The notes: generated by a model from the sequence alone, not told the origin. Counted from the stretch's first letter, positions 1-64,000 are shown. The stretch: 64,000 bases of DNA from Gammaproteobacteria bacterium (GCA_015491735.1 WFVH01000092.1:1838-65837); one strand, 5' to 3'. A program made the numbers and translations.

Positions 1-1800
1 TACGCCCTGCCGAATCTGTACGGAGAGGATCCTGCCATTCAGATATCTCCGGCGCGCAGTGCGCAGATCGATGAAGCGGTTCATCGGCAGGTGCTCGATG
101 TGCTGGAGAAGAACCGGATTGCTCCGCTGCAGACCGAATATACCGAACAGCAGATGTTGCTGCGGTTTGCCGATACCGAGGTTCAGCTCAAGGCCAACGA
201 TCTGATTCGGGATGCGCTGGGTGGCCGCTACACCGTGGCGCTCAATCTTGCGCCCGCCACGCCGGACTGGCTGCGATCGCTGAATGCAATGCCCATGTAT
301 CTTGGCCTGGATCTGCGCGGCGGCGTGCACTTTCTTATGGAAGTCGATATGGAAACCGCACTGACGCAGGCACTGGAGCGTTATGTTGGCGATTTCCGCA
401 CCACCTTGCGGGAAGCAAAACTGCGTTATATCACCATCAGCCGGGAGGGCAAGGTGGTGGAGGTCAAGTTCCGTGATCAGCAGCAGCGAGATGCAGCGCA
501 GCAACTGTTGATCGATAGCGGGAACTATGACGATCTCGAGTTTACCCGGGCAGAGCGCGGTGGGGCCTACTACCTGCGGGCCGGCCTGCAAAAGAACGCG
601 CAGCGCGAGATCCGGCGTTTTGCCTTGCAGCAGAATATCACCACGCTGCGGAACCGGGTTAATGAGCTGGGCGTAGCCGAACCGGTGATCCAGCAGCAGG
701 GACAGGAGCGCATCGTGGTTCAACTCCCGGGTGTGCAGGATACCGCGCGGGCAAAGGAGATACTTGGCGCCACGGCGACGCTGGAGTTTCGCATGGTCGA
801 TGAGCGGGGTGACGTACAGGCGGCCGTGGCGGGAAGGGTGCCGCCGACCTCCCGCCTCTACCATGAACGTGACGGCCGTCCGATCCTGCTGAAGAGACAG
901 GTCATCATTACCGGTGACTATATTACCGATGCCTCTTCCGGTATCGAGCAGCAGACCGGTTCACCGGCGGTATTCATCACGCTGGATGGCAAGGGCGCAC
1001 GCATGATGAGCAACGCCACACGGGACAATATCGGCAAGTCCATGGCGGTTGTGTTTATCGAACTCAAGAGTGAAACCCGCATTGTTGACGGCAAACCGGT
1101 CAAGACGCGCAAGAAATCGGAGGAGGTGATCAACGTCGCCACCATCCGTGATCAGCTCGGCAAGCGCTTTCAGATATCGGGGCTGGACGATACCCGTGAA
1201 GCGCGGAATCTTGCCCTGTTGTTGCGCGCCGGCGCCCTGGCGGCGCCTATCGAAATCGTCGAGGAGCGCACCATCGGCCCAAGTCTCGGCCAGGACAACA
1301 TCGACAAGGGTGTGCGTTCGGTGGTGATCGGTTTTGTGCTGGTGCTGGCGTTCATGGCTCTCTGGTATCGCGGCTTCGGGTTGATGGCCAACCTGGCCCT
1401 GACGCTGAATCTGGTGCTCATCGTGGCCGTGCTGTCCATGCTTCAAGCCACGCTGACGCTGCCGGGCATTGCCGGTATCGTGCTTACCGTCGGAATGGCC
1501 GTGGATGCCAATGTTTTGATCTTCGAGAGAATCCGGGAAGAGCTGCGTAACGGCAACACACCGCAGGCAAGCATCGATGCCGGTTATTCAAAAGCGCTCT
1601 CCACCATCGCCGACGCCAACATTACCACACTGCTGGCGGCGCTGGTGCTGTTTGGTTTCGGCACCGGACCCATCAAGGGTTTTGCGGTGACCTTGTCGAT
1701 TGGCATCGTCACCTCGATGTTTACCGCCATCATGGTTACACGGGCTGTCGCCAATCTGGTTTATGGCCGCCAGCGGCGCCTTGGCAAACTCTCTATTTGA
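1..1800 (+). CDS. secD: protein translocase subunit SecD (5' end cut by window edge)
   Basis: Frame 1 is open from nt 1 (YALPNLYGEDPAIQISPA...) and runs into track ORF 91..1800. It has a large periplasmic domain, then a C-terminal TM cluster, and is followed directly by secF. Confidence 0.93.
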   Translation, partial: YALPNLYGEDPAIQISPARSAQIDEAVHRQVLDVLEKNRIAPLQTEYTEQQMLLRFADTEVQLKANDLIRDALGGRYTVALNLAPATPDWLRSLNAMPMYLGLDLRGGVHFLMEVDMETALTQALERYVGDFRTTLREAKLRYITISREGKVVEVKFRDQQQRDAAQQLLIDSGNYDDLEFTRAERGGAYYLRAGLQKNAQREIRRFALQQNITTLRNRVNELGVAEPVIQQQGQERIVVQLPGVQDTARAKEILGATATLEFRMVDERGDVQAAVAGRVPPTSRLYHERDGRPILLKRQVIITGDYITDASSGIEQQTGSPAVFITLDGKGARMMSNATRDNIGKSMAVVFIELKSETRIVDGKPVKTRKKSEEVINVATIRDQLGKRFQISGLDDTREARNLALLLRAGALAAPIEIVEERTIGPSLGQDNIDKGVRSVVIGFVLVLAFMALWYRGFGLMANLALTLNLVLIVAVLSMLQATLTLPGIAGIVLTVGMAVDANVLIFERIREELRNGNTPQASIDAGYSKALSTIADANITTLLAALVLFGFGTGPIKGFAVTLSIGIVTSMFTAIMVTRAVANLVYGRQRRLGKLSI

Positions 1801-1810
1801 AGGACGGATC

Positions 1811-2758
1811 ATGCAGCTTTTCAAAAAAACCACGGAGATCAATTTTCTCAGTGTGCGAAAAATTGCCATGTTCGTGTCGCTGGTACTCATTGTGGGTTCG
1901 CTTCTTTCCCTGTTTGCCAGGGGGTTGAACTTTGGTATCGATTTTACCGGTGGTACGCTCATCGAAATGGGTTATTCGCAGCCGGTCGAACTGGTCGAGG
2001 TGCGTGATGCGCTGGCGGAGGCCGGTTTCGATGATGCCATCGTGCAGCACTTCGGCACCTCACGGGAGGTGCTGGTGCGCGTACCGCCCCGGGAAGGACT
2101 CAACAGCGCCGAGCTGAGCAGCCGTATTCTGCATGTACTGCAGCAGCAAGAGGGGGCGGGCGAGGTCAAGATGCGCCGCGTGGAGTTTGTTGGTCCACAG
2201 GTAGGGGAAGAGTTGACCAACGACGGCGGGCTGGCAATGTTGTATGCCTTGATCGGCATTCTCATCTATGTGGCACTGCGTTTCGAATACCGTTTTGCGG
2301 TCGGCGCTGTTGCGGCCCTGGTTCATGATGTGATCATCACCCTGGGAATCTTTTCGCTGTTGCAACTGGATTTCGATCTCACCGTACTGGCGGCAATACT
2401 GGCTATTATCGGTTACTCCCTCAACGATACCATCGTGGTGTTCGATCGCATCCGTGAAAACTTCATCAAGCTGCGCACCGGCACGCCGCTCGAAGTGATG
2501 AATATCTCCATCAATCAGACGCTGGCGCGCACCTTGATGACCTCGTTTACCACGCTGCTGGTGGTTGTTGCGCTGTTTGTGTTTGGTGGTGAGTTGATCC
2601 ACGGATTTGCCACCGCCCTGTTGATAGGCATCGTTGTCGGCACCTATTCGTCCATCTATGTCGCCAGCTCCGCGGCGTTGGCGCTGGGAGTCAGCAAGGC
2701 GGATTTGATGCCGGTGGAGAAAGAGGGGGCGGAGCAGCAGCAGGATGAACTGCCGTAA
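1811..2758 (+). CDS. secF: protein translocase subunit SecF
   Basis: Track ORF 1700..2758. The internal ATG at 1811 (MQLFKKTTEINFLSVRK) lies 10 nt after the secD stop. SecF-type TM layout and a LNDTIVVFDRIRE motif are present. Confidence 0.93.
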   Translation: MQLFKKTTEINFLSVRKIAMFVSLVLIVGSLLSLFARGLNFGIDFTGGTLIEMGYSQPVELVEVRDALAEAGFDDAIVQHFGTSREVLVRVPPREGLNSAELSSRILHVLQQQEGAGEVKMRRVEFVGPQVGEELTNDGGLAMLYALIGILIYVALRFEYRFAVGAVAALVHDVIITLGIFSLLQLDFDLTVLAAILAIIGYSLNDTIVVFDRIRENFIKLRTGTPLEVMNISINQTLARTLMTSFTTLLVVVALFVFGGELIHGFATALLIGIVVGTYSSIYVASSAALALGVSKADLMPVEKEGAEQQQDELP

Positions 2759-2904
2759 CGGCGGCCGGTTGTCGCGCCGACCGAAGGTGCGGCCTCTCCA
2801 GACCGGCTCCGCCGAAACAGCCCGCCCGGGTCATCCACTCCGCAAGGGTCAGCGGGCTTGGCTTTGCCATCCATAGCAGGTACACTCCCGTTTCAACCAA
2901 CCAT

Positions 2905-3066
2905 CCTGCGGGAGAGCGTGGCCATGGTAAATGCGGTGGCCGCCGCCGAAGGCGCAACATGCCCGGAATCGCTCAGGCAAAAGGACCACAGGAGGGGGTT
3001 GACTCTGGAGAGAGGCGCAGGCAGCGCCCACCGAAGGGGCTGAAGCTCTCAGGTTGCCGGACAGAG
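2905..3066 (+). promoter_or_regulatory. tandem glycine riboswitch (two aptamers)
   Basis: Aptamer 1 is CCTGcGGGAGAG...CGCCGAAGGCGCAA...CTCAGGCAAAAGGACCaCAGG (2905-2992). Aptamer 2 is CTCTGGAGAG...CACCGAAGGGGC...CTCTCAGG...ACAGAG (3004-3066). Both match the conserved GGAGAG / CCGAAGG.GCAA / CUCAGGCAAAAGGAC cores of the glycine riboswitch class. The element lies upstream of the gcv genes. Confidence 0.85.
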
Positions 3067-3112
3067 GGGCGGTAGCGGACAAAAAGTCCGCTACCGCCCT
3101 TTTTGCGTTTTT
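3067..3112 (+). terminator. intrinsic terminator acting as riboswitch expression platform
   Basis: Perfect 14-bp stem GGGCGGTAGCGGAC (3067-3080) / GTCCGCTACCGCCC (3086-3099) with loop AAAAA, followed by TTTTTGCGTTTTT. It directly abuts the 3' strand of aptamer-2 P1. Confidence 0.8.
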
Positions 3113-3130
3113 CGGAGCCGAACAAGAGTA

Positions 3131-4069
3131 ATGAACCGTTTTCTGCACAAAGACATTCCGGTATTCGATCACTCGGCACAACCCAATGTTGGGCATATGC
3201 CCGGGTGGGTGCGGGTCTCTTTGGCGAAGGGTGCTCAGTACCGGCATACGGTGCGGCAGCTAAGGGGTGAGCCGCTGCATACCGTGTGTGAAGAGGCGCG
3301 CTGCCCTAACAGGGGAGAGTGCTGGAGCCGGGGCACGGCAACCTTCTTGTTACTGGGTGATACCTGTACCCGGGCCTGCGGGTTTTGTTCGGTGAAAACC
3401 GGCAGGCCTGCCGCGGTGGACGAGCAGGAAGCAGCGCGGGTTGCCGAGGCGGTATCGGCCCTGAGGCTTCGATATGTGGTGCTTACATCGGTCAATCGGG
3501 ATGATTTGCAAGATGGTGGCGCGGCGCTGTTTGCACAGACGATTAGCAGGTTGCGGCGCCATAACCCATCGGTTGGAATCGAACTGCTGACGCCCGACTT
3601 CTACCGCTGCCAGGAAAATGCGCTGAATCTCATCGGAGCGGCTGCAGGAAGGGGCGCAACGGCAGATACCCCTGCTCCGGGTTTGGTGTGGGGGCATAAC
3701 GTCGAGACGGTGCCGAGACTGTACAAGACGGTGCGCAAGGGTTCGGATTACCGCCGTTCACTTGCGCTGCTGGAGCAGGCTGCACAGCTTCCTGAAACGG
3801 AAACCAAGTCTTCCCTGATGCTGGGGCTGGGCGAAGCGCCTGCCGAGGTGGTTGCGGTACTGCGGGATCTGCGGGCCGCTGGTGTGACGCGGCTCTCGCT
3901 TGGACAGTACCTGCGCCCCACCAGATACCATCTGCCGGTACAGGAGTATGTTACCCCGCAACAGTTTTCGATCTATGAGAGAGAGGCCAGAGCACTGGGT
4001 TTCACCTGGGTGAAGGCCGGGGCGATGGTACGCTCATCCTATCAAGCGGAAGAAGAACAGAGATCATGA
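3131..4069 (+). CDS. lipA: lipoyl synthase
   Basis: CEEARCPNRGECW and radical-SAM CTRACGFCSV motifs. The stop overlaps the gcvT start (ATGA). The start is uncertain; an alternative ATG lies at 3197. Confidence 0.9.
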   Translation: MNRFLHKDIPVFDHSAQPNVGHMPGWVRVSLAKGAQYRHTVRQLRGEPLHTVCEEARCPNRGECWSRGTATFLLLGDTCTRACGFCSVKTGRPAAVDEQEAARVAEAVSALRLRYVVLTSVNRDDLQDGGAALFAQTISRLRRHNPSVGIELLTPDFYRCQENALNLIGAAAGRGATADTPAPGLVWGHNVETVPRLYKTVRKGSDYRRSLALLEQAAQLPETETKSSLMLGLGEAPAEVVAVLRDLRAAGVTRLSLGQYLRPTRYHLPVQEYVTPQQFSIYEREARALGFTWVKAGAMVRSSYQAEEEQRS

Positions 4070-5184
4070 CCCTGAAGACAATACTGTATGAAGAACATAT
4101 CGCCCTGGGTGGCAAAATGGTGGATTTCAGTGGTTGGCAGATGCCGCTTCACTATGGCTCCCAGATCGAAGAGCACCATCAGGTGAGGCGTGCGGCGGGA
4201 ATGTTTGATGTCTCGCACATGATGGTTGTGGATTTGAATGGAACGCAGGTGCGGGAGTTCATGCGTTTTCTGCTTGCCAACGATGTAGGACCGGCATCTA
4301 CTCCCGGCAAGGCAATGTACTCCTGCATGCTCAATGAGCAGGGCGGCGTCATCGACGATCTCATTGTCTACGATCGGGGAGAGAACGGGTTTCGCATGGT
4401 GCTCAACGCCGCCACACGGGATAAGGATCTTGCCTGGATAAACCGTCAGACAGATGCCTTCGATGTTACCCTGCAGGCCCGTTTCGATCTGGCGATGATA
4501 GCTGTTCAGGGTCCTGATGCGCGTGACCGGGTTCTGCAGATTCTGGGTGACACGCTCACAGCAGCCATCGGGTTGAAACCCTTTTTTTCCACGACCGAAA
4601 ACGGTTTTTTCATTGCCCGTACCGGTTATACCGGCGAAGATGGATTCGAAATCATTCTGCCGGAGGAGCGGGCGGCCGATCTGTGGCGGCAGTTTCACCG
4701 GCTTGGCGTGAAAGCCTGTGGACTGGGGGCCAGGGATACGCTTCGCTTGGAGGCGGGAATGAATCTCTACGGCTCGGAGATGGACGAGAACAGCTCACCA
4801 CTGGAGTCGGGCCTGGCCTGGACCGTAGCATGGCAACCCGCGGAGCGGAACTTCATCGGCCGAGCCGCGCTTGAGGCGCAGCGCGACGTTGGCCTCTCCA
4901 GCAAACTGGCTGGCCTGGTCCTGGATGGCAGAGGCATGCTGCGTAATAATCAGCGTGTTTTGTGTGAGCGTGGGGAGGAGGGCAGAATTACCAGCGGCAG
5001 TTTCTCACCCACGCTTGGCAAAGCGATCGCCCTGGCGCGCTTGCCGCTCGACGCGGGCAAGCGCTGTGAAGTTGAAATTCGTGGCAAGCGGGTGCCGGCC
5101 ACTGTTGTCGATCCGCCCTTTGTGCGCAACGGAAAACCCTGTATACAGACAGAAGGAGTGACATCCGATGAGCAACATACCTGA
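4066..5184 (+). CDS. gcvT: glycine cleavage system aminomethyltransferase (T protein)
   Basis: 372 aa. GcvT-like sequence (GWQMPLHYGSQIEEHHQVR, ARTGYTGEDGFEI) in gcv operon context. Confidence 0.93.
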   Translation: MTLKTILYEEHIALGGKMVDFSGWQMPLHYGSQIEEHHQVRRAAGMFDVSHMMVVDLNGTQVREFMRFLLANDVGPASTPGKAMYSCMLNEQGGVIDDLIVYDRGENGFRMVLNAATRDKDLAWINRQTDAFDVTLQARFDLAMIAVQGPDARDRVLQILGDTLTAAIGLKPFFSTTENGFFIARTGYTGEDGFEIILPEERAADLWRQFHRLGVKACGLGARDTLRLEAGMNLYGSEMDENSSPLESGLAWTVAWQPAERNFIGRAALEAQRDVGLSSKLAGLVLDGRGMLRNNQRVLCERGEEGRITSGSFSPTLGKAIALARLPLDAGKRCEVEIRGKRVPATVVDPPFVRNGKPCIQTEGVTSDEQHT

Positions 5185-5560
5185 AGAGTTGCAATACACC
5201 CGATCTCATGAATGGATAAGACAGAATGAGGATGGAACGGTAAGTGTGGGTATCACCGACCACGCTCAGGATCTGCTTGGCGACATGGTCTTCGTCGAGC
5301 TGCCAGAGCCGGGCCGGCAACTCGTTGCTGGCGATGAGTGCGTGGTGGTGGAATCGGTCAAGGCGGCCTCCGATGTCTACAGCCCGTTGACGGGTGAGGT
5401 GGTGGATATCAACGAGGCGGTTGTCGAGGGTCCCGAACTGATCAATCAGGATCCCTATGGGGAAGGGTGGCTGTTCCGCCTGCAGCCGCAAGAGGGAGCG
5501 GAGCGGGAGGAGCTGATGAGCGCCGGGGCGTATCAGGAGTTGCTGGAGTTCGAGACCTGA
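5168..5560 (+). CDS. gcvH: glycine cleavage system H protein
   Basis: 130 aa. Lipoyl-lysine motif [18 protein letters not shown]. Confidence 0.95.
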
Positions 5561-5618
5561 TGTTGCCGTAAGGAGCCGGCTTGCCGCCAGAGTTTTCATT
5601 TTACCGGATAGTTGCCCG

Positions 5619-6992
5619 ATGCCATTTATCCCCCATACAGCCGATGAAATTCGTGAGATGCTGGCCGTTATTGGTGTTCAAGAGGTCGAGGAGCTGTTTG
5701 CTGAAATACCTTCGGCGTTGCGCTCACGCGACCGTGGAGAACTCCCGCCCGCCCTGAACGAGATGGAAATAGGCCGGTTGATGCGCGAACGGGCATCGCA
5801 GGACGGCCAGCCACTCTGTTTTATTGGAGCGGGAGCCTATGAGCACCACATCCCCGCTGCTGTCTGGGAGATTGCAGCGCGCGGTGAGTTCTATTCCGCC
5901 TATACCCCTTATCAGGCCGAGGCGAGTCAGGGGACATTGCAGTTGCTGTATGAGTTCCAGACCATGATGGCGAGCCTGACCGGAATGGATATTTCCAATG
6001 CCTCCCTGTATGACGGCGCGTCGGCTCTGGCCGAAGCGGTGCTGATGGCGGTGCGCATCAATCGCAAATCAAAACGGATCCTGGTGCCGGCGACCCTGCA
6101 TCCCGCCTATCGGCAGGTGGTGCATACCATTGTGCACAATCAGGGCATAGAGCTGGTGGAGTTACCCTACTGTACCGACTGTGGCCATATCGTCCCCGAC
6201 TCTTTGCAGCGTTTTTCCGGGGGGGACTTTGCCGCACTGGTTATTCCACAGCCCAATTTTTTTGGCGTGCTGGAGGAGGTGGATACGCTTGCCGAGTGGG
6301 CGCGCGCCAATGACATGCTGGCGATTGGGGTGGTGAATCCCACCGCGCTGGCGCTGCTCTCCCCGCCCGGTGAGTGGGGCGGGCCGGGGGTCGATATCGC
6401 CTGTGGCGAAGGACAACCATTGGGCATGCCTCTTGCCTCCGGCGGACCCTATTTCGGTTTTCTCTGTTGCAGACAGTCCCACGTGCGACAGATGCCGGGG
6501 CGCATCGTCGGCCGCACGGTGGATAGTGATGGAAAACCGGGATATACCTTGACCCTGCAGGCCCGTGAGCAGCATATTCGCCGCTCCAAGGCGACATCCA
6601 ATATCTGCACCAACCAGGGGTTGATGACCACGGCAGCGACCATTTACATGGCGCTGCTGGGTCCCGCCGGGCTGGAGCGGGTTGCCGGCCGGTGTCACCT
6701 GGCAACCCGCCGCCTGCTGGAGCGGCTTACCGCTATCGAGGGGGTAAAACCGCTATTCGACCGCCCTTTTTTTCATGAAGTGGTGCTTGCCCTCGATGTG
6801 CCGGTGCAGCCACTGCTGGACAGGCTGGCGCGCCAGCAACTATTGGCTGGCTTTAATCTGCAGAAGGATTATCCTGAGCTGGGTAGTGCATTGATGGTAT
6901 GCTGCACGGAAACGAAGAGTGATGCTGATCTTGAACAGTTCGCCACCCTGTTTGGTGCAGCGGTAGACGACTTGAGGAGATCCCGATGTTGA
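5619..6992 (+). CDS. gcvPA: glycine dehydrogenase (decarboxylating) subunit 1
   Basis: 457 aa with a two-subunit P-protein N-terminal-half signature ([29 protein letters not shown]). Followed by an overlapping subunit 2 gene. Confidence 0.92.
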
Positions 6993-8434
6993 TATTCGAA
7001 CAGTCGCGCAGCGGTAGAACCAACCCCACCCAGGCTCCCCGGATTGACGAGGCGCGGCATGCCGTTCCGCAGCGCTTCCGCCGTCGCCAGCGCCCGTTGC
7101 TGCCGGAGGTGTCCGAGATGCAGGCGGTGCGCCACTACACGCGGTTGTCACAACAGAACTACTCCATTGACACCCATTTCTATCCGCTTGGTTCCTGCAC
7201 CATGAAGTACAATCCGCGCGGTTGCCATGCGCTGGCTGCGCTACCGGGCTTTCTGGGGCGTCATCCGCATGCGCCGGAGCAGACCCACGGCCAGGGTGTG
7301 CTGGCTTGCCTGTTCGAGTTGCAGGAGATTCTGAAACAGGTGACCGGCATGCGGGGTGTCTCCCTGACTCCGATGGCGGGCGCCCAGGGCGAGTTCGCCG
7401 GGGTGGCGATGATCCGCGCTTACCACCGGGAGCGGGGTGATGGAGAACGGCGCGAACTGCTGGTGCCGGATGCCGCTCACGGAACCAATCCGGCCACCGC
7501 AATCATGTGCGGCTATGACGTTCGCGAAATTCCCACGGATTCTGCGGGCGACGTGGACATCGAGGCGCTGCGCCGATCGGTGGGACCCCGGACCGCTGGC
7601 ATCATGCTGACCAACCCGTCTACCCTGGGCGTCTTTGAACGGCGTATCCGGGAGATAGCCGATATCATCCATTCGGCCGGCGGGCTGCTCTACTATGATG
7701 GGGCCAATCTCAATGCCATTCTGGGAAAGGTCCGGCCCGGTGATATGGGGTTCGACGTTATTCACCTCAATCTGCACAAGACCTTTGCCACGCCGCACGG
7801 TGGTGGTGGACCCGGCGCCGGACCCGTGGGGGTGGGCGAGCGTCTGCTGCCATTCCTGCCGGTTCCAATGGTTGGCCGGAAGGAGGAGGGTTACTACTGG
7901 CTGACCGAGCAGGAGCGCCCCCGGAGCATCGGCCGGTTGTCGGCCCATATGGGTAATGTCGGTATTCTGCTGCGCGCCTATATCTATACCCGCATGCTGG
8001 GGGCGGAGGGAATGGAGCGCATTGCCGAGTTTGCCACTCTCAATGCCAACTATCTAATGGTGCGGCTGGCACAGAGTGGATTCGAAATGGCTTTTCCTGA
8101 GCGTCTCGCTTCCCACGAGTTCATTCTTACCCTGAAAAGGGAGGCCAAACAGACCGGCGCCAATGCCATGGATTTTGCCAAGCGGCTGCTGGACTATGGT
8201 TATCACGCACCAACCATCTATTTTCCGCTGCTGGTGCCCGAATGTTTTCTCATCGAGCCGACCGAGACCGAGGACAAGGCGACGCTGGACCGTTTTGCCG
8301 AAGCGATGAGCGCCGTTCTTTGTGAAGCAAGAACCAGCCCGGAGCTGCTCAAACAGGCGCCCTGTACACTGCCGGTCAAGCGCCTGGACGATGTTAAGGC
8401 GGTGCGTGAACTGGATGTGGTCTGGAAGGGCTGA
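6986..8434 (+). CDS. gcvPB: glycine dehydrogenase (decarboxylating) subunit 2
   Basis: 482 aa. PLP-lysine region [18 protein letters not shown]. Confidence 0.92.
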
Positions 8435-8435
8435 T

Positions 8436-8825
8436 ATGGACGAACCCTCAATCAACAAGCCGGATCATCGCGGGTTTACCCATGTGTGGAAGGCAGTTCA
8501 ATACTCGATGCAGGGGTTGCGGGCAGCCTGGCGCTACGAAGAGGCATTTCGGCTGGAGCTGCTGGCGTGCCTGGTGATGGTTCCGTTCGGTCTCTGGCTG
8601 GGGCGCAGCGCGGTCGAGTATGCGCTGCTGTTCAGCAGTCTGCTGCTGGTGCTGATTGTGGAGCTGGTCAACTCTGCCATCGAGGCGATTGTCGACCGGA
8701 TCAGCGTCCAGCAGCATCCGCTTTCCGGCCGCGCCAAGGACATCGGATCGGCGGCGGTGTTTCTGAGCCTGTTTTACGTGGCGCTGGTCTGGGGCTCCGT
8801 ATTGTACGGGCGCCTGGCTGGATAG
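8436..8825 (+). CDS. dgkA: diacylglycerol kinase
   Basis: Internal ATG of track ORF 8322..8825, located right after the gcvPB stop. Strong resemblance to E. coli DgkA (VELVNSAIEAIVDRIS...SGRAKDIGSAAVF). Confidence 0.9.
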   Translation: MDEPSINKPDHRGFTHVWKAVQYSMQGLRAAWRYEEAFRLELLACLVMVPFGLWLGRSAVEYALLFSSLLLVLIVELVNSAIEAIVDRISVQQHPLSGRAKDIGSAAVFLSLFYVALVWGSVLYGRLAG

Positions 8826-8843
8826 TCCGGCGCAGCCGATGGG

Positions 8844-9527
8844 TTAAAGATGCAGGCCGCACTCCGTTTTGGGTGAATCCACCCACCGGCCATCCCGATC
8901 CTGACCGGGTACGGTACAGTGAGTACAGCCGATGGAGGAGTAGCCCTCCGCCACCAGTGGGTGAAAAGGCAGTTGATGCTCGCGAATGTAGTCGTCACGC
9001 TCTTTTTTGCTCATGTCGATGAGCGGATAGAAACGGATGATTCCATTGCGTTCTTCAAAAATATCCAGTGTGGCGCGATGCTCCGTCTGCCAGCGCATCA
9101 GGCTGGAGATCCAGACATCAAAGTGGGTTTTTATCTCATCAAATGGTTCGATTTTGTTGATTGTGCAGCAGAAATCCGGATCCGTCTTGTAGATCTGCTC
9201 TTTTTCGGTGAACGCATGTTTCCATGCTTCTGCCCGCACATCGACAACGTCCAGGTTGTAAAGTCTGGTTAGTTTTTCCTTGTATTTCAGCGTTTCCGGA
9301 AAATGAAATCCGGTGTCGATAAAATGCACCCTCTGCCTGGGCGCCAGACGGGAAAAGAGGTGCAGGAAGAAAGCGGATGTGGCGGCGAAGGATGAGGTGA
9401 GCATCACCTTTTGTGGATCGAAATCCAGATAAAGTTGCTTGACGCGCTCCTCTATCGTCAGATTATGATATTTTTCATTAAGCGCGGCCAAGCGGGCGCT
9501 GTCAACAGGGGAGGACTCTTTACTCAT
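8844..9527 (-). CDS. cysH: phosphoadenosine-phosphosulfate / adenylyl-sulfate reductase family protein
   Basis: 227 aa. PAPS_reduct-type N-terminus, a CC...CxxC cysteine pattern (DFCCTINK, GCTHCT) and a C-terminal ECGLH motif. Confidence 0.75.
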   Translation of the reverse strand: MSKESSPVDSARLAALNEKYHNLTIEERVKQLYLDFDPQKVMLTSSFAATSAFFLHLFSRLAPRQRVHFIDTGFHFPETLKYKEKLTRLYNLDVVDVRAEAWKHAFTEKEQIYKTDPDFCCTINKIEPFDEIKTHFDVWISSLMRWQTEHRATLDIFEERNGIIRFYPLIDMSKKERDDYIREHQLPFHPLVAEGYSSIGCTHCTVPGQDRDGRWVDSPKTECGLHL

Positions 9528-9610
9528 GATAGTGTTGAGTTGTACCTCTTTCTTTCGCCGATCGGACTCTATACTCTATATGTTTCTTCGGGAGGGGTAA
9601 ATTCATTTCT

Positions 9611-10591
9611 ATGACAACTGAATATTGTAACAGGTTCCCGTTGCTGGTCGGAGATGTTGGTGGAACCAATGCGCGTTTTGGCCTGCTGAGGAAGGCAGGT
9701 GAACAGCCGGTATCCGTCAGGGTCTATTCTTGCGCCGATTTTTCCACTATTGCGGATGCGGTGGAGAACTACCTGTCCGAAACGGGCGGACAGCGGCCAA
9801 AAGAGGCGGCCATTGCGGTGGCAACAGCGGTTACCGGTGATCGGATACGCATGACCAATCATGTCTGGCAGTTTTCCATCGAGGAGACCCGCCGGGCGCT
9901 GAAACTGGAACGGCTGGATGTGATCAACGATTTTACGGCGCTGGCGTTGGCGCTGCCGCATCTGAAGGCGGAGGAGATATGCAAGACAGGGGGGGGCGAG
10001 GCAGTCATGTCAGCGCCTGTCGCGTTGCTGGGAGCCGGTACCGGTTTGGGGGTGTCAGGGCTGATTCCGGGAGGAGATGAGTGGATACCGCTGCAGGGAG
10101 AGGGAGGGCACGCCTCATTTTCGCCGGTTACCGAGCAGGAGATCGAGATCTTGCGGATTCTGCGGCAACGATATCAACATGTATCTGCCGAACGGCTGCT
10201 TTCCGGCCCGGGGCTGGTCAATCTTTACCAGGCACACGCTGCGCTGGAAAGGGTTCCGGCGGAAGCATACTCTCCTGCTGATATCAGCAGGAAGGGGAAG
10301 GAGGGGCAGTGTGCCCTGTGTGCCGCGGCGCTGGAGAGTTTCTGCGCCATCATGGGGACCGTTGCCGGCAATCTCGTGCTTACGTTGGGCGCGCGGGGCG
10401 GCGTCTATGTCGGCGGCGGGATTGTGCCGGGGTTGGGGCGCTATTTTCTTGACTCTCGATTTCGGCAGCGTTTCGAGCAGAAAGGCCGTTTTTCTGAATA
10501 TCTGGCGGCAATCCCCTCTTTTGTGATTGTGGCAAAATATCCTGCTTTAATCGGGGCAGCCAGTTTTCTACTTCATGCGGAGAAAAAATAA
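9611..10591 (+). CDS. glk: glucokinase
   Basis: 326 aa. N-terminal VGDVGGTNARFGL ATP-binding motif typical of bacterial Glk. Confidence 0.9.
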   Translation: MTTEYCNRFPLLVGDVGGTNARFGLLRKAGEQPVSVRVYSCADFSTIADAVENYLSETGGQRPKEAAIAVATAVTGDRIRMTNHVWQFSIEETRRALKLERLDVINDFTALALALPHLKAEEICKTGGGEAVMSAPVALLGAGTGLGVSGLIPGGDEWIPLQGEGGHASFSPVTEQEIEILRILRQRYQHVSAERLLSGPGLVNLYQAHAALERVPAEAYSPADISRKGKEGQCALCAAALESFCAIMGTVAGNLVLTLGARGGVYVGGGIVPGLGRYFLDSRFRQRFEQKGRFSEYLAAIPSFVIVAKYPALIGAASFLLHAEKK

Positions 10592-10595
10592 CCGG

Positions 10596-12749
10596 ATGAA
10601 ATCCAGCAGAGTCATCCAACCGGGAACCCCTTATCCGCTGGGAGCCACCTGGGACGGCCACGGGGTAAATTTCGCGCTGTTTTCCGCTCATGCAGAGCGA
10701 GTCGAGTTGTGCCTGTTCGACGAGTCGGGACGGCATGAGATCGAACACATCGTACTGCCCGAGCAGACCCACCAGGTGTGGCATGTCTATCTGCCGGAAG
10801 CCAGGCCGGGCATGCTCTATGGTTACCGGGTCTATGGTCCCTATGAGCCGGAGTCCGGTCACCGTTTCAACCATCACAAGCTGCTGCTGGATCCCTATGC
10901 CAGGCAGTTGCATGGGAGTTTCCGCTGGATCGAGGCCCATTACGGTTATCGCTTTGGCAGTTCACGCAAGGACCTTTCGTTTGACAAGCGGGACAATGCG
11001 CAGGCCATGCCCAAGTGCCGGGTAGTGGATCCCGCATTCACCTGGGATGGCGATCACTCCCCGGCTGTTCCCTGGTCGCAGACCATTATCTATGAAATGC
11101 ATGTGCGTGGTTTCACCATTCTGCATGAAGGGGTTCCGGTGGCGGAACGTGGCACCTTCGCCGGGCTGGGCCACCATGCCATAGTGGACTATCTGAAGGC
11201 GTTGGGAATAACCGCCGTCGAATTGATGCCGGTACACGCTTTTCTGGATGATCACTTTCTGGTCAAGAAAGGGCTGCGAAACTACTGGGGTTACAACACG
11301 TTGAACTTTTTCGCTCCGGAGATGCGTTACATGAGCCAGCCCCATCTGGCGGAGTTCAAAACCATGGTGCGGCGTCTGCACGATGCCGGTATCGAGGTGC
11401 TGCTGGACGTTGTGTACAACCATACCGCCGAGGGCAGCGAGCTGGGTCCAACCTTGAGTTTCCGCGGAATTGACAACGCCTCCTACTACTGGCTGAATCA
11501 GGACAACCCCCGTTATTACATCAATGATACCGGCGTGGGAAATACGCTGAATCTTACCCATCCCCGTGTGCTGCAACTGGTAATGGACAGTCTCCGTTAC
11601 TGGGTGACCGAGATGCATGTGGATGGTTTCCGTTTCGACCTGGCGGTAACGCTCGGGCGGGAGCGGCACGGTTTCGATCCGCACAGCGGATTCCTGGATG
11701 CCATTCACCAGGATCCGGTTCTCTCCCGGGTCAAGTTGATTGCCGAACCGTGGGATGTGGGGCCGGGGGGATATCAACTGGGCAATTTCCCGGTTGGCTG
11801 GTCGGAGTGGAATGATCACTTCCGTGACACGGTACGGCGGTTCTGGCGGGGGGACAAAGGGGTGCTGCCAGAGGTGGGACGGCGGCTGCTGGGGTCCAGT
11901 GATCTGTTTGAAGGCAACGGACGCAAACCCTGGGCCAGCATCAATTTCGTCGCCTGTCACGACGGCTTTACCCTGGCGGATACGGTCAGCTACAACGAAC
12001 GCCACAATGAAGCGAACGGGGAACACAACCGGGATGGCCACCATGAAAACTTCAGTTACAACTACGGGGTGGAGGGAGATACGGATGATCCGGAAATTGT
12101 TGCGCTACGCTGTCAACAGCGCCGCAACATGCTGGCCAATGTCCTGTTTGCCCAAGGCACCCCCATGCTGCTGGCGGGGGATGAGTTTGGCCGCAGCCAA
12201 CAGGGCAACAACAATGCCTACTGCCAGGACAACAAGCTCAACTGGATCGATTGGTCGGCGATTACCGGGGAAGAGTCCGCTTTCATCGATTATGTGCGTA
12301 GTCTGATCGCTCTGCGCCGCGACCACCCGGTACTGCGCCGCCGGCATTTCTTGCATGGCAGGCAGATATCCAGATGTACGGGACTGCGGAATATCGAGTG
12401 GCTGGATCCACAGGGCGGCGAGATGAGCGCCGAACGCTGGCATGATCCGGATCTTCATTGCATTGGCATGTTGCTGACAGGTGATGCGCTGGAGGGGGAG
12501 GTCAAACGACTTCCACTGGAGATCGACGATACACTGTTGATCATACTGAACGCGGATACAAAAGAGATCGTTTTCGAACTGCCAGAGCTTCCGGAGGGAA
12601 AAAGCTCCGAACCTTACTGGATCTGCCTGCTTGACACGACACTGTCTCACCAGCCTGCCGATGGAAAGCGAATTTCGGCGACGAGAGAGATCACGGTCAA
12701 GGCCCGTAGTACGCTTCTTCTCGCTTTGTGCAACAACGGAAGATGTTGA
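10596..12749 (+). CDS. glgX: glycogen debranching enzyme
   Basis: Track ORF 10575..12749. The ATG at 10596 follows the glk stop. GH13 motifs are present (DVVYNHT, GFRFDLA, EPWD, ACHDGFT). Confidence 0.9.
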   Translation: MKSSRVIQPGTPYPLGATWDGHGVNFALFSAHAERVELCLFDESGRHEIEHIVLPEQTHQVWHVYLPEARPGMLYGYRVYGPYEPESGHRFNHHKLLLDPYARQLHGSFRWIEAHYGYRFGSSRKDLSFDKRDNAQAMPKCRVVDPAFTWDGDHSPAVPWSQTIIYEMHVRGFTILHEGVPVAERGTFAGLGHHAIVDYLKALGITAVELMPVHAFLDDHFLVKKGLRNYWGYNTLNFFAPEMRYMSQPHLAEFKTMVRRLHDAGIEVLLDVVYNHTAEGSELGPTLSFRGIDNASYYWLNQDNPRYYINDTGVGNTLNLTHPRVLQLVMDSLRYWVTEMHVDGFRFDLAVTLGRERHGFDPHSGFLDAIHQDPVLSRVKLIAEPWDVGPGGYQLGNFPVGWSEWNDHFRDTVRRFWRGDKGVLPEVGRRLLGSSDLFEGNGRKPWASINFVACHDGFTLADTVSYNERHNEANGEHNRDGHHENFSYNYGVEGDTDDPEIVALRCQQRRNMLANVLFAQGTPMLLAGDEFGRSQQGNNNAYCQDNKLNWIDWSAITGEESAFIDYVRSLIALRRDHPVLRRRHFLHGRQISRCTGLRNIEWLDPQGGEMSAERWHDPDLHCIGMLLTGDALEGEVKRLPLEIDDTLLIILNADTKEIVFELPELPEGKSSEPYWICLLDTTLSHQPADGKRISATREITVKARSTLLLALCNNGRC

Positions 12750-13223
<474 letters not shown>

Positions 13224-13465
13224 CCGGTACTCCTTCAGTCTGATACGGGCCTCATCGATTGTAAATAGCCAACCCGCAAGCAAAGCGTCTCGATAGCGTG
13301 TGCAAGCCCGGTCTGCCGTCTCTTTTGTTACCACGTACTTGCCCGGCAACCCCGTCTGGCAGGTATTGAAGAATCAAATTATTGGATGCTGCTTGATAGG
13401 TCTCGAGGTGTCTCCGGAACTGGCAATGAGGGTAGAGGCTGTGAAGAGTGTGTTAGAAGCCCGAG

Positions 13466-13975
13466 ATGGTTATGAGTGTTAAGACAGAAATAGAGCAATG
13501 GGACGGAAAATCCGCAAATGATATTGGCGTAATTTATGAACGCCACTGTCATGACTCATCATTTATATCAGAACTTATTGATCTTGTTGGGAACGTATCA
13601 TTACAAAAGGGTGCCACTTGGCTATTGAAACGATACCTCGAAAATGAAAACAAAATAGCTGATGGTGAAGTTTCAAAAATCTTTGAGAGGCTGGGAGCAA
13701 TAGAGCAATGGGAGTCCAGGCTACATATACTCCAGTGTCTTCCGTTTATACCAATAACAAAACCTGAAAAGAGAAAGGTAGAGATGTTCCTGAGAAATTG
13801 CCTGGTAGACAATAACAAGTTTGTGAGAGCATGGGCGTATAATGGATTCTACGAGTTGGCTGTACAGTATCCAGAGTATGAAAAAGAGACCAGGCAGTTT
13901 TTTGAAATGGCCATGCGGGACGAAGCTCCATCGGTGAAATCCAGAATTATAAATATAATGAAAAAGGGCTTCTAA
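13466..13975 (+). CDS. hypothetical protein, helical-repeat (HEAT/AlkD-like?) in an AT-rich insert
   Basis: 169-aa ORF in visibly AT-rich DNA. The sequence looks all-helical (…KFVRAWAYNGFYELAVQYPEY…). The family assignment is only a vague resemblance. Confidence 0.45.
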   Translation: MVMSVKTEIEQWDGKSANDIGVIYERHCHDSSFISELIDLVGNVSLQKGATWLLKRYLENENKIADGEVSKIFERLGAIEQWESRLHILQCLPFIPITKPEKRKVEMFLRNCLVDNNKFVRAWAYNGFYELAVQYPEYEKETRQFFEMAMRDEAPSVKSRIINIMKKGF

Positions 13976-14379
13976 CAAGCTGCTTCAACACGGAAGTCTA
14001 CCGGTTAAGCACGGCGCTACGTGGCAAAGATGCTATGACCCGGTTTTTTCATCATCTGCAAAAACAGTTGCTTGGCGATAACCTGATCACAATGACGGGA
14101 TCCGTGGGCAGACAGCCTAAAATAAGAGCAGCGGCACCGGCGATAGCAGGGGCGCCGCGTGAACAATCCCTATTCCCCGTTTGACCATGGCTTCCCAGGT
14201 CCGGGCCGGCAACTGCCGCCATGTATCAATTAAGCGACATATGAATAGCGCCAGTAATCAATTGGTTACAAATTCACCAGGACAATCTTTCGCCAATCGG
14301 CGACAAGTTTCACCAAGAAACAGCCGCGGCAATCAAAGAGAAAAAGATAATCAACTGAAGTTTATATGTATTTTGATTG

Positions 14380-14395
14380 TGGCACGTTACATGCT
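14380..14395 (+). promoter_or_regulatory. sigma54-type (-24/-12) promoter candidate
   Basis: TGGCACG-ttac-aTGCT compared with consensus TGGCACG-N4-TTGCW. GG at 14381-82 and GC at 14393-94 have the correct spacing. Confidence 0.45.
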
Positions 14396-14419
14396 TAACT
14401 AACAGCACAAGGAGCGTGA

Positions 14420-14509
14420 ATGAAAATGCAAGGGCAAGGAGATGGTGCCTACGCTGCCGGACGTGCCCGTGAACAGGCAAAAATGGTGGCTGTTGCAAGG
14501 TTTTTTTGA
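14420..14509 (+). CDS. candidate 29-aa small protein (MKMQGQGDGAYAAGRAREQAKMVAVARFF)
   Basis: AAGGAG Shine-Dalgarno at 14409-14414, 5 nt before the ATG. It lies between the sigma54-like promoter and a terminator. It is below the track length cutoff and I recognise no homology. Confidence 0.3.
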   Translation: MKMQGQGDGAYAAGRAREQAKMVAVARFF

Positions 14510-14566
14510 GTTGTATTACTGCTTTCTACACAAGGACGCGGGCTCCCCGCATCCCCCCCCAGGGGA

Positions 14567-14586
14567 GGGCCATGGATGGCCTTTTT
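14567..14586 (+). terminator. intrinsic terminator candidate
   Basis: GGCCA-TGGA-TGGCC hairpin followed by TTTTT. Confidence 0.45.
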
Positions 14587-14683
14587 AATCATTTGACTAT
14601 CATATTTTTCCCATTACCGCTTGCCTGCGGGCCGGAAACTGAATACAGTTCCCGTTTGTGCATTCTCCATGGAGTGAGGCTGT

Positions 14684-15127
14684 TTGGTCAACGCGGGTGA
14701 ATTTCACTGGCCGGTCCGGGTCTACTACGAAGATACCGATAGCGGTAACGTGGTCTACTATGCCAACTATCTCAAATTCATGGAGCGGGCGCGTACGGAA
14801 TGGCTGCGTGAAATGGGGTTTGAACAAAAAACGCTCGCCAGTGCAGAGGGATTGGTGTTTGCCGTGCGTCATGCCGAGCTGAACTATCTCCGGCCCGCGC
14901 GGCTCGATGATTTGCTGAAAGTGGGTGTCCAGGTAGTACGCTGCAGGCGGGCCAGTATCGAGTTCGTTCAAACGGTCATTCTCGCGCAGGGGGAGGTAGT
15001 GTGCCGGGGCAATATCAAGCTTGCCAGTCTCGATGCAGATACATTCAAACCCCGGGCCATCCCATCTCGGATGCTGGAGACTGTCAGACGGTATATATCG
15101 GTAACACGGGAACATCATAGGAAATGA
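14684..15127 (+). CDS. ybgC: tol-pal associated acyl-CoA thioesterase
   Basis: FHWPVRVYYEDTDSGNVVYYANYLKFMERART matches the YbgC/4HBT family. It sits upstream of tolQ. The start is a TTG and is uncertain. Confidence 0.88.
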   Translation: MVNAGEFHWPVRVYYEDTDSGNVVYYANYLKFMERARTEWLREMGFEQKTLASAEGLVFAVRHAELNYLRPARLDDLLKVGVQVVRCRRASIEFVQTVILAQGEVVCRGNIKLASLDADTFKPRAIPSRMLETVRRYISVTREHHRK

Positions 15128-15822
15128 CAGAGCTAACGCTGACCCATCTGGTGCTCAATGCCGGTATCCCTGTGCAAGCGGTAATGGTGATCTTGCTGCT
15201 GGCCTCTGTTTACTCCTGGGGACTGATTTTGTACAAGCGGCGTGTGCTTTCGCAGGCCCGCCGCAGCGCCAGCGAGTTTGAAAAATATTTCAGAAGCGAG
15301 CAGCGCATGAGTGATTTGTATGCGCGTGTGCTGCGTTCATCGGATCGTTTGGGCACGATGGCGTCTATCTTCGAGGCGGGTTACAAGGAGTTTCAGTATC
15401 AGCGCCGGCAACCCGGGTTCGATCGCGAGTTGTTGAAAGACAACTCGGCGCGGGTGATGCGGGTCGTAATGAACCGTGAACTGGATGCGATGGAGTCCAA
15501 TCTCTCTTCGCTGGCCACCATCGGTTCGGTAAGCCCGTATGTCGGTCTGCTTGGCACGGTGTGGGGAATCATGTCCTCATTTACCGCGTTGGGGAACGTC
15601 CAGCAGGCAACGTTGGCAATGGTGGCGCCGGGAATTGCCGAAGCGCTGTTTGCTACAGCCATGGGGCTTTTCGCTGCCATACCCGCAGTGATTTCCTATA
15701 ATCGCAGTACGGCGGAGATTGAACGCCTTGCCAGTCATTACGACAGCTTTATCGAGGAGCTTGTCTCTCTGCAGTTGCACTTCAGTCAGTCCGGAAGAAC
15801 AGAGCGTTCGATGACCCCATGA
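15124..15822 (+). CDS. tolQ: Tol-Pal system protein TolQ
   Basis: 232 aa of the MotA/TolQ/ExbB family, in tol cluster context. Confidence 0.93.
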   Translation: MTELTLTHLVLNAGIPVQAVMVILLLASVYSWGLILYKRRVLSQARRSASEFEKYFRSEQRMSDLYARVLRSSDRLGTMASIFEAGYKEFQYQRRQPGFDRELLKDNSARVMRVVMNRELDAMESNLSSLATIGSVSPYVGLLGTVWGIMSSFTALGNVQQATLAMVAPGIAEALFATAMGLFAAIPAVISYNRSTAEIERLASHYDSFIEELVSLQLHFSQSGRTERSMTP

Positions 15823-16250
15823 GCCAGAAACGTGTCCGGAAGCGTCCGATTGCCGAGATGAATGTCGTTCCCTATATCGATGTGATGCTCGTGCTGCTGA
15901 TTATTTTCATGATTACGGCGCCGTTGTTGACTCAGGGGATCAAGGTCGAGCTGCCGAAGGTGACTGCCGAACCTGTCACGGAGAGTGATATGGATCCGCT
16001 GGTGGTGACTGTCAATCACAAGGGAGAGCTCTTTCTCAATCTGGGTGACGAGGCGGATAAAGCGCTTGATGAGCACTCCCTGCGGAACCGTGTCTCGGCA
16101 ATCTTGCGGCACCAGCCCGGGATTCCGGTACTGCTCCGTGGCGATAAAAACGTTGACTACGGGGCGGTGGCGAGAGCGATGGCATTGCTGCAGCAGGCCG
16201 GCGCTCCCAGCATCGGGATGGTTACCGAAACCCCCGGTACCGAAGAGTAG
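15819..16250 (+). CDS. tolR: Tol-Pal system protein TolR
   Basis: 143 aa, ExbD/TolR-like (MNVVPYIDVMLVLLIIFM). Confidence 0.92.
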   Translation: MSQKRVRKRPIAEMNVVPYIDVMLVLLIIFMITAPLLTQGIKVELPKVTAEPVTESDMDPLVVTVNHKGELFLNLGDEADKALDEHSLRNRVSAILRHQPGIPVLLRGDKNVDYGAVARAMALLQQAGAPSIGMVTETPGTEE

Positions 16251-16267
16251 CGGCAGGAGACCGCCCG

Positions 16268-17200
16268 ATGGCTCGTTACTGGTTGATTGCGCTGGCACTC
16301 CACGGGATTCTTTTCACCGTGCTGCTGGTGAGGTTTGACTGGTGGGAGAGCGAGGCTCCGGGATCTCCCCCCGCCATTCAGGCTACCATCGTCGATGAAG
16401 CGCAACTGTCACGGCCGGAAAAACGGTTGGCTGAAGCGCAAGCCGAGCAGGAGTGGCGGAACATCGAGGAGCAACGGAGCAAGCAGGAACTCGAGATGAA
16501 GCGCCGGCAGGAGGCTGAGAAGAGACGTCAGGAAGCGGAGAAAGAACGCAAGAGAGCGGAAGAGGAGCAGCGGCGCAAGATAGAAGAGCAGCGGGAGCGT
16601 GAGCGGGCGGAGCGGCAGAGACGGATTGAACAGGAAAAGGAGGCGCGCCGCAAAGCTGAAGAACAAAGACGCCAGGAGGCGGAGCGAAGGCGCAGGGAGG
16701 AGGAGCGCAAGCGAATGGAGGAGGAGAAAAAGCGTAAGGCCGAAGAGGAGGCCAGGCGCAAAAAACTGGAGCAGGAGAAGCGGGAGAGAGAAGAGGCCGA
16801 GCGGAAAAGGGTGGAAGCCGAAAAGCGCCGGGCAGCCGAACTGAAACGGCGGGAAGAGGCGTTGAGAAGCCAGTTGGCCGCTGAAGAGCAGTATCTTGAG
16901 GGGGAGGTGCAGCGGAAGAACCAGGCACTGATAAAACGCTATATGAAACGGATTGAGTCAAAGGTGAAGAGCAGATGGCTCGAACCCCCGGCTGCTCGGT
17001 CGGGCATGTCTTGTATCTTGAGAATCCGGCTGTCTCCTTCCGGTGAGGTACTGGTGGTTGCCACCGTTAAAAGCAGTGGCGACCCTGTTTTTGATCGTTC
17101 AGTAGAGAATGCGGTGCGCAAGGCGTCGCCTTTGCCGCTTCCACCGGATCCGGCTGTATTGCCCGGTTTCCCGGAATTGAATTTCAACTTTAAAAAGTAA
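16268..17200 (+). CDS. tolA: Tol-Pal system protein TolA
   Basis: N-terminal TM, a long Lys/Glu/Arg-rich helical domain and a TonB_C-like C-terminus (…ASPLPLPPDP…NFNFKK). Confidence 0.88.
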   Translation: MARYWLIALALHGILFTVLLVRFDWWESEAPGSPPAIQATIVDEAQLSRPEKRLAEAQAEQEWRNIEEQRSKQELEMKRRQEAEKRRQEAEKERKRAEEEQRRKIEEQRERERAERQRRIEQEKEARRKAEEQRRQEAERRRREEERKRMEEEKKRKAEEEARRKKLEQEKREREEAERKRVEAEKRRAAELKRREEALRSQLAAEEQYLEGEVQRKNQALIKRYMKRIESKVKSRWLEPPAARSGMSCILRIRLSPSGEVLVVATVKSSGDPVFDRSVENAVRKASPLPLPPDPAVLPGFPELNFNFKK

Positions 17201-17210
17201 AGCGCAGGCC

Positions 17211-18530
17211 ATGAAGTCAAACAGTTTACCATCACTATTCAGAATAGTTCTCCTGCCGTGGTTGTTATGTACGGCAACGGCCGCCCAGGCTGTGCTGACA
17301 ATCGAGATTACCCAAGGTGTAAGAGGAGCGTTGCCGATTGCGATAGTCCCTTTTGGCTGGGATGGACAGAGCAAGGCCCCCGAGGCGCTGGCCCGGATCA
17401 TCGGAGCGGACCTGGCCCGCAGCGGCTACTTTTCACCCCTGCCGGAGGCGGATTTGCCCAGCCGTCCGCATGATGCCGACGGTGTACGTTTTGCTGACTG
17501 GCGTATGCTGCGGGTGGAGAACCTGGTCATTGGCAAGCTGGAGCTGCTGGGGCCTGACAGTTATCAAATCAAGTTCCATCTGTTCGATGTCTATCGGGGA
17601 AAATCGCTGGCAGGCTACAGTTTTCGCACCAATCGGCGGGGGTTGCGCCGGGTCGCTCACCAGATCAGTGATATCGTCTATGAGAAACTAACCGGCAGAA
17701 AGGGGGTGTTCAGCTCCAGCATCGCTTACGTCACGGCAACGCGCAAAGGCGATGAGATCAGCTATGCGCTGTCTGTGGCGGACGCCGATGGCCACAATGA
17801 ACAGGTTATTCTGGAAGCCTCACAGCCATTAATGTCTCCCGCCTGGTCCCCGGATGGCAAACGTCTGGCCTACGTCAGTTTCGAAAGTGGGCGCTCGGCC
17901 ATTTATATACAGAATGTGGAGACGGCCCAGCGCACCCGGATCGTCGACTTTAAAGGGATCAACAGTGCACCGGCCTGGTCTCCGGATGGCAGGAAGCTGG
18001 CGTTTACTTCATCGAAAGCCGGTAATGCGGATATCTATGTGTTGGATCTGGAGAGCCGCAAGCTGGTGCGGATCACCTCCAGCCGGGCCATTGATACCGA
18101 AGCGGCCTGGTCTCCGGACGGCAGCTCCCTCGTATTCACTTCGGACCGGGGAGGCAGCCCGCAAATCTACCAGATAGCCATTGGACCCGACGGCGCCGAA
18201 GGCAAGGCCCGCCGGCTCACCTATGAAGGGAGTTATAATGCCCGCGCCTCTTTTTCGGCGGATGGCAGCAGACTGGTCATGGTGCACCGCTCTGAAGGGC
18301 GTTTCCAGATTGCGGTCATGGAGCTGAAGGGAGGGCAGTTTACCATCATCTCCGACACACGTCTGGGCGAATCTCCCAGCTTCGCTCCCAATGGCGATAT
18401 GGTGCTCTACGCCACCGAAGCGGGAAACAAGGGGGTTCTGGAGGCGGCATCCGTGGAGTCCGGCACCCATCAACGGCTGGACTTCGCCCGCGGGGATGTG
18501 CGTGAACCGGCCTGGTCACCGATGCCATGA
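17211..18530 (+). CDS. tolB: Tol-Pal system beta-propeller protein TolB
   Basis: 439 aa with a signal peptide and repeated PAWSPDG propeller motifs. Confidence 0.94.
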   Translation: MKSNSLPSLFRIVLLPWLLCTATAAQAVLTIEITQGVRGALPIAIVPFGWDGQSKAPEALARIIGADLARSGYFSPLPEADLPSRPHDADGVRFADWRMLRVENLVIGKLELLGPDSYQIKFHLFDVYRGKSLAGYSFRTNRRGLRRVAHQISDIVYEKLTGRKGVFSSSIAYVTATRKGDEISYALSVADADGHNEQVILEASQPLMSPAWSPDGKRLAYVSFESGRSAIYIQNVETAQRTRIVDFKGINSAPAWSPDGRKLAFTSSKAGNADIYVLDLESRKLVRITSSRAIDTEAAWSPDGSSLVFTSDRGGSPQIYQIAIGPDGAEGKARRLTYEGSYNARASFSADGSRLVMVHRSEGRFQIAVMELKGGQFTIISDTRLGESPSFAPNGDMVLYATEAGNKGVLEAASVESGTHQRLDFARGDVREPAWSPMP

Positions 18531-18662
18531 GCCATCCCGGGGTGGGGCAGGCGTTTCCGTTGCCGGGTTGGCAGTTGGCAGGGCTTGATTGTCCGGATAG
18601 TCCGACACCCCTTGCCGCCAGATTGATAGAATTGACTGATTGTTGACGCAGGAGTAACAAGC

Positions 18663-19193
18663 ATGAAGAGGTTGTTATACATGGTCGCCGCTGCGGCTGT
18701 TGCAACAGTGGTGGCCGGGTGCAGTGCAACGGCGCCCGTGGACGTGAGTGATGACGCATCCGCATCTGCGGCGAAGGGAGCCGATCGGAGTGGAAGGCGG
18801 GAGATGGCGGATGATATGGCTCAGGGGGAGGGTGGAGATGCTGACAGCGGGTCACTGTTGTCCCGAACGACCATCTACTTCGAACTGGACAGCAGCGAAA
18901 TCCAGCCGGAGTTTCGCGAGGTGCTGAGAGCGCACGGAAACCATCTTGTTGCCCATCCCGATATTCGTGTCACCATCGAAGGTCATACCGATGAACGGGG
19001 ATCGCGGGAGTATAATCTGGCTCTGGGAGAACGGCGTGCGCTGGCGGTACGGCAGTTACTGATACTGCAAGGGGTTGGGGCGGAGCAACTGGAAGTCATC
19101 AGTTTCGGGGAGGAGCGTCCTGCTGACCCCGGGCATGACGAAGCGGCCTGGCGGGAAAACCGGCGCGCTTATCTGCGCTATATGGGTCACTGA
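18663..19193 (+). CDS. pal: peptidoglycan-associated lipoprotein
   Basis: Lipobox VVAGC and an OmpA-like C-terminal domain (GHTDERGSREYNLALGERRA). Confidence 0.93.
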   Translation: MKRLLYMVAAAAVATVVAGCSATAPVDVSDDASASAAKGADRSGRREMADDMAQGEGGDADSGSLLSRTTIYFELDSSEIQPEFREVLRAHGNHLVAHPDIRVTIEGHTDERGSREYNLALGERRALAVRQLLILQGVGAEQLEVISFGEERPADPGHDEAAWRENRRAYLRYMGH

Positions 19194-19206
19194 GATTCGG
19201 GGGGTA

Positions 19207-19926
19207 ATGGTGAGCCGTTATCTGGTTTATATTGTCTGTATGCTGCTGCTGGTTGCGGGAGGTTCGGCACAAGCGGTCAGCAAGCGTGAACTGGAGCAAC
19301 GCATCGTGCGGCTGGAGCGCCTGATCGAGCAGCAGAGCGAGATGTTTTTGCGCATGCAACAGCTGCAGGAGGAGATTCGGGCCATGCGCGGCGATCTGGA
19401 AGTGCATGCACATACACTGGAAGGTATTCAGCGCCGGCAACAGGAGTTCTATCGTGATCTCGATAGTCGTTTGGGCCGTCTGGAGCAGGACACGGCCGCT
19501 GATACCGGCGGGGCCTTTGGCGGCGCGTCTACCGTGCCGGAGCCGGAAAGCATGGTGGGAGAGGAGGAGCAACAGGCCTATCAGCGGGCGTTCGAATATC
19601 TGCGAAAACTTGAATATTCAAAGGCAATCAAAGGGTTCGAGGATTATTTGAAAGCATACCCGGAAGGTCGGTATGCCGCCAGATCGCAATATTGGCTAGG
19701 GGAGATTCGCTATGTTCGCGGCGCCTACAAACAGGCGGTAGCCGAGTACCGGAAACTGGTGGAGCGGTACCCCGGTAGCGACAAGATTCCCGAAGTCATG
19801 CTCAAAATCGGACTCGGTTACCGGGAGCTTGGCAAGAGTGGCGCGGCGCAGAAGCAGTTGGCGGCGCTGATCGCCCGGTTCCCGGACAGTCCTGAAGCGG
19901 CCGAGGCCAAAAAATACCTGAAATAG
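19207..19926 (+). CDS. cpoB: cell division coordinator CpoB (YbgF)
   Basis: Internal ATG of track ORF 19075..19926 (MVSRYLVYIVCMLLLVAGGSAQA signal). Coiled coil plus TPR C-terminus. It is the last gene of the tol-pal cluster. Confidence 0.85.
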   Translation: MVSRYLVYIVCMLLLVAGGSAQAVSKRELEQRIVRLERLIEQQSEMFLRMQQLQEEIRAMRGDLEVHAHTLEGIQRRQQEFYRDLDSRLGRLEQDTAADTGGAFGGASTVPEPESMVGEEEQQAYQRAFEYLRKLEYSKAIKGFEDYLKAYPEGRYAARSQYWLGEIRYVRGAYKQAVAEYRKLVERYPGSDKIPEVMLKIGLGYRELGKSGAAQKQLAALIARFPDSPEAAEAKKYLK

Positions 19927-19939
19927 GAGTTCATCCCCT

Positions 19940-20581
19940 GTGGTGTTGCGTGTTTCGGAGATTTTTTGCTCCCTGCAGGGGGAGTCGCGCAGCACCGGGT
20001 TCCCTACCGCATTTGTCCGGCTGACGGGTTGTCCGCTGCGTTGCCGTTACTGTGATACCTCCTACGCGTTTCGTGGTGGCGAGGAGATGGCTCCGAAAAC
20101 CATTCTTGCGCGTGTTGCCGGTTTTGGTGTTCGTCATGTTACCGTAACCGGGGGTGAACCGCTGGCACAAGCGCCGGTTCATGAACTGCTGACCGCGCTA
20201 TGTGACGCCGGATATGCAGAAGTTTCGCTGGAGACCTGCGGCGCCCTGGATATTTCACCGGTGGATCAGCGGGTAATAAAGGTTATGGATCTAAAAACTC
20301 CGGCCTCGGGGGAGATGATGAAAAACCGGTACGAAAACATTCACCACCTCGGCCTGAAGGATCAGATCAAGTTCGTATTGTGTGATCGGGCCGACTACGA
20401 GTGGGCGAATCGATGTCTGCTCGACTATGCCCTGCCCTCCCGGTGTGAGGTGCTGTATTCGCCAGCCGCAGGGCGGCTGGAGCCGGCCGTACTGGCCACC
20501 TGGATTCTGGAGGATCGGTTGCCGGTCCGGTTTCAGCTTCAGCTGCATAAACTGCTGTGGGGTGACGAAAGAGGCAGATAG
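19940..20581 (+). CDS. queE: 7-carboxy-7-deazaguanine synthase
   Basis: Radical-SAM CPLRCRYCDT and an N-terminal FCSLQGES motif. Confidence 0.88.
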   Translation: MVLRVSEIFCSLQGESRSTGFPTAFVRLTGCPLRCRYCDTSYAFRGGEEMAPKTILARVAGFGVRHVTVTGGEPLAQAPVHELLTALCDAGYAEVSLETCGALDISPVDQRVIKVMDLKTPASGEMMKNRYENIHHLGLKDQIKFVLCDRADYEWANRCLLDYALPSRCEVLYSPAAGRLEPAVLATWILEDRLPVRFQLQLHKLLWGDERGR

Positions 20582-20809
20582 AAAGAAATCCGGTAACTTC
20601 CTGATTTTGCAACTTGCCGGGCAGTTAAAAATTTCGTTTCCTGGGCTATTCGCCCGGCGACTCGTTAGGTTAGGGGATGTTCAGCGCTTCAAGCATATGT
20701 TGGGTCAAGGCACCGCGCGCAGGTAATGGTTGCTCCATTGGCAAACGCTGTAACGCAGAGCCGGGGTGTTCGGGCGGAGTATCATCCTTAAATGCGTGCC
20801 GGGTTGATG

Positions 20810-21658
20810 TTATCCCGTCATGGCGTCATTTGCATTCGTCAGGCGGGATGAGCCGGCCTCTGGAGAAGAAGGCATCGAGCAGGTTTCTTGCAGGGTCGCC
20901 AGGCAGCGGTTATAGGCGTTCCACACGAAGTTCAGCTCCCCTGTGGACAAGTCGGGGGGGGTGGCTTTTTTTCTGTTTCTGATGATTCTCCCCTGAAATA
21001 TGTTGCTGGAGGCATCTCCAATCCCTTTTTTCCCTGTGGTTCGGAGCAGCTGATAATTTTCTGACAAAGGGGTTTGCAGATTCAACTGTTTCTCCAGCAA
21101 TGAGAAACACTCCCGTGTGTTGTCAATCAGCTGATCATAGGTGAATGCGCTGCAGCGTTTTTTCCTCGACAGATCCGCTGCATAGGATTCAAGCGCCTGC
21201 AGTCGGGATGTGTAGTAATCGATAGCCTCCTTTTTGCTGAGTCCGAGATATCCGGTGAGGCTGGATAGTGCGCCTGCCGGTTCGCGAACCAGGAAAATGA
21301 CATGGCTTTTCCCATCGGAGAGAAGCTGAATATTTTCCTTCTTCAACAGATGGTTATGAAGGCTCTTGTCCAGTATGAACCGCTCCTTTCCCGGCAGGGG
21401 GAAGCGTCTGAGCATGTACATCACTTTGCCTGCCACCCGGGTCAATGCCCGCCGGTTGTCGTAAGGGACATGGGTTTCTCCGTAGCCGCATATATCGGGG
21501 TTCAGAACCAGCAGATGAGTAAACAGGGAGGATCCGGCCCGCATGTGTGACAGGATATGGATGTACTCAAACGGCCTCCGTGTCTTTAACGCGAGCGAGT
21601 AGTAAGCATAGATTATCTCTCCGAGCAATTTTTTCATGGATTGAAGCCTGTCCGCCAA
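20810..21658 (-). CDS. sulfotransferase family protein
   Basis: 282 aa. PAPS 5'-phosphosulfate loop-like HMRAGSSLFTHLL and a 3'-phosphate motif-like VIFLVREP. GC looks lower than in flanking genes. Confidence 0.55.
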   Translation of the reverse strand: MADRLQSMKKLLGEIIYAYYSLALKTRRPFEYIHILSHMRAGSSLFTHLLVLNPDICGYGETHVPYDNRRALTRVAGKVMYMLRRFPLPGKERFILDKSLHNHLLKKENIQLLSDGKSHVIFLVREPAGALSSLTGYLGLSKKEAIDYYTSRLQALESYAADLSRKKRCSAFTYDQLIDNTRECFSLLEKQLNLQTPLSENYQLLRTTGKKGIGDASSNIFQGRIIRNRKKATPPDLSTGELNFVWNAYNRCLATLQETCSMPSSPEAGSSRLTNANDAMTG

Positions 21659-21971
21659 TGGTTATATATTTTACAACTGATTATCTGTTGCTGCGTTTTG
21701 GTTATATCGGCCGTTATTCAAGCAGTCTTCAGGGCATCCCGAAACTGTGGTATGTTCCCTCGGGAACGGCTATTCTTTTCAAGGTTCCCAACAAAAAAAC
21801 GGTCCGGTATGCCTTGAGGGTAGATTACCACGTTGGTCGCCGATACAGCCCCTTATCGTCAAGCATCCCGGCAAATAACGGAATCCCTGGAGACAGTTTC
21901 AAGCCGATACAGGATGGTTGCCGGATTAACAAAACAGGAGCGGATTGAACCGCTGACAGCGAACTGCCAAT

Positions 21972-22072
21972 GTAACTATTCAGATCACCCCTGAAATCCG
22001 CCAGTTCAAGGCAAATTTCAGGGGCAATCTGAACAGTTACCGGCTTGTTTCATACCTATGCTGAATAGTTAC
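21972..22072 (+). mobile_element. MITE copy 1 (101-bp internally deleted/fold-back variant)
   Basis: Termini GTAACTATTCAG...GCTGAATAGTTAC. Perfect 8-bp TSD CTGCCAAT at 21964-21971 and 22073-22080. Confidence 0.9.
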
Positions 22073-22142
22073 CTGCCAATAAGCCTTCCCCGAAGTTGTT
22101 TCGGAAGCTGTCACCGTGCGCTGTATTGTACAAGAAGCAAAT

Positions 22143-22988
22143 TCAGCCGGTAAAGCGCATCGACAGATCCACTGCCTGCAGATTCTTGGTGATCAGCCCT
22201 ACCGAGATGTAGTCAACTCCGGTTGCGGCAACGGCGGGGATGGTTTTCAGCGTGATGCCGCCAGAGGCCTCCAGTTCGGCACGGGTATCGGTGATGGCCA
22301 CCGCTTCTCGAAGTGCAGTGTTGTCCATATTGTCCAGCAGGATGCGATCGGCGCCAGCCGCCAGTGCTTCATGAAGCTCCTCCAGGGTTTCTACCTCGAC
22401 CTCCAGCGGTATCCTGTTGTGAGAGAGCGCTCGGGCCTGGCGAACTGCCTCGCTGATGGAGCCAGCAGCCATGATGTGGTTCTCCTTGATCAGAATGGCG
22501 TCGAACAGGCCGATACGGTGATTGTGTCCGCCGCCGCAAAGGACCGCATACTTCTGCGCCCGCCGCAGGCCGGGGAGCGTCTTGCGGGTATCGAGGATCT
22601 TTACACCGCTGCCGGCAACAGCATCGACATAATGCCGGGTCAGCGTGGCGGTGCCGGAGAGGGTTTGCAGAAAATTGAGCGCGGTACGCTCCACGGTCAG
22701 CAGGGTACGGGCCGGACCGTTGATGGTGCAAAGCGGCTGATTAAGCGCAAGGTGTTCGCCATCTGCTGCGTGCCAGATGATCTTGACCGAGTCATCGAAC
22801 TGGCGGAATGCCTCATCCACCCAGGCTGTTCCACACAGCACCGCCTGGTCGCGGCAGACAATCTCTGCCTGGGCGGGCGTCTCTCCGGTGATCAGCCGCG
22901 CGGTCAGATCACCATTGCCGATATCTTCCTCCAGCGCGATACGAACCTGGTGGCGGATCTCTGTCTCTGTCAGATAGTAGGGGAACAC
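22143..22988 (-). CDS. nadC: nicotinate-nucleotide diphosphorylase (quinolinate phosphoribosyltransferase)
   Basis: 281 aa, NadC-like (…DTRKTLPGLR…KENH…). Divergent from ampD, as in enterobacteria. Confidence 0.92.
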   Translation of the reverse strand: MFPYYLTETEIRHQVRIALEEDIGNGDLTARLITGETPAQAEIVCRDQAVLCGTAWVDEAFRQFDDSVKIIWHAADGEHLALNQPLCTINGPARTLLTVERTALNFLQTLSGTATLTRHYVDAVAGSGVKILDTRKTLPGLRRAQKYAVLCGGGHNHRIGLFDAILIKENHIMAAGSISEAVRQARALSHNRIPLEVEVETLEELHEALAAGADRILLDNMDNTALREAVAITDTRAELEASGGITLKTIPAVAATGVDYISVGLITKNLQAVDLSMRFTG

Positions 22989-23176
22989 GGGCTGTCCTCG
23001 TTCTTGATTGTGAGCGCGCCGTTATGCTCGTCGCCGGGTTAATAATATACCCGACTGAATGAAAAAACTCTAAAATAGCAGCATTACATACATAACCGCA
23101 AAACAGTATACCGCCGCTGTATGGATGCAAGCGTTTGATTTTCAAAATCCACCAAACATCAATTGCATACCGGAAC

Positions 23177-23328
23177 GTAACTATTCAGCTCACCCCTGAA
23201 ATTCGCCATTTCTGCGTTGAAAAAGGGTCATTTACACGCGTAAACTCCCATTTTTCGCCTTGAACTGACGAATTTCAGGGGCAATCTGAACAGTTACCGG
23301 CCTGTTTCATACCATGCTGAATAGTTAC
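23177..23328 (+). mobile_element. MITE copy 2 (152 bp, canonical)
   Basis: TIRs GTAACTATTCAGC / GCTGAATAGTTAC. TSD ACCGGAAC at 23169-23176 and 23329-23336. Confidence 0.93.
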
Positions 23329-23503
23329 ACCGGAACAAAGTATCAGCCATACAAGTTTGCTCGAATAGTTTGGCGTGTTGCCCGGTTTGCGCCGGTCGCT
23401 ACGCCTCAATTTACGCAAACCGGACAACAGGTTAAACTGCCGGTGATTTACGGCGACATACAGGCGCGGGTTGGGTGAAAAGGTGCAAAACCGGGATGGG
23501 GGA

Positions 23504-24052
23504 ATGCGGATAGATATCACCACTGGGCTGCTGGAGGATGCGCGCCAGGTCTGTTCCCCTAACTGTGATCGACGCAGCCGGGGTGAGACTATCAGCCTGC
23601 TGGTGATTCACAGTATCAGCTTGCCGCCAGCGCAGTTTGGCGGCCCCTGGATCGATGCCCTGTTCACCAACACGCTCGATCCCCGCGTGCATCCCTATTT
23701 TCAGTCAATTGCCGGGCTGCGGGTTTCTGCCCATGTGTTGATCCGGCGGGATGGTGAGATGGTGCAGTATGTCCCTTTCCATGCCCGTGCCTGGCACGCA
23801 GGCCACTCCTGTTTCCAGGGGCGGGAGTGCTGTAATAATTTCTCGATTGGCGTTGAACTGGAAGGGTGTGACGAACTGCCATACGAAGAGGTGCAGTACC
23901 GGCGCCTGATCTCTCTGACCCGTTCTGTGATGGAGAATTATCCAGCAATTACGCCGCAGCGTATTGCGGGTCACTGCGATATCGCTCCCGGGCGCAAGAC
24001 TGATCCTGGCCCCCTGTTTGACTGGGAGCGTTATCGAAAAGCGCTGAAGTGA
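23504..24052 (+). CDS. ampD: 1,6-anhydro-N-acetylmuramyl-L-alanine amidase AmpD
   Basis: Internal ATG of track ORF 23471..24052. Amidase_2 motifs are present (VIHSISLPP, AWHAG, NNFSIGVELEG). Confidence 0.9.
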   Translation: MRIDITTGLLEDARQVCSPNCDRRSRGETISLLVIHSISLPPAQFGGPWIDALFTNTLDPRVHPYFQSIAGLRVSAHVLIRRDGEMVQYVPFHARAWHAGHSCFQGRECCNNFSIGVELEGCDELPYEEVQYRRLISLTRSVMENYPAITPQRIAGHCDIAPGRKTDPGPLFDWERYRKALK

Positions 24053-24093
24053 ATTTGATGCGTTGAGCCAGACGGGAAAATGAAAGGAGAAGC

Positions 24094-24245
24094 GTACCTA
24101 TTCAGCTCACCCCTGAAATCCGCCATTTCTGCGTTGAAAAAGGGTCATTTACACGCGTAAACTCCCATTTTTCGCCTTGAACTGACGAATTTCAGGGGCA
24201 ATCTGAACAGTTACCGGCTTGTTTTATACCATGCTGAATAGTTAC
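24094..24245 (+). mobile_element. MITE copy 3 (152 bp, canonical; left terminus GTACC)
   Basis: TSD GGAGAAGC at 24086-24093 and 24246-24253. Confidence 0.93.
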
Positions 24246-24428
24246 GGAGAAGCGACAATATGAACCGGAATACCCCATCGTGCAGTCTGTGTGCGGAGCT
24301 TTGCGCAGCGCCACTGCCGACGTGGCGGCAAGAGGGTGGATGGGACAATCCGCCTGCTGTTTCGCGCTGCTCTCATCCCGGTGGCAGTATTGGCGCTGAT
24401 ATGGCCCTGGCTGACCGGGTTCATTGAG

Positions 24429-25043
24429 ATGTTGATCGATCTCTTGCGCCATGGCGAACCGGTAGGGGGACGGCGCTACCGCGGTCAACTGGATGATCCC
24501 CTCAGTGAAAAAGGGTGGCGGCAGATGTGGGCAGCAGTACCGGATACTGTCCCCTGGGACGCCATTTTCACCTCACCACTGCAACGCTGCGCCGGTTTTG
24601 CCGCTGAACTGGCCAGGCGCCACACGTTGCCGCTGACGCGGGAGCCTCGTTTGATGGAGATCGGCTTTGGTGAGTGGGAAGGACTCACAGCAGAACAGGT
24701 GAACCGTAACGCCCCGGATGCCTTGATGAAGTTCTACCGGAATCCGGTCGACAACAAGCCCCCGGGGGCCGAATCACTGGGCAAATTCCGCCGCCGCATC
24801 TGCAGCGTCTGGGAGGAGATTCTGGCGGGTCAGGGTGACCAGCATCTGCTTGTCGTTGCCCATGCCGGGGTCGTGCGCATGATTCTATGCCAGGTGCTGA
24901 GGATGCCGGAGGAACACATGTTTTCCATTTTGGTACCCAATGCCGGGATAACCCGTATCCGCATGGAGAGCCAGGGGGAGATGCGCCTGGCGCGACTGGT
25001 ATTTCACGGCGCGCTGGCTTTGCCACACCATGATCCCTGTTGA
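24429..25043 (+). CDS. histidine phosphatase family protein (CobC/GpmB-like)
   Basis: Internal ATG of track ORF 24291..25043. RHG catalytic motif LLRHGEPVGG. Confidence 0.8.
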   Translation: MLIDLLRHGEPVGGRRYRGQLDDPLSEKGWRQMWAAVPDTVPWDAIFTSPLQRCAGFAAELARRHTLPLTREPRLMEIGFGEWEGLTAEQVNRNAPDALMKFYRNPVDNKPPGAESLGKFRRRICSVWEEILAGQGDQHLLVVAHAGVVRMILCQVLRMPEEHMFSILVPNAGITRIRMESQGEMRLARLVFHGALALPHHDPC

Positions 25044-25152
25044 TACCGGGTTGTACTGTTCCTGAATTCGTGAATTCAGGGTGGAGTGGAGAAAAGCCTT
25101 TCGCGACTCTGGAAATCAAGGCGCTTGCGCCAGTGATGAAAAAGCGCTCTGC

Positions 25153-27834
25153 TCAATCGTTTGGCCTGCCGTCGGACTCGCAGTCGAGGTATCGCTTGAT
25201 GGTTTCAGACAGTTTTTGTTGGCGTTGTGGACTCTCTACCGGCCGGTTTTCATCGTCGGTGATGAAAAAGATATCCTCCGCCCTTTCACCAATTGTAGCT
25301 ATTTTTGCATTGTGGATGACGATGCCGTGCTCCCGCAGAGCAAAACCAAGCCGTGCCAGCAGACCGGGGCGATCGGCCGTTATTATCTCCATTACCGTGC
25401 GTTGATTGGCCTTGTCTGTTGTGAAACTGACCGAGGTGGAGATAGGGAAACACTTCAACTGGCGCGAGATGCGGCGGGTAACCTGGCCGTTGCCACCAAG
25501 CCGTTTCAGTCCTTGCCGCAGCCTCTCCAGTATTTCCCGAACACGCTGGGGACTGCTGATGGCTTCCCCGTTCTGCTCCAGGACGGTCAGTGTGTTCAAG
25601 GTATAACCATTGCGCGAAGTGATGATACGGGCATCGGCAATGGTCAGTCCATTTTGTTCGAGCAGTGAAGCGGTGTGGGCGAATACATTCTCCTCCACAC
25701 GAGTGTAGATGAATATTCCGGTACCACCGCGCCGGGTTGTCTGGCGCATCAGCACCAGCGGCAGTTCGGTTTCATCGCTGCCCAGTATGGCGCATGTGTG
25801 CCAGACGATTTCGTCGGCAGAGTAACGCAGGAAGTAGTCGTCATCGAAATTCTCCCATAGCGCTTCAAAATCGGGTTTTGGCAGGGTGTGCTGCCGAAGT
25901 TGCTGACGGGCCTGTTTCTTGATTATTCCGATACGCTCTTGTTGCAAAGGAGGGTTGGTTACGCCTCTGCGAAGAATGCGTTTGGTTCCATTGTATAACT
26001 CTACCAGCAGTGCGTTCTTCCAGCTGTTCCAGGCGCTGGCATTGGTGGCGCGGATATCCGCCACGGTAAGCAGATAGAGATGGTTCAACCGATCGACATC
26101 CCCCACCTGTGTGGCAAAGTCATGAATCACGCCGGGATCACTGATGTCCTTGCGCTGCGCTGTCATGGACATGACGAGGTGGTTCTTGACCAGCCAGGTT
26201 ATCAGACTGGTGTTGTAGGGTCCGAGTTCGTGGTCGATGCAGAATTTTTTGGCGTCCACCGCACCCAGTTCAGAGTGGTTGCCGCCGCGGCCTTTGGCGA
26301 TGTCGTGAAACAGTGCCGCAATGTAGAGAATCTCCGGATGGGGCAGGTGAGAGATGATCCGGTTGCAGAGCGGGAACTCATGTGCATATTGCGGAACCGT
26401 GAAGCGGCGCAGGTTGCGCAATGTGACCAGTGTATGCTCGTCAACGGTATAAACATGAAAAAGATCATGCTGCATCTGGCCAACGATACGGCCAAATTCC
26501 GGCAGATAGGCGGCCAGAACGCCATAGCGGTTCATCCGCCTCAGCTCCCGCGTCACGCCCCGGGATTGGCGTAAAATATCCAGAAACAGCTTCCGGTTTT
26601 TGCGGCTGGCGCGAAACTTGTCGCCGATCAGATGGCGATGCTCCCGTACCAAGCGGATGGTTTCCGCGCGTACGCCATTCAGTTCCGGCCGTTGCGCCAT
26701 TACCAGGAACAGCTCCAGCAGCGCGCAAGGGTGGTGGCGGAACAGGGTTGGTTCGGTTACTTCCAGAAACCCTTTCCGAACCTGAAAATGGGCATTGACA
26801 GGTGCCGGTTCGCCCGGCTCGTCTGCATGAAGAATCTGTTCCTGAAACAGTTGCAGCAGCATTTCATTGAGACGGCTCAGCTCCATGACGGTTCGGTAGT
26901 AGCGCTTCATCAGCTGTTCCACCGCCAGCTCGTGTTCGCTGTCCTCGTAGCCGAGCCGTGCGGCCAGGACTCGCTGGTAGTCAAACAGCAGCCGCTCTTC
27001 ACCCCGGCCGGTCAGGCTGTGCAACCCAAACCGGAGCTGCCACAGGAACGACTGCCCGGCCATCAAGGTGCGGTACTCCTGTTCGCTGAGAAAGTTGTGG
27101 GTAACGAGGTCATGCAGCGTGGCGGCGCCAAAATGGCGTTTGGTGATCCAGCCGATCATCTGGATATCCCGCAGTCCGCCCGGACCGCTTTTGATATTGG
27201 GTTCCAGATTGTAGGCCGTGTCGTGAAATTTGTGGTGCCGCTGAATCTGCTCTTCCCACTTGGCGGCGAAGAACGCCCTGCTGGACCAGATGGCCCGGGG
27301 TCCCGTTCGCTGCTGCAGCGCCAACAGCAACTCTGCTGAACCATCAATCAAGCGTGACTCCATCAGGTTGGTGGCGATGGTGATATCCTCCGCAGCCGCC
27401 GATACACACTCGTCCAGCGAACGGATACTGTGCCCGATCTCCAGGCCAACATCCCAAAGGGTGGTCAGGAACTTTTCGAAACTACTTTTTAATCCATTGT
27501 CATCTCTTTGTTTCAAAAGAATTAGTATATCTATATCGGAGCAGGGATGAAGTTCGCCGCGGCCATAGCCGCCAACGGCGACCAGTGCAATATCACAGAG
27601 ATGCTCTTTGAAATAGAGCTGCCAGATGCGCTGCAGCACCTGATCCACGGCCTGGGCGCGGGCATGAACGAGTTCCTCCACCGGGGCGCCCCGTTCAAAC
27701 TGCTCTTCCAGCGCTTTCCCGGCCTGGCTCAAGGCCTTGCGGAACAGGGGGATTGGGGCAGCACCGTCCGCCAACCGGTCGTCCAGCGCCGCCGTGTCGA
27801 TCAGAACCAGCCTGGATCCCTCCGAATCCATCAA
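25153..27834 (-). CDS. glnD: [protein-PII] uridylyltransferase / uridylyl-removing enzyme
   Basis: 893 aa with a nucleotidyltransferase motif GGYGRGELHPCSDIDILIL, an HD domain and two C-terminal ACT-like regions. Confidence 0.94.
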   Translation of the reverse strand: MMDSEGSRLVLIDTAALDDRLADGAAPIPLFRKALSQAGKALEEQFERGAPVEELVHARAQAVDQVLQRIWQLYFKEHLCDIALVAVGGYGRGELHPCSDIDILILLKQRDDNGLKSSFEKFLTTLWDVGLEIGHSIRSLDECVSAAAEDITIATNLMESRLIDGSAELLLALQQRTGPRAIWSSRAFFAAKWEEQIQRHHKFHDTAYNLEPNIKSGPGGLRDIQMIGWITKRHFGAATLHDLVTHNFLSEQEYRTLMAGQSFLWQLRFGLHSLTGRGEERLLFDYQRVLAARLGYEDSEHELAVEQLMKRYYRTVMELSRLNEMLLQLFQEQILHADEPGEPAPVNAHFQVRKGFLEVTEPTLFRHHPCALLELFLVMAQRPELNGVRAETIRLVREHRHLIGDKFRASRKNRKLFLDILRQSRGVTRELRRMNRYGVLAAYLPEFGRIVGQMQHDLFHVYTVDEHTLVTLRNLRRFTVPQYAHEFPLCNRIISHLPHPEILYIAALFHDIAKGRGGNHSELGAVDAKKFCIDHELGPYNTSLITWLVKNHLVMSMTAQRKDISDPGVIHDFATQVGDVDRLNHLYLLTVADIRATNASAWNSWKNALLVELYNGTKRILRRGVTNPPLQQERIGIIKKQARQQLRQHTLPKPDFEALWENFDDDYFLRYSADEIVWHTCAILGSDETELPLVLMRQTTRRGGTGIFIYTRVEENVFAHTASLLEQNGLTIADARIITSRNGYTLNTLTVLEQNGEAISSPQRVREILERLRQGLKRLGGNGQVTRRISRQLKCFPISTSVSFTTDKANQRTVMEIITADRPGLLARLGFALREHGIVIHNAKIATIGERAEDIFFITDDENRPVESPQRQQKLSETIKRYLDCESDGRPND

Positions 27835-28598
27835 TCCTGCTTGCCGGCAAGCTGTGTCAGTATTTCAACCCCATCTTCGGTAACCAGAACGGTATGCTCC
27901 CATTGAGCCGAAAGGCTGTGATCCTTGGTGACCACAGTCCAGCCATCAGCAAGCAAACGAACTTCCCGGCGGCCTGCGTTGACCATCGGTTCGATGGTAA
28001 AGGTCATCCCGGCCTTCAGCGGTATCCCGGTACCGGGGGTTCCATAGTGCAATACTTGAGGCTCTTCATGGAAACCACGTCCGATGCCATGCCCGCAGTA
28101 TTCACGCACGATGGAGCAGCCGTTTCTCTCCGCATGCTGCTGAATGGCGTAACCGATATCCCCCAGGCGGACTCCCGGCCGCACCATCTCTACTCCCTTC
28201 ATCAAGCACTCATGGGCGATGCGCACCACCCGTCTGGCCCGTATCGAAGGTTCTCCGACAAAGAACATCTTGCTGGTATCGCCATGATAACCATCCTTGA
28301 TAACAGTAATGTCTATGTTGATGATATCGCCGTTTTTCAGCTTTTTCGCACTTGGAATACCGTGGCATACCTGGTGATTGACCGAGGTACAGATGGATTT
28401 TGGAAAGCCATGGTAGTTGAGCGGTGCCGGCGTGGCTTGTTGAACCCCGGTAATATACTCATGCGCCAGACTGTCCAGCTCCTCCGTGGTAATGCCGGAT
28501 TTCACATGAGGTGCCAGAAACGCCAGCACTTCGGCCGCCAGTCTCCCTGCGGTACGCATCTTCTCTATCTCTTCGGTGGTTTTGATATTGATACTCAT
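27831..28598 (-). CDS. map: type I methionine aminopeptidase
   Basis: 255 aa, M24A family (…CHGIP…DIINIDIT…GHGIG…). The glnD-map/rpsB arrangement is conserved. Confidence 0.94.
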   Translation of the reverse strand: MSINIKTTEEIEKMRTAGRLAAEVLAFLAPHVKSGITTEELDSLAHEYITGVQQATPAPLNYHGFPKSICTSVNHQVCHGIPSAKKLKNGDIINIDITVIKDGYHGDTSKMFFVGEPSIRARRVVRIAHECLMKGVEMVRPGVRLGDIGYAIQQHAERNGCSIVREYCGHGIGRGFHEEPQVLHYGTPGTGIPLKAGMTFTIEPMVNAGRREVRLLADGWTVVTKDHSLSAQWEHTVLVTEDGVEILTQLAGKQD

Positions 28599-28929
28599 AA
28601 TATTTGCTGTTTGGTGGATTCAGGGAACGGCAGCACGGGGATCTTCGCTGTTCGAACCATGAGATGAATTCGCAAGGTGTTGTTTTTTGCGCAGGAATCC
28701 GGCCGCCGGCGCCCCATCCGGCCGAGTACTGGATCACCCGGCGAATTGTCGTTATAACCGGTTTATGGTATAAAGCGCACGCCGTCTTGGCAAATCCGGT
28801 TGCTTGCCCGGCGGGCAACCGGCTCGAAATACGCACATGCACCGACACGTATGCCAGGGTGCTTACTTGACAAAGGTAGGTTGGCATATGGGGTGTGTGG
28901 AGGAATAACCCTGATCAGGAGAAACATAG

Positions 28930-30030
28930 ATGTCAACCGTATCCATGCGTGAAATGCTGGAGGCCGGTGTTCACTTCGGCCATCAGACCCGTTACTGGAA
29001 CCCCAAAATGGCGCCTTATATTTTCGGTGCCCGCAACAAGATTCATATCATCAATCTGGAGAAAAGTGTCCCCCTGTTCCAGGAGGCTCTCAACTATATT
29101 GGTGCTCTGGCCGCCAGGAAGGGCACCATTCTGTTTGTTGGCACCAAGCGAGCGGCCCAAAATGCCATCAAGGAGCAAGCCGAGCGCTGTGGCATGCCCT
29201 ATGTCAATCACCGCTGGCTCGGCGGGATGCTGACCAACTACAAGACGGTCAAACAGTCCATCAAGAGGCTCAAGGATCTGGAAGCGATGAGGGATGATGG
29301 CTCTTTTGGGCGCTTGAGCAAGAAAGAGGCGCTGATGTTGACAAGAGAGCTGGAGAAACTGGATCGCAGTTTGGGTGGAATCAAGGAGATGAAAGGCCTG
29401 CCCGATGCATTGTTCATCATCGATGTCGGTCATGAAAAAATTGCCGTGCGCGAAGCAAGCACGCTGGGAATTCCCGTGGTGGGTATCGTCGACACCAACT
29501 ACGCTCCGGACGGCGTTGACTATGTTGTCCCCGGCAATGACGATGCCATTCGCGCCATTCAACTGTATACCCGCTGCGTGGCCGACGCCGTTTTGGAGGC
29601 CCGCGCCTCCGCCGTCTCCGCAGGCGATGCCGCTGCCGGTTCAGATGACTTTATCGAGGTGGAAAACGGTGATGATACGCCTACCCCGCGTCCCGAACCT
29701 GCCGGCGCGGAAAAACCCTCGACTGCCGAAAAGAAAACCGTGGCAGCGAAGCGTGCCGAACCAACAGATGACGGAGCGGACGACTTTACGAAAATCGAAG
29801 GAATAGGCCCCAAGATTTCAGCCATACTGGCCGGTAACGGAATCAGAACATTCACAGAGCTGGCCAGCATGGAGGCTGGCAGCATCAAGCAGATGCTGGT
29901 TACCGCCGGCTCCCAGTATAATCGCGCCGATCCCGCCACCTGGCCAAAGCAGGCCGAGTATGCCGCCAAGGGTGAGTGGGAGGCCCTGAAAAAGTGGCAG
30001 GATGAACTCGACGGCGGACGGGCAGGGTAG
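28930..30030 (+). CDS. rpsB: 30S ribosomal protein S2 with C-terminal extension
   Basis: The first ~245 aa are canonical S2 ([19 protein letters not shown]…) and end at a DDFIEVE tail equivalent to the E. coli C-terminus. The ORF continues for ~120 more aa (see findings). Confidence 0.93.
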
Positions 30031-30037
30031 CCGGTTC

Positions 30038-30079
30038 CGCCCCCCTGGCCGGTTATTGGCGACCGCTGCCAGGGGGGCG
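30038..30079 (+). other. stable hairpin in rpsB-tsf spacer (possible attenuator)
   Basis: Perfect 12-bp stem CGCCCCCCTGGC / GCCAGGGGGGCG with an 18-nt loop and no U-tract. Confidence 0.4.
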
Positions 30080-30132
30080 CTCATGTCGGCAGGCTACCCA
30101 TTTGTAGCCAGTCCGATCAGGTATCGTAATAT

Positions 30133-30284
30133 TTAACTATTCAGCATAGTATGAAACAAGCCGGTAACTGTTCAGATTGCCCCTGAAATGCGTCAGTTCA
30201 AGGCGAAAAATGGGAGTTTACGGGTGTAAATGACCATTTTTCAACGCAGAAATGGCGGATTTCAGGGGTGAGCTGAATAGTTAC
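30133..30284 (-). mobile_element. MITE copy 4 (152 bp, inverted orientation)
   Basis: TSD CGTAATAT at 30125-30132 and 30285-30292. One terminus is mutated (TTAAC). Confidence 0.92.
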
Positions 30285-30314
30285 CGTAATATTTGGAAAT
30301 ATCCGAGGTATAAC

Positions 30315-31190
30315 ATGTCAATCACAGCATCGATGGTGAAGGAGCTGCGCGAACGCACCGGCGCAGGGATGATGGAGTGCAAGAAAGCGTTGGTGGAAAC
30401 CGGCGGCGATATTGAAGCTGCCATCGAGTTTTTGCGGAAAAGCGGGCAGGCCAAGGCCGACAAAAAAGCCGGCCGTACGGCGGCGGAAGGGCGTGTGGTC
30501 ATCGGGACAAGCCGTGATGGTAATAAAGCGGCCATGGTCGAGGTCAATTGCGAAACAGACTTTGTCGCCAATGATGATAACTTCACGCAGTTTGCGGATG
30601 CAGTGGTCCAACAGGTGCTGGAGCAGCAGCCTGCCGATCTGGATGCGTTGCTGGCCGCGCCGATGGATGGAGAAAGCATCGAAGAGGTTCGCAAGGGGCT
30701 GGTTGCGAAAATAGGGGAAAACATCACCGTACGCCGTTTCGAACTCATGGATATCAGTGGCGAGATGGGGCAGTATTTGCACGGAAACCGCATCGGGGTT
30801 TTGGTCGATATCGAGGGGGGCGGTTCCGCACTGGCGAAGGATATCGCTATGCATATCGCCGCGAGCAAACCTGTTTGCATCAGCGCCGATCAGGTGGATC
30901 CCGGGCTTGTCGAAAAAGAGAAGGCGATCTTCAAGGCACAGGCGGAAGAGAGCGGGAAACCTGCTGACATCATCGAAAAGATGATTACCGGTAGAGTCAA
31001 CAAGTATCTCAAGGAGATTACCCTCCTGGGCCAGGCTTTCATAAAGAATCCCGATGAGTCCATTGAAAAGCTGCTGAACCGGGAGCAGGCCCGCGTATTG
31101 CGGTTCGTTCGCTTTGAGGTAGGCGAGGGGATTGAAAAAAAGAGCGAAAATTTTGCCGAAGAGGTCATGGCGCAGGTGAAAGGAAGCTAG
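30315..31190 (+). CDS. tsf: elongation factor Ts
   Basis: [31 protein letters not shown] Shine-Dalgarno 5 nt upstream of the ATG at 30315. The track ORF start at 30252 lies inside the MITE. Confidence 0.94.
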
Positions 31191-31197
31191 TCTCATC

Positions 31198-31944
31198 ATG
31201 AACCCTCCTCCTGCGAACAGTGAACTGGCCTATCGGCGTATCCTGCTGAAACTCAGTGGTGAAGCGTTGATGGGCGAGCGTGATTTTGGAATCGAACCTG
31301 ACGTTATCCGGCGCGTGGCCCTGGAGATTGGCGAGGTTGTGGCGGCGGGCGCCCAGGTCGGGCTGGTTATCGGAGGAGGGAATATCTTTCGTGGTATCGC
31401 TCTGGCTCCGGTAGGATTGCACAGAACAACGGCCGATCAAATGGGGATGCTGGCGACAGTTATGAATGCCCTGGCGATGCAGGATGTGCTGGAGCGTGAG
31501 GGTGTTGCAGTGCGGGTTATGTCGGCGCTTGCCATGCCGGAGTTGTGCGAGACACTGGAGCGGCGCCGCGCTGTCCAGCATCTTCAGCGGGGCAGGGTCG
31601 TGCTGTTTGCGGGGGGAACAGGCAACCCCTATTTTACCACCGACTCAGCCGCCAGCCTGCGCGGTATTGAAATCGATGCCGAGCTGGTTCTGAAGGCAAC
31701 CAAGGTGGATGGCGTCTACTCTGCCGACCCCCTGGGAAATCCAGCTGCTGTCCGTTATACCCGCCTTACATTCAATGAGGTTTTGGAGCAGCAGCTAAGC
31801 GTGATGGATACTGCTGCATTTGTGCTGTGCCGTGAGCAGAATCTGCCGTTGCGGGTATTTGATATGAATAAACCGGGGGCGCTGATGCGCATATTGAGAG
31901 GGGAAAACGAGGGAACGTTAATCGAAGGTGGAGAGAACCCATGA
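31198..31944 (+). CDS. pyrH: UMP kinase
   Basis: 248 aa, [13 protein letters not shown]… with the typical PyrH N-terminus. Confidence 0.94.
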
Positions 31945-32498
31945 TAGACGAAATCCGGCAAGATACCAATATTCGCATGGCAAAGACCATTGAGACGCTG
32001 AAAAGTGAGCTGAGCAAGCTTCGAACGGGACGGGCCCACACCAGTCTGCTGGATCATATTACCGTTGACTACTACGGTAGCGAGATGCCGTTGAGCCAGG
32101 TGGCCACCATCAAGGTGGAAGATGCCCGTACGTTGAGCGTTACACCTTGGGAAAAAACCATGGTGGCTCCGATTGAGAAAGCGATAATGACTTCTGATTT
32201 GGGCCTTAATCCGGCGACTGCCGGAACAGTCATTCGTGTACCCTTGCCGGCGCTCACCGAAGAGCGCCGCAAGGACATGATCAAATTGGTGCGCCAGGAG
32301 GGGGAAAAGGCGCGTGTCGCTATTCGTAACATCCGGCGTGATGCCATCCACAATCTAAAAGATCTGCTCAAGGAGAAAGCAATAAGTGAAGATGAGGAGA
32401 GGCGTGCCCAGGATGTCATTCAGAAACTGACTGACGCTCATGTCGAGCAGGTGGAAAAGTTATTGATTGTCAAGGAAAAAGACTTGATGACTATCTAG
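31941..32498 (+). CDS. frr: ribosome recycling factor
   Basis: 185 aa, canonical RRF sequence. ATGA overlap with pyrH. Confidence 0.95.
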
Positions 32499-32603
32499 TG
32501 CTCCGTCCAGGTGATAATCCGGGATACAGTTGCTTCGATGGCCATGGCCCGTTCCGCCAGCGACAGACAGACTATCTTGGTAACCTGCATTCCCTATTGA
32601 AAT

Positions 32604-33380
32604 ATGGCAACAAAAATGCCTGAATCCAAGCAAGCAAACGTTCGGCAAGGCAATACCCTTCCTCGGCATGTGGCCATTATCATGGATGGCAACGGACGCT
32701 GGGCCAAACAGCGCCATCTGCCTCGTATCGCCGGCCATCGGGCCGGGGTGAAGTCGGTGCGCAGAGTGGTTGAACAGTGCATTGACAAACGGATACGGGC
32801 ACTGACCGTCTTTGCCTTCAGCACGGAAAACTGGCGCCGCCCCCAAAAGGAGGTGGGGTTGTTGATGGAGCTTTTCCTCAATGCGCTGGAGAGGGAGGTG
32901 AAAAAGCTTCATCAACATGACGTGCAGATGCGGATCATTGGCGATCGCAGCCGTTTTCCGGCGCAGTTACAGCGAAGAATCGAAGAGGCGGAACAGTATA
33001 CAGCCTCCAATACCGCATTGACTTTTACGATTGCCGCCAACTACGGTGGCCGCTGGGATATAACCCGGGCCGCGCGCGAGCTTGGACGCGCTGTCGCGAG
33101 CGGAGAGCTTGATGCTGATGATATCAGCGAGAATGCGTTGCAATCCCGCCTGGCGCTCGCTGATTTGCCAGAGCCGGATCTGTTTATCCGTACCGGAGGA
33201 GAACAGCGGATTAGCAACTTTCTCCTCTGGCAACTGGCGTATACCGAGTTTTATTTTACGGATACTCTGTGGCCCGACTTTGGAAAAGAGAGTTTTGCCG
33301 AAGCGCTCGAGTCATTTTCATCACGTCAACGGCGTTTTGGGCGTACCAGTGAGCAAGTGGAGAAGGAGAAAGTGGTGTGA
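32604..33380 (+). CDS. uppS: ditrans,polycis-undecaprenyl-diphosphate synthase
   Basis: HVAIIMDGNGRWA and …RTGGEQRISNFLLWQ motifs. Confidence 0.94.
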   Translation: MATKMPESKQANVRQGNTLPRHVAIIMDGNGRWAKQRHLPRIAGHRAGVKSVRRVVEQCIDKRIRALTVFAFSTENWRRPQKEVGLLMELFLNALEREVKKLHQHDVQMRIIGDRSRFPAQLQRRIEEAEQYTASNTALTFTIAANYGGRWDITRAARELGRAVASGELDADDISENALQSRLALADLPEPDLFIRTGGEQRISNFLLWQLAYTEFYFTDTLWPDFGKESFAEALESFSSRQRRFGRTSEQVEKEKVV

Positions 33381-33519
33381 AAAGCAGGTACGGCTCGGGA
33401 AGGTTGACGTGATTTACGGCGGCTCCGGTTTATCTGCCATCTGTTGTCCCTGTTTCGATTGACAGCTAATCGGCGGCATATCAGATGAACATTGCCCTAC
33501 CGGTCGAAGGTGGCATGAA

Positions 33520-34359
33520 GTGACGCAGATTGCAAACTCTTCGCTGAGACAGCGCGTCATGACGGCAGCCGTTCTGGCCCCTGTGGCAATATCGGCAGTG
33601 CTGTTTCTCCCTACCGTACTGTTTGCCGCGGTGCTGGCCATTATTGTTGGCATGGGCGCGTGGGAGTGGTCAAAGCTGGCCGGGATCTCCTCTTGCCGGA
33701 TGCGGCGGCGCTATGTGGGCCTGGTCATCTGTTCACTGCTCCTGATCGGATTACTGTTAAACGACCGGTTTTTGTCTTTCTTGCTTGTTTTGGTGCTTGC
33801 CTGGTGGCTGGTTGCGGCAACCTGGGTTGCCCGCTACCCGGCCAGTGCTTCAGCATGGATGGCCGCCCCCTGGCGGGGAGGGGGGATCGGGCTGTTGATA
33901 CTGCTCCCGCCCTGGGCAGCGCTGGTTGCTCTCCATGGCCACGGGGAGCAGGGGCCAGCGCTGGTTCTGCTGCTGTTTCTGTTGATTTGGGGCGCCGACA
34001 GCGGAGCCTATTTCGCCGGCAGGAAATGGGGTAAGGATAAACTCGCGCCCCAGGTCAGTCCCGGCAAGAGCTGGCAAGGGCTTTGGGGTGGGATGATTGC
34101 GGCGCTGTTGGTGGCATTGCTGTTTATCTCACTTTCCCTTGTTAATATAAAATATTCGGTATACTTTGTAATCATCTGTATTGTAACCATATTATTTTCC
34201 GTTCTCGGGGATCTGGTCGAAAGCATGTTCAAAAGGAGCGCCGGAGTAAAAGACAGCGGTAGTGTGCTGCCCGGGCATGGCGGAGTACTGGATCGCATCG
34301 ATAGCCTTACGGCTGCGGCGCCGGTTTTCGTGCTGGGTACTTTGGGTGTGTGCCTGTGA
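33520..34359 (+). CDS. cdsA: phosphatidate cytidylyltransferase
   Basis: Multi-TM protein with C-terminal signature [31 protein letters not shown] start. Confidence 0.9.
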
Positions 34360-35549
34360 AAGGGGTCACAGTGCTCGGCGCAACGGGCTCGATCGGCGTG
34401 AGTACGCTGGAGGTGATCAAACGTCATGAAGATCGATTCCATGCTGTCGCGCTTACCGCCAACAGCCAGGTCGAACGCCTGTTCGAACTGTGCCTCGAGT
34501 TCCGGCCAGAATATGCCGTGATGGTGGATGATGACAGCGCCCAGCAGCTACATGAGCGATTGAAGCTGGCGGATATCGGGATCGAGGTGCTGTCCGGTAT
34601 CGCCGGTCTCGAGCAGGTCGCTGCCTTGCCGCAAGCCGATTATGTTATGGCCGCTATCGTGGGGGCCGCCGGCCTCGAACCGGCGCTGGCCGCCGCCGCT
34701 GCGGGCAAGCGGATATTGCTGGCCAACAAGGAAGCACTGGTCATGTCCGGGCGCATTTTTATGGACACTGTCCGTAAAAGCGGGGCCGAACTATTGCCGG
34801 TGGATAGTGAGCACAATGCAATTTTCCAGTGCATGCCGTCAAGCGCGGAAGGGGGATTGGCAGCGATCGGCGTAAGCCATATTCTGTTGACGGCCTCCGG
34901 CGGGCCGTTCCGCACCACACCGATGGAACGGCTTGCCGGTATTGCGCCGGAGGAGGCCTGTTCCCACCCCAACTGGGTAATGGGCCGGAAAATTTCCGTA
35001 GACTCCGCCACGATGATGAACAAGGGGCTGGAGGTGATCGAGGCTTGCTGGCTGTTCAATGCAGAACCGGATCAGATCCAGGTGGTTATTCACCCTCAGA
35101 GCATCATCCACTCCATGGTTCAATATACGGATGGTTCGGTGCTGGCCCAGCTCGGCAACCCCGATATGCGCACCCCCATTGCCCATGCGCTGGCCTGGCC
35201 GGAGCGTATCGACTCCGGTGTGCCGCCGCTGGATCTGTTTGCTGTTGCCCGGTTCGATTTCGAGATACCGGATTTGGCCCGTTTTCCCTGTTTACGGCTG
35301 GCTTATGAGGCGATAAGGACAGGCGGAACCTGTCCCGCCATTCTCAACGCAGCCAACGAAATCGCCGTTCAGGCATTTTTGGATCGGCAGTTGCCATTTA
35401 CTGCCATCTCCGAAGTGGTTGAAGCAACGCTGGAGCGGGTATCATCCCGTCCGGCGGAGAGTCTGGCGGCAGTGCTAAGGGACGATGCCTCGGCCCGCCA
35501 ACAGGCCTTGCAACTAATTGGCCAAATGGAGGGTCAGAGCAGAGCATGA
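34356..35549 (+). CDS. dxr: 1-deoxy-D-xylulose 5-phosphate reductoisomerase
   Basis: From the GTG at 34356 the protein starts [14 protein letters not shown], like other Dxr proteins. That GTG overlaps the cdsA stop. The track ORF starts 6 nt earlier. Confidence 0.93.
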
Positions 35550-36907
35550 ACGGTTTTTTGATCTCTCTTCTCTCTTTTATCGTCGCGATTGGTGTTCTGG
35601 TCGCCATCCATGAGTTTGGACATTTCTGGGTGGCGCGAAAACTGGGGGTCAAGGTTATCCGTTTCTCCATCGGTTTTGGCAAGCCGGTATGGAGGTGGCA
35701 AAAGGAACCCGGGACAACCGAATATGTTATCGGCATGGCCCCGCTGGGCGGCTATGTGAAGATGCTGGATGAGCGGGAAGAGTCCGTTACCGAGGCAGAG
35801 CTGCCGCTGGCATTCAACCGGCAGCCCGTCGGTAGCCGAATCGCTATTGTCGCCGCCGGACCCCTGTTCAACTTTCTGTTTGCCATCCTGGCTTACTGGC
35901 TGGTTTTCGTGCTGGGGGTTGAGGGTGTCAAACCGGTAGTGGACGGGGTCAAACCGGACTCTCCGGCGGCGATTGCCGGTTTGCGGCATGGCGATCAGAT
36001 CGTTTCAGTAGACGATGACATAACACCCACCTGGGGAAGCGTCATGCAAGCGCTGCTCTACAAGGCGGTGAAAGGTCAAAGTGCATCCCTCCGGGTTCGG
36101 GACAGCCAGGGGCTGGAGCGGCATTTGGCGCTATCCCTGCCAAAAATAGGCGAAAAATCCGGTGAACCGGATCTGCTGGAAGAGGTGGGGATTGAGCCAC
36201 TCCGGCCCACTATTGATCCGGTAATTGACCAGGTACTGAAAAACAGCCCTGCGGAGCAGGCTGGGCTCAAGCCGGGTGATCGGGTGCTGATGGTGGATGG
36301 CAAGCCCATTGCCAGTTGGAGCGAGCTGGTTGACTATATCCAGGCTCGTCCAGGTATCACCCTTACCTTGACAGTCGAGCGGAAAGGGCGGCAGCACGAA
36401 CTGCATGTTACGCCTGAAGCGGCCAGCACTGGCGGCAGTGAGACCGGGCGGATTGGCGCCGGGGTGGTCCCGGCCACGCTACCGCCGGCGTTTCGTGCCG
36501 AGCTGCAGTATGCTCCGCTCCGGGCGGTTATCGAGGCGGTTGCCAAAACCTGGGAAATGAGCGCCATGACGGTGCGCATGCTGGGGAAGATGATCATTGG
36601 CCAGGCTTCGCTTGAGAATATCAGTGGCCCGATTACCATCGCGCAGTATGCTGGTTACACCGCGGCCATTGGCTTTGTGCAGTTTATCGGTTTTCTGGCC
36701 ATTATCAGCATCAGCCTGGGGGTGATCAATCTTCTGCCGGTGCCGCTGCTGGATGGCGGTCATCTGCTGTATTATTTTATTGAGATCGTCAAGGGAAGTC
36801 CTGTTTCCGAACAGGCGCAGATACTGGGGCAACGGCTGGGTATCGCCATGCTGGCTTCGCTGATGGCGTTGGCATTTTATAATGACATCATGCGATTGCT
36901 CAGATAA
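35546..36907 (+). CDS. rseP: sigma-E protease RseP (site-2 protease)
   Basis: HEFGHF zinc motif in the first TM, two PDZ-like regions and a C-terminal [10 protein letters not shown] motif. Confidence 0.92.
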
Positions 36908-37033
36908 CAACTGTCTGGCATTTTATTCTTGATCCGGCAACAATATATGCCGCATCCAGGGTTTCAGGAACGGGCTGGAACAAGGCGCGGCGCGCGGGAA
37001 GGGGGTTCCCCTTTTCTCGCAAGGAGAGCCGTC

Positions 37034-37180
37034 ATGCCTGCAGTTCCCAACCGCTTTTATTTTTTGGTGCTGCCGCATACGCTGGCAGGCTGTGTGTTAT
37101 CGAAGCCCGCTGCCGGCGTACACGCGGTAGCCGGGGGCCCTGTTATATCCGGGTGCCGGATTAATATAATTTTGAGGTAA
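37034..37180 (+). CDS. candidate 48-aa small lipoprotein, 3' end replaced by MITE insertion
   Basis: AAGGAG at 37021-37026, 7 nt before the ATG. The N-terminus MPAVPNRFYFLVLPHTLAGC has a lipobox LAGC. The stop TAA is supplied by bases 2-4 of MITE copy 5. I recognise no homology. Confidence 0.3.
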   Translation: MPAVPNRFYFLVLPHTLAGCVLSKPAAGVHAVAGGPVISGCRINIILR

Positions 37181-37328
37181 CTATTCAGCTCACCCCTGAA
37201 ATCCGCCATTTCTGCGTTGAAAAATGGTCATTTACACCCGTAAACTCCCATTTTTCGCCTTGAACTGACGCATTTCAGGGGCAATCTGAACAGTTACCGG
37301 CTTGTTTCAGACTATGCTGAATAGTTAC
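37177..37328 (+). mobile_element. MITE copy 5 (152 bp, canonical)
   Basis: TSD ATTTTGAG at 37169-37176 and 37329-37336. Confidence 0.93.
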
Positions 37329-37377
37329 ATTTTGAGGCTGTTCCGGAATCTGCTGCTATCGTGACAATGGACAACGT

Positions 37378-39663
37378 ATGAAACGAACTTTGTGCTTTGC
37401 TTTGATTTGGCTGTATGCGGCGGGCGTTGCCTGGGCATTTGAGCCTTTCCTGGTCAAAGAGATTCAGGTGAAAGGGTTACAGCGGATAGCTACCGGTACC
37501 GTATACAACTATTTGCCGATAAAAATCGGTGATCAGCTGGATGAATATCTTGCTGAAAAAGTGCTTAGGAGTCTTTTTAAAACTGGATTCTTCGATGATG
37601 TGACCCTTGCCCGGCAGGGGAGGAACACGCTGCTGGTGAGTGTAAAAGAGCGCCCTTCCATCGCGGAGATCAAGTTGTCCGGTAACAAGGAGATCGAAAC
37701 AGAAGCGATTGAAAAAAGCCTCAAGCAGATTGGCCTGGCGGAGGGGCGGGTGTTCGACCGCTCCATGCTGGACAGGATTGAACAGGAGCTGATACGGCAG
37801 TACTACAACAACGGCAAGTATGCAGCACATGTCAAATCATCGGTGGAACCGCTTGAGCGTAATCGTGTTGCCGTCAGTATCGAAATTACAGAGGGCGAGG
37901 TGGCAAAAATTCGTGCTATCAATATTGTCGGTAACCGGGCCTTTACGGACAAGGCGCTGCTGGATGATTTTCAGTTGGGGCCGGCCGGCCTGTTTTCCTT
38001 TTTCTCCAGCAGCGACAAGTACTCAAAGCAGCGGCTGGCGGGAGATTTGGAGACACTGCGCTCCTATTACATGGATCGGGGCTATATCAACTTCAACATT
38101 ACATCGACGCAGGTCTCCATAACGCCAGACAAACAGGGTGTCTATATCACAATCAATGTTAACGAGGGCGACAAGTTTACGGTTGGGGATATCGAACTGG
38201 GAGGGAAGCTGGTCGTTTCCACACAGCAGCTGAGAAAGCTCGTTGAGCTGCAGCCGGGCGACACCTTTTCCCGCAGCAAGGTGACTCAGACGATCAACAA
38301 CATAACAGAACGAATCTCTACCGAAGGTTACGCCTTTGCCAACGTGAATGCCATTCCGGAGTATGATCAGGACAAGCGCCGGGTTTCGTTACGCTTCTAT
38401 GTTGATCCTGGCAAGCGGGTGTACGTTCGTCGTATCAATATATCGGGCAACACCAAGACCCGCGACGATGTTATCCGCCGCGAGATACGCCAGATGGAGG
38501 GGGGGGTATTGGCAATTGAAAAACTCAATCTGTCACAGCGCCGGTTGAACCGGTTGGGATATTTCGGCCAGGTGAATATCGAAACCCCTCCCGTACCGGG
38601 GACTCCTGATCAAGTCGATGTCAATGTCAGTGTGACAGAACAACCCTCCGGCTCCTTCAGTGCCGGGATTGGTTACTCCCAGGCACAAGGCGCGCTGGTC
38701 AACGCCAGTATTACCCAAAATAATTTTCTGGGAACAGGTACCTCCAACAGCCTGACCATTAATAACAGCAGGGTAAACACCGTGTACAGCTTCTCCTATA
38801 CGAACCCCTACTACACGAAGGACGGGATCAGCCGCGGGTTTCGCGCTTTCTACCGGGAAACCAATGCAGGAAATGCCAACGTTGCCCGCTATCTGACGGA
38901 TGTCTATGGGGGAGGGGTAAACTACGGGCTTCCACTGGATGAAAACAATACCTTCCGCTTTGGTCTGGATTATGAGCATACTTTCCTGAAAGCCACAGAC
39001 AACACACCCCGGGAGTTTCTGGACTTTATCGATGAAAACGGGGATCAATATGATATATTCAACGCCAGCCTGGGCTGGATCTACGACTCCCGTAACCGCG
39101 GATTGTTTCCTACGGACGGGGTAAGGAACAGACTCAATCTGCAGGTAACGATACCCGGCAGTACGCTGGAGTACTATAAAGTGGAGCTGAGCCATCGGTA
39201 CTATCTGCCGGTCGGCAAGAAATCCACTATTTTATTGCGCGGTGAAGTAAACTATAGTGACGGTCTGGGTGGTCTAAGCGCGCCCCCGCCATTTGAATAC
39301 TTTTATACGGGAGGGAGTCAGTCAGTTCGCGGGTTCCAGGCAAATTCGCTGGGGCCACGCCCTGCCGATGGAACCAGCGATCGTTCGCTGGGGGGAACGG
39401 TGGAGACGGTCGGGGGCATCGAATTCTTCTTTCCGCCCAGCGCCGAGAACGACAGTCTGCGGCTGACGTTGTTTGCTGATGTGGGCAATGTCTATATGGG
39501 ATTCGACGACTTTGATGCCGGCAAGCTTCGTTCATCCTATGGCGTGGGCCTGGTTTGGCTTACGCCGGTAGGCGTACTAAAATTGAGCTACGCGAAACCG
39601 CTGTACTATGAATCAGAGGATGATCTGGATCCCCTGCAGTTTACGATTGGAATGGGTTATTAA
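37378..39663 (+). CDS. bamA: outer membrane protein assembly factor BamA
   Basis: 761 aa with a signal peptide, POTRA repeats and an Omp85 barrel ending …FTIGMGY. Confidence 0.94.
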   Translation: MKRTLCFALIWLYAAGVAWAFEPFLVKEIQVKGLQRIATGTVYNYLPIKIGDQLDEYLAEKVLRSLFKTGFFDDVTLARQGRNTLLVSVKERPSIAEIKLSGNKEIETEAIEKSLKQIGLAEGRVFDRSMLDRIEQELIRQYYNNGKYAAHVKSSVEPLERNRVAVSIEITEGEVAKIRAINIVGNRAFTDKALLDDFQLGPAGLFSFFSSSDKYSKQRLAGDLETLRSYYMDRGYINFNITSTQVSITPDKQGVYITINVNEGDKFTVGDIELGGKLVVSTQQLRKLVELQPGDTFSRSKVTQTINNITERISTEGYAFANVNAIPEYDQDKRRVSLRFYVDPGKRVYVRRINISGNTKTRDDVIRREIRQMEGGVLAIEKLNLSQRRLNRLGYFGQVNIETPPVPGTPDQVDVNVSVTEQPSGSFSAGIGYSQAQGALVNASITQNNFLGTGTSNSLTINNSRVNTVYSFSYTNPYYTKDGISRGFRAFYRETNAGNANVARYLTDVYGGGVNYGLPLDENNTFRFGLDYEHTFLKATDNTPREFLDFIDENGDQYDIFNASLGWIYDSRNRGLFPTDGVRNRLNLQVTIPGSTLEYYKVELSHRYYLPVGKKSTILLRGEVNYSDGLGGLSAPPPFEYFYTGGSQSVRGFQANSLGPRPADGTSDRSLGGTVETVGGIEFFFPPSAENDSLRLTLFADVGNVYMGFDDFDAGKLRSSYGVGLVWLTPVGVLKLSYAKPLYYESEDDLDPLQFTIGMGY

Positions 39664-39681
39664 CAGAGAGCGGGTACTCTT

Positions 39682-40206
39682 TTGAACAAAAATACAATAC
39701 AAACGGGAGTTTTGCTTCTGGTCTGTTTGATGTTGGGAATACCGGCATCGAAGGCGGAGGATATCAAAATTGGCGTGGTCAACACGTCGCGGGTACTTCA
39801 GGAGTCGCCCCAGGCGCGCGGTTCCAGCAAAGCCCTTGAGAAGGAGTTTGCGCCCCGCGAGCGCGACCTGGTTGAAAAACAAAAAAAAATAAAGGAGGAA
39901 GAGGAGCGCCTGGTGCGTGACAGTGCGGTGATGAGCGAGTCAGAGCGCCGCAAGGCAGAGCGTGAACTGCTTGACTTACAACGCGAACTGAAGCGATTGC
40001 GGGAAGAGTTCCGTGAAGATCTGAATATCCGCCGTAACGAGGAGTTTAGCAAACTGCAACGTGTTATCTCCAACGTTATCGATGAGTTGGCCAAAGAGAA
40101 GGGGTTCGATCTTATCCTGGGTGAAAACGTTATCTTCGCTACTGACAGTATCGATATCACCAAGCAGATACTGGAACGGCTCGACAAGACAGATCCAGGA
40201 AAATAG
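39682..40206 (+). CDS. skp: periplasmic chaperone Skp (OmpH family)
   Basis: 174 aa with a signal peptide and a charged coiled-coil body. Lies between bamA and lpxD. Confidence 0.9.
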   Translation: MNKNTIQTGVLLLVCLMLGIPASKAEDIKIGVVNTSRVLQESPQARGSSKALEKEFAPRERDLVEKQKKIKEEEERLVRDSAVMSESERRKAERELLDLQRELKRLREEFREDLNIRRNEEFSKLQRVISNVIDELAKEKGFDLILGENVIFATDSIDITKQILERLDKTDPGK

Positions 40207-40249
40207 TATCAGGTCGATGCCCTCTGTTCAACGAGCCGGATGCGGATAA

Positions 40250-41296
40250 ATGGCGGTCTATACGCTGGATGAGCTGGCCAGTCTCGTGGAAGGGCGGGTG
40301 GTGGGGGAGGCCGGTACCCGTATCGAAGGTGTTGCAACGCTGGCAAATGCCTCCTCACGGCAAATCAGTTTCCTTGCCAATCCGCGATATCAACGGCAGC
40401 TTTCGGAGACCCGTGCGGCTGCGGTCATCCTGAGCGAATCCGAGCTACCCTATTGCCCTGTCAATGCGCTGGTAACATCCAGCCCTTATATTGCCTATGC
40501 CCGCATTGCCGCGTTGTTTGCGCCTGACCGGTTGTCGGGTCATCACGGTGTTCATCCCGCGGCCTGTGTCAGTGCAGATGCCACCGTTCACGAGACAGCC
40601 TCTATTGGCCCCAACTGCTCCATCGGGGCCGGGGCCATCGTTGGCGCCAACTCGCGAATCGGTCCCGGCTGTTTCGTAGCAGAGAACGCCCGTATCGGCG
40701 CCGACTGCCTGTTGGTTGGCAATGTCTCCATCTGCCACGGCGTTCGTATTGGAGAGCGTAACATCATCCACCCGGGTGCGGTCATCGGCAGTGACGGATT
40801 TGGTTTCGCCAATGTTGGGGGGGAGTGGCTGAAAGTCCCTCAACTGGGTAGTGTAGTCATCGGTAACGATGTGGAAATAGGGGCCAATACCACGATAGAC
40901 CGGGGAGCGCTGGACGACACCGTCATCGAAGACGGCGTCAAACTGGATAACCAGATTCAGATAGCCCATAACGTGCGGATCGGCGCGCATACGGCAATGG
41001 CCGGCTGTGTCGGTGTATCCGGCAGCACCCGTATTGGCCGCCGTTGTGCTGTTGCCGGTGGTGTGGGCATTGCAGGCCACCTGGAGATCGCGGACGATGT
41101 AACGATTACGGCGATGTCTCTGGTACTCAAGTCCATCAAGAATGCCGGCAGTGTCCACTCATCAGGGATCCCGACAGAGCCAAATCGTTCGTGGAATCGG
41201 CGATTGGTCTATTTTCGACGCCTGGAAGAGATGGCGGATCGGCTCAAATCGATTGAACGCCAGCTTGCCACCGAGAACAACAAGCAGGAGGATTGA
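40250..41296 (+). CDS. lpxD: UDP-3-O-acylglucosamine N-acyltransferase
   Basis: 348 aa with left-handed beta-helix hexapeptide repeats, in conserved context. Confidence 0.93.
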   Translation: MAVYTLDELASLVEGRVVGEAGTRIEGVATLANASSRQISFLANPRYQRQLSETRAAAVILSESELPYCPVNALVTSSPYIAYARIAALFAPDRLSGHHGVHPAACVSADATVHETASIGPNCSIGAGAIVGANSRIGPGCFVAENARIGADCLLVGNVSICHGVRIGERNIIHPGAVIGSDGFGFANVGGEWLKVPQLGSVVIGNDVEIGANTTIDRGALDDTVIEDGVKLDNQIQIAHNVRIGAHTAMAGCVGVSGSTRIGRRCAVAGGVGIAGHLEIADDVTITAMSLVLKSIKNAGSVHSSGIPTEPNRSWNRRLVYFRRLEEMADRLKSIERQLATENNKQED

Positions 41297-41308
41297 ACCT
41301 TGGAAAGT

Positions 41309-41746
41309 ATGGATATCTATCAGATACTGGAGCATCTCCCTCACCGTTATCCCTTTTTGCTGGTAGATAAAGTGCTGGATATAGAGCCGGGGAAACGGCT
41401 CCAGGCGATCAAGAATGTCTCCTACAATGAGCCCTATTTTAACGGGCACTTTCCCCACCGGGCTGTCATGCCGGGCGTTCTTATTCTGGAGGCGCTGGCG
41501 CAGGCCACCGGAATTCTGGCTTTTGTGACCACCAAAAGCAGGCCCACGGAGGAGTCTTTATACTATTTCGTCGGTACTGACAACATCCGTTTCAAGCAAC
41601 CGGTCATACCGGGTGACCAGTTGCTGCTTGAGGTCGAGTTGATAAAAAAAATGCGTGGAGTATGGAAGTTCAAGGGGGTGGCATCGGTTGACGGAAAAAC
41701 AGTCGCCAGCGGTGAAATACTTTGCGCGGAGCGAAATATCGCATGA
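41309..41746 (+). CDS. fabZ: 3-hydroxyacyl-ACP dehydratase FabZ
   Basis: [20 protein letters not shown]…HFP…PGVL motifs. The ATG at 41309 is preferred over the track TTG at 41300. Confidence 0.93.
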
Positions 41747-42516
41747 ATATCGATCCCCGGGCTGTCATCGAGCCGTCGGCCAGGCTGGCGCCGGGAGTCA
41801 GCATCGGAGCATACACCATTATCGGCGCAGAAGTGGAGATTGGCGCTGGAACCAGCGTGGGTTCCCATGTCGTGATCAAGGGTCCCACCGTTATCGGGGA
41901 AGAGAACCGGCTCTACTCTTTTTCTTCTATTGGTGACGATCCCCAGGATAAAAAATATGAAGGGGAGCGAACGCGGCTGGAGATTGGGGATCGTAATGTC
42001 ATTCGCGAGTATTGCACAATTAACCGGGGTACGGGGCAGGGCGGAGGAGTGACGCGCATCGGCGATGACAACTGGATAATGGCCTATGTACATATCGCCC
42101 ATGACTGCCTTATCGCCAATCATACGGTTTTCTCCAACAACGCCTCCCTGGCCGGCCATGTAAAGGTTGATGATTTTGCCGTACTGGGCGGATTTACCCT
42201 GGTGCACCAATTCTGCTCTGTCGGCGCCCATAGCTTTAGCGGTATGGGGAGCACGCTGAGCAAGGATCTGCCGCCTTATGTCATGGCCGGTGGTAACCCG
42301 GCTGCTCCACGCGGGGTGAATAGCGAAGGGTTGAAACGCCGTGGTTTCAGTTCCGAAGATATTCAGGCGCTGCGGCGGGCCTATAAAATTCTTTACCGCT
42401 CTGGATATACCCTGGAACAGGCCATCGATAAACTTGCTGTTTTGCAGCAACAGCACAAGGTGGTTACTGTACTGGCCGAGTTTTTGAAAAACTCGCAACG
42501 AAGCATCCTGCGCTGA
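41743..42516 (+). CDS. lpxA: acyl-ACP--UDP-N-acetylglucosamine O-acyltransferase
   Basis: The ATG at 41743 overlaps the fabZ stop (ATGA). Hexapeptide repeats and an LpxA C-terminal helical domain. Confidence 0.93.
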
Positions 42517-42548
42517 TTAAACCCGGCAACCAGATATACGGATCCTGT

Positions 42549-42701
42549 GTAACGATTCAGCATAGTATGAAACAAGCCGGTAACTGTTCAGATTGCCCCT
42601 GAAATCCGCCATTTCTGCGTTGAAAAATGGTCATTTACACCCGTAAATGACCATTTTTCAACGCAGAAATGGCGGATTTCAGGGGCAATCTGAATAGTTA
42701 C
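42549..42701. mobile_element. MITE copy 6 (153 bp, palindromised variant)
   Basis: TSD GATCCTGT at 42541-42548 and 42702-42709. A 31-nt tail is followed by two 59-nt arms that are reverse complements with 1 mismatch around a 4-nt loop. Confidence 0.92.
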
Positions 42702-42735
42702 GATCCTGTTTTCCCGGACAGACCCTGTTGAAACG

Positions 42736-43659
42736 TCACAGGGCATACTCCGCTACCATTCGGTGATAGTGTTTCAGGCGAAGCCTGCTGATTGATCCCT
42801 CCTCCGCGGCGGTGATAACGGCGCAGCCGGGTTCATTTCTGTGACTGCAGTTTCGGAAACGGCAATGCTCGGCAAACTCTCTGAATTCGGCAAAACCATG
42901 AGAAATCCTTGCAACGGGCATCTTCTCCAGCCCGAATGCCCTGACCCCGGGTGAATCGATGATGCCTCCCCCCTTTGGCAGGCGGTAGAGGTGGGTTGTT
43001 GTGGTGGTGTGAACACCTTTACCGCTTGTCAGGGAGAGATTGGCCACCCTGGCCTTGATATCCGGTATCAGCACATTGATCAACGACGATTTTCCAACAC
43101 CGGATTCTCCGCTGAAAATGCTGATCTTCCCCTCCATCAGGCGGATGAGATCGCTCAAGCCATACGTTATCTTTGCGCTGGCAAAAACAACCGGGTAACC
43201 GATGTCCGAGTAACAGGAGAAGCGCTGTTTTAACTCCAGCAGCTTCTTTTCGGGCAGCAGATCGATTTTATTGATCAATATCAGTGGTGTAATATCAGTA
43301 TTTTCCGCTGCGACGAGATAGTGGTCGACCAACTCTTCGTTGATGCCGGGGGAGGGGGCTACAACAATGATGATATGGTCGATGTTAGCCGCAACAGGTT
43401 TCGTTTTTCCGCGCTGGCCGGAGCGGGAGAGAAAAGTTCGGCGAGGTAGCCGTTTCTCCACCACTCCGGTTCCATGACGGCTGCGCCGCCAAAGCACGTG
43501 GTCGCCGCACACCACGGTTCCCAGACTGCGCCTGGTGGTGCATCGGCAGATGTCTCCGTTGTTATCCTCGATATCGAGCAGGGGGCCGTAGTGCGCAATG
43601 ACAGTTCCTCTTTGCTGGCGGTACGGCACCACCGGAGATGAAGTGTTACTATCTTTCAT
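42736..43659 (-). CDS. rsgA: ribosome small subunit-dependent GTPase A
   Basis: Circularly permuted GTPase motifs (NKIDL, GESGVGKSSLIN) and a C-terminal zinc-finger cysteine/histidine cluster. Confidence 0.92.
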   Translation of the reverse strand: MKDSNTSSPVVPYRQQRGTVIAHYGPLLDIEDNNGDICRCTTRRSLGTVVCGDHVLWRRSRHGTGVVEKRLPRRTFLSRSGQRGKTKPVAANIDHIIIVVAPSPGINEELVDHYLVAAENTDITPLILINKIDLLPEKKLLELKQRFSCYSDIGYPVVFASAKITYGLSDLIRLMEGKISIFSGESGVGKSSLINVLIPDIKARVANLSLTSGKGVHTTTTTHLYRLPKGGGIIDSPGVRAFGLEKMPVARISHGFAEFREFAEHCRFRNCSHRNEPGCAVITAAEEGSISRLRLKHYHRMVAEYAL

Positions 43660-43725
43660 GAAGCAGCAGGGTAGTCTTTGTTAAACCACGAGGCAAGCGG
43701 GATCGTGGCATTTTCAGGAGGATAT

Positions 43726-44301
43726 ATGGAATCAAGCCGTAACAATCTTATCTGGATCGATCTGGAGATGACCGGGCTGGATACTGCGCAGGATGCCATC
43801 ATTGAAATGGCTACCGTGATAACCGACAGTCAGTTGAACGTGCTTGCCGAAGGACCGGTGCTGGCGATTCACCAGGACGAAAAGCTGCTTGCGGGGATGG
43901 ACGAGTGGAACACCTCCCAGCATACGAAATCCGGCTTGATCGACCGGGTACGCAAAAGCACCGTGACCGAAGCAGAGGCTGAAGCGCAAACACTGGCGTT
44001 CCTCGAGCAGTATGTTCCAGCCGGGGCATCCCCCATGTGCGGCAACAGCATCTGCCAGGATCGGCGCTTCCTGGCGCGTTGCATGCCCAGGCTGGAGGCC
44101 TGGTTTCACTACCGCAATCTCGATGTCAGCACGCTCAAGGAGCTGGCCCGGCGTTGGGCGCCACAACTGTACAGGTCTTTCTCCAAAAACTCATCTCACC
44201 TCGCTCTGGCTGATATTCACGACTCCATACGTGAACTGGGTTACTACCGGGAACATTTCTTGCATATTCAGCAGCAGGATGTCCGGAGAGAAACGACCTG
44301 A
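43726..44301 (+). CDS. orn: oligoribonuclease
   Basis: The ATG at 43726 is preceded by [18 protein letters not shown] DEDDh exonuclease motif. rsgA/orn divergent pairing is conserved. Confidence 0.93.
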
Positions 44302-44458
44302 AAAGATAGATTGCTACAAGTGCCAGCATTTCTACATTACCTGGCAAGCATCGTTTCCTTATGGCTGCAGGGCGATAGGTTTCAAGTCCCGCCGCAGTCC
44401 GGCCCAGGAAGTTCTTCAGACATCCCGTGTGCAATGCCTGTTCTTTTTGCACAAGTAG
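44279..44458 (+). CDS. candidate small Cys-rich protein (59 aa)
   Basis: In-frame ATG inside track ORF 44012..44458, overlapping the orn 3' end by 23 nt. Sequence is [39 protein letters not shown]… with a CxxC…GC pattern. My recollection of similar short proteins near orn is unverified. Confidence 0.4.
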
Positions 44459-44566
44459 CGCCGGAATCCCGCCACTGAATACAGCCAGTGTCCTTTTTCC
44501 GGCACCTGTAATGAAGAATACCCGGTGGGAAAAAGTACCCGCGGGGACAGCCAAGGAGTTAGTACA

Positions 44567-45298
44567 TTGGAAACAGCTGCCGCTTACAGCAATACACAAA
44601 CGCAAGTCGCCAACATTTCAATTTCAAACGAACTGGTAAAGGCACATACGCCACTGGTGAAGCGGATAGCACACCATTTGCTGGGAAGACTGCCAACCAG
44701 CGTGATGGCGGATGACATGATTCAAGCCGGCATGTTGGGCCTGCTCGACGCCGCGCAAAGATACAATACGCGGCAAGGGGCCAGTTTCGAGACATATGCA
44801 ACGCTTCGGATCCGTGGCGCCATGATTGATGAATTACGGCGCAATGACTGGGCGCCCAAATCGGTACACCGCAAGGCCCGTTCGCTTTCAGCCGCCGTAC
44901 AGATTGTCGAAAACCGCACTGGCCGTGATGCGCGGGACGAAGAGATTATGAAGGAGATGGGCATTTCTTCGGCCGAATACCACAAAATATTGCAGGATAG
45001 CTGTAACAGCAAGATCTTCAACTTTGATGATCTCGGAACTGAAAACGATCCCCTTGGCATGATTGCCGGTGATGATATCAATCCACTCGATGAGCTGGAG
45101 AACGAGCGTTTTCGCCGCCGGTTGGCGGACGCTGTTGCATCGCTGCCGGAGCGTGAGCGGATGGTGTTGTCAATGTACTATGACAAAGAGCTCAATTTAC
45201 GCGAGATTGGCAAAATATTGAGAGTGAGTGAATCGCGTGTCAGTCAGATCCTGAGCCGTGCTTACTCCCGACTGCGCATCAAGTTGAACGACGCCTGA
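44567..45298 (+). CDS. fliA: RNA polymerase sigma factor FliA (sigma-28)
   Basis: Sigma-70 family regions 2-4 (PLVKRIAHHLLGRLP…, LNLREIGKILRVSESRVSQI). The TTG at 44567 is preceded by AAGGAG (44553-58) at 8-nt spacing. The track ORF begins at GTG 44525. Confidence 0.88.
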   Translation: METAAAYSNTQTQVANISISNELVKAHTPLVKRIAHHLLGRLPTSVMADDMIQAGMLGLLDAAQRYNTRQGASFETYATLRIRGAMIDELRRNDWAPKSVHRKARSLSAAVQIVENRTGRDARDEEIMKEMGISSAEYHKILQDSCNSKIFNFDDLGTENDPLGMIAGDDINPLDELENERFRRRLADAVASLPERERMVLSMYYDKELNLREIGKILRVSESRVSQILSRAYSRLRIKLNDA

Positions 45299-45360
45299 TG
45301 GTATTTAACATAATATACATTATGCGAACCGGGTGGCGGGGAATGGATAGGGGTCATGGA

Positions 45361-45387
45361 TCAAGTTTTTATGGCAATGTCCGTTAA
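45361..45387 (+). promoter_or_regulatory. sigma28-type promoter candidate upstream of HDOD gene
   Basis: TCAAGTTT-N11-TCCGTTAA compared with consensus TAAAGTTT-N11-GCCGATAA. About 50 nt upstream of the ATG at 45440. Confidence 0.5.
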
Positions 45388-45439
45388 TGAGCCTGAAACC
45401 GGTTATCTCACCAAATAACAAAGAAAAGGAAAATCCAAA

Positions 45440-46300
45440 ATGGCGTTCTTATGCCCCGAAGATCTGATTTGGCAGAATGTTGAATTGACATCAATGCCGG
45501 AAATTATCGTTCGGCTCAATCAGGTCGTCGATGATCCATACAGCACCGCCAAGGATATTGCCGATGTTATCAGTGAAGATCCAGCCTTGACGGCGCGTCT
45601 GCTGCGAATTGTCAACAGTCCCTTTTACGGATTTCCCTCGCAGATAGATACCATTACACTGGCAACGACCATTGTCGGAACACAGCAGTTACGGCTGCTG
45701 GCTCTGGCCAGCTCCACCATTCGCCAGTTTGCCAATCTGCCGAACCAGATTGTGACCATGGAAACGTTCTGGCGGCACAGCTTTTCCGTCGCTGTCGTGG
45801 CCCGCACTATTGCAAAACTATCAAAAGATCCGGAAGATGAGCAGTATTTCATCGCCGGACTGCTGCATGATCTGGGCAGTTTGATTATCTACAACACCAT
45901 ACCGACGCTGGCGAAAGAGGCGATCACCCACGCCAAACATAAAGATATTCCGGTGTATCAGGCTGAAAGAGCAATCATCGGTTTCGATCACGCAATGGTT
46001 GGCTCAGCCCTGTTGAAGCACTGGAATCTGCCTGAAGGACTGGTTGAATCCGTTGGTTGCCACCATGAGCTGGGAGACCTCGATGTCCACCCGAAATACA
46101 AGGCGGTTACTCACCTGGCAAATATCATTGCCAACTCCATCAACCCCGGATTACTGTTATACCGGCAAACCCTGGAACCGGAACCGCAGGCCTGGGGTTT
46201 GATTGGGCTGGAGTCGGATAACATCGACGAGGCGCTGGATGATATCGAACGGGAGATCAACGAGGCCATTTCGGCTTTTGGGCTGAACAGTGGCTCCTGA
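45440..46300 (+). CDS. HDOD domain-containing signalling protein
   Basis: 286 aa with an HDOD signature (LPSMPEIIVRLNQVVDDPYSTAKDIADVISEDPALTARLLRIVNSPFYG). Confidence 0.85.
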   Translation: MAFLCPEDLIWQNVELTSMPEIIVRLNQVVDDPYSTAKDIADVISEDPALTARLLRIVNSPFYGFPSQIDTITLATTIVGTQQLRLLALASSTIRQFANLPNQIVTMETFWRHSFSVAVVARTIAKLSKDPEDEQYFIAGLLHDLGSLIIYNTIPTLAKEAITHAKHKDIPVYQAERAIIGFDHAMVGSALLKHWNLPEGLVESVGCHHELGDLDVHPKYKAVTHLANIIANSINPGLLLYRQTLEPEPQAWGLIGLESDNIDEALDDIEREINEAISAFGLNSGS

Positions 46301-46328
46301 CCAGAGAGTTACCGGCAGCCGCAAGCTG

Positions 46329-47234
46329 TTATTTGACTCCGATCAGCCGGATCCCCAGCAGTATTCTCAGGGGGTAGGTTTTCGTCAACAATCTTGCCAT
46401 CTTGCGTGGCAAATGCTCCAGTATCCTTTCACAGAGGATGGCAGGAAACATGGGAAACCGCATGTACACCCCCTTCCCTCCGATATACATCCGCAGCTTT
46501 GAAAATCCGGCTTCTTTGAACAGAGCGCTTAGCTCGGTAATCGTATACTCTTTCAAGTGAAAACCGGTGGCTTCGCTGTCGAAATATCCCGAGATGTCAT
46601 GAGGGCCGGTCAGACGGTTGGGTGTAATGCACAGATAGACACCTGCCGGGGCCAGGGATTTATAAATATTTTGCAATTGCTCATGGGCATCGTCCGGATG
46701 CAGGTGCTCCATCAAGTGGCTGGAAAAAACGATATCGACACTGCCATCCGGTACCGGAATACTGCATCCATCAGAGAGAAACAGTTTGAAATTTGATGGA
46801 ACCGCCGAGGCTTTCGTGATGGTTTCGCTAACATCGACTGCATATGCCTTGTCGACAAAATTGGCGACATGGAAAGCCAGCGTACAGTCCCCAGGACCGA
46901 TTTCCAGATAAGTTTTGCTTTTGTCCAGACCAAGTTTCTGAAGGATGTTCATCTTGTCTTTCACGTTCTTCCGTTGCCGCTCCTGCGATCGTTTTTGCCT
47001 CAACTGCGGATGATCCGGCACAAGGCGGAACAGCTCTTCATACAAAAACGAATACAAATGACGCCTTTCTTCCCTGGAGGCGCTGCGCAACTGTTTTGCG
47101 AGTCTGCGCTCTACTTCATAGTGGTGCCGAATCTGCTCCGCCGTTCTCCGGTTTTTTTTCCCTAACATCTTTTTTCTCCATTTAGTTGCCACCTTGCGCC
47201 CGGCCACGGCCCCTTCGTGAGGGTTATTTGACAC
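46329..47234 (-). CDS. class I SAM-dependent methyltransferase
   Basis: Motif I YLEIGPGDCTLAF and a Methyltransf_11-like core. Basic N-terminal extension. The start is uncertain (GTG 47234 or ATG 47168). Confidence 0.75.
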   Translation of the reverse strand: MSNNPHEGAVAGRKVATKWRKKMLGKKNRRTAEQIRHHYEVERRLAKQLRSASREERRHLYSFLYEELFRLVPDHPQLRQKRSQERQRKNVKDKMNILQKLGLDKSKTYLEIGPGDCTLAFHVANFVDKAYAVDVSETITKASAVPSNFKLFLSDGCSIPVPDGSVDIVFSSHLMEHLHPDDAHEQLQNIYKSLAPAGVYLCITPNRLTGPHDISGYFDSEATGFHLKEYTITELSALFKEAGFSKLRMYIGGKGVYMRFPMFPAILCERILEHLPRKMARLLTKTYPLRILLGIRLIGVK

Positions 47235-47241
47235 AGGTCAA
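47228..47241. promoter_or_regulatory. FNR/DNR-type binding site
   Basis: Perfect palindrome TTGAC-ACAG-GTCAA (CRP/FNR family consensus TTGAT-N4-ATCAA/GTCAA). Centred ~144 nt upstream of the nosZ ATG. Confidence 0.6.
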
Positions 47242-47378
47242 GGCATTTGACCCACTCTCCTACCATACTGTATCCAAAGCCATGCAAGACATTGCAACAC
47301 CAATAATAACCAAGTGACACAACATTCAAAGTCTATTTTTCAAACTAATAATTCCACCAGGTTCAGGAGGATTCCAAA

Positions 47379-49382
47379 ATGAGCAACGATATCAGCAGGC
47401 GGCCGTCTCTCTCTCCCTGCGAAAAAGGCTATGGCGGCATAATCGAGGAGTTGAATGAAGATGTCAGCCGCCGGAAGTTTCTCGGTATTGCCGCGTTTAC
47501 CGGTCTGGCCGGCGCCGGACTCTCCATTGGTCTGGCATCCTGTGGTAAAGGCGCTGAAAACACCTCCTCCGAAGCCGGAGCGCCGGCGGCAACGGGCACT
47601 GTGGGTGAAAAGGATACGGGAGGGTTGTCGTACCACGTCGATCCGGGGCAACTGGATACCTATTACTCCATGTACAGTGGCGGTCATTCCGGTGACATTC
47701 GCATTCTCGGTGAACCCTCCGGGCGGGAGTTGATTCGTATTCCGGTTTTTAACGTCGATTGCATGAGTGGCTGGGGCATCACCAATGAATCGAAGGCTAT
47801 CCTCGGAACCAACCCGGATGGCAGCCTCAAATATACCACGGGCGACACACATCATGTGCATGGCTCCTACCAGGATGGGACCTATGATGGCAAGTATTTC
47901 TGGGTAAACGACAAGATTCACTCCCGTCTCGCCCGGATTCGAGGCGATGTCATGGTCTGTGACAAGATCACCGAGCTGCCCAACGTTCAGGGGTTTCATG
48001 GTATTTTCCCGGACAAGCGGGATCCCGTCGACGAGAGCATCAACCATACGACGCGCGTGTTCTGTGGCAGCGAGTTTCGCATCCCCCACCCCAACGATGG
48101 CACCAACATGGACGATACAGACGCTTACTACAGTCTGTTTACCTGTGTGGACGCCGAGACAATGGAGGTGCGCTGGCAGGTCAAGGTGGATGGAAACATG
48201 GACCTCTGCGCCACCTCTTACGATGGCAAGCTGGCCGCAACCAATCAATACAATACCGAGAAAGGGGTCACCTTCCCGGGAATGATGTCTGCGGAACGTG
48301 ATAGTTGCGTATTCTTCAACATCGCGCGGATTGAGGCGGCAATCGAGGCTGGCAACGTCATTAGCAGTCCGGATGGCTCCAGCGCGCCTATTGTCGATGG
48401 AACGAAAGAGGCAAACAGCGATCCCAAAACTGCCGTAACCTGCTATGTGCCGATTCCAAAAAGCCCCCACGGCGTCAATGCAAGCCCGGACGGGAAATAT
48501 TTCGTCTGTTCCGGCAAACTGTCGCCCACTGCATCGGTGATCGATCTTGAACTGGTGCTTCAGTGGTTCGATGGCGAGCTGGCAGATCCCCGTGATGCAG
48601 TGATTGCAGAACCGGAGATCGGCCTGGGTCCACTGCACACATCCTTCGATGGCCGCGGGAACGCTTACACCACCCTGTTTCTCGATAGCCAGATCGTCAA
48701 GTGGAATGTAGATGCTGCCATCAAGGCTTACCAGGGCGACAAAAATGCCAAGGTCATCATTGACAAGATAGATGTTCATTATCAGCCCGGTCATCTCAAC
48801 GCCTCCATGAACGAAACCAAAGAGGCAGATGGCCAATGGCTCGTCATCGGCAACAAGTTCTCCAAGGATCGATATCTGCCAGTCGGCCCGATGCACCCGG
48901 AGAACGAGCAATTAATCGATATATCCGGAGAAAAAATGCGTCTGGTTCATGAAACACCGGTGTATCCTGAACCACACGACTTCATTGTCATAAAAAGAGA
49001 TGTAATAAAAACCCGGCAGGTATTTGATATCGATGATTTTCCCAACGCGATAAAGGATCAGAAAGAGTCCCGGATCGAGCGCAATGGCAGCAAGGTCACT
49101 ATCTATCTGACCTCGGTGGCACCCGCATTCAGCATGAGCGAGTTCAAGGTCAAGCAGGGTGATGAGGTAACCATTATCCTGACCAACCACGACAAGGTTG
49201 AAGATTTGGGGCATGGTTTCGCTATTCCCAAATACAACATCAATTTCGTGGTCAGCCCGCATGAGACCAAATCAGTAACGTTTGTTGCAGACAAACCGGG
49301 CGTATACTGGTGCTACTGCACGCACTTCTGTCATGCACTTCACCTTGAAATGCGCAGCCGCTTGCTGGTTGAGCCGGTCTGA
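47379..49382 (+). CDS. nosZ: nitrous-oxide reductase
   Basis: 667 aa. AGGAGG lies 8 nt upstream of the ATG. Twin-arginine motif SRRKFLG. Seven-bladed propeller region resembles typical NosZ (YYSMYSGGHSGDIRILGEPSGRELIRIPVFN). C-terminal CuA motif CYCTHFCHALHLEM. Confidence 0.93.
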   Translation: MSNDISRRPSLSPCEKGYGGIIEELNEDVSRRKFLGIAAFTGLAGAGLSIGLASCGKGAENTSSEAGAPAATGTVGEKDTGGLSYHVDPGQLDTYYSMYSGGHSGDIRILGEPSGRELIRIPVFNVDCMSGWGITNESKAILGTNPDGSLKYTTGDTHHVHGSYQDGTYDGKYFWVNDKIHSRLARIRGDVMVCDKITELPNVQGFHGIFPDKRDPVDESINHTTRVFCGSEFRIPHPNDGTNMDDTDAYYSLFTCVDAETMEVRWQVKVDGNMDLCATSYDGKLAATNQYNTEKGVTFPGMMSAERDSCVFFNIARIEAAIEAGNVISSPDGSSAPIVDGTKEANSDPKTAVTCYVPIPKSPHGVNASPDGKYFVCSGKLSPTASVIDLELVLQWFDGELADPRDAVIAEPEIGLGPLHTSFDGRGNAYTTLFLDSQIVKWNVDAAIKAYQGDKNAKVIIDKIDVHYQPGHLNASMNETKEADGQWLVIGNKFSKDRYLPVGPMHPENEQLIDISGEKMRLVHETPVYPEPHDFIVIKRDVIKTRQVFDIDDFPNAIKDQKESRIERNGSKVTIYLTSVAPAFSMSEFKVKQGDEVTIILTNHDKVEDLGHGFAIPKYNINFVVSPHETKSVTFVADKPGVYWCYCTHFCHALHLEMRSRLLVEPV

Positions 49383-49392
49383 GCTGGCTAGT

Positions 49393-49426
49393 GGGGGGGA
49401 GACTCTATTGAATGAGCCTCCCCCTC
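49393..49426 (+). terminator. hairpin downstream of nosZ (possible terminator, no U-tract)
   Basis: GGGGGAGACTC / GAGCCTCCCCC arms with 1 mismatch and an 8-nt loop. Confidence 0.3.
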
Positions 49427-49512
49427 TCCCCGCCTTATTCAGCCGCTGTGCACACTCACTCCCGAGCGAGCATCAGAACAACAACGACAGACCCGCCCCC
49501 CCCAAAGAGGCG

Positions 49513-49644
49513 CTACAAGCTGTCCAGAAAGTCACCAACCAGATTCAGCAAAGGTGTCGAGTAGTCTGACAAAAGATACAAGCTAACCATCAAACCGGCA
49601 AAACTGATGATTGCCAATATCGGAACGAATTTTTCAATTTTCAT
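49513..49644 (-). CDS. candidate 43-aa hydrophobic peptide
   Basis: ATG at 49644. MKIEKFVPILAIISFAGLMVSLYLLSDYSTPLLNLVGDFLDSL has one predicted TM helix. Weak Shine-Dalgarno. Below the track cutoff. Confidence 0.2.
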   Translation of the reverse strand: MKIEKFVPILAIISFAGLMVSLYLLSDYSTPLLNLVGDFLDSL

Positions 49645-49682
49645 ATAAAACTGGCTCTATATAGTAGCGACATAGTAGCGAC

Positions 49683-49803
49683 GTAACTATTCAGCTTGCC
49701 CTTGAAATCCGTCAGTTCAAGGCGAAAAATGGGAGTTTACGTGTGTAAATGAGCATTTTTCAACGCAGAAATGGCGTATTTCAGGGGTGAGCTGAATAGT
49801 TAC
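49683..49803 (-). mobile_element. MITE copy 7 (121-bp tail-less core, inverted orientation)
   Basis: Both 26-nt outer repeats and the centre are present, but the 31-nt tail is absent. The flanking 8-mers do not match (GTAGCGAC vs GAGCGATA). Confidence 0.85.
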
Positions 49804-49811
49804 GAGCGATA

Positions 49812-50231
49812 TCAACCGACAAGCAGTACGGGGCAGGGAGCATCCTTGACAAGCCTGCGAACATTCACACGGTGCATTCCCACTCTCTCGCCTACTCCCA
49901 TGACAACCAGATCTGCACCGGATGCCGCGGCGACGGCCACGATTTCATCCTCGACTTCACCGACTGTCACCTCAAGAGAGATCGCCAGCCCTCTGTTATT
50001 TGCTGAAGAGACGAGATCGTCAAGAACAGCCCGGCCCTTTTTCTTCAGATCCTCGATAATCGTTGCCCACAACTGGTCTGAAGGGGGAACCAGCTCACCC
50101 TCGAACGATATCACTTTCAGCCCTACGAGCGCCGCCCCTTGATCGGTAGCGATATCGAAGGCCTTTTCCGCCGCGCTTATACAGGCGGGGGATCCATCAT
50201 AAGGAATCAAAAGCGTTTTGAATATCGACAT
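49812..50231 (-). CDS. universal stress protein (UspA family)
   Basis: MSIFKTLLIPYDGS… and C-terminal …DLVVMG…PCPVLLV motifs. The ATG at 50231 is preferred over the track TTG at 50255. Confidence 0.85.
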   Translation of the reverse strand: MSIFKTLLIPYDGSPACISAAEKAFDIATDQGAALVGLKVISFEGELVPPSDQLWATIIEDLKKKGRAVLDDLVSSANNRGLAISLEVTVGEVEDEIVAVAAASGADLVVMGVGERVGMHRVNVRRLVKDAPCPVLLVG

Positions 50232-50288
50232 GGTATTTCGACCTCTATTCGGCAATGACAGCCGCGCCCGTCCGGATGATCGGGGCGT

Positions 50289-50546
50289 CTACTCTTTTTC
50301 GGCGGGTACGGTGATAGTGGTGTGATCACTTTTCTCATCCGCTTTTTCTGCCTCTGTTTCGATGGCTGATTGAGGCTTGTCGAAGGTTACTTTTTTCTTG
50401 AACTCTACGGCCTGGCCCGAAAAGGCCATCGACAGCGCATAAATGCTGACCCCGATCGCAATGGATGCCTCGAAGAAAAGAAAGCCGACACCATATTTGT
50501 ACCACGGTTCATATTCATATGAGCCATCAGACTTGGATTTTCCCAT
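50289..50546 (-). CDS. hypothetical small membrane protein
   Basis: 85 aa. GGAGG lies 8 nt upstream of the ATG. One clear TM segment (YGVGFLFFEASIAIGVSIYALSMAF). Immediately downstream of the NarK-like gene. Confidence 0.6.
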   Translation of the reverse strand: MGKSKSDGSYEYEPWYKYGVGFLFFEASIAIGVSIYALSMAFSGQAVEFKKKVTFDKPQSAIETEAEKADEKSDHTTITVPAEKE

Positions 50547-50637
50547 GGTATTTACCTCCAGCTGGTTTGCTTGAAACTGATGTCAAGGTGTTACGCGGCA
50601 AATCGGCGCGATGGGCCAATGGCAGCGGCACAGCCGA

Positions 50638-51999
50638 TCACGCTTTTTTCCCCAGCCAGCTCTCCTTGCTGCCAAAACCGTGCTCTTCAGGATGAACATC
50701 CCAATGCATGGCCCAGATAAAATACATAATGAACGGGATGAACATGAATATGGCAACCAGTGCGTAGCCCCAATGAATACCGCCAACCTCGAACCATCCT
50801 GCCGCCTCTCCGTAGATGAGCGGGTAGATAATACCGCCGGCGCAGGAAACCCCTCCGATAAACCCGGTAGCGGTTCCAGGGCGCTCTCTGAACATCAGCG
50901 GAACGATGGCAAATGTTCCTCCCGTGCCAAAACTCACCGTTATACCGAATACCGCCAGGATGAGTACCGACAGCACAAGGTTGTTTTGCAGACCGGCCAC
51001 TGTCAACAAAATCATCGTAACGGTAATGGACACCAGTGCAAACATCAGCCAGTGAATCCTGGGCGCATATTCGAGTTTTTTGGAAATGAGTGGAAATGGC
51101 GTCCATCTGTTACGTTGCCACATGTCCGATATCCAGCCGGAAAACGGCCGGAACAGCGAGGCATTGAATGACTGGACAGCAGCGAAAGAGCCAGCAGCTA
51201 TCTGAACATCTTTGAGGCTTTCAAAACCAAGCTGCCGAATCGCTTCCTCAAAACCCATTTTGTAGTAGCCGGGCAGCCAGGCATTCATTCCGATTTCAAG
51301 GCCGAAGCACATGGCATAAGCAAGCATGAGGGCAATGGCTGCGTGGCGGGTCCATACGAAGGCTGTATCACGAAACGTTGCGGTCTTTCTGGCCATCGCT
51401 GCTTGCTCTACACTTTTTGCAGAGACGCCGCGCAGAAGGATCCATCCAGCGATGATAAAGGCGACGATGCCAAGATGAATAAAGGCGGTCTGATAGTCCA
51501 GCCCGTAGATCCGCGGTAACAGCAGGGCACCAACGCCGGCGCCCACGTTTCCGGTCCCGGCATAGAGTCCCTGGGCCGTACCCATCTCTTCGGACTCGAA
51601 CCATTGAGCAACATGCTGAATACCCACCACAAACGAAATTCCGGCCGTTGCTACAATCACCCGGGTCCAAAACAGGAACTGGTACTCTGTCAGGCCAATT
51701 GCGGGACCGAAGGTTTCCGCATAGGCCGACAATATACTGAATCCCCCGGTTATCACCAGAATCATGACGAAAGCCCTGGGAGCGCCAAACTTGTCTGCCG
51801 CCCATCCCGCCAGTGGTCTGGCTATGGGTGCCGTCCAGATAGCCGAACTGGCGAGCAGCGCCACCCCCTTGACACTGAGATTGAATTCAGAAGCGATAGT
51901 GGGAACAAATGCCGCACTGGAAAACCACAGCAGAAAGCACCAGAAAAATGCCACTGCCGCCATAATCAACTGCTCTACCTTGTGTGTTTTGATTGCCAT
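50638..51999 (-). CDS. narK: MFS transporter, nitrate/nitrite porter (NarK/NasA-like)
   Basis: 453 aa, 12-TM MFS with glycine-rich NNP-like signatures (GLYAGTGNVGAGVG and FGTGGTFAIVP). Adjacent to nosZ. Confidence 0.65.
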   Translation of the reverse strand: MAIKTHKVEQLIMAAVAFFWCFLLWFSSAAFVPTIASEFNLSVKGVALLASSAIWTAPIARPLAGWAADKFGAPRAFVMILVITGGFSILSAYAETFGPAIGLTEYQFLFWTRVIVATAGISFVVGIQHVAQWFESEEMGTAQGLYAGTGNVGAGVGALLLPRIYGLDYQTAFIHLGIVAFIIAGWILLRGVSAKSVEQAAMARKTATFRDTAFVWTRHAAIALMLAYAMCFGLEIGMNAWLPGYYKMGFEEAIRQLGFESLKDVQIAAGSFAAVQSFNASLFRPFSGWISDMWQRNRWTPFPLISKKLEYAPRIHWLMFALVSITVTMILLTVAGLQNNLVLSVLILAVFGITVSFGTGGTFAIVPLMFRERPGTATGFIGGVSCAGGIIYPLIYGEAAGWFEVGGIHWGYALVAIFMFIPFIMYFIWAMHWDVHPEEHGFGSKESWLGKKA

Positions 52000-52502
52000 T
52001 TTTATACCCCTGGTAGTAGAGATTTACCGAACCGGGCGTCACGATTGACGTGAGAAAAACAAACCACTTGGCACGCGATGAAAACAACAGGTCAATATCT
52101 GAACAGCGTGCGCGGATAGAACACCTGATGTCTTCTTATAAGAAAATGCACAGCCAATCGACAGATTGGGCAGCCGTACGCGCCTTTTCCTGCTCTGGAA
52201 CGAGTTTAACGACTGGCTGGTGGCAGTTGCAACACCCGGCGGCAGAGAAGATTAACCCCGAATACCACTTTGTCGGTATGGGGGGTACAGGAGCTATGTC
52301 TTTGATAAATAAAATAAACCCCAAAAAAACCACTCCAAATAAAGGGGTATTTGTTTGGTTTGTATTTTTGGGGGTATCCCCCCTGGTTCAGTCCTGTATG
52401 GAAAAGATGGAAATAGTAGACAAACAGTTTGACCAGAAAAACCCACACGCCATTGTTGCCGGATTTAATCGTTATTTTCCAAATATCACAACTCACACTG
52501 TT

Positions 52503-52862
52503 TTACTGCAGTACAAACGCCACCGGCACAACGAACTCCCGCTCCCGGCGGGGATCATTCTCCGGGATGGGAGGGAACCGATCGGCCCGCTGCGCCATTT
52601 CCAGCGCTGCTTTGTCCAGTAGCCGGTACGCCGTTTCAGCTTTATCTGCCGCGCCCTCCCTCGGAGAAATTTTCCACCAATGCACTGGTGCTGGCGTGCC
52701 CGGTTCTGACCTGTAACATTCTGCGCTGGATTGGACAGCAGGGACTAATGAAACGCTCATTTGATAAATGCTTCCAGGCGTGGGTGATATTTGATCGGTT
52801 ATATCAATGGCTGGCGTATGGATAGTGTGACTGAGCTGGTCAGCAGTCAGGAAGCTGCTCAA
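52503..52862 (-). pseudogene. TonB C-terminal-domain remnant or truncated protein
   Basis: The C-terminus LDKAALEMAQRADRFPPIPENDPRREREFVVPVAFVLQ resembles the TonB_C / TolA end. There is no N-terminal TM, no convincing start or Shine-Dalgarno, and a short out-of-frame ORF (MSSSHRKPPPGKTPV…) lies upstream. Confidence 0.3.
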
Positions 52863-53049
52863 GTACGGGTGTCTTGCCGGGCGGCGGTTTTCTGTGCGAA
52901 GAACTCATGAATAAGCCTTAAAATCATCAAAATACAAACCAGTTTTGCAACAAAGCAGTTGCGCATTCGCGCTCAACCATTTTCTGATCAACGAATTTGC
53001 ACTGCTTGCCGGGGATGTCGCTTTGATGAATTTAAATCACGGATTCAGG

Positions 53050-53895
53050 TTAACAGCAAGCGGCGGACAACAAGTGAAGAATACTGTCCAGACCACCCCG
53101 GTTAATCGCCACATCAGCCTGCTCCTGCACGGCAGGTTTGGCGCGATAGGCGACGCTCAACCCGGCCGGAATCATCATTTTGAGATCATTGGCGCCATCA
53201 CCCACCGCAACGGCCTGCCGCGGCTCGATATTCAGCTCCTTACAAAGCTGAATAAGGAAATCCCGTTTGGCATCCGCTCCGACGATGTCGCCGGCAATTT
53301 TTCCGGTCAAGCGGCCGTTGTCCACCGCAAGGACGTTGGCGAGGCTGAAATCCAGAGACAGGCGCTGTTTAAGGCGTTCGGTAAAATAGGTAAAACCACC
53401 CGACACCAGCGCTGTTTTGATCCCTCGCTGTTTCAGACCGGCCAGCAACTGCTCCGCGCCGGGATTGAGTTTCAGCCTGCTGGAATAGACCCTCTGCAAC
53501 ACCCCCTCGTCCAGGCCTTTCAGCAGGTGGACCCGCTGCATGAGGGAGTCGGCAAAATCCAGCTCTCCCCGCATTGCGGCCTCGGTCACCGAAGCCACTT
53601 CGGATTTCAGATTTGCGAAATCGGCAATCTCATCGACACACTCGATATTGATCAGGGTAGAGTCCATGTCACTGATCAGCAGCCGGATGCCGCCGGGGTC
53701 GAAGTCGGCCGGAACGGGATTGATGTCAAAGTGGAGCTGTTGCCGAAGTTGTATAAGTGCGGCAGCAGAAAGCGGCCGCTTGTGGTGCAACCGGTAAAAA
53801 TCTCCAAGGAACTCAAGTTCGCCGGGAACGGCAGCGGTTATCCGATCGACGGCAGAATCCGAAAGTGAAGGAGTATGTATGACAGAAACGGGCAT
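53050..53895 (-). CDS. serB: phosphoserine phosphatase
   Basis: HAD motif I ISDMDSTLI and a SerB-like core (…GGFTYF…VAVGDGANDL). Confidence 0.9.
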   Translation of the reverse strand: MPVSVIHTPSLSDSAVDRITAAVPGELEFLGDFYRLHHKRPLSAAALIQLRQQLHFDINPVPADFDPGGIRLLISDMDSTLINIECVDEIADFANLKSEVASVTEAAMRGELDFADSLMQRVHLLKGLDEGVLQRVYSSRLKLNPGAEQLLAGLKQRGIKTALVSGGFTYFTERLKQRLSLDFSLANVLAVDNGRLTGKIAGDIVGADAKRDFLIQLCKELNIEPRQAVAVGDGANDLKMMIPAGLSVAYRAKPAVQEQADVAINRGGLDSILHLLSAACC

Positions 53896-54094
53896 GCGCG
53901 TTGCTCAATATCGTAGTCCAGAGCAGATTATTCTACACTGCAAGGCAACGACTACAAATCAGGAGAGTCATTCACTGCTCCCCTGCCTCCTGCGCCAACA
54001 CCCGGGCGTTCAAAACGACTGTCCATAACCCCTCGCTCCCGCGCTCGGGGAATCGTGCCGTTCACGGCGCTGTGCGCCTTGTGAAATACACTTT

Positions 54095-54451
54095 TCAGGC
54101 CGGTGGCAGTGCCAAGGTTTTTTTCAGCTTGAGGATAGTGCGCTCACCGTCGGCATCGGCCACCACCAGGCTGGCCAGCCCCTCGGCCGCTTCATCCACT
54201 ACCAGCTCGACAGGCTTGTTCACCAGACGCCCGACATGCTTGTCGTTCTGGCTGACAAGTTCCACCGATACCACATCATCCTTGGGGTCGTAACCAATGC
54301 CCGCCAGCGTCGCCCATTCGGCCTCGATCTGGTCACCGATGTCCAGCCCGGCCACTTCGACTTCCGCCAGGCAGGCGCCCAGTTTCCTGCTGATGCGATT
54401 GAGATAGGTCTCCCAATCCCTCTTCTCGATTGTACGTATCGCCATCGTCAT
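54095..54451 (-). CDS. hypothetical protein (DUF5335-like by recollection)
   Basis: 118 aa. AAGGAG lies upstream of the ATG. Acidic soluble protein. The family assignment is tentative. Confidence 0.55.
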   Translation of the reverse strand: MTMAIRTIEKRDWETYLNRISRKLGACLAEVEVAGLDIGDQIEAEWATLAGIGYDPKDDVVSVELVSQNDKHVGRLVNKPVELVVDEAAEGLASLVVADADGERTILKLKKTLALPPA

Positions 54452-54556
54452 CTCTCCTTTCTCAGCTTATTGATGGTCGGTTCAGTATCAATATGGGGCC
54501 GGTATAAAGAGATTAAAGGGCTTTCATGAGCAGGGCGTGCCCCCTGTCAGGCGCAC

Positions 54557-54581
54557 AAAAAAAACGCCGCATGCGCGGCGT
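54557..54581 (-). terminator. intrinsic terminator downstream of cheR
   Basis: On the minus strand, GACGCCGC-GCAT-GCGGCGT is followed by T8. It lies ~30 nt after the cheR stop. Confidence 0.8.
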
Positions 54582-54611
54582 CAAACAAGGGGATATCAGA
54601 CGTTCGGCAAC

Positions 54612-55448
54612 TTAATCACAGCGCCGGTAGATGGCGTCACCCAGTGCTTCGAAGCGGTCACTGTAGGCCTCCACCCGATCCGATCTCCCTGCAAACAGAT
54701 AGCCTCCCGGCTGCAGGCTGTCCGCCAGCCTGTCGATCAGGTATGCGCGTTTTGGTATTTCAAGATAGGTTAAGGTATTACGGCAGAAAATCGCGTCCTG
54801 TGGCTCGGGCGCTGTCCAGTCCGACAACAGGTCGAGCCGCCTGAAAGCAACGGCTTGCTGCAGGGCAGGAGAGATCTGGACATACTCCTCGTTGCCGATC
54901 CGCAACGACCGGAACCAGCGAAGCAGATGGCGGGCCGGCAGATGGCGCACCTGCGCCAGGGGGTAGACCCCTTTCATTGCGTGGGAAAGCATCTCCGCGT
55001 CATAATCCGTGGCCATCACCATGACGTCCCACTCCGAGTTATCGGCAAGCGCTTCGAGGGCCACCATCGCCAGGGAGTATGCCTCTTCACCGGTCGAGCA
55101 GCCGACCGACCAGAAGCGCAGCTCCTGTTCAGGTTTTTTTGCCAGCTCTGGAAGTAGTGTATTGGTAATAAAGCGAAAGTTTTGCTTGTCGTGGCAAAAT
55201 GTCGTGTAACTCAGGGTGGCGGCATTGATCAACCGGAGCAGTTCGGTGCTGTCCTGCTCGAGATACTCTCTGTAAACGTCAAAGCTGCCCGAGTGAAGTT
55301 GATACATGCGGAGTGAAATGTAGTCCAGCAGTGACCGCCGGCTCGATTCGGCAAGCACGATCCCCACGCTATCCAGCACCACTTGCTGCAGTATCTCGAA
55401 CTCGTCGTCAGCCAGCGCATTCTGGCTCATCCCCTCATAGCTGAACAT
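54612..55448 (-). CDS. cheR: chemotaxis protein methyltransferase CheR
   Basis: SAM-binding RFWSVGCSTGEEAYSLAM and a CheR N-terminal helical domain. The ATG at 55448 has AGGGG 5 nt upstream. The track ORF extends to TTG 55481, which would be leaderless relative to the sigma28 promoter. Confidence 0.88.
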   Translation of the reverse strand: MFSYEGMSQNALADDEFEILQQVVLDSVGIVLAESSRRSLLDYISLRMYQLHSGSFDVYREYLEQDSTELLRLINAATLSYTTFCHDKQNFRFITNTLLPELAKKPEQELRFWSVGCSTGEEAYSLAMVALEALADNSEWDVMVMATDYDAEMLSHAMKGVYPLAQVRHLPARHLLRWFRSLRIGNEEYVQISPALQQAVAFRRLDLLSDWTAPEPQDAIFCRNTLTYLEIPKRAYLIDRLADSLQPGGYLFAGRSDRVEAYSDRFEALGDAIYRRCD

Positions 55449-55491
55449 ATCTGCCCCTGCTTTCAAACGTTGAATCTGCAATCTATAACTG

Positions 55492-55518
55492 TTATCGGAA
55501 CCCTGAAATGAAACTTGA
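55492..55518 (-). promoter_or_regulatory. sigma28-type promoter of cheR
   Basis: Minus strand TCAAGTTT-N11-TCCGATAA (7/8 and 7/8 matches to TAAAGTTT-N11-GCCGATAA). Confidence 0.6.
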
Positions 55519-55521
55519 GGG

Positions 55522-55680
55522 GTAACTATTCAGCTCACCCCTGAAATCCGCCATTTCTGCGTTGAAAAATGGTCATTTACACGCGTAAACTCCCATTTTT
55601 CGCCTTGAACTGACGAATTTCAGGGGCAATCTGAACAGTTACCGGCCTGTTTCATACTATATACTATGCTGAATAGTTAC
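55522..55680 (+). mobile_element. MITE copy 8 (159 bp, canonical plus 7-bp internal duplication)
   Basis: TSD CTTGAGGG at 55514-55521 and 55681-55688. The tail has an extra ACTATAT repeat. Confidence 0.93.
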
Positions 55681-55769
55681 CTTGAGGGGAAATTTTTGTC
55701 ACGACTCGGCAAATGGGGTTATTAACCGACATATTTGGGTGCCGGATTGGATGATGGACTCTTTTCTCG

Positions 55770-58700
55770 TCAGGAAAAAAAAGCGGAAAGGCGCTTGACC
55801 GAAACCGGCCGGCAGGTGCCTAGCTGCTGGGCGAACAGGGAAACACGCAGCTCCTCCAGCAGCCAGCGGTACTCCTCCAGCACGGGGTCGGTACTGCCCA
55901 TGCCGCCGCTCTTCTTGTCGCTGCGCTGCAGATACTCCCGCCACAGGGGATGGAGCTGGCGCAGGTTGGCGCAATCCCGCTCTACGCCTCCCTGCAGCTT
56001 GTCCATGCGCAATCTCATGGCGGCCAGATAGCGCGGTATCTGCTGCATCCACGGCCAGGGGGTGCGGCTGACGAAGCCGGGATAAACCAGATGGGACAGC
56101 TGTTCGCGCAGATCGGCCACCGCGTGAATCCAGGCCGGCGATACCGCTCCATCGAGGCGTTTTGCCAGTGTATGATGTTCGGCCAGGATCGCCTCCAGCA
56201 GCTCGCAGAGCCGGTTGGCGAACGGTACCAACCCTCCCCGCGCCTGCTCCAGGCGCTGTTCGAAGGCGGCTGTATCGCGCGGTGGCGCAGAATCACCGAT
56301 AAACACCTGGTTGGTTACAGCGAACAGCAGATCCTGTTTCAGCTCATCGCAACGTCCGATGGAAGCATAGTGCATGCACATCGCTTGTGTGACCGGCAGC
56401 CTGTTGCGCAGATATTTCATTTTGCCGCCAAGATTCAGCATGAACAGCCGGCGCAGCCCGGCACGCATCGCCTCATCGGCCGTCCGGCGGGTGTCGTACA
56501 GCCGGATCGCTACCGACTCTCCCCTGTCCACCAGCGCAGGATAGCCGCGCAACCGCACCCCTGCCCGTTCGAACTCCACCACCTCCGGCAGTTCACCAAA
56601 ATCCCAGTGGATGATGCCGTCACGCTCCAGCGTCAGACGGGGCCGACAGGAGAAACTGCTCCGGGCATGACTGCCCAGCTTCTGCTGCAATGCGGTCAGA
56701 TCACGCCCGGCACCCAGCACCTTCCCCGCACTGTCCACCACCCGGAAGTTCATCCGCAGGTGAGCGGGCAGATCCTCCATCGGCCACATCTCTGCCGCAA
56801 TGCTTTCACCGCTGATTCTGCGCAGATGGGACGACAACACCTCCGTCAACGGGGCGTCATCGGCCGCCAACGCCTCAACGCAGGCCCGTGCATAATCAGG
56901 AACCGGTACAAAGTTGCGCCGCAGCGCCTTGGGCAGCCCCCGCAACAGGGTGGTGATCTTCTCCTCCAGCAATCCTGGCACCAGCCACTCGAACCGCTCC
57001 GGGCGGAGCTGGTTGAGCAGCTCCACGGGCACGGTGACAGTAACGCCGTCTTCGGCATGCCCTGGCTCGAACCGGTAGTTCAACGGCAGCCGCAGGCCGG
57101 CCACAGAGAGGGTGTCCGGAAATCGCTCTGCGTTGATGTGAGCCGCATCATGCAGCATCAGGTAGTCACGGGACAGGAACAGCAACTGCGGATTGTCCCG
57201 TTCCGCCCGTTTGCGCCACTGCTCGAAACGGGCGCCGGAGTATATCCCGGCGGGAATCCGCTCATCGTAGAAGGCGAACAGCGCCTCATCGTCCACCAGC
57301 ACATCGTGGCGGCGAGATTTGTGCTCCAGCCGTTGAATCTCTGTCACCTGCTGGCGGTTGTGCCGGAAAAAAGGCGCCCGGGTACGGTATTCCCCCTGCA
57401 CCAGCGCCTGCTGGATAAAGATTCGCCGGGACTCTTCCGCGTCGATGGGTCCATAGTTGATGCGGCGGCGCGGATGAATAATCAGCCCGTAGAGAGTGAC
57501 CTGTTCATATGCCGCCACCTGGGCCGGCCGCTTTTCCCAATGCACCCCGGAGTAGCTGCGTTTGACCAATGTGCTGGCCAGCGGCTCCACCCAGGCGGGA
57601 TCGATGCGCGCCACGACGTGGGCGTAAAGCCGGGTGGTCTCGATAAGCTGCGCCGCCATGATCCATTTGGGGCGCTTTTTGAACAACCCGGAGCCTGGGA
57701 AAATAGACAATTTGATATTGCGCGCGCCCTGATAGCGCGACTCATCCACCTTCACCGCAATCTGGCCCAGCAGACCGGCCAGCAACGCGCGGTGGATGGC
57801 GTCATACCCGGCGGCCTGCTGGTTGGGGCGCAGCCCCATTTCCCGCGCCAGGGTCAGTAGTTGGCTGTGCAGCTCGCGCCACTCGCGCAGCCGTACGAAA
57901 GAGAGAAAATGTTGGCGGCAGTAGCGGCGCAGCTTGTTCTGTGACAGGCGCCAGCGCTGTTCCTCGTAGTGTTGCCACAGGTTCAACAGGGAGAGAAAAT
58001 CCGACTGTTCGTCACGAAACCGGCGGTGGGCCTCATCGGCCTGCTGCTGCGCCTCCAGCGGCCGCTCGCGCGGATCCTGGATGGTCAACGCCGCGGCGAT
58101 AACAAGCACCTCATGCAGGCACCCCTCCTGCCCCGCCGCCAGAATCATGCGGCCGATACGCGGATCGATGGGCAGGCGCGCCAGCCGGCGGCCCAGGGGC
58201 GTGATGCGCCGCTCGCCATCCATTGCTCCCAGCTCCTGCAGCAGCCGGTAACCATCGCTGATCTGGCGTCTGTCCGGCGCCTCCACGAACGGGAACTGCT
58301 CCACCTCTCCCAGTCCCAGCGTGCTCATGCTCAGTATGACCGAGGCAAGGTTAGTGCGCAGGATCTCCGGCTCGGTAAACTCCGGGCGGTTGTCAAAATC
58401 CTGCTCTGAATAGAGCCGGATGGCGACACCCGCAGCCACCCGTCCGCAGCGCCCGCTGCGCTGGTTGGCGCTGGCGCGGGAGATCTTCTCTACCGGCAGG
58501 CGCTGCACTTTGTTACGGTAGCTGTAGCGGCTGATGCGGGCCAGGCCGGTGTCGATCACATAGCGGATCCCCGGAACGGTCAGTGAGGTTTCGGCCACAT
58601 TGGTGGCCAGTACGATGCGCCGCCCCTTGTGGCTGCTGAACACGCGGTTCTGCCCGGCTGCCGACAGCCGCGCGTAGAGCGGCAGAATCTCGGTGTGGGG

Positions 58701-59582
58701 TGGATGGTGTTTTCGCAGCGCCTCGGCGGTATCGCGGATCTCCCGTTCACCGGGGAGAAACACCAGGATGTCGCCCCGGTCGATGCGGGAGAGCTTATCC
58801 ACTGCATCGACAATCGCCTGCTGCATATCCCGATCCCGCGCATCCTCCTCCCCGTCCGCCAGCGGCAGGTAGCGGATCTCCACCGGCCAGGTGCGTCCGG
58901 AGACCTCGATTACCGGGGCATCATCGAAGTGCCGGGAGAAACGCTGCGTGTCGATGGTGGCGGAGGTGATGACCAGCTTCAAATCCGGGCGGCGTGGCAG
59001 CAGCTGTTTGAGATAGCCGAGCAGAAAGTCGATATTCAGGCTGCGTTCATGGGCCTCGTCGATGATCAGGGTATCGTAGCGGTTCAGGCAGCGGTCACCC
59101 TGAATTTCGGCCAGCAGGATACCATCGGTCATCAGTTTGACATAGCTCTCCGGGCTGATCCGATCCTTGAAACGCACCTTGTAGCCCACCGCTCCACCCA
59201 GTTCGCACCCCAGCTCATCGGCAATGCGCCCCGCTACGCTGCGGGCGGCGATACGGCGTGGCTGGGTATGGCCGATCAGGCCAGCCGTTCCCCGTCCCAA
59301 CTCCAGGCAGATCTTGGGTAGCTGAGTCGTTTTGCCGGAGCCGGTTTCCCCGGCAACGATGACCACCTGATGCTGTTTGATGGCCTGCATGATCGCCGTG
59401 CGGTGCTCCACCACCGGCAGTTCTGTGGGGTACCGGGGCACCGGCAACGGCGCCCGGCGCTGCTGCTCCGGTGCTGAAGTTTGTCGATATTTACGGTGAC
59501 TTGCCACTGCGTATTCTGGTACTTCGTCGCGAAAATGATTCAGGATACACCGTTCCCGGGGTGTTGCGCGGCAAGGTGTCAC
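55770..59582 (-). CDS. hrpA: ATP-dependent RNA helicase HrpA
   Basis: 1270 aa. DEAH-box motifs GETGSGKTTQLPK and DEAHERS, HA2/OB domains and a long HrpA C-terminal region. GTG start is uncertain. Confidence 0.93.
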   Translation of the reverse strand: MTPCRATPRERCILNHFRDEVPEYAVASHRKYRQTSAPEQQRRAPLPVPRYPTELPVVEHRTAIMQAIKQHQVVIVAGETGSGKTTQLPKICLELGRGTAGLIGHTQPRRIAARSVAGRIADELGCELGGAVGYKVRFKDRISPESYVKLMTDGILLAEIQGDRCLNRYDTLIIDEAHERSLNIDFLLGYLKQLLPRRPDLKLVITSATIDTQRFSRHFDDAPVIEVSGRTWPVEIRYLPLADGEEDARDRDMQQAIVDAVDKLSRIDRGDILVFLPGEREIRDTAEALRKHHPPHTEILPLYARLSAAGQNRVFSSHKGRRIVLATNVAETSLTVPGIRYVIDTGLARISRYSYRNKVQRLPVEKISRASANQRSGRCGRVAAGVAIRLYSEQDFDNRPEFTEPEILRTNLASVILSMSTLGLGEVEQFPFVEAPDRRQISDGYRLLQELGAMDGERRITPLGRRLARLPIDPRIGRMILAAGQEGCLHEVLVIAAALTIQDPRERPLEAQQQADEAHRRFRDEQSDFLSLLNLWQHYEEQRWRLSQNKLRRYCRQHFLSFVRLREWRELHSQLLTLAREMGLRPNQQAAGYDAIHRALLAGLLGQIAVKVDESRYQGARNIKLSIFPGSGLFKKRPKWIMAAQLIETTRLYAHVVARIDPAWVEPLASTLVKRSYSGVHWEKRPAQVAAYEQVTLYGLIIHPRRRINYGPIDAEESRRIFIQQALVQGEYRTRAPFFRHNRQQVTEIQRLEHKSRRHDVLVDDEALFAFYDERIPAGIYSGARFEQWRKRAERDNPQLLFLSRDYLMLHDAAHINAERFPDTLSVAGLRLPLNYRFEPGHAEDGVTVTVPVELLNQLRPERFEWLVPGLLEEKITTLLRGLPKALRRNFVPVPDYARACVEALAADDAPLTEVLSSHLRRISGESIAAEMWPMEDLPAHLRMNFRVVDSAGKVLGAGRDLTALQQKLGSHARSSFSCRPRLTLERDGIIHWDFGELPEVVEFERAGVRLRGYPALVDRGESVAIRLYDTRRTADEAMRAGLRRLFMLNLGGKMKYLRNRLPVTQAMCMHYASIGRCDELKQDLLFAVTNQVFIGDSAPPRDTAAFEQRLEQARGGLVPFANRLCELLEAILAEHHTLAKRLDGAVSPAWIHAVADLREQLSHLVYPGFVSRTPWPWMQQIPRYLAAMRLRMDKLQGGVERDCANLRQLHPLWREYLQRSDKKSGGMGSTDPVLEEYRWLLEELRVSLFAQQLGTCRPVSVKRLSAFFS

Positions 59583-59625
59583 AGGCCATGGCCGCCGCCC
59601 TTGACGGAGTAATAGTGTTGCCGGG

Positions 59626-60354
59626 CTAATGCTGGTCAGCAGGCCAATCGAATATTTTCTTCAACCGGGTTCTGTTGCCTTTTCCTCCCGGCTTCAGCAC
59701 CAGAATGGCGCGAGATGGGGTGAACCCTGGTGGAAGTCTGATCTCTCCCTCGAGATTCTGAAAATATTTGAAGTTGTAGCGCAACCGTTTGACAGGGGGA
59801 GCCGAGATCTGGCCAAGCGACAACAGTTTCTTTTCTCCCGATTTGGTTGTCACTCCTTCCACTTGAAGTTCTGCCGTTCCTTTTGCGGTGCCCCGGTTTT
59901 TCAATACCCGCGTCAGCACCAGTTTGTAGTGCCATGAGTGTGGTTCATCCCCTTTCGTTACACTGAAGTTCTGGATCTGAAGCCCTCGTTCGGCATCTTC
60001 AGGAGAGATGATTCCACGATAGAATGCAAGCTCTTCCTTCAACTCGAGCAGCTCTTCCTGTAACGACACCAGATCCTTTCTGACCTGCCCGTAGGCCTGG
60101 TTCTCGATGCGCATCGTCTGCTCCAGATCCAGCTTCTCCTTGCGCAGTTTTTTCAACTCTGTCTCAAAAACGGCGTTGCTCTTCTCGAGCCGCTGGCGGA
60201 TATCGTTGAAAACGACCCGATCATATCCGGCCCGATAGCGCCCGTACTCGAAAATTCCCCAGGCCGCCAGCAACAGGGCGGCCATCGACAGCGCCAGTCC
60301 AATCTGCCACAGGGGGCCCCTCTCCTCCTTGCCGCCGATAACGCTTCGCTTCAT
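59626..60354 (-). CDS. hypothetical membrane-anchored coiled-coil protein
   Basis: 242 aa with an N-terminal TM ([20 protein letters not shown]) followed by a coiled coil. Overlaps the argC stop and lies between argC and hrpA. Confidence 0.6.
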
Positions 60355-61382
60355 GGCATCAGGGCGATGAGTTCGAGGCCGGAGGTCTCATCCAGGCCAA
60401 ACATCAGATTCATATTCTGTACCGCCTGGCCTGCTGCTCCCTTCACCAGATTGTCGATAACCGACAGAACCACGATCATATCGCTGTTCGGCGGGTTGTG
60501 AAGGGCAATACGGCAGGTGTTGGAACCCCTGACACTACGCGTCTCCGGGTGACTGCCGCCAGGCATCACATCGACGAATGGTTCGTCAGCAAACCGCTCT
60601 TCGAACAGCGTCTGCCAGTTGACCTCTGTCTGGCGGGATACCGCATACAAGGTAGCGTGAATTCCACGAATCATTGGAGCGAGATGGGGGACGAAAACAA
60701 GCCCGACACCGGCACCGTTCACAGTCGTCAATCCCTGCCGAATCTCCGGCAGGTGCCGGTGTCCCGCCACACTGTAAGCCTTGATGCTTTCGCTGCACTC
60801 CGCCAGCAGGTGACCGGTAACGGCTTTTCGCCCCGCGCCGCTGACGCCGGACTTTACATCGGCGATCAACCTGCCCGCATCAACCGCTCCCGCCTCCAGT
60901 AACGGCAGAAAGCCCAGTTGTACCGCAGTGGGGTAGCAGCCCGGACAGGCCACCAGTCGTGCTTCCCGCAGCAGTTGCCGATTCATTTCGGGCAGACCAT
61001 AGACCGCCTCGCCCAGCAGTTCGGGACAGCGGTGCGGCATGCCATACCACTGCTCCCACTCGGCAGCATCCTTGAGCCGGAAATCGGCTGCGAGATCGAT
61101 GACCCGGACGTTGGCCGCGAGCAGCTCCGGCGTCATGCCCATGGCCGTGCCGTTTGGCGTGGCAAAAAAGACCACATCGCACTCCCGCAGCAACTGCTCA
61201 TCCGGTGCGGTGAACCGCAGTGACACCCGGTCACGCAGGTTGGGAAACATATCCGCCACGGCCGTTCCTGCTTCCGACCGGGAGGTAATCACTGCAGGCT
61301 CCACGTCGGGGTGCGCCGCCAGCAGGCGTAACAACTCAACGCCGGTATACCCCGTCCCACCCACTATTCCTGCCTTAATCAT
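60351..61382 (-). CDS. argC: N-acetyl-gamma-glutamyl-phosphate reductase
   Basis: [21 protein letters not shown] and active-site GCYPT. Confidence 0.94.
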
Positions 61383-61425
61383 CCGGTATCCATATCCTTG
61401 TTATCAAAAAAACCATTGAAATATC

Positions 61426-61577
61426 GTAACTGTTCAGCTCACCCCTGAAATCCGCCATTTCCGCGTTGAAAAAGGGTCATTTACACCCGTAAACTCCCAT
61501 TTTTCGCCTTGAACTGACGAATTTCAGGGGCAATCTGAACAGTTACCGGCTTGTTTCATACGATGCTGAATAGTTAC
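61426..61577 (+). mobile_element. MITE copy 9 (152 bp, canonical)
   Basis: TSD GAAATATC at 61418-61425 and 61578-61585. Confidence 0.93.
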
Positions 61578-61635
61578 GAAATATCATTTATGGATGCAAG
61601 TTGCAAGCGCAATCTCTCAGGATAGAATAGGTTCC

Positions 61636-62532
61636 ATGAGAATACTCGGCATCGGCATCGCAACGCTGGACATCATCAATACGGTTGATGACTATCCCGT
61701 TGAAGACAGTGAAGTGCGCATACTCCATCAGGAAAAGCGCCGCGGCGGAAACAGCACCAACACCCTGGCCGTTCTTGCGCAGTGCGGGCATCAGTGCAGT
61801 TGGGCCGGTGTGCTGGGGGAAGATCCGGATAGCCGCTGTATCACCGCTGATCTGGAGAAATACGGTATCGACTACCAAAGTTGCCACTCCGTTGCCGGCG
61901 GCCGGACACCCACTTCCTACATCACACTCAATCAGCGCAACGGTTCGCGTACCATCGTGCATTACCGCCAGTTGCCGGAGTTCGGTTTTTCGCAATTCAG
62001 GACTATCGAACTCTCCCCTTTCGACTGGATACACTTCGAAGGGCGTAATATAACGGATACCCGCAAGATGCTCGAGTATTGCGCCGCAGAGCACCCTGCC
62101 CTGCCCCGCTCTGTGGAGGTGGAGAAGCCGCGCCCCGGCATTGAGTCACTCTTTCCGCTGGCGAATGTACTGCTCTTCTCCAGAGTCTATGCTGCCGGTT
62201 GCGGTTTCAATGATGGCGCCGCCTTTCTGCAATCTGTCCACCAGCGGGTACCCCGCGCGACACTCGTATGCGCCTGGGGAAGCCTGGGAGCCTTCGCCAT
62301 GGACAGAGACGGAGCCATCATTACCAGCCCCGCTTATCCGCCGGATAAGATTGTCGATACTACCGGTGCGGGGGATGTCTTCAACGCCGGTATCATTGAT
62401 GGCCTGGTGCGCAGCGAAAAACCATCCCGAACGCTGCCAAACGCCTGCCGTCTGGCAGGTTTCAAATGCGGAATCCGGGGATTCGACGGGTTGGCGTGTT
62501 TACCGGAGCGGGAACAGCCTGTGACCGGTTGA
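61636..62532 (+). CDS. PfkB family carbohydrate kinase (ketohexokinase/ribokinase-like)
   Basis: Internal ATG of track ORF 61594..62532. N-terminal GIGIATLDII and C-terminal DTTGAGDVFNAG motifs. Confidence 0.85.
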   Translation: MRILGIGIATLDIINTVDDYPVEDSEVRILHQEKRRGGNSTNTLAVLAQCGHQCSWAGVLGEDPDSRCITADLEKYGIDYQSCHSVAGGRTPTSYITLNQRNGSRTIVHYRQLPEFGFSQFRTIELSPFDWIHFEGRNITDTRKMLEYCAAEHPALPRSVEVEKPRPGIESLFPLANVLLFSRVYAAGCGFNDGAAFLQSVHQRVPRATLVCAWGSLGAFAMDRDGAIITSPAYPPDKIVDTTGAGDVFNAGIIDGLVRSEKPSRTLPNACRLAGFKCGIRGFDGLACLPEREQPVTG

Positions 62533-62599
62533 AACCAGGGCAGACGAGACAGTGACCTCCGCGATCTTCACCAATGTGCTTGTTCCATCACCCGCCCCC

Positions 62600-62625
62600 T
62601 AAAGTATTTTACAGTTATCCGATAT
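62600..62625 (+). promoter_or_regulatory. sigma28-type promoter candidate upstream of MCP gene
   Basis: TAAAGTAT-N10-TCCGATAT (TAAA-N14-tCCGATAt). About 33 nt upstream of the ATG at 62658. Confidence 0.5.
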
Positions 62626-62657
62626 ATAGCGTATCGGACAAGACAGGATTTGACAGC

Positions 62658-63791
62658 ATGTTTTGGAACAGCAGCAAAAACCAACTGGAAACTCTGAATG
62701 AGAAGTGCAGCCATCTGGAGACAGACGTTGGCCGTTTTCGGCAACAGCTTCAGCAAGCGCAGGAGACAGAGAACCGGCTGAAACAGCAGGTTGCCGAAAA
62801 AGAGCATCAGCTGCTGCTTTGTCAGGGTATTTTTGGAAACATGCAATATTTCAACCAGGGTTTTGGCGCCCTGCAGCAATCCCTGTCAACCCTGGCAGGC
62901 GTGCTTGGCGAAGAGAAGCAAACAGCCTCGGAAGCCGCAAAGGCTTCAACCGAGGCCCGTAGCGGTAACGAGGAGGTTGTCCGGAATCTCAAGGAGGTGG
63001 TTGGCTTGACTACGGATGGCGCCGGAAATGTCGACAGCCTGAATGAGCGGGTCGAGGCCATTGGCAACATCGTCAATATGATCAATGATATTTCGGAACA
63101 GACCAACCTCCTGGCGCTGAACGCCGCTATCGAGGCGGCGCGCGCCGGCGAGTCCGGTCGCGGTTTTGCTGTGGTGGCCGATGAGGTGCGCAATCTGTCT
63201 CACCGGACCAATGACGCTACGAAAGAGATCTCCGAACAGGTCTGTAAAATCCAGCAGGCTACCAGCCAGGTTCAGCAACAGATGCAACGTATGGCGGAGT
63301 GGGTAGAGGAGCTGAGCGGGATTGGCGCCACGACCGCTTCCCGGATACATTCGACATTCGAGCTTGCGCAGCGCCTGGGCGGGACGATGTTTTCCAGCTC
63401 CATACGGGGTTTTGTCGAACTGACCAAAACGGACCATATGGTATACAAGTTTCAAATCTACCAGGTTCTGATGGGGGTGTCTGACAAAAAGGCTGACGAG
63501 TTCTCTGACCACACCAGCTGCCGGCTGGGAAAATGGTATTACCATGGCATAGGGCGGCAAACCTGTTCCCATTTGACCGCTTTCAGCAACCTGGAGCAGC
63601 CACACAAAGAGGTACACCACTGGGGTATCGAGGCAATAAAGAGTTACCGCAGTGGCAAACAGGAACCAGCGATAGAAGCGCTGCACAAGATGGAGCTTGC
63701 CAGCCTGAAAGTCATGGAGAATCTGGAAGAGATTGCCGTTTCGCTACAGGCCGAGTCGGTGCCAACCAGCCATGGTTCCAATTCGGACTGA
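62658..63791 (+). CDS. soluble methyl-accepting chemotaxis protein with C-terminal CZB (zinc-binding) domain
   Basis: No TM segments. MCP signalling hairpin ([35 protein letters not shown]). C-terminal [11 protein letters not shown]…H…H motif typical of CZB. Confidence 0.85.
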
Positions 63792-63801
63792 TACCCGTTT
63801 G

Positions 63802-63953
63802 GTAACTATTCAGCTCGCCCCTGAAATCCGCCATTTCTGCGTTGAAAAATGGTCATTTACACGCGTAAACTCCCATTTTTCGCCTTGAACTGGCGAATTT
63901 CAGGGGCAATCTGAACAGTTACCGGCTTGTTTCATACGATGCTGAATAGTTAC
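63802..63953 (+). mobile_element. MITE copy 10 (152 bp, canonical)
   Basis: TSD CCCGTTTG at 63794-63801 and 63954-63961. Confidence 0.93.
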
Positions 63954-64000
63954 CCCGTTTGAAAGTCTGCTACGCTACCTTACCGCTGCCCGCCCAACGT

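Follow-up and report, generated by a model that had tools for sequence, protein, structure and literature searches.

The 64-kb stretch of gammaproteobacterial DNA analysed here (hereafter the window) contains nadC, ampD, rpsB, tsf, rseP, bamA, lpxA, rsgA, nosZ, usp, cheR, hrpA and argC. An earlier note on this DNA had described ten intergenic copies of an unnamed MITE among these genes. A search of the window for the element terminus recovered all ten, and after real gene assignment every one of them is still intergenic. They are listed below with their target-site duplications (TSDs); T1, T2 and the tail are parts of the element defined further on.

21972..22072, plus strand: c1, 101 bp, lacking 51 bp of the interior (hairpin centre deleted, tail kept); TSD CTGCCAAT at 21964-21971 and 22073-22080; 71 bp downstream of the stop codon of nadC, which is on the minus strand.
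23177..23328, plus strand: c2, canonical, 152 bp; TSD ACCGGAAC; in the intergenic region between the divergent nadC and ampD.
24094..24245, plus strand: c3, canonical, 152 bp; TSD GGAGAAGC; begins 42 bp past the stop of ampD.
30133..30284, minus strand: c4, canonical, 152 bp, inverted with the tail at the left; TSD CGTAATAT; within the rpsB-tsf spacer, the rpsB stop 103 bp before it and the tsf start 31 bp after it.
37177..37328, plus strand: c5, canonical, 152 bp; TSD ATTTTGAG; in the rseP/bamA spacer, the bamA start 50 bp further on.
42549..42701, minus strand: c6, 153 bp, inverted; TSD GATCCTGT; arm A occurs on either side and makes the core a near-perfect palindrome; between the convergent lpxA and rsgA.
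49683..49803, minus strand: c7, 121-bp core only (T1 and T2, no tail), arms in reverse order; in the nosZ/usp spacer, the usp stop 9 bp away.
55522..55680, plus strand: c8, 159 bp, the tail spacer carrying a tandem duplication of 7 bp; TSD CTTGAGGG; in the hrpA/cheR spacer, both genes on the minus strand.
61426..61577, plus strand: c9, canonical, 152 bp; TSD GAAATATC; in the spacer between the divergent argC and sugar-kinase genes.
63802..63953, plus strand: c10, canonical, 152 bp; TSD CCCGTTTG; begins 11 bp beyond a chemoreceptor stop codon.

When up to two mismatches are allowed, the terminus GTAACTATTCAGC occurs 30 times in the window, against 0.54 expected by chance; 29 of these matches lie inside the ten elements and a single stray one is found at 21325. 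Nine copies are bounded by perfect 8-bp TSDs, each different from the others and identical to the 8-mers reported before. The exception, c7, is the most diverged of the ten, and its flanks (GTAGCGAC versus GAGCGATA) look like a decayed duplication. The copies occur in both orientations relative to transcription, at a density of about one per 4 kb in the 42 kb that hold all ten, or one per 6.4 kb across the whole window. Their lengths are also as first described (101, 152 in six copies, 153, 121 and 159 bp), and at 101-159 bp they have the size of MITEs, too short to code for a transposase. The full-length copies do differ little from one another, the seven canonical ones having 2-7 substitutions (mean 5.4 per 152 positions). 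The elements constitute a genuine MITE family. Judged from these 64 kb of the genome, the large genome-wide family and the fairly recent mobilization proposed in the earlier note are plausible.

The proposed anatomy, a long imperfect hairpin followed by a tail with a third terminus, was likewise recovered. Terminus T1 occupies positions 1-13 of the element, the hairpin 17-105, the inner terminus T2 109-121 and, after an 18-nt spacer, the outer terminus T3 140-152. TIRs of 13 nt, perfect or near-perfect, are present in each copy (GTAACTATTCAGC...GCTGAATAGTTAC). The right end is made up of two termini at a fixed spacing of 31 nt; the sequence of the spacer between them drifts freely (16-48% identity) while the terminal bases change in concert, and in one sub-lineage the T at position 8 has become C in T1, T2 and T3 together. 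Nothing contradicted the description of the element as unnamed: its sequence belongs to no Rfam family and is absent from the searchable literature, where we also found no MITE derived from ISBst12.

The same family abounds in other uncultured gammaproteobacterial MAGs, at least 12 in number, including Sedimenticola, Piscirickettsiaceae, Chromatiaceae and Methylococcales. About 55 further copies in these MAGs carry TSDs of their own (0-1 mismatch); these copies are most often 152 bp long. Across all loci, 49 elements have perfect TSDs, and their sites display a two-fold symmetric target preference, WW-N8-WW, with A or T at positions -2 and -1 in 43 and 42 of the 49 sites and at +8 and +9 in 38 and 44. 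Together with the nine TSDs of the window and the TSD-flanked copies elsewhere, this symmetry bears out the earlier claim of independent insertions of the DDE type. In a negative control of 80 gammaproteobacterial GlnD loci (about 1 Mb), we found no MITE, and terminus matches stayed at chance level. BLAST with reconstructed empty sites found no empty orthologous site for the family, in a comparison where the closest GlnD of the metagenome collection was 56-61% identical and the nearest MAG relative had about 78% nucleotide identity, with intergenic DNA that is not alignable. The Sedimenticola MAGs harbor several MITE families with unrelated interiors and a common 12-13-nt terminus; because these families have it in common, the terminus is probably the recognised part.

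Which transposase recognises such termini? An IS66-type partner had been guessed, and this holds at the family level; the guess left the subgroup unspecified, and the termini agree with those of the ISBst12 group, whose members have a single ORF. Autonomous ISBst12-type elements of Geobacillus, Oceanisphaera, Deinococcus, Aeromonas and environmental gammaproteobacteria, five sources in all, have ends identical or near-identical to those of the MITE over 11-16 nt; in Geobacillus and Oceanisphaera the ends reproduce the MITE 13-mer exactly. The Geobacillus pHTA426 element has ends GTAACTATTCAGCCC and GTATCTATTCAGCCC, a TSD AACTCGTC and a transposase of 485 aa with DDE_Tnp_IS66, zf-IS66 and DUF6444. 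The Oceanisphaera element carries GTAACTATTCAGCT at each end and the Deinococcus element GTAACTGCTCAGCA, the latter with TSD TAAAAATC, while ISKpn15 is flanked by a perfect 8-bp TSD, GGCTGCAT. ISDge4, a member of the same group, has TIRs GTGACTACTCAGCA and GTAACTGCTCAGCA and 8-bp direct repeats, and its transposition has been observed (PMC12898284). Environmental elements of this type (L170-L194) are 1727-1729 bp long. Perfect 8-bp TSDs surround L190 (AAACGTTA) and L192 (GAAAATCT), and the right ends of L191, L193 and L194, the first of them from a Ca. Thiodiazotropha MAG (Sedimenticolaceae), read GTAACTATTCAGCTCA and match T1 of the MITE at 16 of 16 nt. Several short metagenomic IS contigs have non-matching flanks, which we assume to result from chimeric assembly of a multi-copy element. 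In another autonomous IS copy, L187, a 32-nt end fragment abuts the right end, with the same geometry as the doubled terminus of the MITE.

The group as a whole (ISBst12, ISDge4, ISKpn15, ISAs21/ISAS35 and the PGAP 'IS66-like element ISGka4 family') has the same terminus, GTAACTATTCAG(C), over 11-16 nt, and its members resemble the MITE in their 8-bp target duplications and TIRs of about 13-16 nt. However, these ISs are 1.45-1.73 kb long and encode a single transposase of about 450-485 aa with DDE_Tnp_IS66, usually together with DUF6444, whereas the MITE has 152 bp, no coding capacity and the shape of a hairpin. It also differs from the ISs examined in its doubled right terminus and has no interior in common with them: comparison with six autonomous elements revealed no similarity past the terminal 12-16 nt. 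The interior is thus not visibly derived from the ends of a parent IS, a derivation that trans-mobilization does not require.

No transposase is encoded in the window, as the earlier note had said: neither family scans of large ORFs nor tblastn with ISBst12-type transposases detected any. Across the 81 MITE-bearing loci, we found no ISBst12-type transposase gene or fragment. The only other transposases seen near copies were an IS701-family gene, whose ends do not match, and an IS30 that had inserted into one of the copies. The sole hint of a mobiliser beside the MITE in one genome is an IS terminus at a contig end, in the MITE-bearing Sedimenticola MAG L004, whose contig breaks 81 nt past an IS-type left end (GTAACTATTCAGG...GAAAGTGCTTGACA).

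From these sequence comparisons, we consider it probable (roughly 0.88) that an ISBst12-group DDE transposase, from the branch of the IS66 family with a single ORF, moves the MITE in trans. We infer that such a transposase is, or was, present in the source genome and that it is the actual mover. It would recognise the 12-13-nt GTAACTATTCAG(C) at both ends and cut the target with an 8-bp stagger, preferably at WW-N8-WW sites, and gap repair would then create the 8-bp duplication. The usual mobile unit would extend from T1 to T3 (152 bp), with T2 usable as an alternative right end that would give rise to 121-bp copies. The termini would be the only link between the MITE and its mobiliser.

Could the mobiliser instead be a canonical three-ORF IS66 element (tnpA-tnpB-tnpC)? 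Canonical members (IS66, ISPsko1, ISPa75) resemble the MITE in their GTAA start and 8-bp duplications, as exemplified by the ISPsko1 IR, GTAAGCGTCCGGCGAACTCACCTT (PMC12888890). However, their GTAAGCG... ends diverge from the MITE terminus past position 4, while every single-ORF ISBst12-type element examined matches it over 11-16 nt, and scanning the window and the MITE-bearing loci by regex for motifs of canonical TnpC gave no match. We therefore rejected the canonical IR type (GTAAGCGTCCGG..., PMC12888890, versus GTAACTATTCAGC in the MITE) and hold such a mobiliser to be very unlikely. A search for tnpA, tnpB and tnpC would address the wrong partner, because the MITE termini are of the ISBst12 type and not GTAAGCG.... 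Other IS families (ISL3, IS256, IS6/IS26, IS1595) also produce 8-bp duplications, but their ends start with GG... or Ga... rather than GTAAC, and the transposases seen near copies are limited to the IS701-family gene and the IS30 mentioned above. We find mobilization by one of these families hardly credible, and the same applies to a REP/BIME spread by RAYT. REPs are, like the MITE, short, palindromic, intergenic and highly repeated; yet they are 20-40-nt palindromes devoid of target duplications or TIRs of the MITE kind, which led us to reject this identity for a 152-bp element with perfect 8-bp duplications around nine of its ten copies here.

A different view is that the element is a module exapted by the host and kept under host selection, as a structured RNA, as a hairpin that stabilises mRNA or serves in its processing, or as a portable promoter. 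Several observations would fit. Between MAGs, across gammaproteobacterial orders, the core retains 83-96% identity despite only 65-79% identity in the housekeeping genes of the hosts (65-73% for rpsB and tsf), the hairpin is very stable (z = -6.0 as DNA, -7.6 as RNA), and a promoter-like site, TTGAAA-18-TAAACT, lies within the element. Moreover, the rpsB-tsf spacer was hit by independent insertions in two lineages, and c9 fills nearly all of the divergent argC/kinase promoter region, a spacer of about 51 bp once c9 is subtracted. However, we found no compensatory covariation (covariation term -0.02), with double changes in only 2 of 35 pairs, one of these in the termini, and copies lie in both orientations relative to transcription. 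A known structured RNA was rejected, Rfam giving no match at the gathering threshold and only far-sub-threshold eukaryotic miRNA hairpin models. Horizontal spread or master-copy dynamics would account equally well for the conservation of the core. Exaptation as the explanation of the element is improbable in our view, and it would in any case be compatible with a MITE moved by an ISBst12-group transposase.

Classical MITEs are small, non-coding, intergenic and multi-copy, with TIRs, TSDs and a stable hairpin, and are mobilised in trans by an IS (PMC3184786). The Correia/CREE elements of Neisseria, ERIC, RUP, Nezha and Chunjie are like our MITE in architecture, but have no sequence relationship to it and a different partner family. 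Duplication lengths of classical MITEs also differ from 8 bp, an example being the TA of Correia, and we know of none among these elements with two tandem right termini at fixed spacing. The present MITE is a parasite of the ordinary kind, from a family that appears undescribed and is unusually dense.

The 121-bp hairpin core may nevertheless be more than a passive passenger. We regard this as doubtful but conceivable. Taken together, the conservation of the core, the unrelated interiors of the other families, the fixed doubled end and the L187 geometry would then suggest either an undescribed transposition feature of the ISBst12 group, for instance an additional phased site for transposase binding or insertion targeted to ends, or else a hairpin function selected by the host, exerted through RNA or DNA structure or by supplying a promoter.

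The MITE family is real and well delimited. With up to two mismatches, the terminus GTAACTATTCAGC occurs at 30 sites in the window against 0.54 expected by chance, and 29 of the 30 lie inside the ten copies (c1 to c10, in coordinate order) of the earlier note, whose placement of all ten is thus borne out. The nine perfect 8-bp target-site duplications (TSDs) it reported were recovered exactly from the extracted flanks and are all mutually different; since a chance 8/8 match between flanks has a probability of only about 1.5e-5 per copy, we regard these 8-mers as genuine target-site duplications. The flanks of c7 (49683-49803), GTAGCGAC and GAGCGATA, do not match and look like a decayed duplication; this copy is by far the most diverged of the ten. 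Among the seven canonical copies, substitutions number 2-7 out of 152. The parts of the element are as follows.

Organization of the canonical 152-bp element (consensus positions)
1-13, left terminus T1
14-59, arm A
about 60-63, loop
64-108, arm B
109-121, inner right terminus T2, inverted relative to T1
122-139, spacer of 18 nt
140-152, outer right terminus T3, direct repeat of T2

Base pairing joins T1 to T3, and the two arms fold into a long imperfect hairpin; z-scores of the predicted fold are -6.0 (DNA) and -7.6 (RNA). Variants include c1, with an internal deletion of 51 bp; c6, with arm A on both sides, making a near-perfect palindrome; c7, consisting of the 121-bp core only and oriented the opposite way; and c8, whose spacer carries a 7-bp tandem duplication. 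A sigma-70-like match, TTGAAA-18-TAAACT (9/12), lies in the centre of the hairpin (window 61466-61495, and at the same place in every canonical copy) and is directed to the tail end of the element.

We consider it very likely that these elements are mobilised in trans by transposases of the ISBst12 group, the single-ORF branch of the IS66 family. ISDge4 of Deinococcus geothermalis belongs to this group and encodes one transposase of 449 amino acids; it has terminal inverted repeats GTGACTACTCAGCA and GTAACTGCTCAGCA, generates an 8-bp direct repeat and was observed to transpose, the first such observation for the group, reported in 2026 (PMC12898284). The ends of four further autonomous elements of this type are given below.

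Ends and duplications of ISBst12-type insertion sequences (ISs)
Geobacillus kaustophilus pHTA426 IS, 1635 bp, ends GTAACTATTCAGCCC and GTATCTATTCAGCCC, TSD AACTCGTC
Oceanisphaera plasmid IS, 1570 bp, GTAACTATTCAGCT at both ends, flanking 8-mers do not match
Deinococcus wulumuqiensis IS, 1454 bp, GTAACTGCTCAGCA at both ends, TSD TAAAAATC
ISKpn15 in Aeromonas caviae, 1534 bp, ends GTAAGTATTCACC and GTATCTATTCACC, TSD GGCTGCAT

The pHTA426 protein (485 aa) contains DDE_Tnp_IS66, zf-IS66 and DUF6444 domains. A protein search with a gammaproteobacterial-type transposase returned over 7,800 relatives, about 476-480 aa long; the majority lie on contigs of 1.5-2.5 kb, as is typical of a repeat that is assembled separately. 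The environmental contigs we fetched carry ISs of 1727-1729 bp with ends GTAACTATTCAG(C/T)..., and two of these, in long contigs, have perfect 8-bp TSDs (AAACGTTA in L190 and GAAAATCT in L192). In a Ca. Thiodiazotropha MAG of the Sedimenticolaceae (L191), the right end of the IS, GTAACTATTCAGCTCA, agrees with the start of the MITE over 16 of 16 nt, and L193 and L194 have this same right end. We also observed an ISBst12-type element on a plasmid of Halomonas sp. PA16-9 (L086, 1375-3200), its 3' end truncated by IS21-type helper (IstB-like) sequence and adjoined by a group II intron reverse transcriptase gene.

The earlier note had proposed an IS66-type partner. This holds at the family level, where the ISBst12-group ends match; canonical three-ORF IS66 elements, however, have ends beginning GTAAGCG (PMC12888890), so the partner is better placed in the ISBst12 subgroup. 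No canonical IS66 TnpC motif was found by regular expression in the window or among the matches listed (81 MITE loci). The window was also said to encode no transposase, and we indeed found none among its large ORFs; tblastn with ISBst12-type transposases (Geobacillus, Halomonas and environmental) detected none, nor any fragment, in the window or in the same 81 loci. We therefore only infer a mobiliser in the same genome. The nearest evidence for one in a MITE-bearing genome comes from Sedimenticola, where a contig ends 81 nt past an IS-type left end, GTAACTATTCAGG...GAAAGTGCTTGACA, alignable with its counterparts in the environmental ISs. Inside the MITE there is no similarity to the interior of any IS examined, and so nothing that points to a specific parent.

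Several loci were considered as autonomous parents and rejected. The termini in L041, 3.7 kb apart, belong to two separate MITEs around ordinary genes; L024 encodes a 480-aa transposase of the IS701 family, with neither a matching right end nor a TSD; L033 and L045 have unrelated termini with ordinary genes between them; L071 and L053 contain short fragments beside ordinary genes; and the element at position 238 of L004 is degenerate or chimeric. In L042, an IS30-type element has split a MITE copy (3017-3197) behind its first 31 nt; the ORF of this element begins MKSYTQLTQEERYQIEAL, an N-terminus of IS30-family type.

The doubled right end has a constant geometry, T2 and T3 being always spaced by 31 nt. 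Between lineages, the 18-nt spacer is 16-48% identical, versus 83-96% for the core. One sub-lineage (L009:1709-1860, L028:4657-4808, L080:2023-2174 and L080:4993-5144) has C for T at terminus position 8 in T1, T2 and T3 together, and in MAG Dive96_bin10.234 this variant coexists with the standard one. Copies consisting of the 121-bp core alone, with their own duplications, exist, and T2 therefore functions as an end. One autonomous ISBst12-type element (L187, 1866-1930) is arranged in the same way: directly against its right end lies an inverted 32-nt piece of the left end, which reproduces the geometry of the doubled MITE tail terminus (31 nt).

Between hosts, the core has diverged less than the hosts' own genes: against a Piscirickettsiaceae MAG it is 86% identical, compared with 73% for rpsB and 65% for tsf. 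This suggests horizontal spread or a constraint on master copies. Constraint on an RNA structure would be another explanation, and covariation gives it zero support; an Rfam search with the MITE also returned no family.

From 49 pre-insertion sites rebuilt from elements with perfect TSDs, we found A/T strongly favoured in the two bases that flank the duplicated 8-mer on either side: at -2 in 43 of 49 sites, at -1 in 42 (with no C at all), at +8 in 38 and at +9 in 44, over an A+T background of 44%. Such a two-fold symmetric WW-N8-WW pattern would be expected if a dimeric DDE transpososome cut the two strands with an 8-bp stagger.

Uncultured gammaproteobacteria from marine and hydrothermal settings carry the family in abundance. 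A scan for GTAACTNTTCAGNNNNCCCCTGAAAT in one genome per GTDB species retrieved at least 81 loci. Hosts among the matches listed are all uncultured Gammaproteobacteria, comprising three Sedimenticola MAGs, Piscirickettsiaceae, Chromatiaceae, Methylococcales, Pseudomonadales, Aeromonadales and several unclassified hydrothermal or sediment MAGs. These matches contain at least about 55 further terminus-bounded elements, each with its own 8-bp TSD (0-1 mismatch) and with a modal length of 152 bp. The surroundings of GlnD homologues in other gammaproteobacteria (80 loci, about 1 Mb) served as a negative control and yielded only chance-level terminus matches and no MITE. Run by BLASTN against 72,556 plasmids, the consensus gave nothing beyond short chance-level matches. 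The Sedimenticola MAGs also harbour other MITE families (of about 248, 173, 162 and 102 bp; L023, L056, L060, L064, L071, L076, L078 and others) bounded by the same 12-13-nt terminus GTAACTATTCAG and 8-bp TSDs. As their interiors are unrelated, we conclude that recognition rests with the shared terminus.

The rpsB-tsf spacer contains a MITE in the same orientation in both the window (30133-30284, c4) and the Piscirickettsiaceae MAG (L075, 6183-6368), with different TSDs (CGTAATAT and TAATAAAG, respectively); the insertions in these two distant lineages are independent. Copies in MAG S012_118 (L045, 1159-1310) and Sedimenticola sp. 2 TCF1 (L053, 906-1057) have the TSD CCCGGTGG in common and may represent an orthologous insertion. 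In MAG S141_57 (L007, L036, L039, L042, L065, L033), several copies are flanked by DNA that is itself repeated, in stretches of about 140-230 bp that are 85-94% identical, and here the MITE adjoins or sits within another repeat family. Empty sites were sought in three ways: a metagenome scan with GlnD brought up relatives that are all distant, sharing at most 61% identity, and none with the MITE; exact-protein look-ups returned the source assembly only; and BLAST of reconstructed empty sites gave no spanning match for the family. The closest relative, MAG Dive96_bin10.247, has about 78% nucleotide identity, and its intergenic DNA is not alignable.

The window, which is identical to contig JALTPX010000142.1 of the gammaproteobacterial MAG GCA_027100595.1, carries secDF, gcv genes behind a glycine riboswitch, tol-pal, nadC/ampD, glnD-map and rpsB-tsf-pyrH-frr-uppS-cdsA-dxr-rseP-bamA...lpxA, as well as nosZ, hrpA and argC. 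All copies are intergenic, as the earlier note had observed, and for many the distance to a start or stop codon is just 9-50 bp; c9 fills the divergent argC/kinase spacer, which without it would measure only about 51 bp. Known RNA elements of the window include the following.

2899-3074, + strand, tandem glycine riboswitch upstream of gcv (two aptamers, 63 and 45 bits)
28814-28909, + strand, t44 RNA (Rfam RF00127, 70 bits) directly upstream of rpsB

The S2 protein encoded by this rpsB is unusually long (366 aa), with a C-terminal extension.

The family appears to be undescribed: literature searches found no paper with the terminus sequence, and none describing an ISBst12-derived MITE among those on MITEs and IS66 or on ISBst12. 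It is conceptually unsurprising and leaves the current understanding of MITEs unchanged. A likely mobiliser can now be named for a very dense repeat family of uncultured sulfur-oxidising and related marine gammaproteobacteria, including Sedimenticolaceae, which fragments assemblies and occupies intergenic DNA; annotators may recognise it by the diagnostic signature GTAACTATTCAG...CTGAATAGTTAC with an 8-bp duplication. Expression may be influenced by copies located within operons (rpsB-tsf, for example) or between divergently transcribed genes, in their promoter regions. For the ISBst12 group, which is barely studied, the family provides a natural substrate set, in which the minimal end is 12-13 nt, the target is a symmetric WW-N8-WW and the right end can be either the inner or the outer one.
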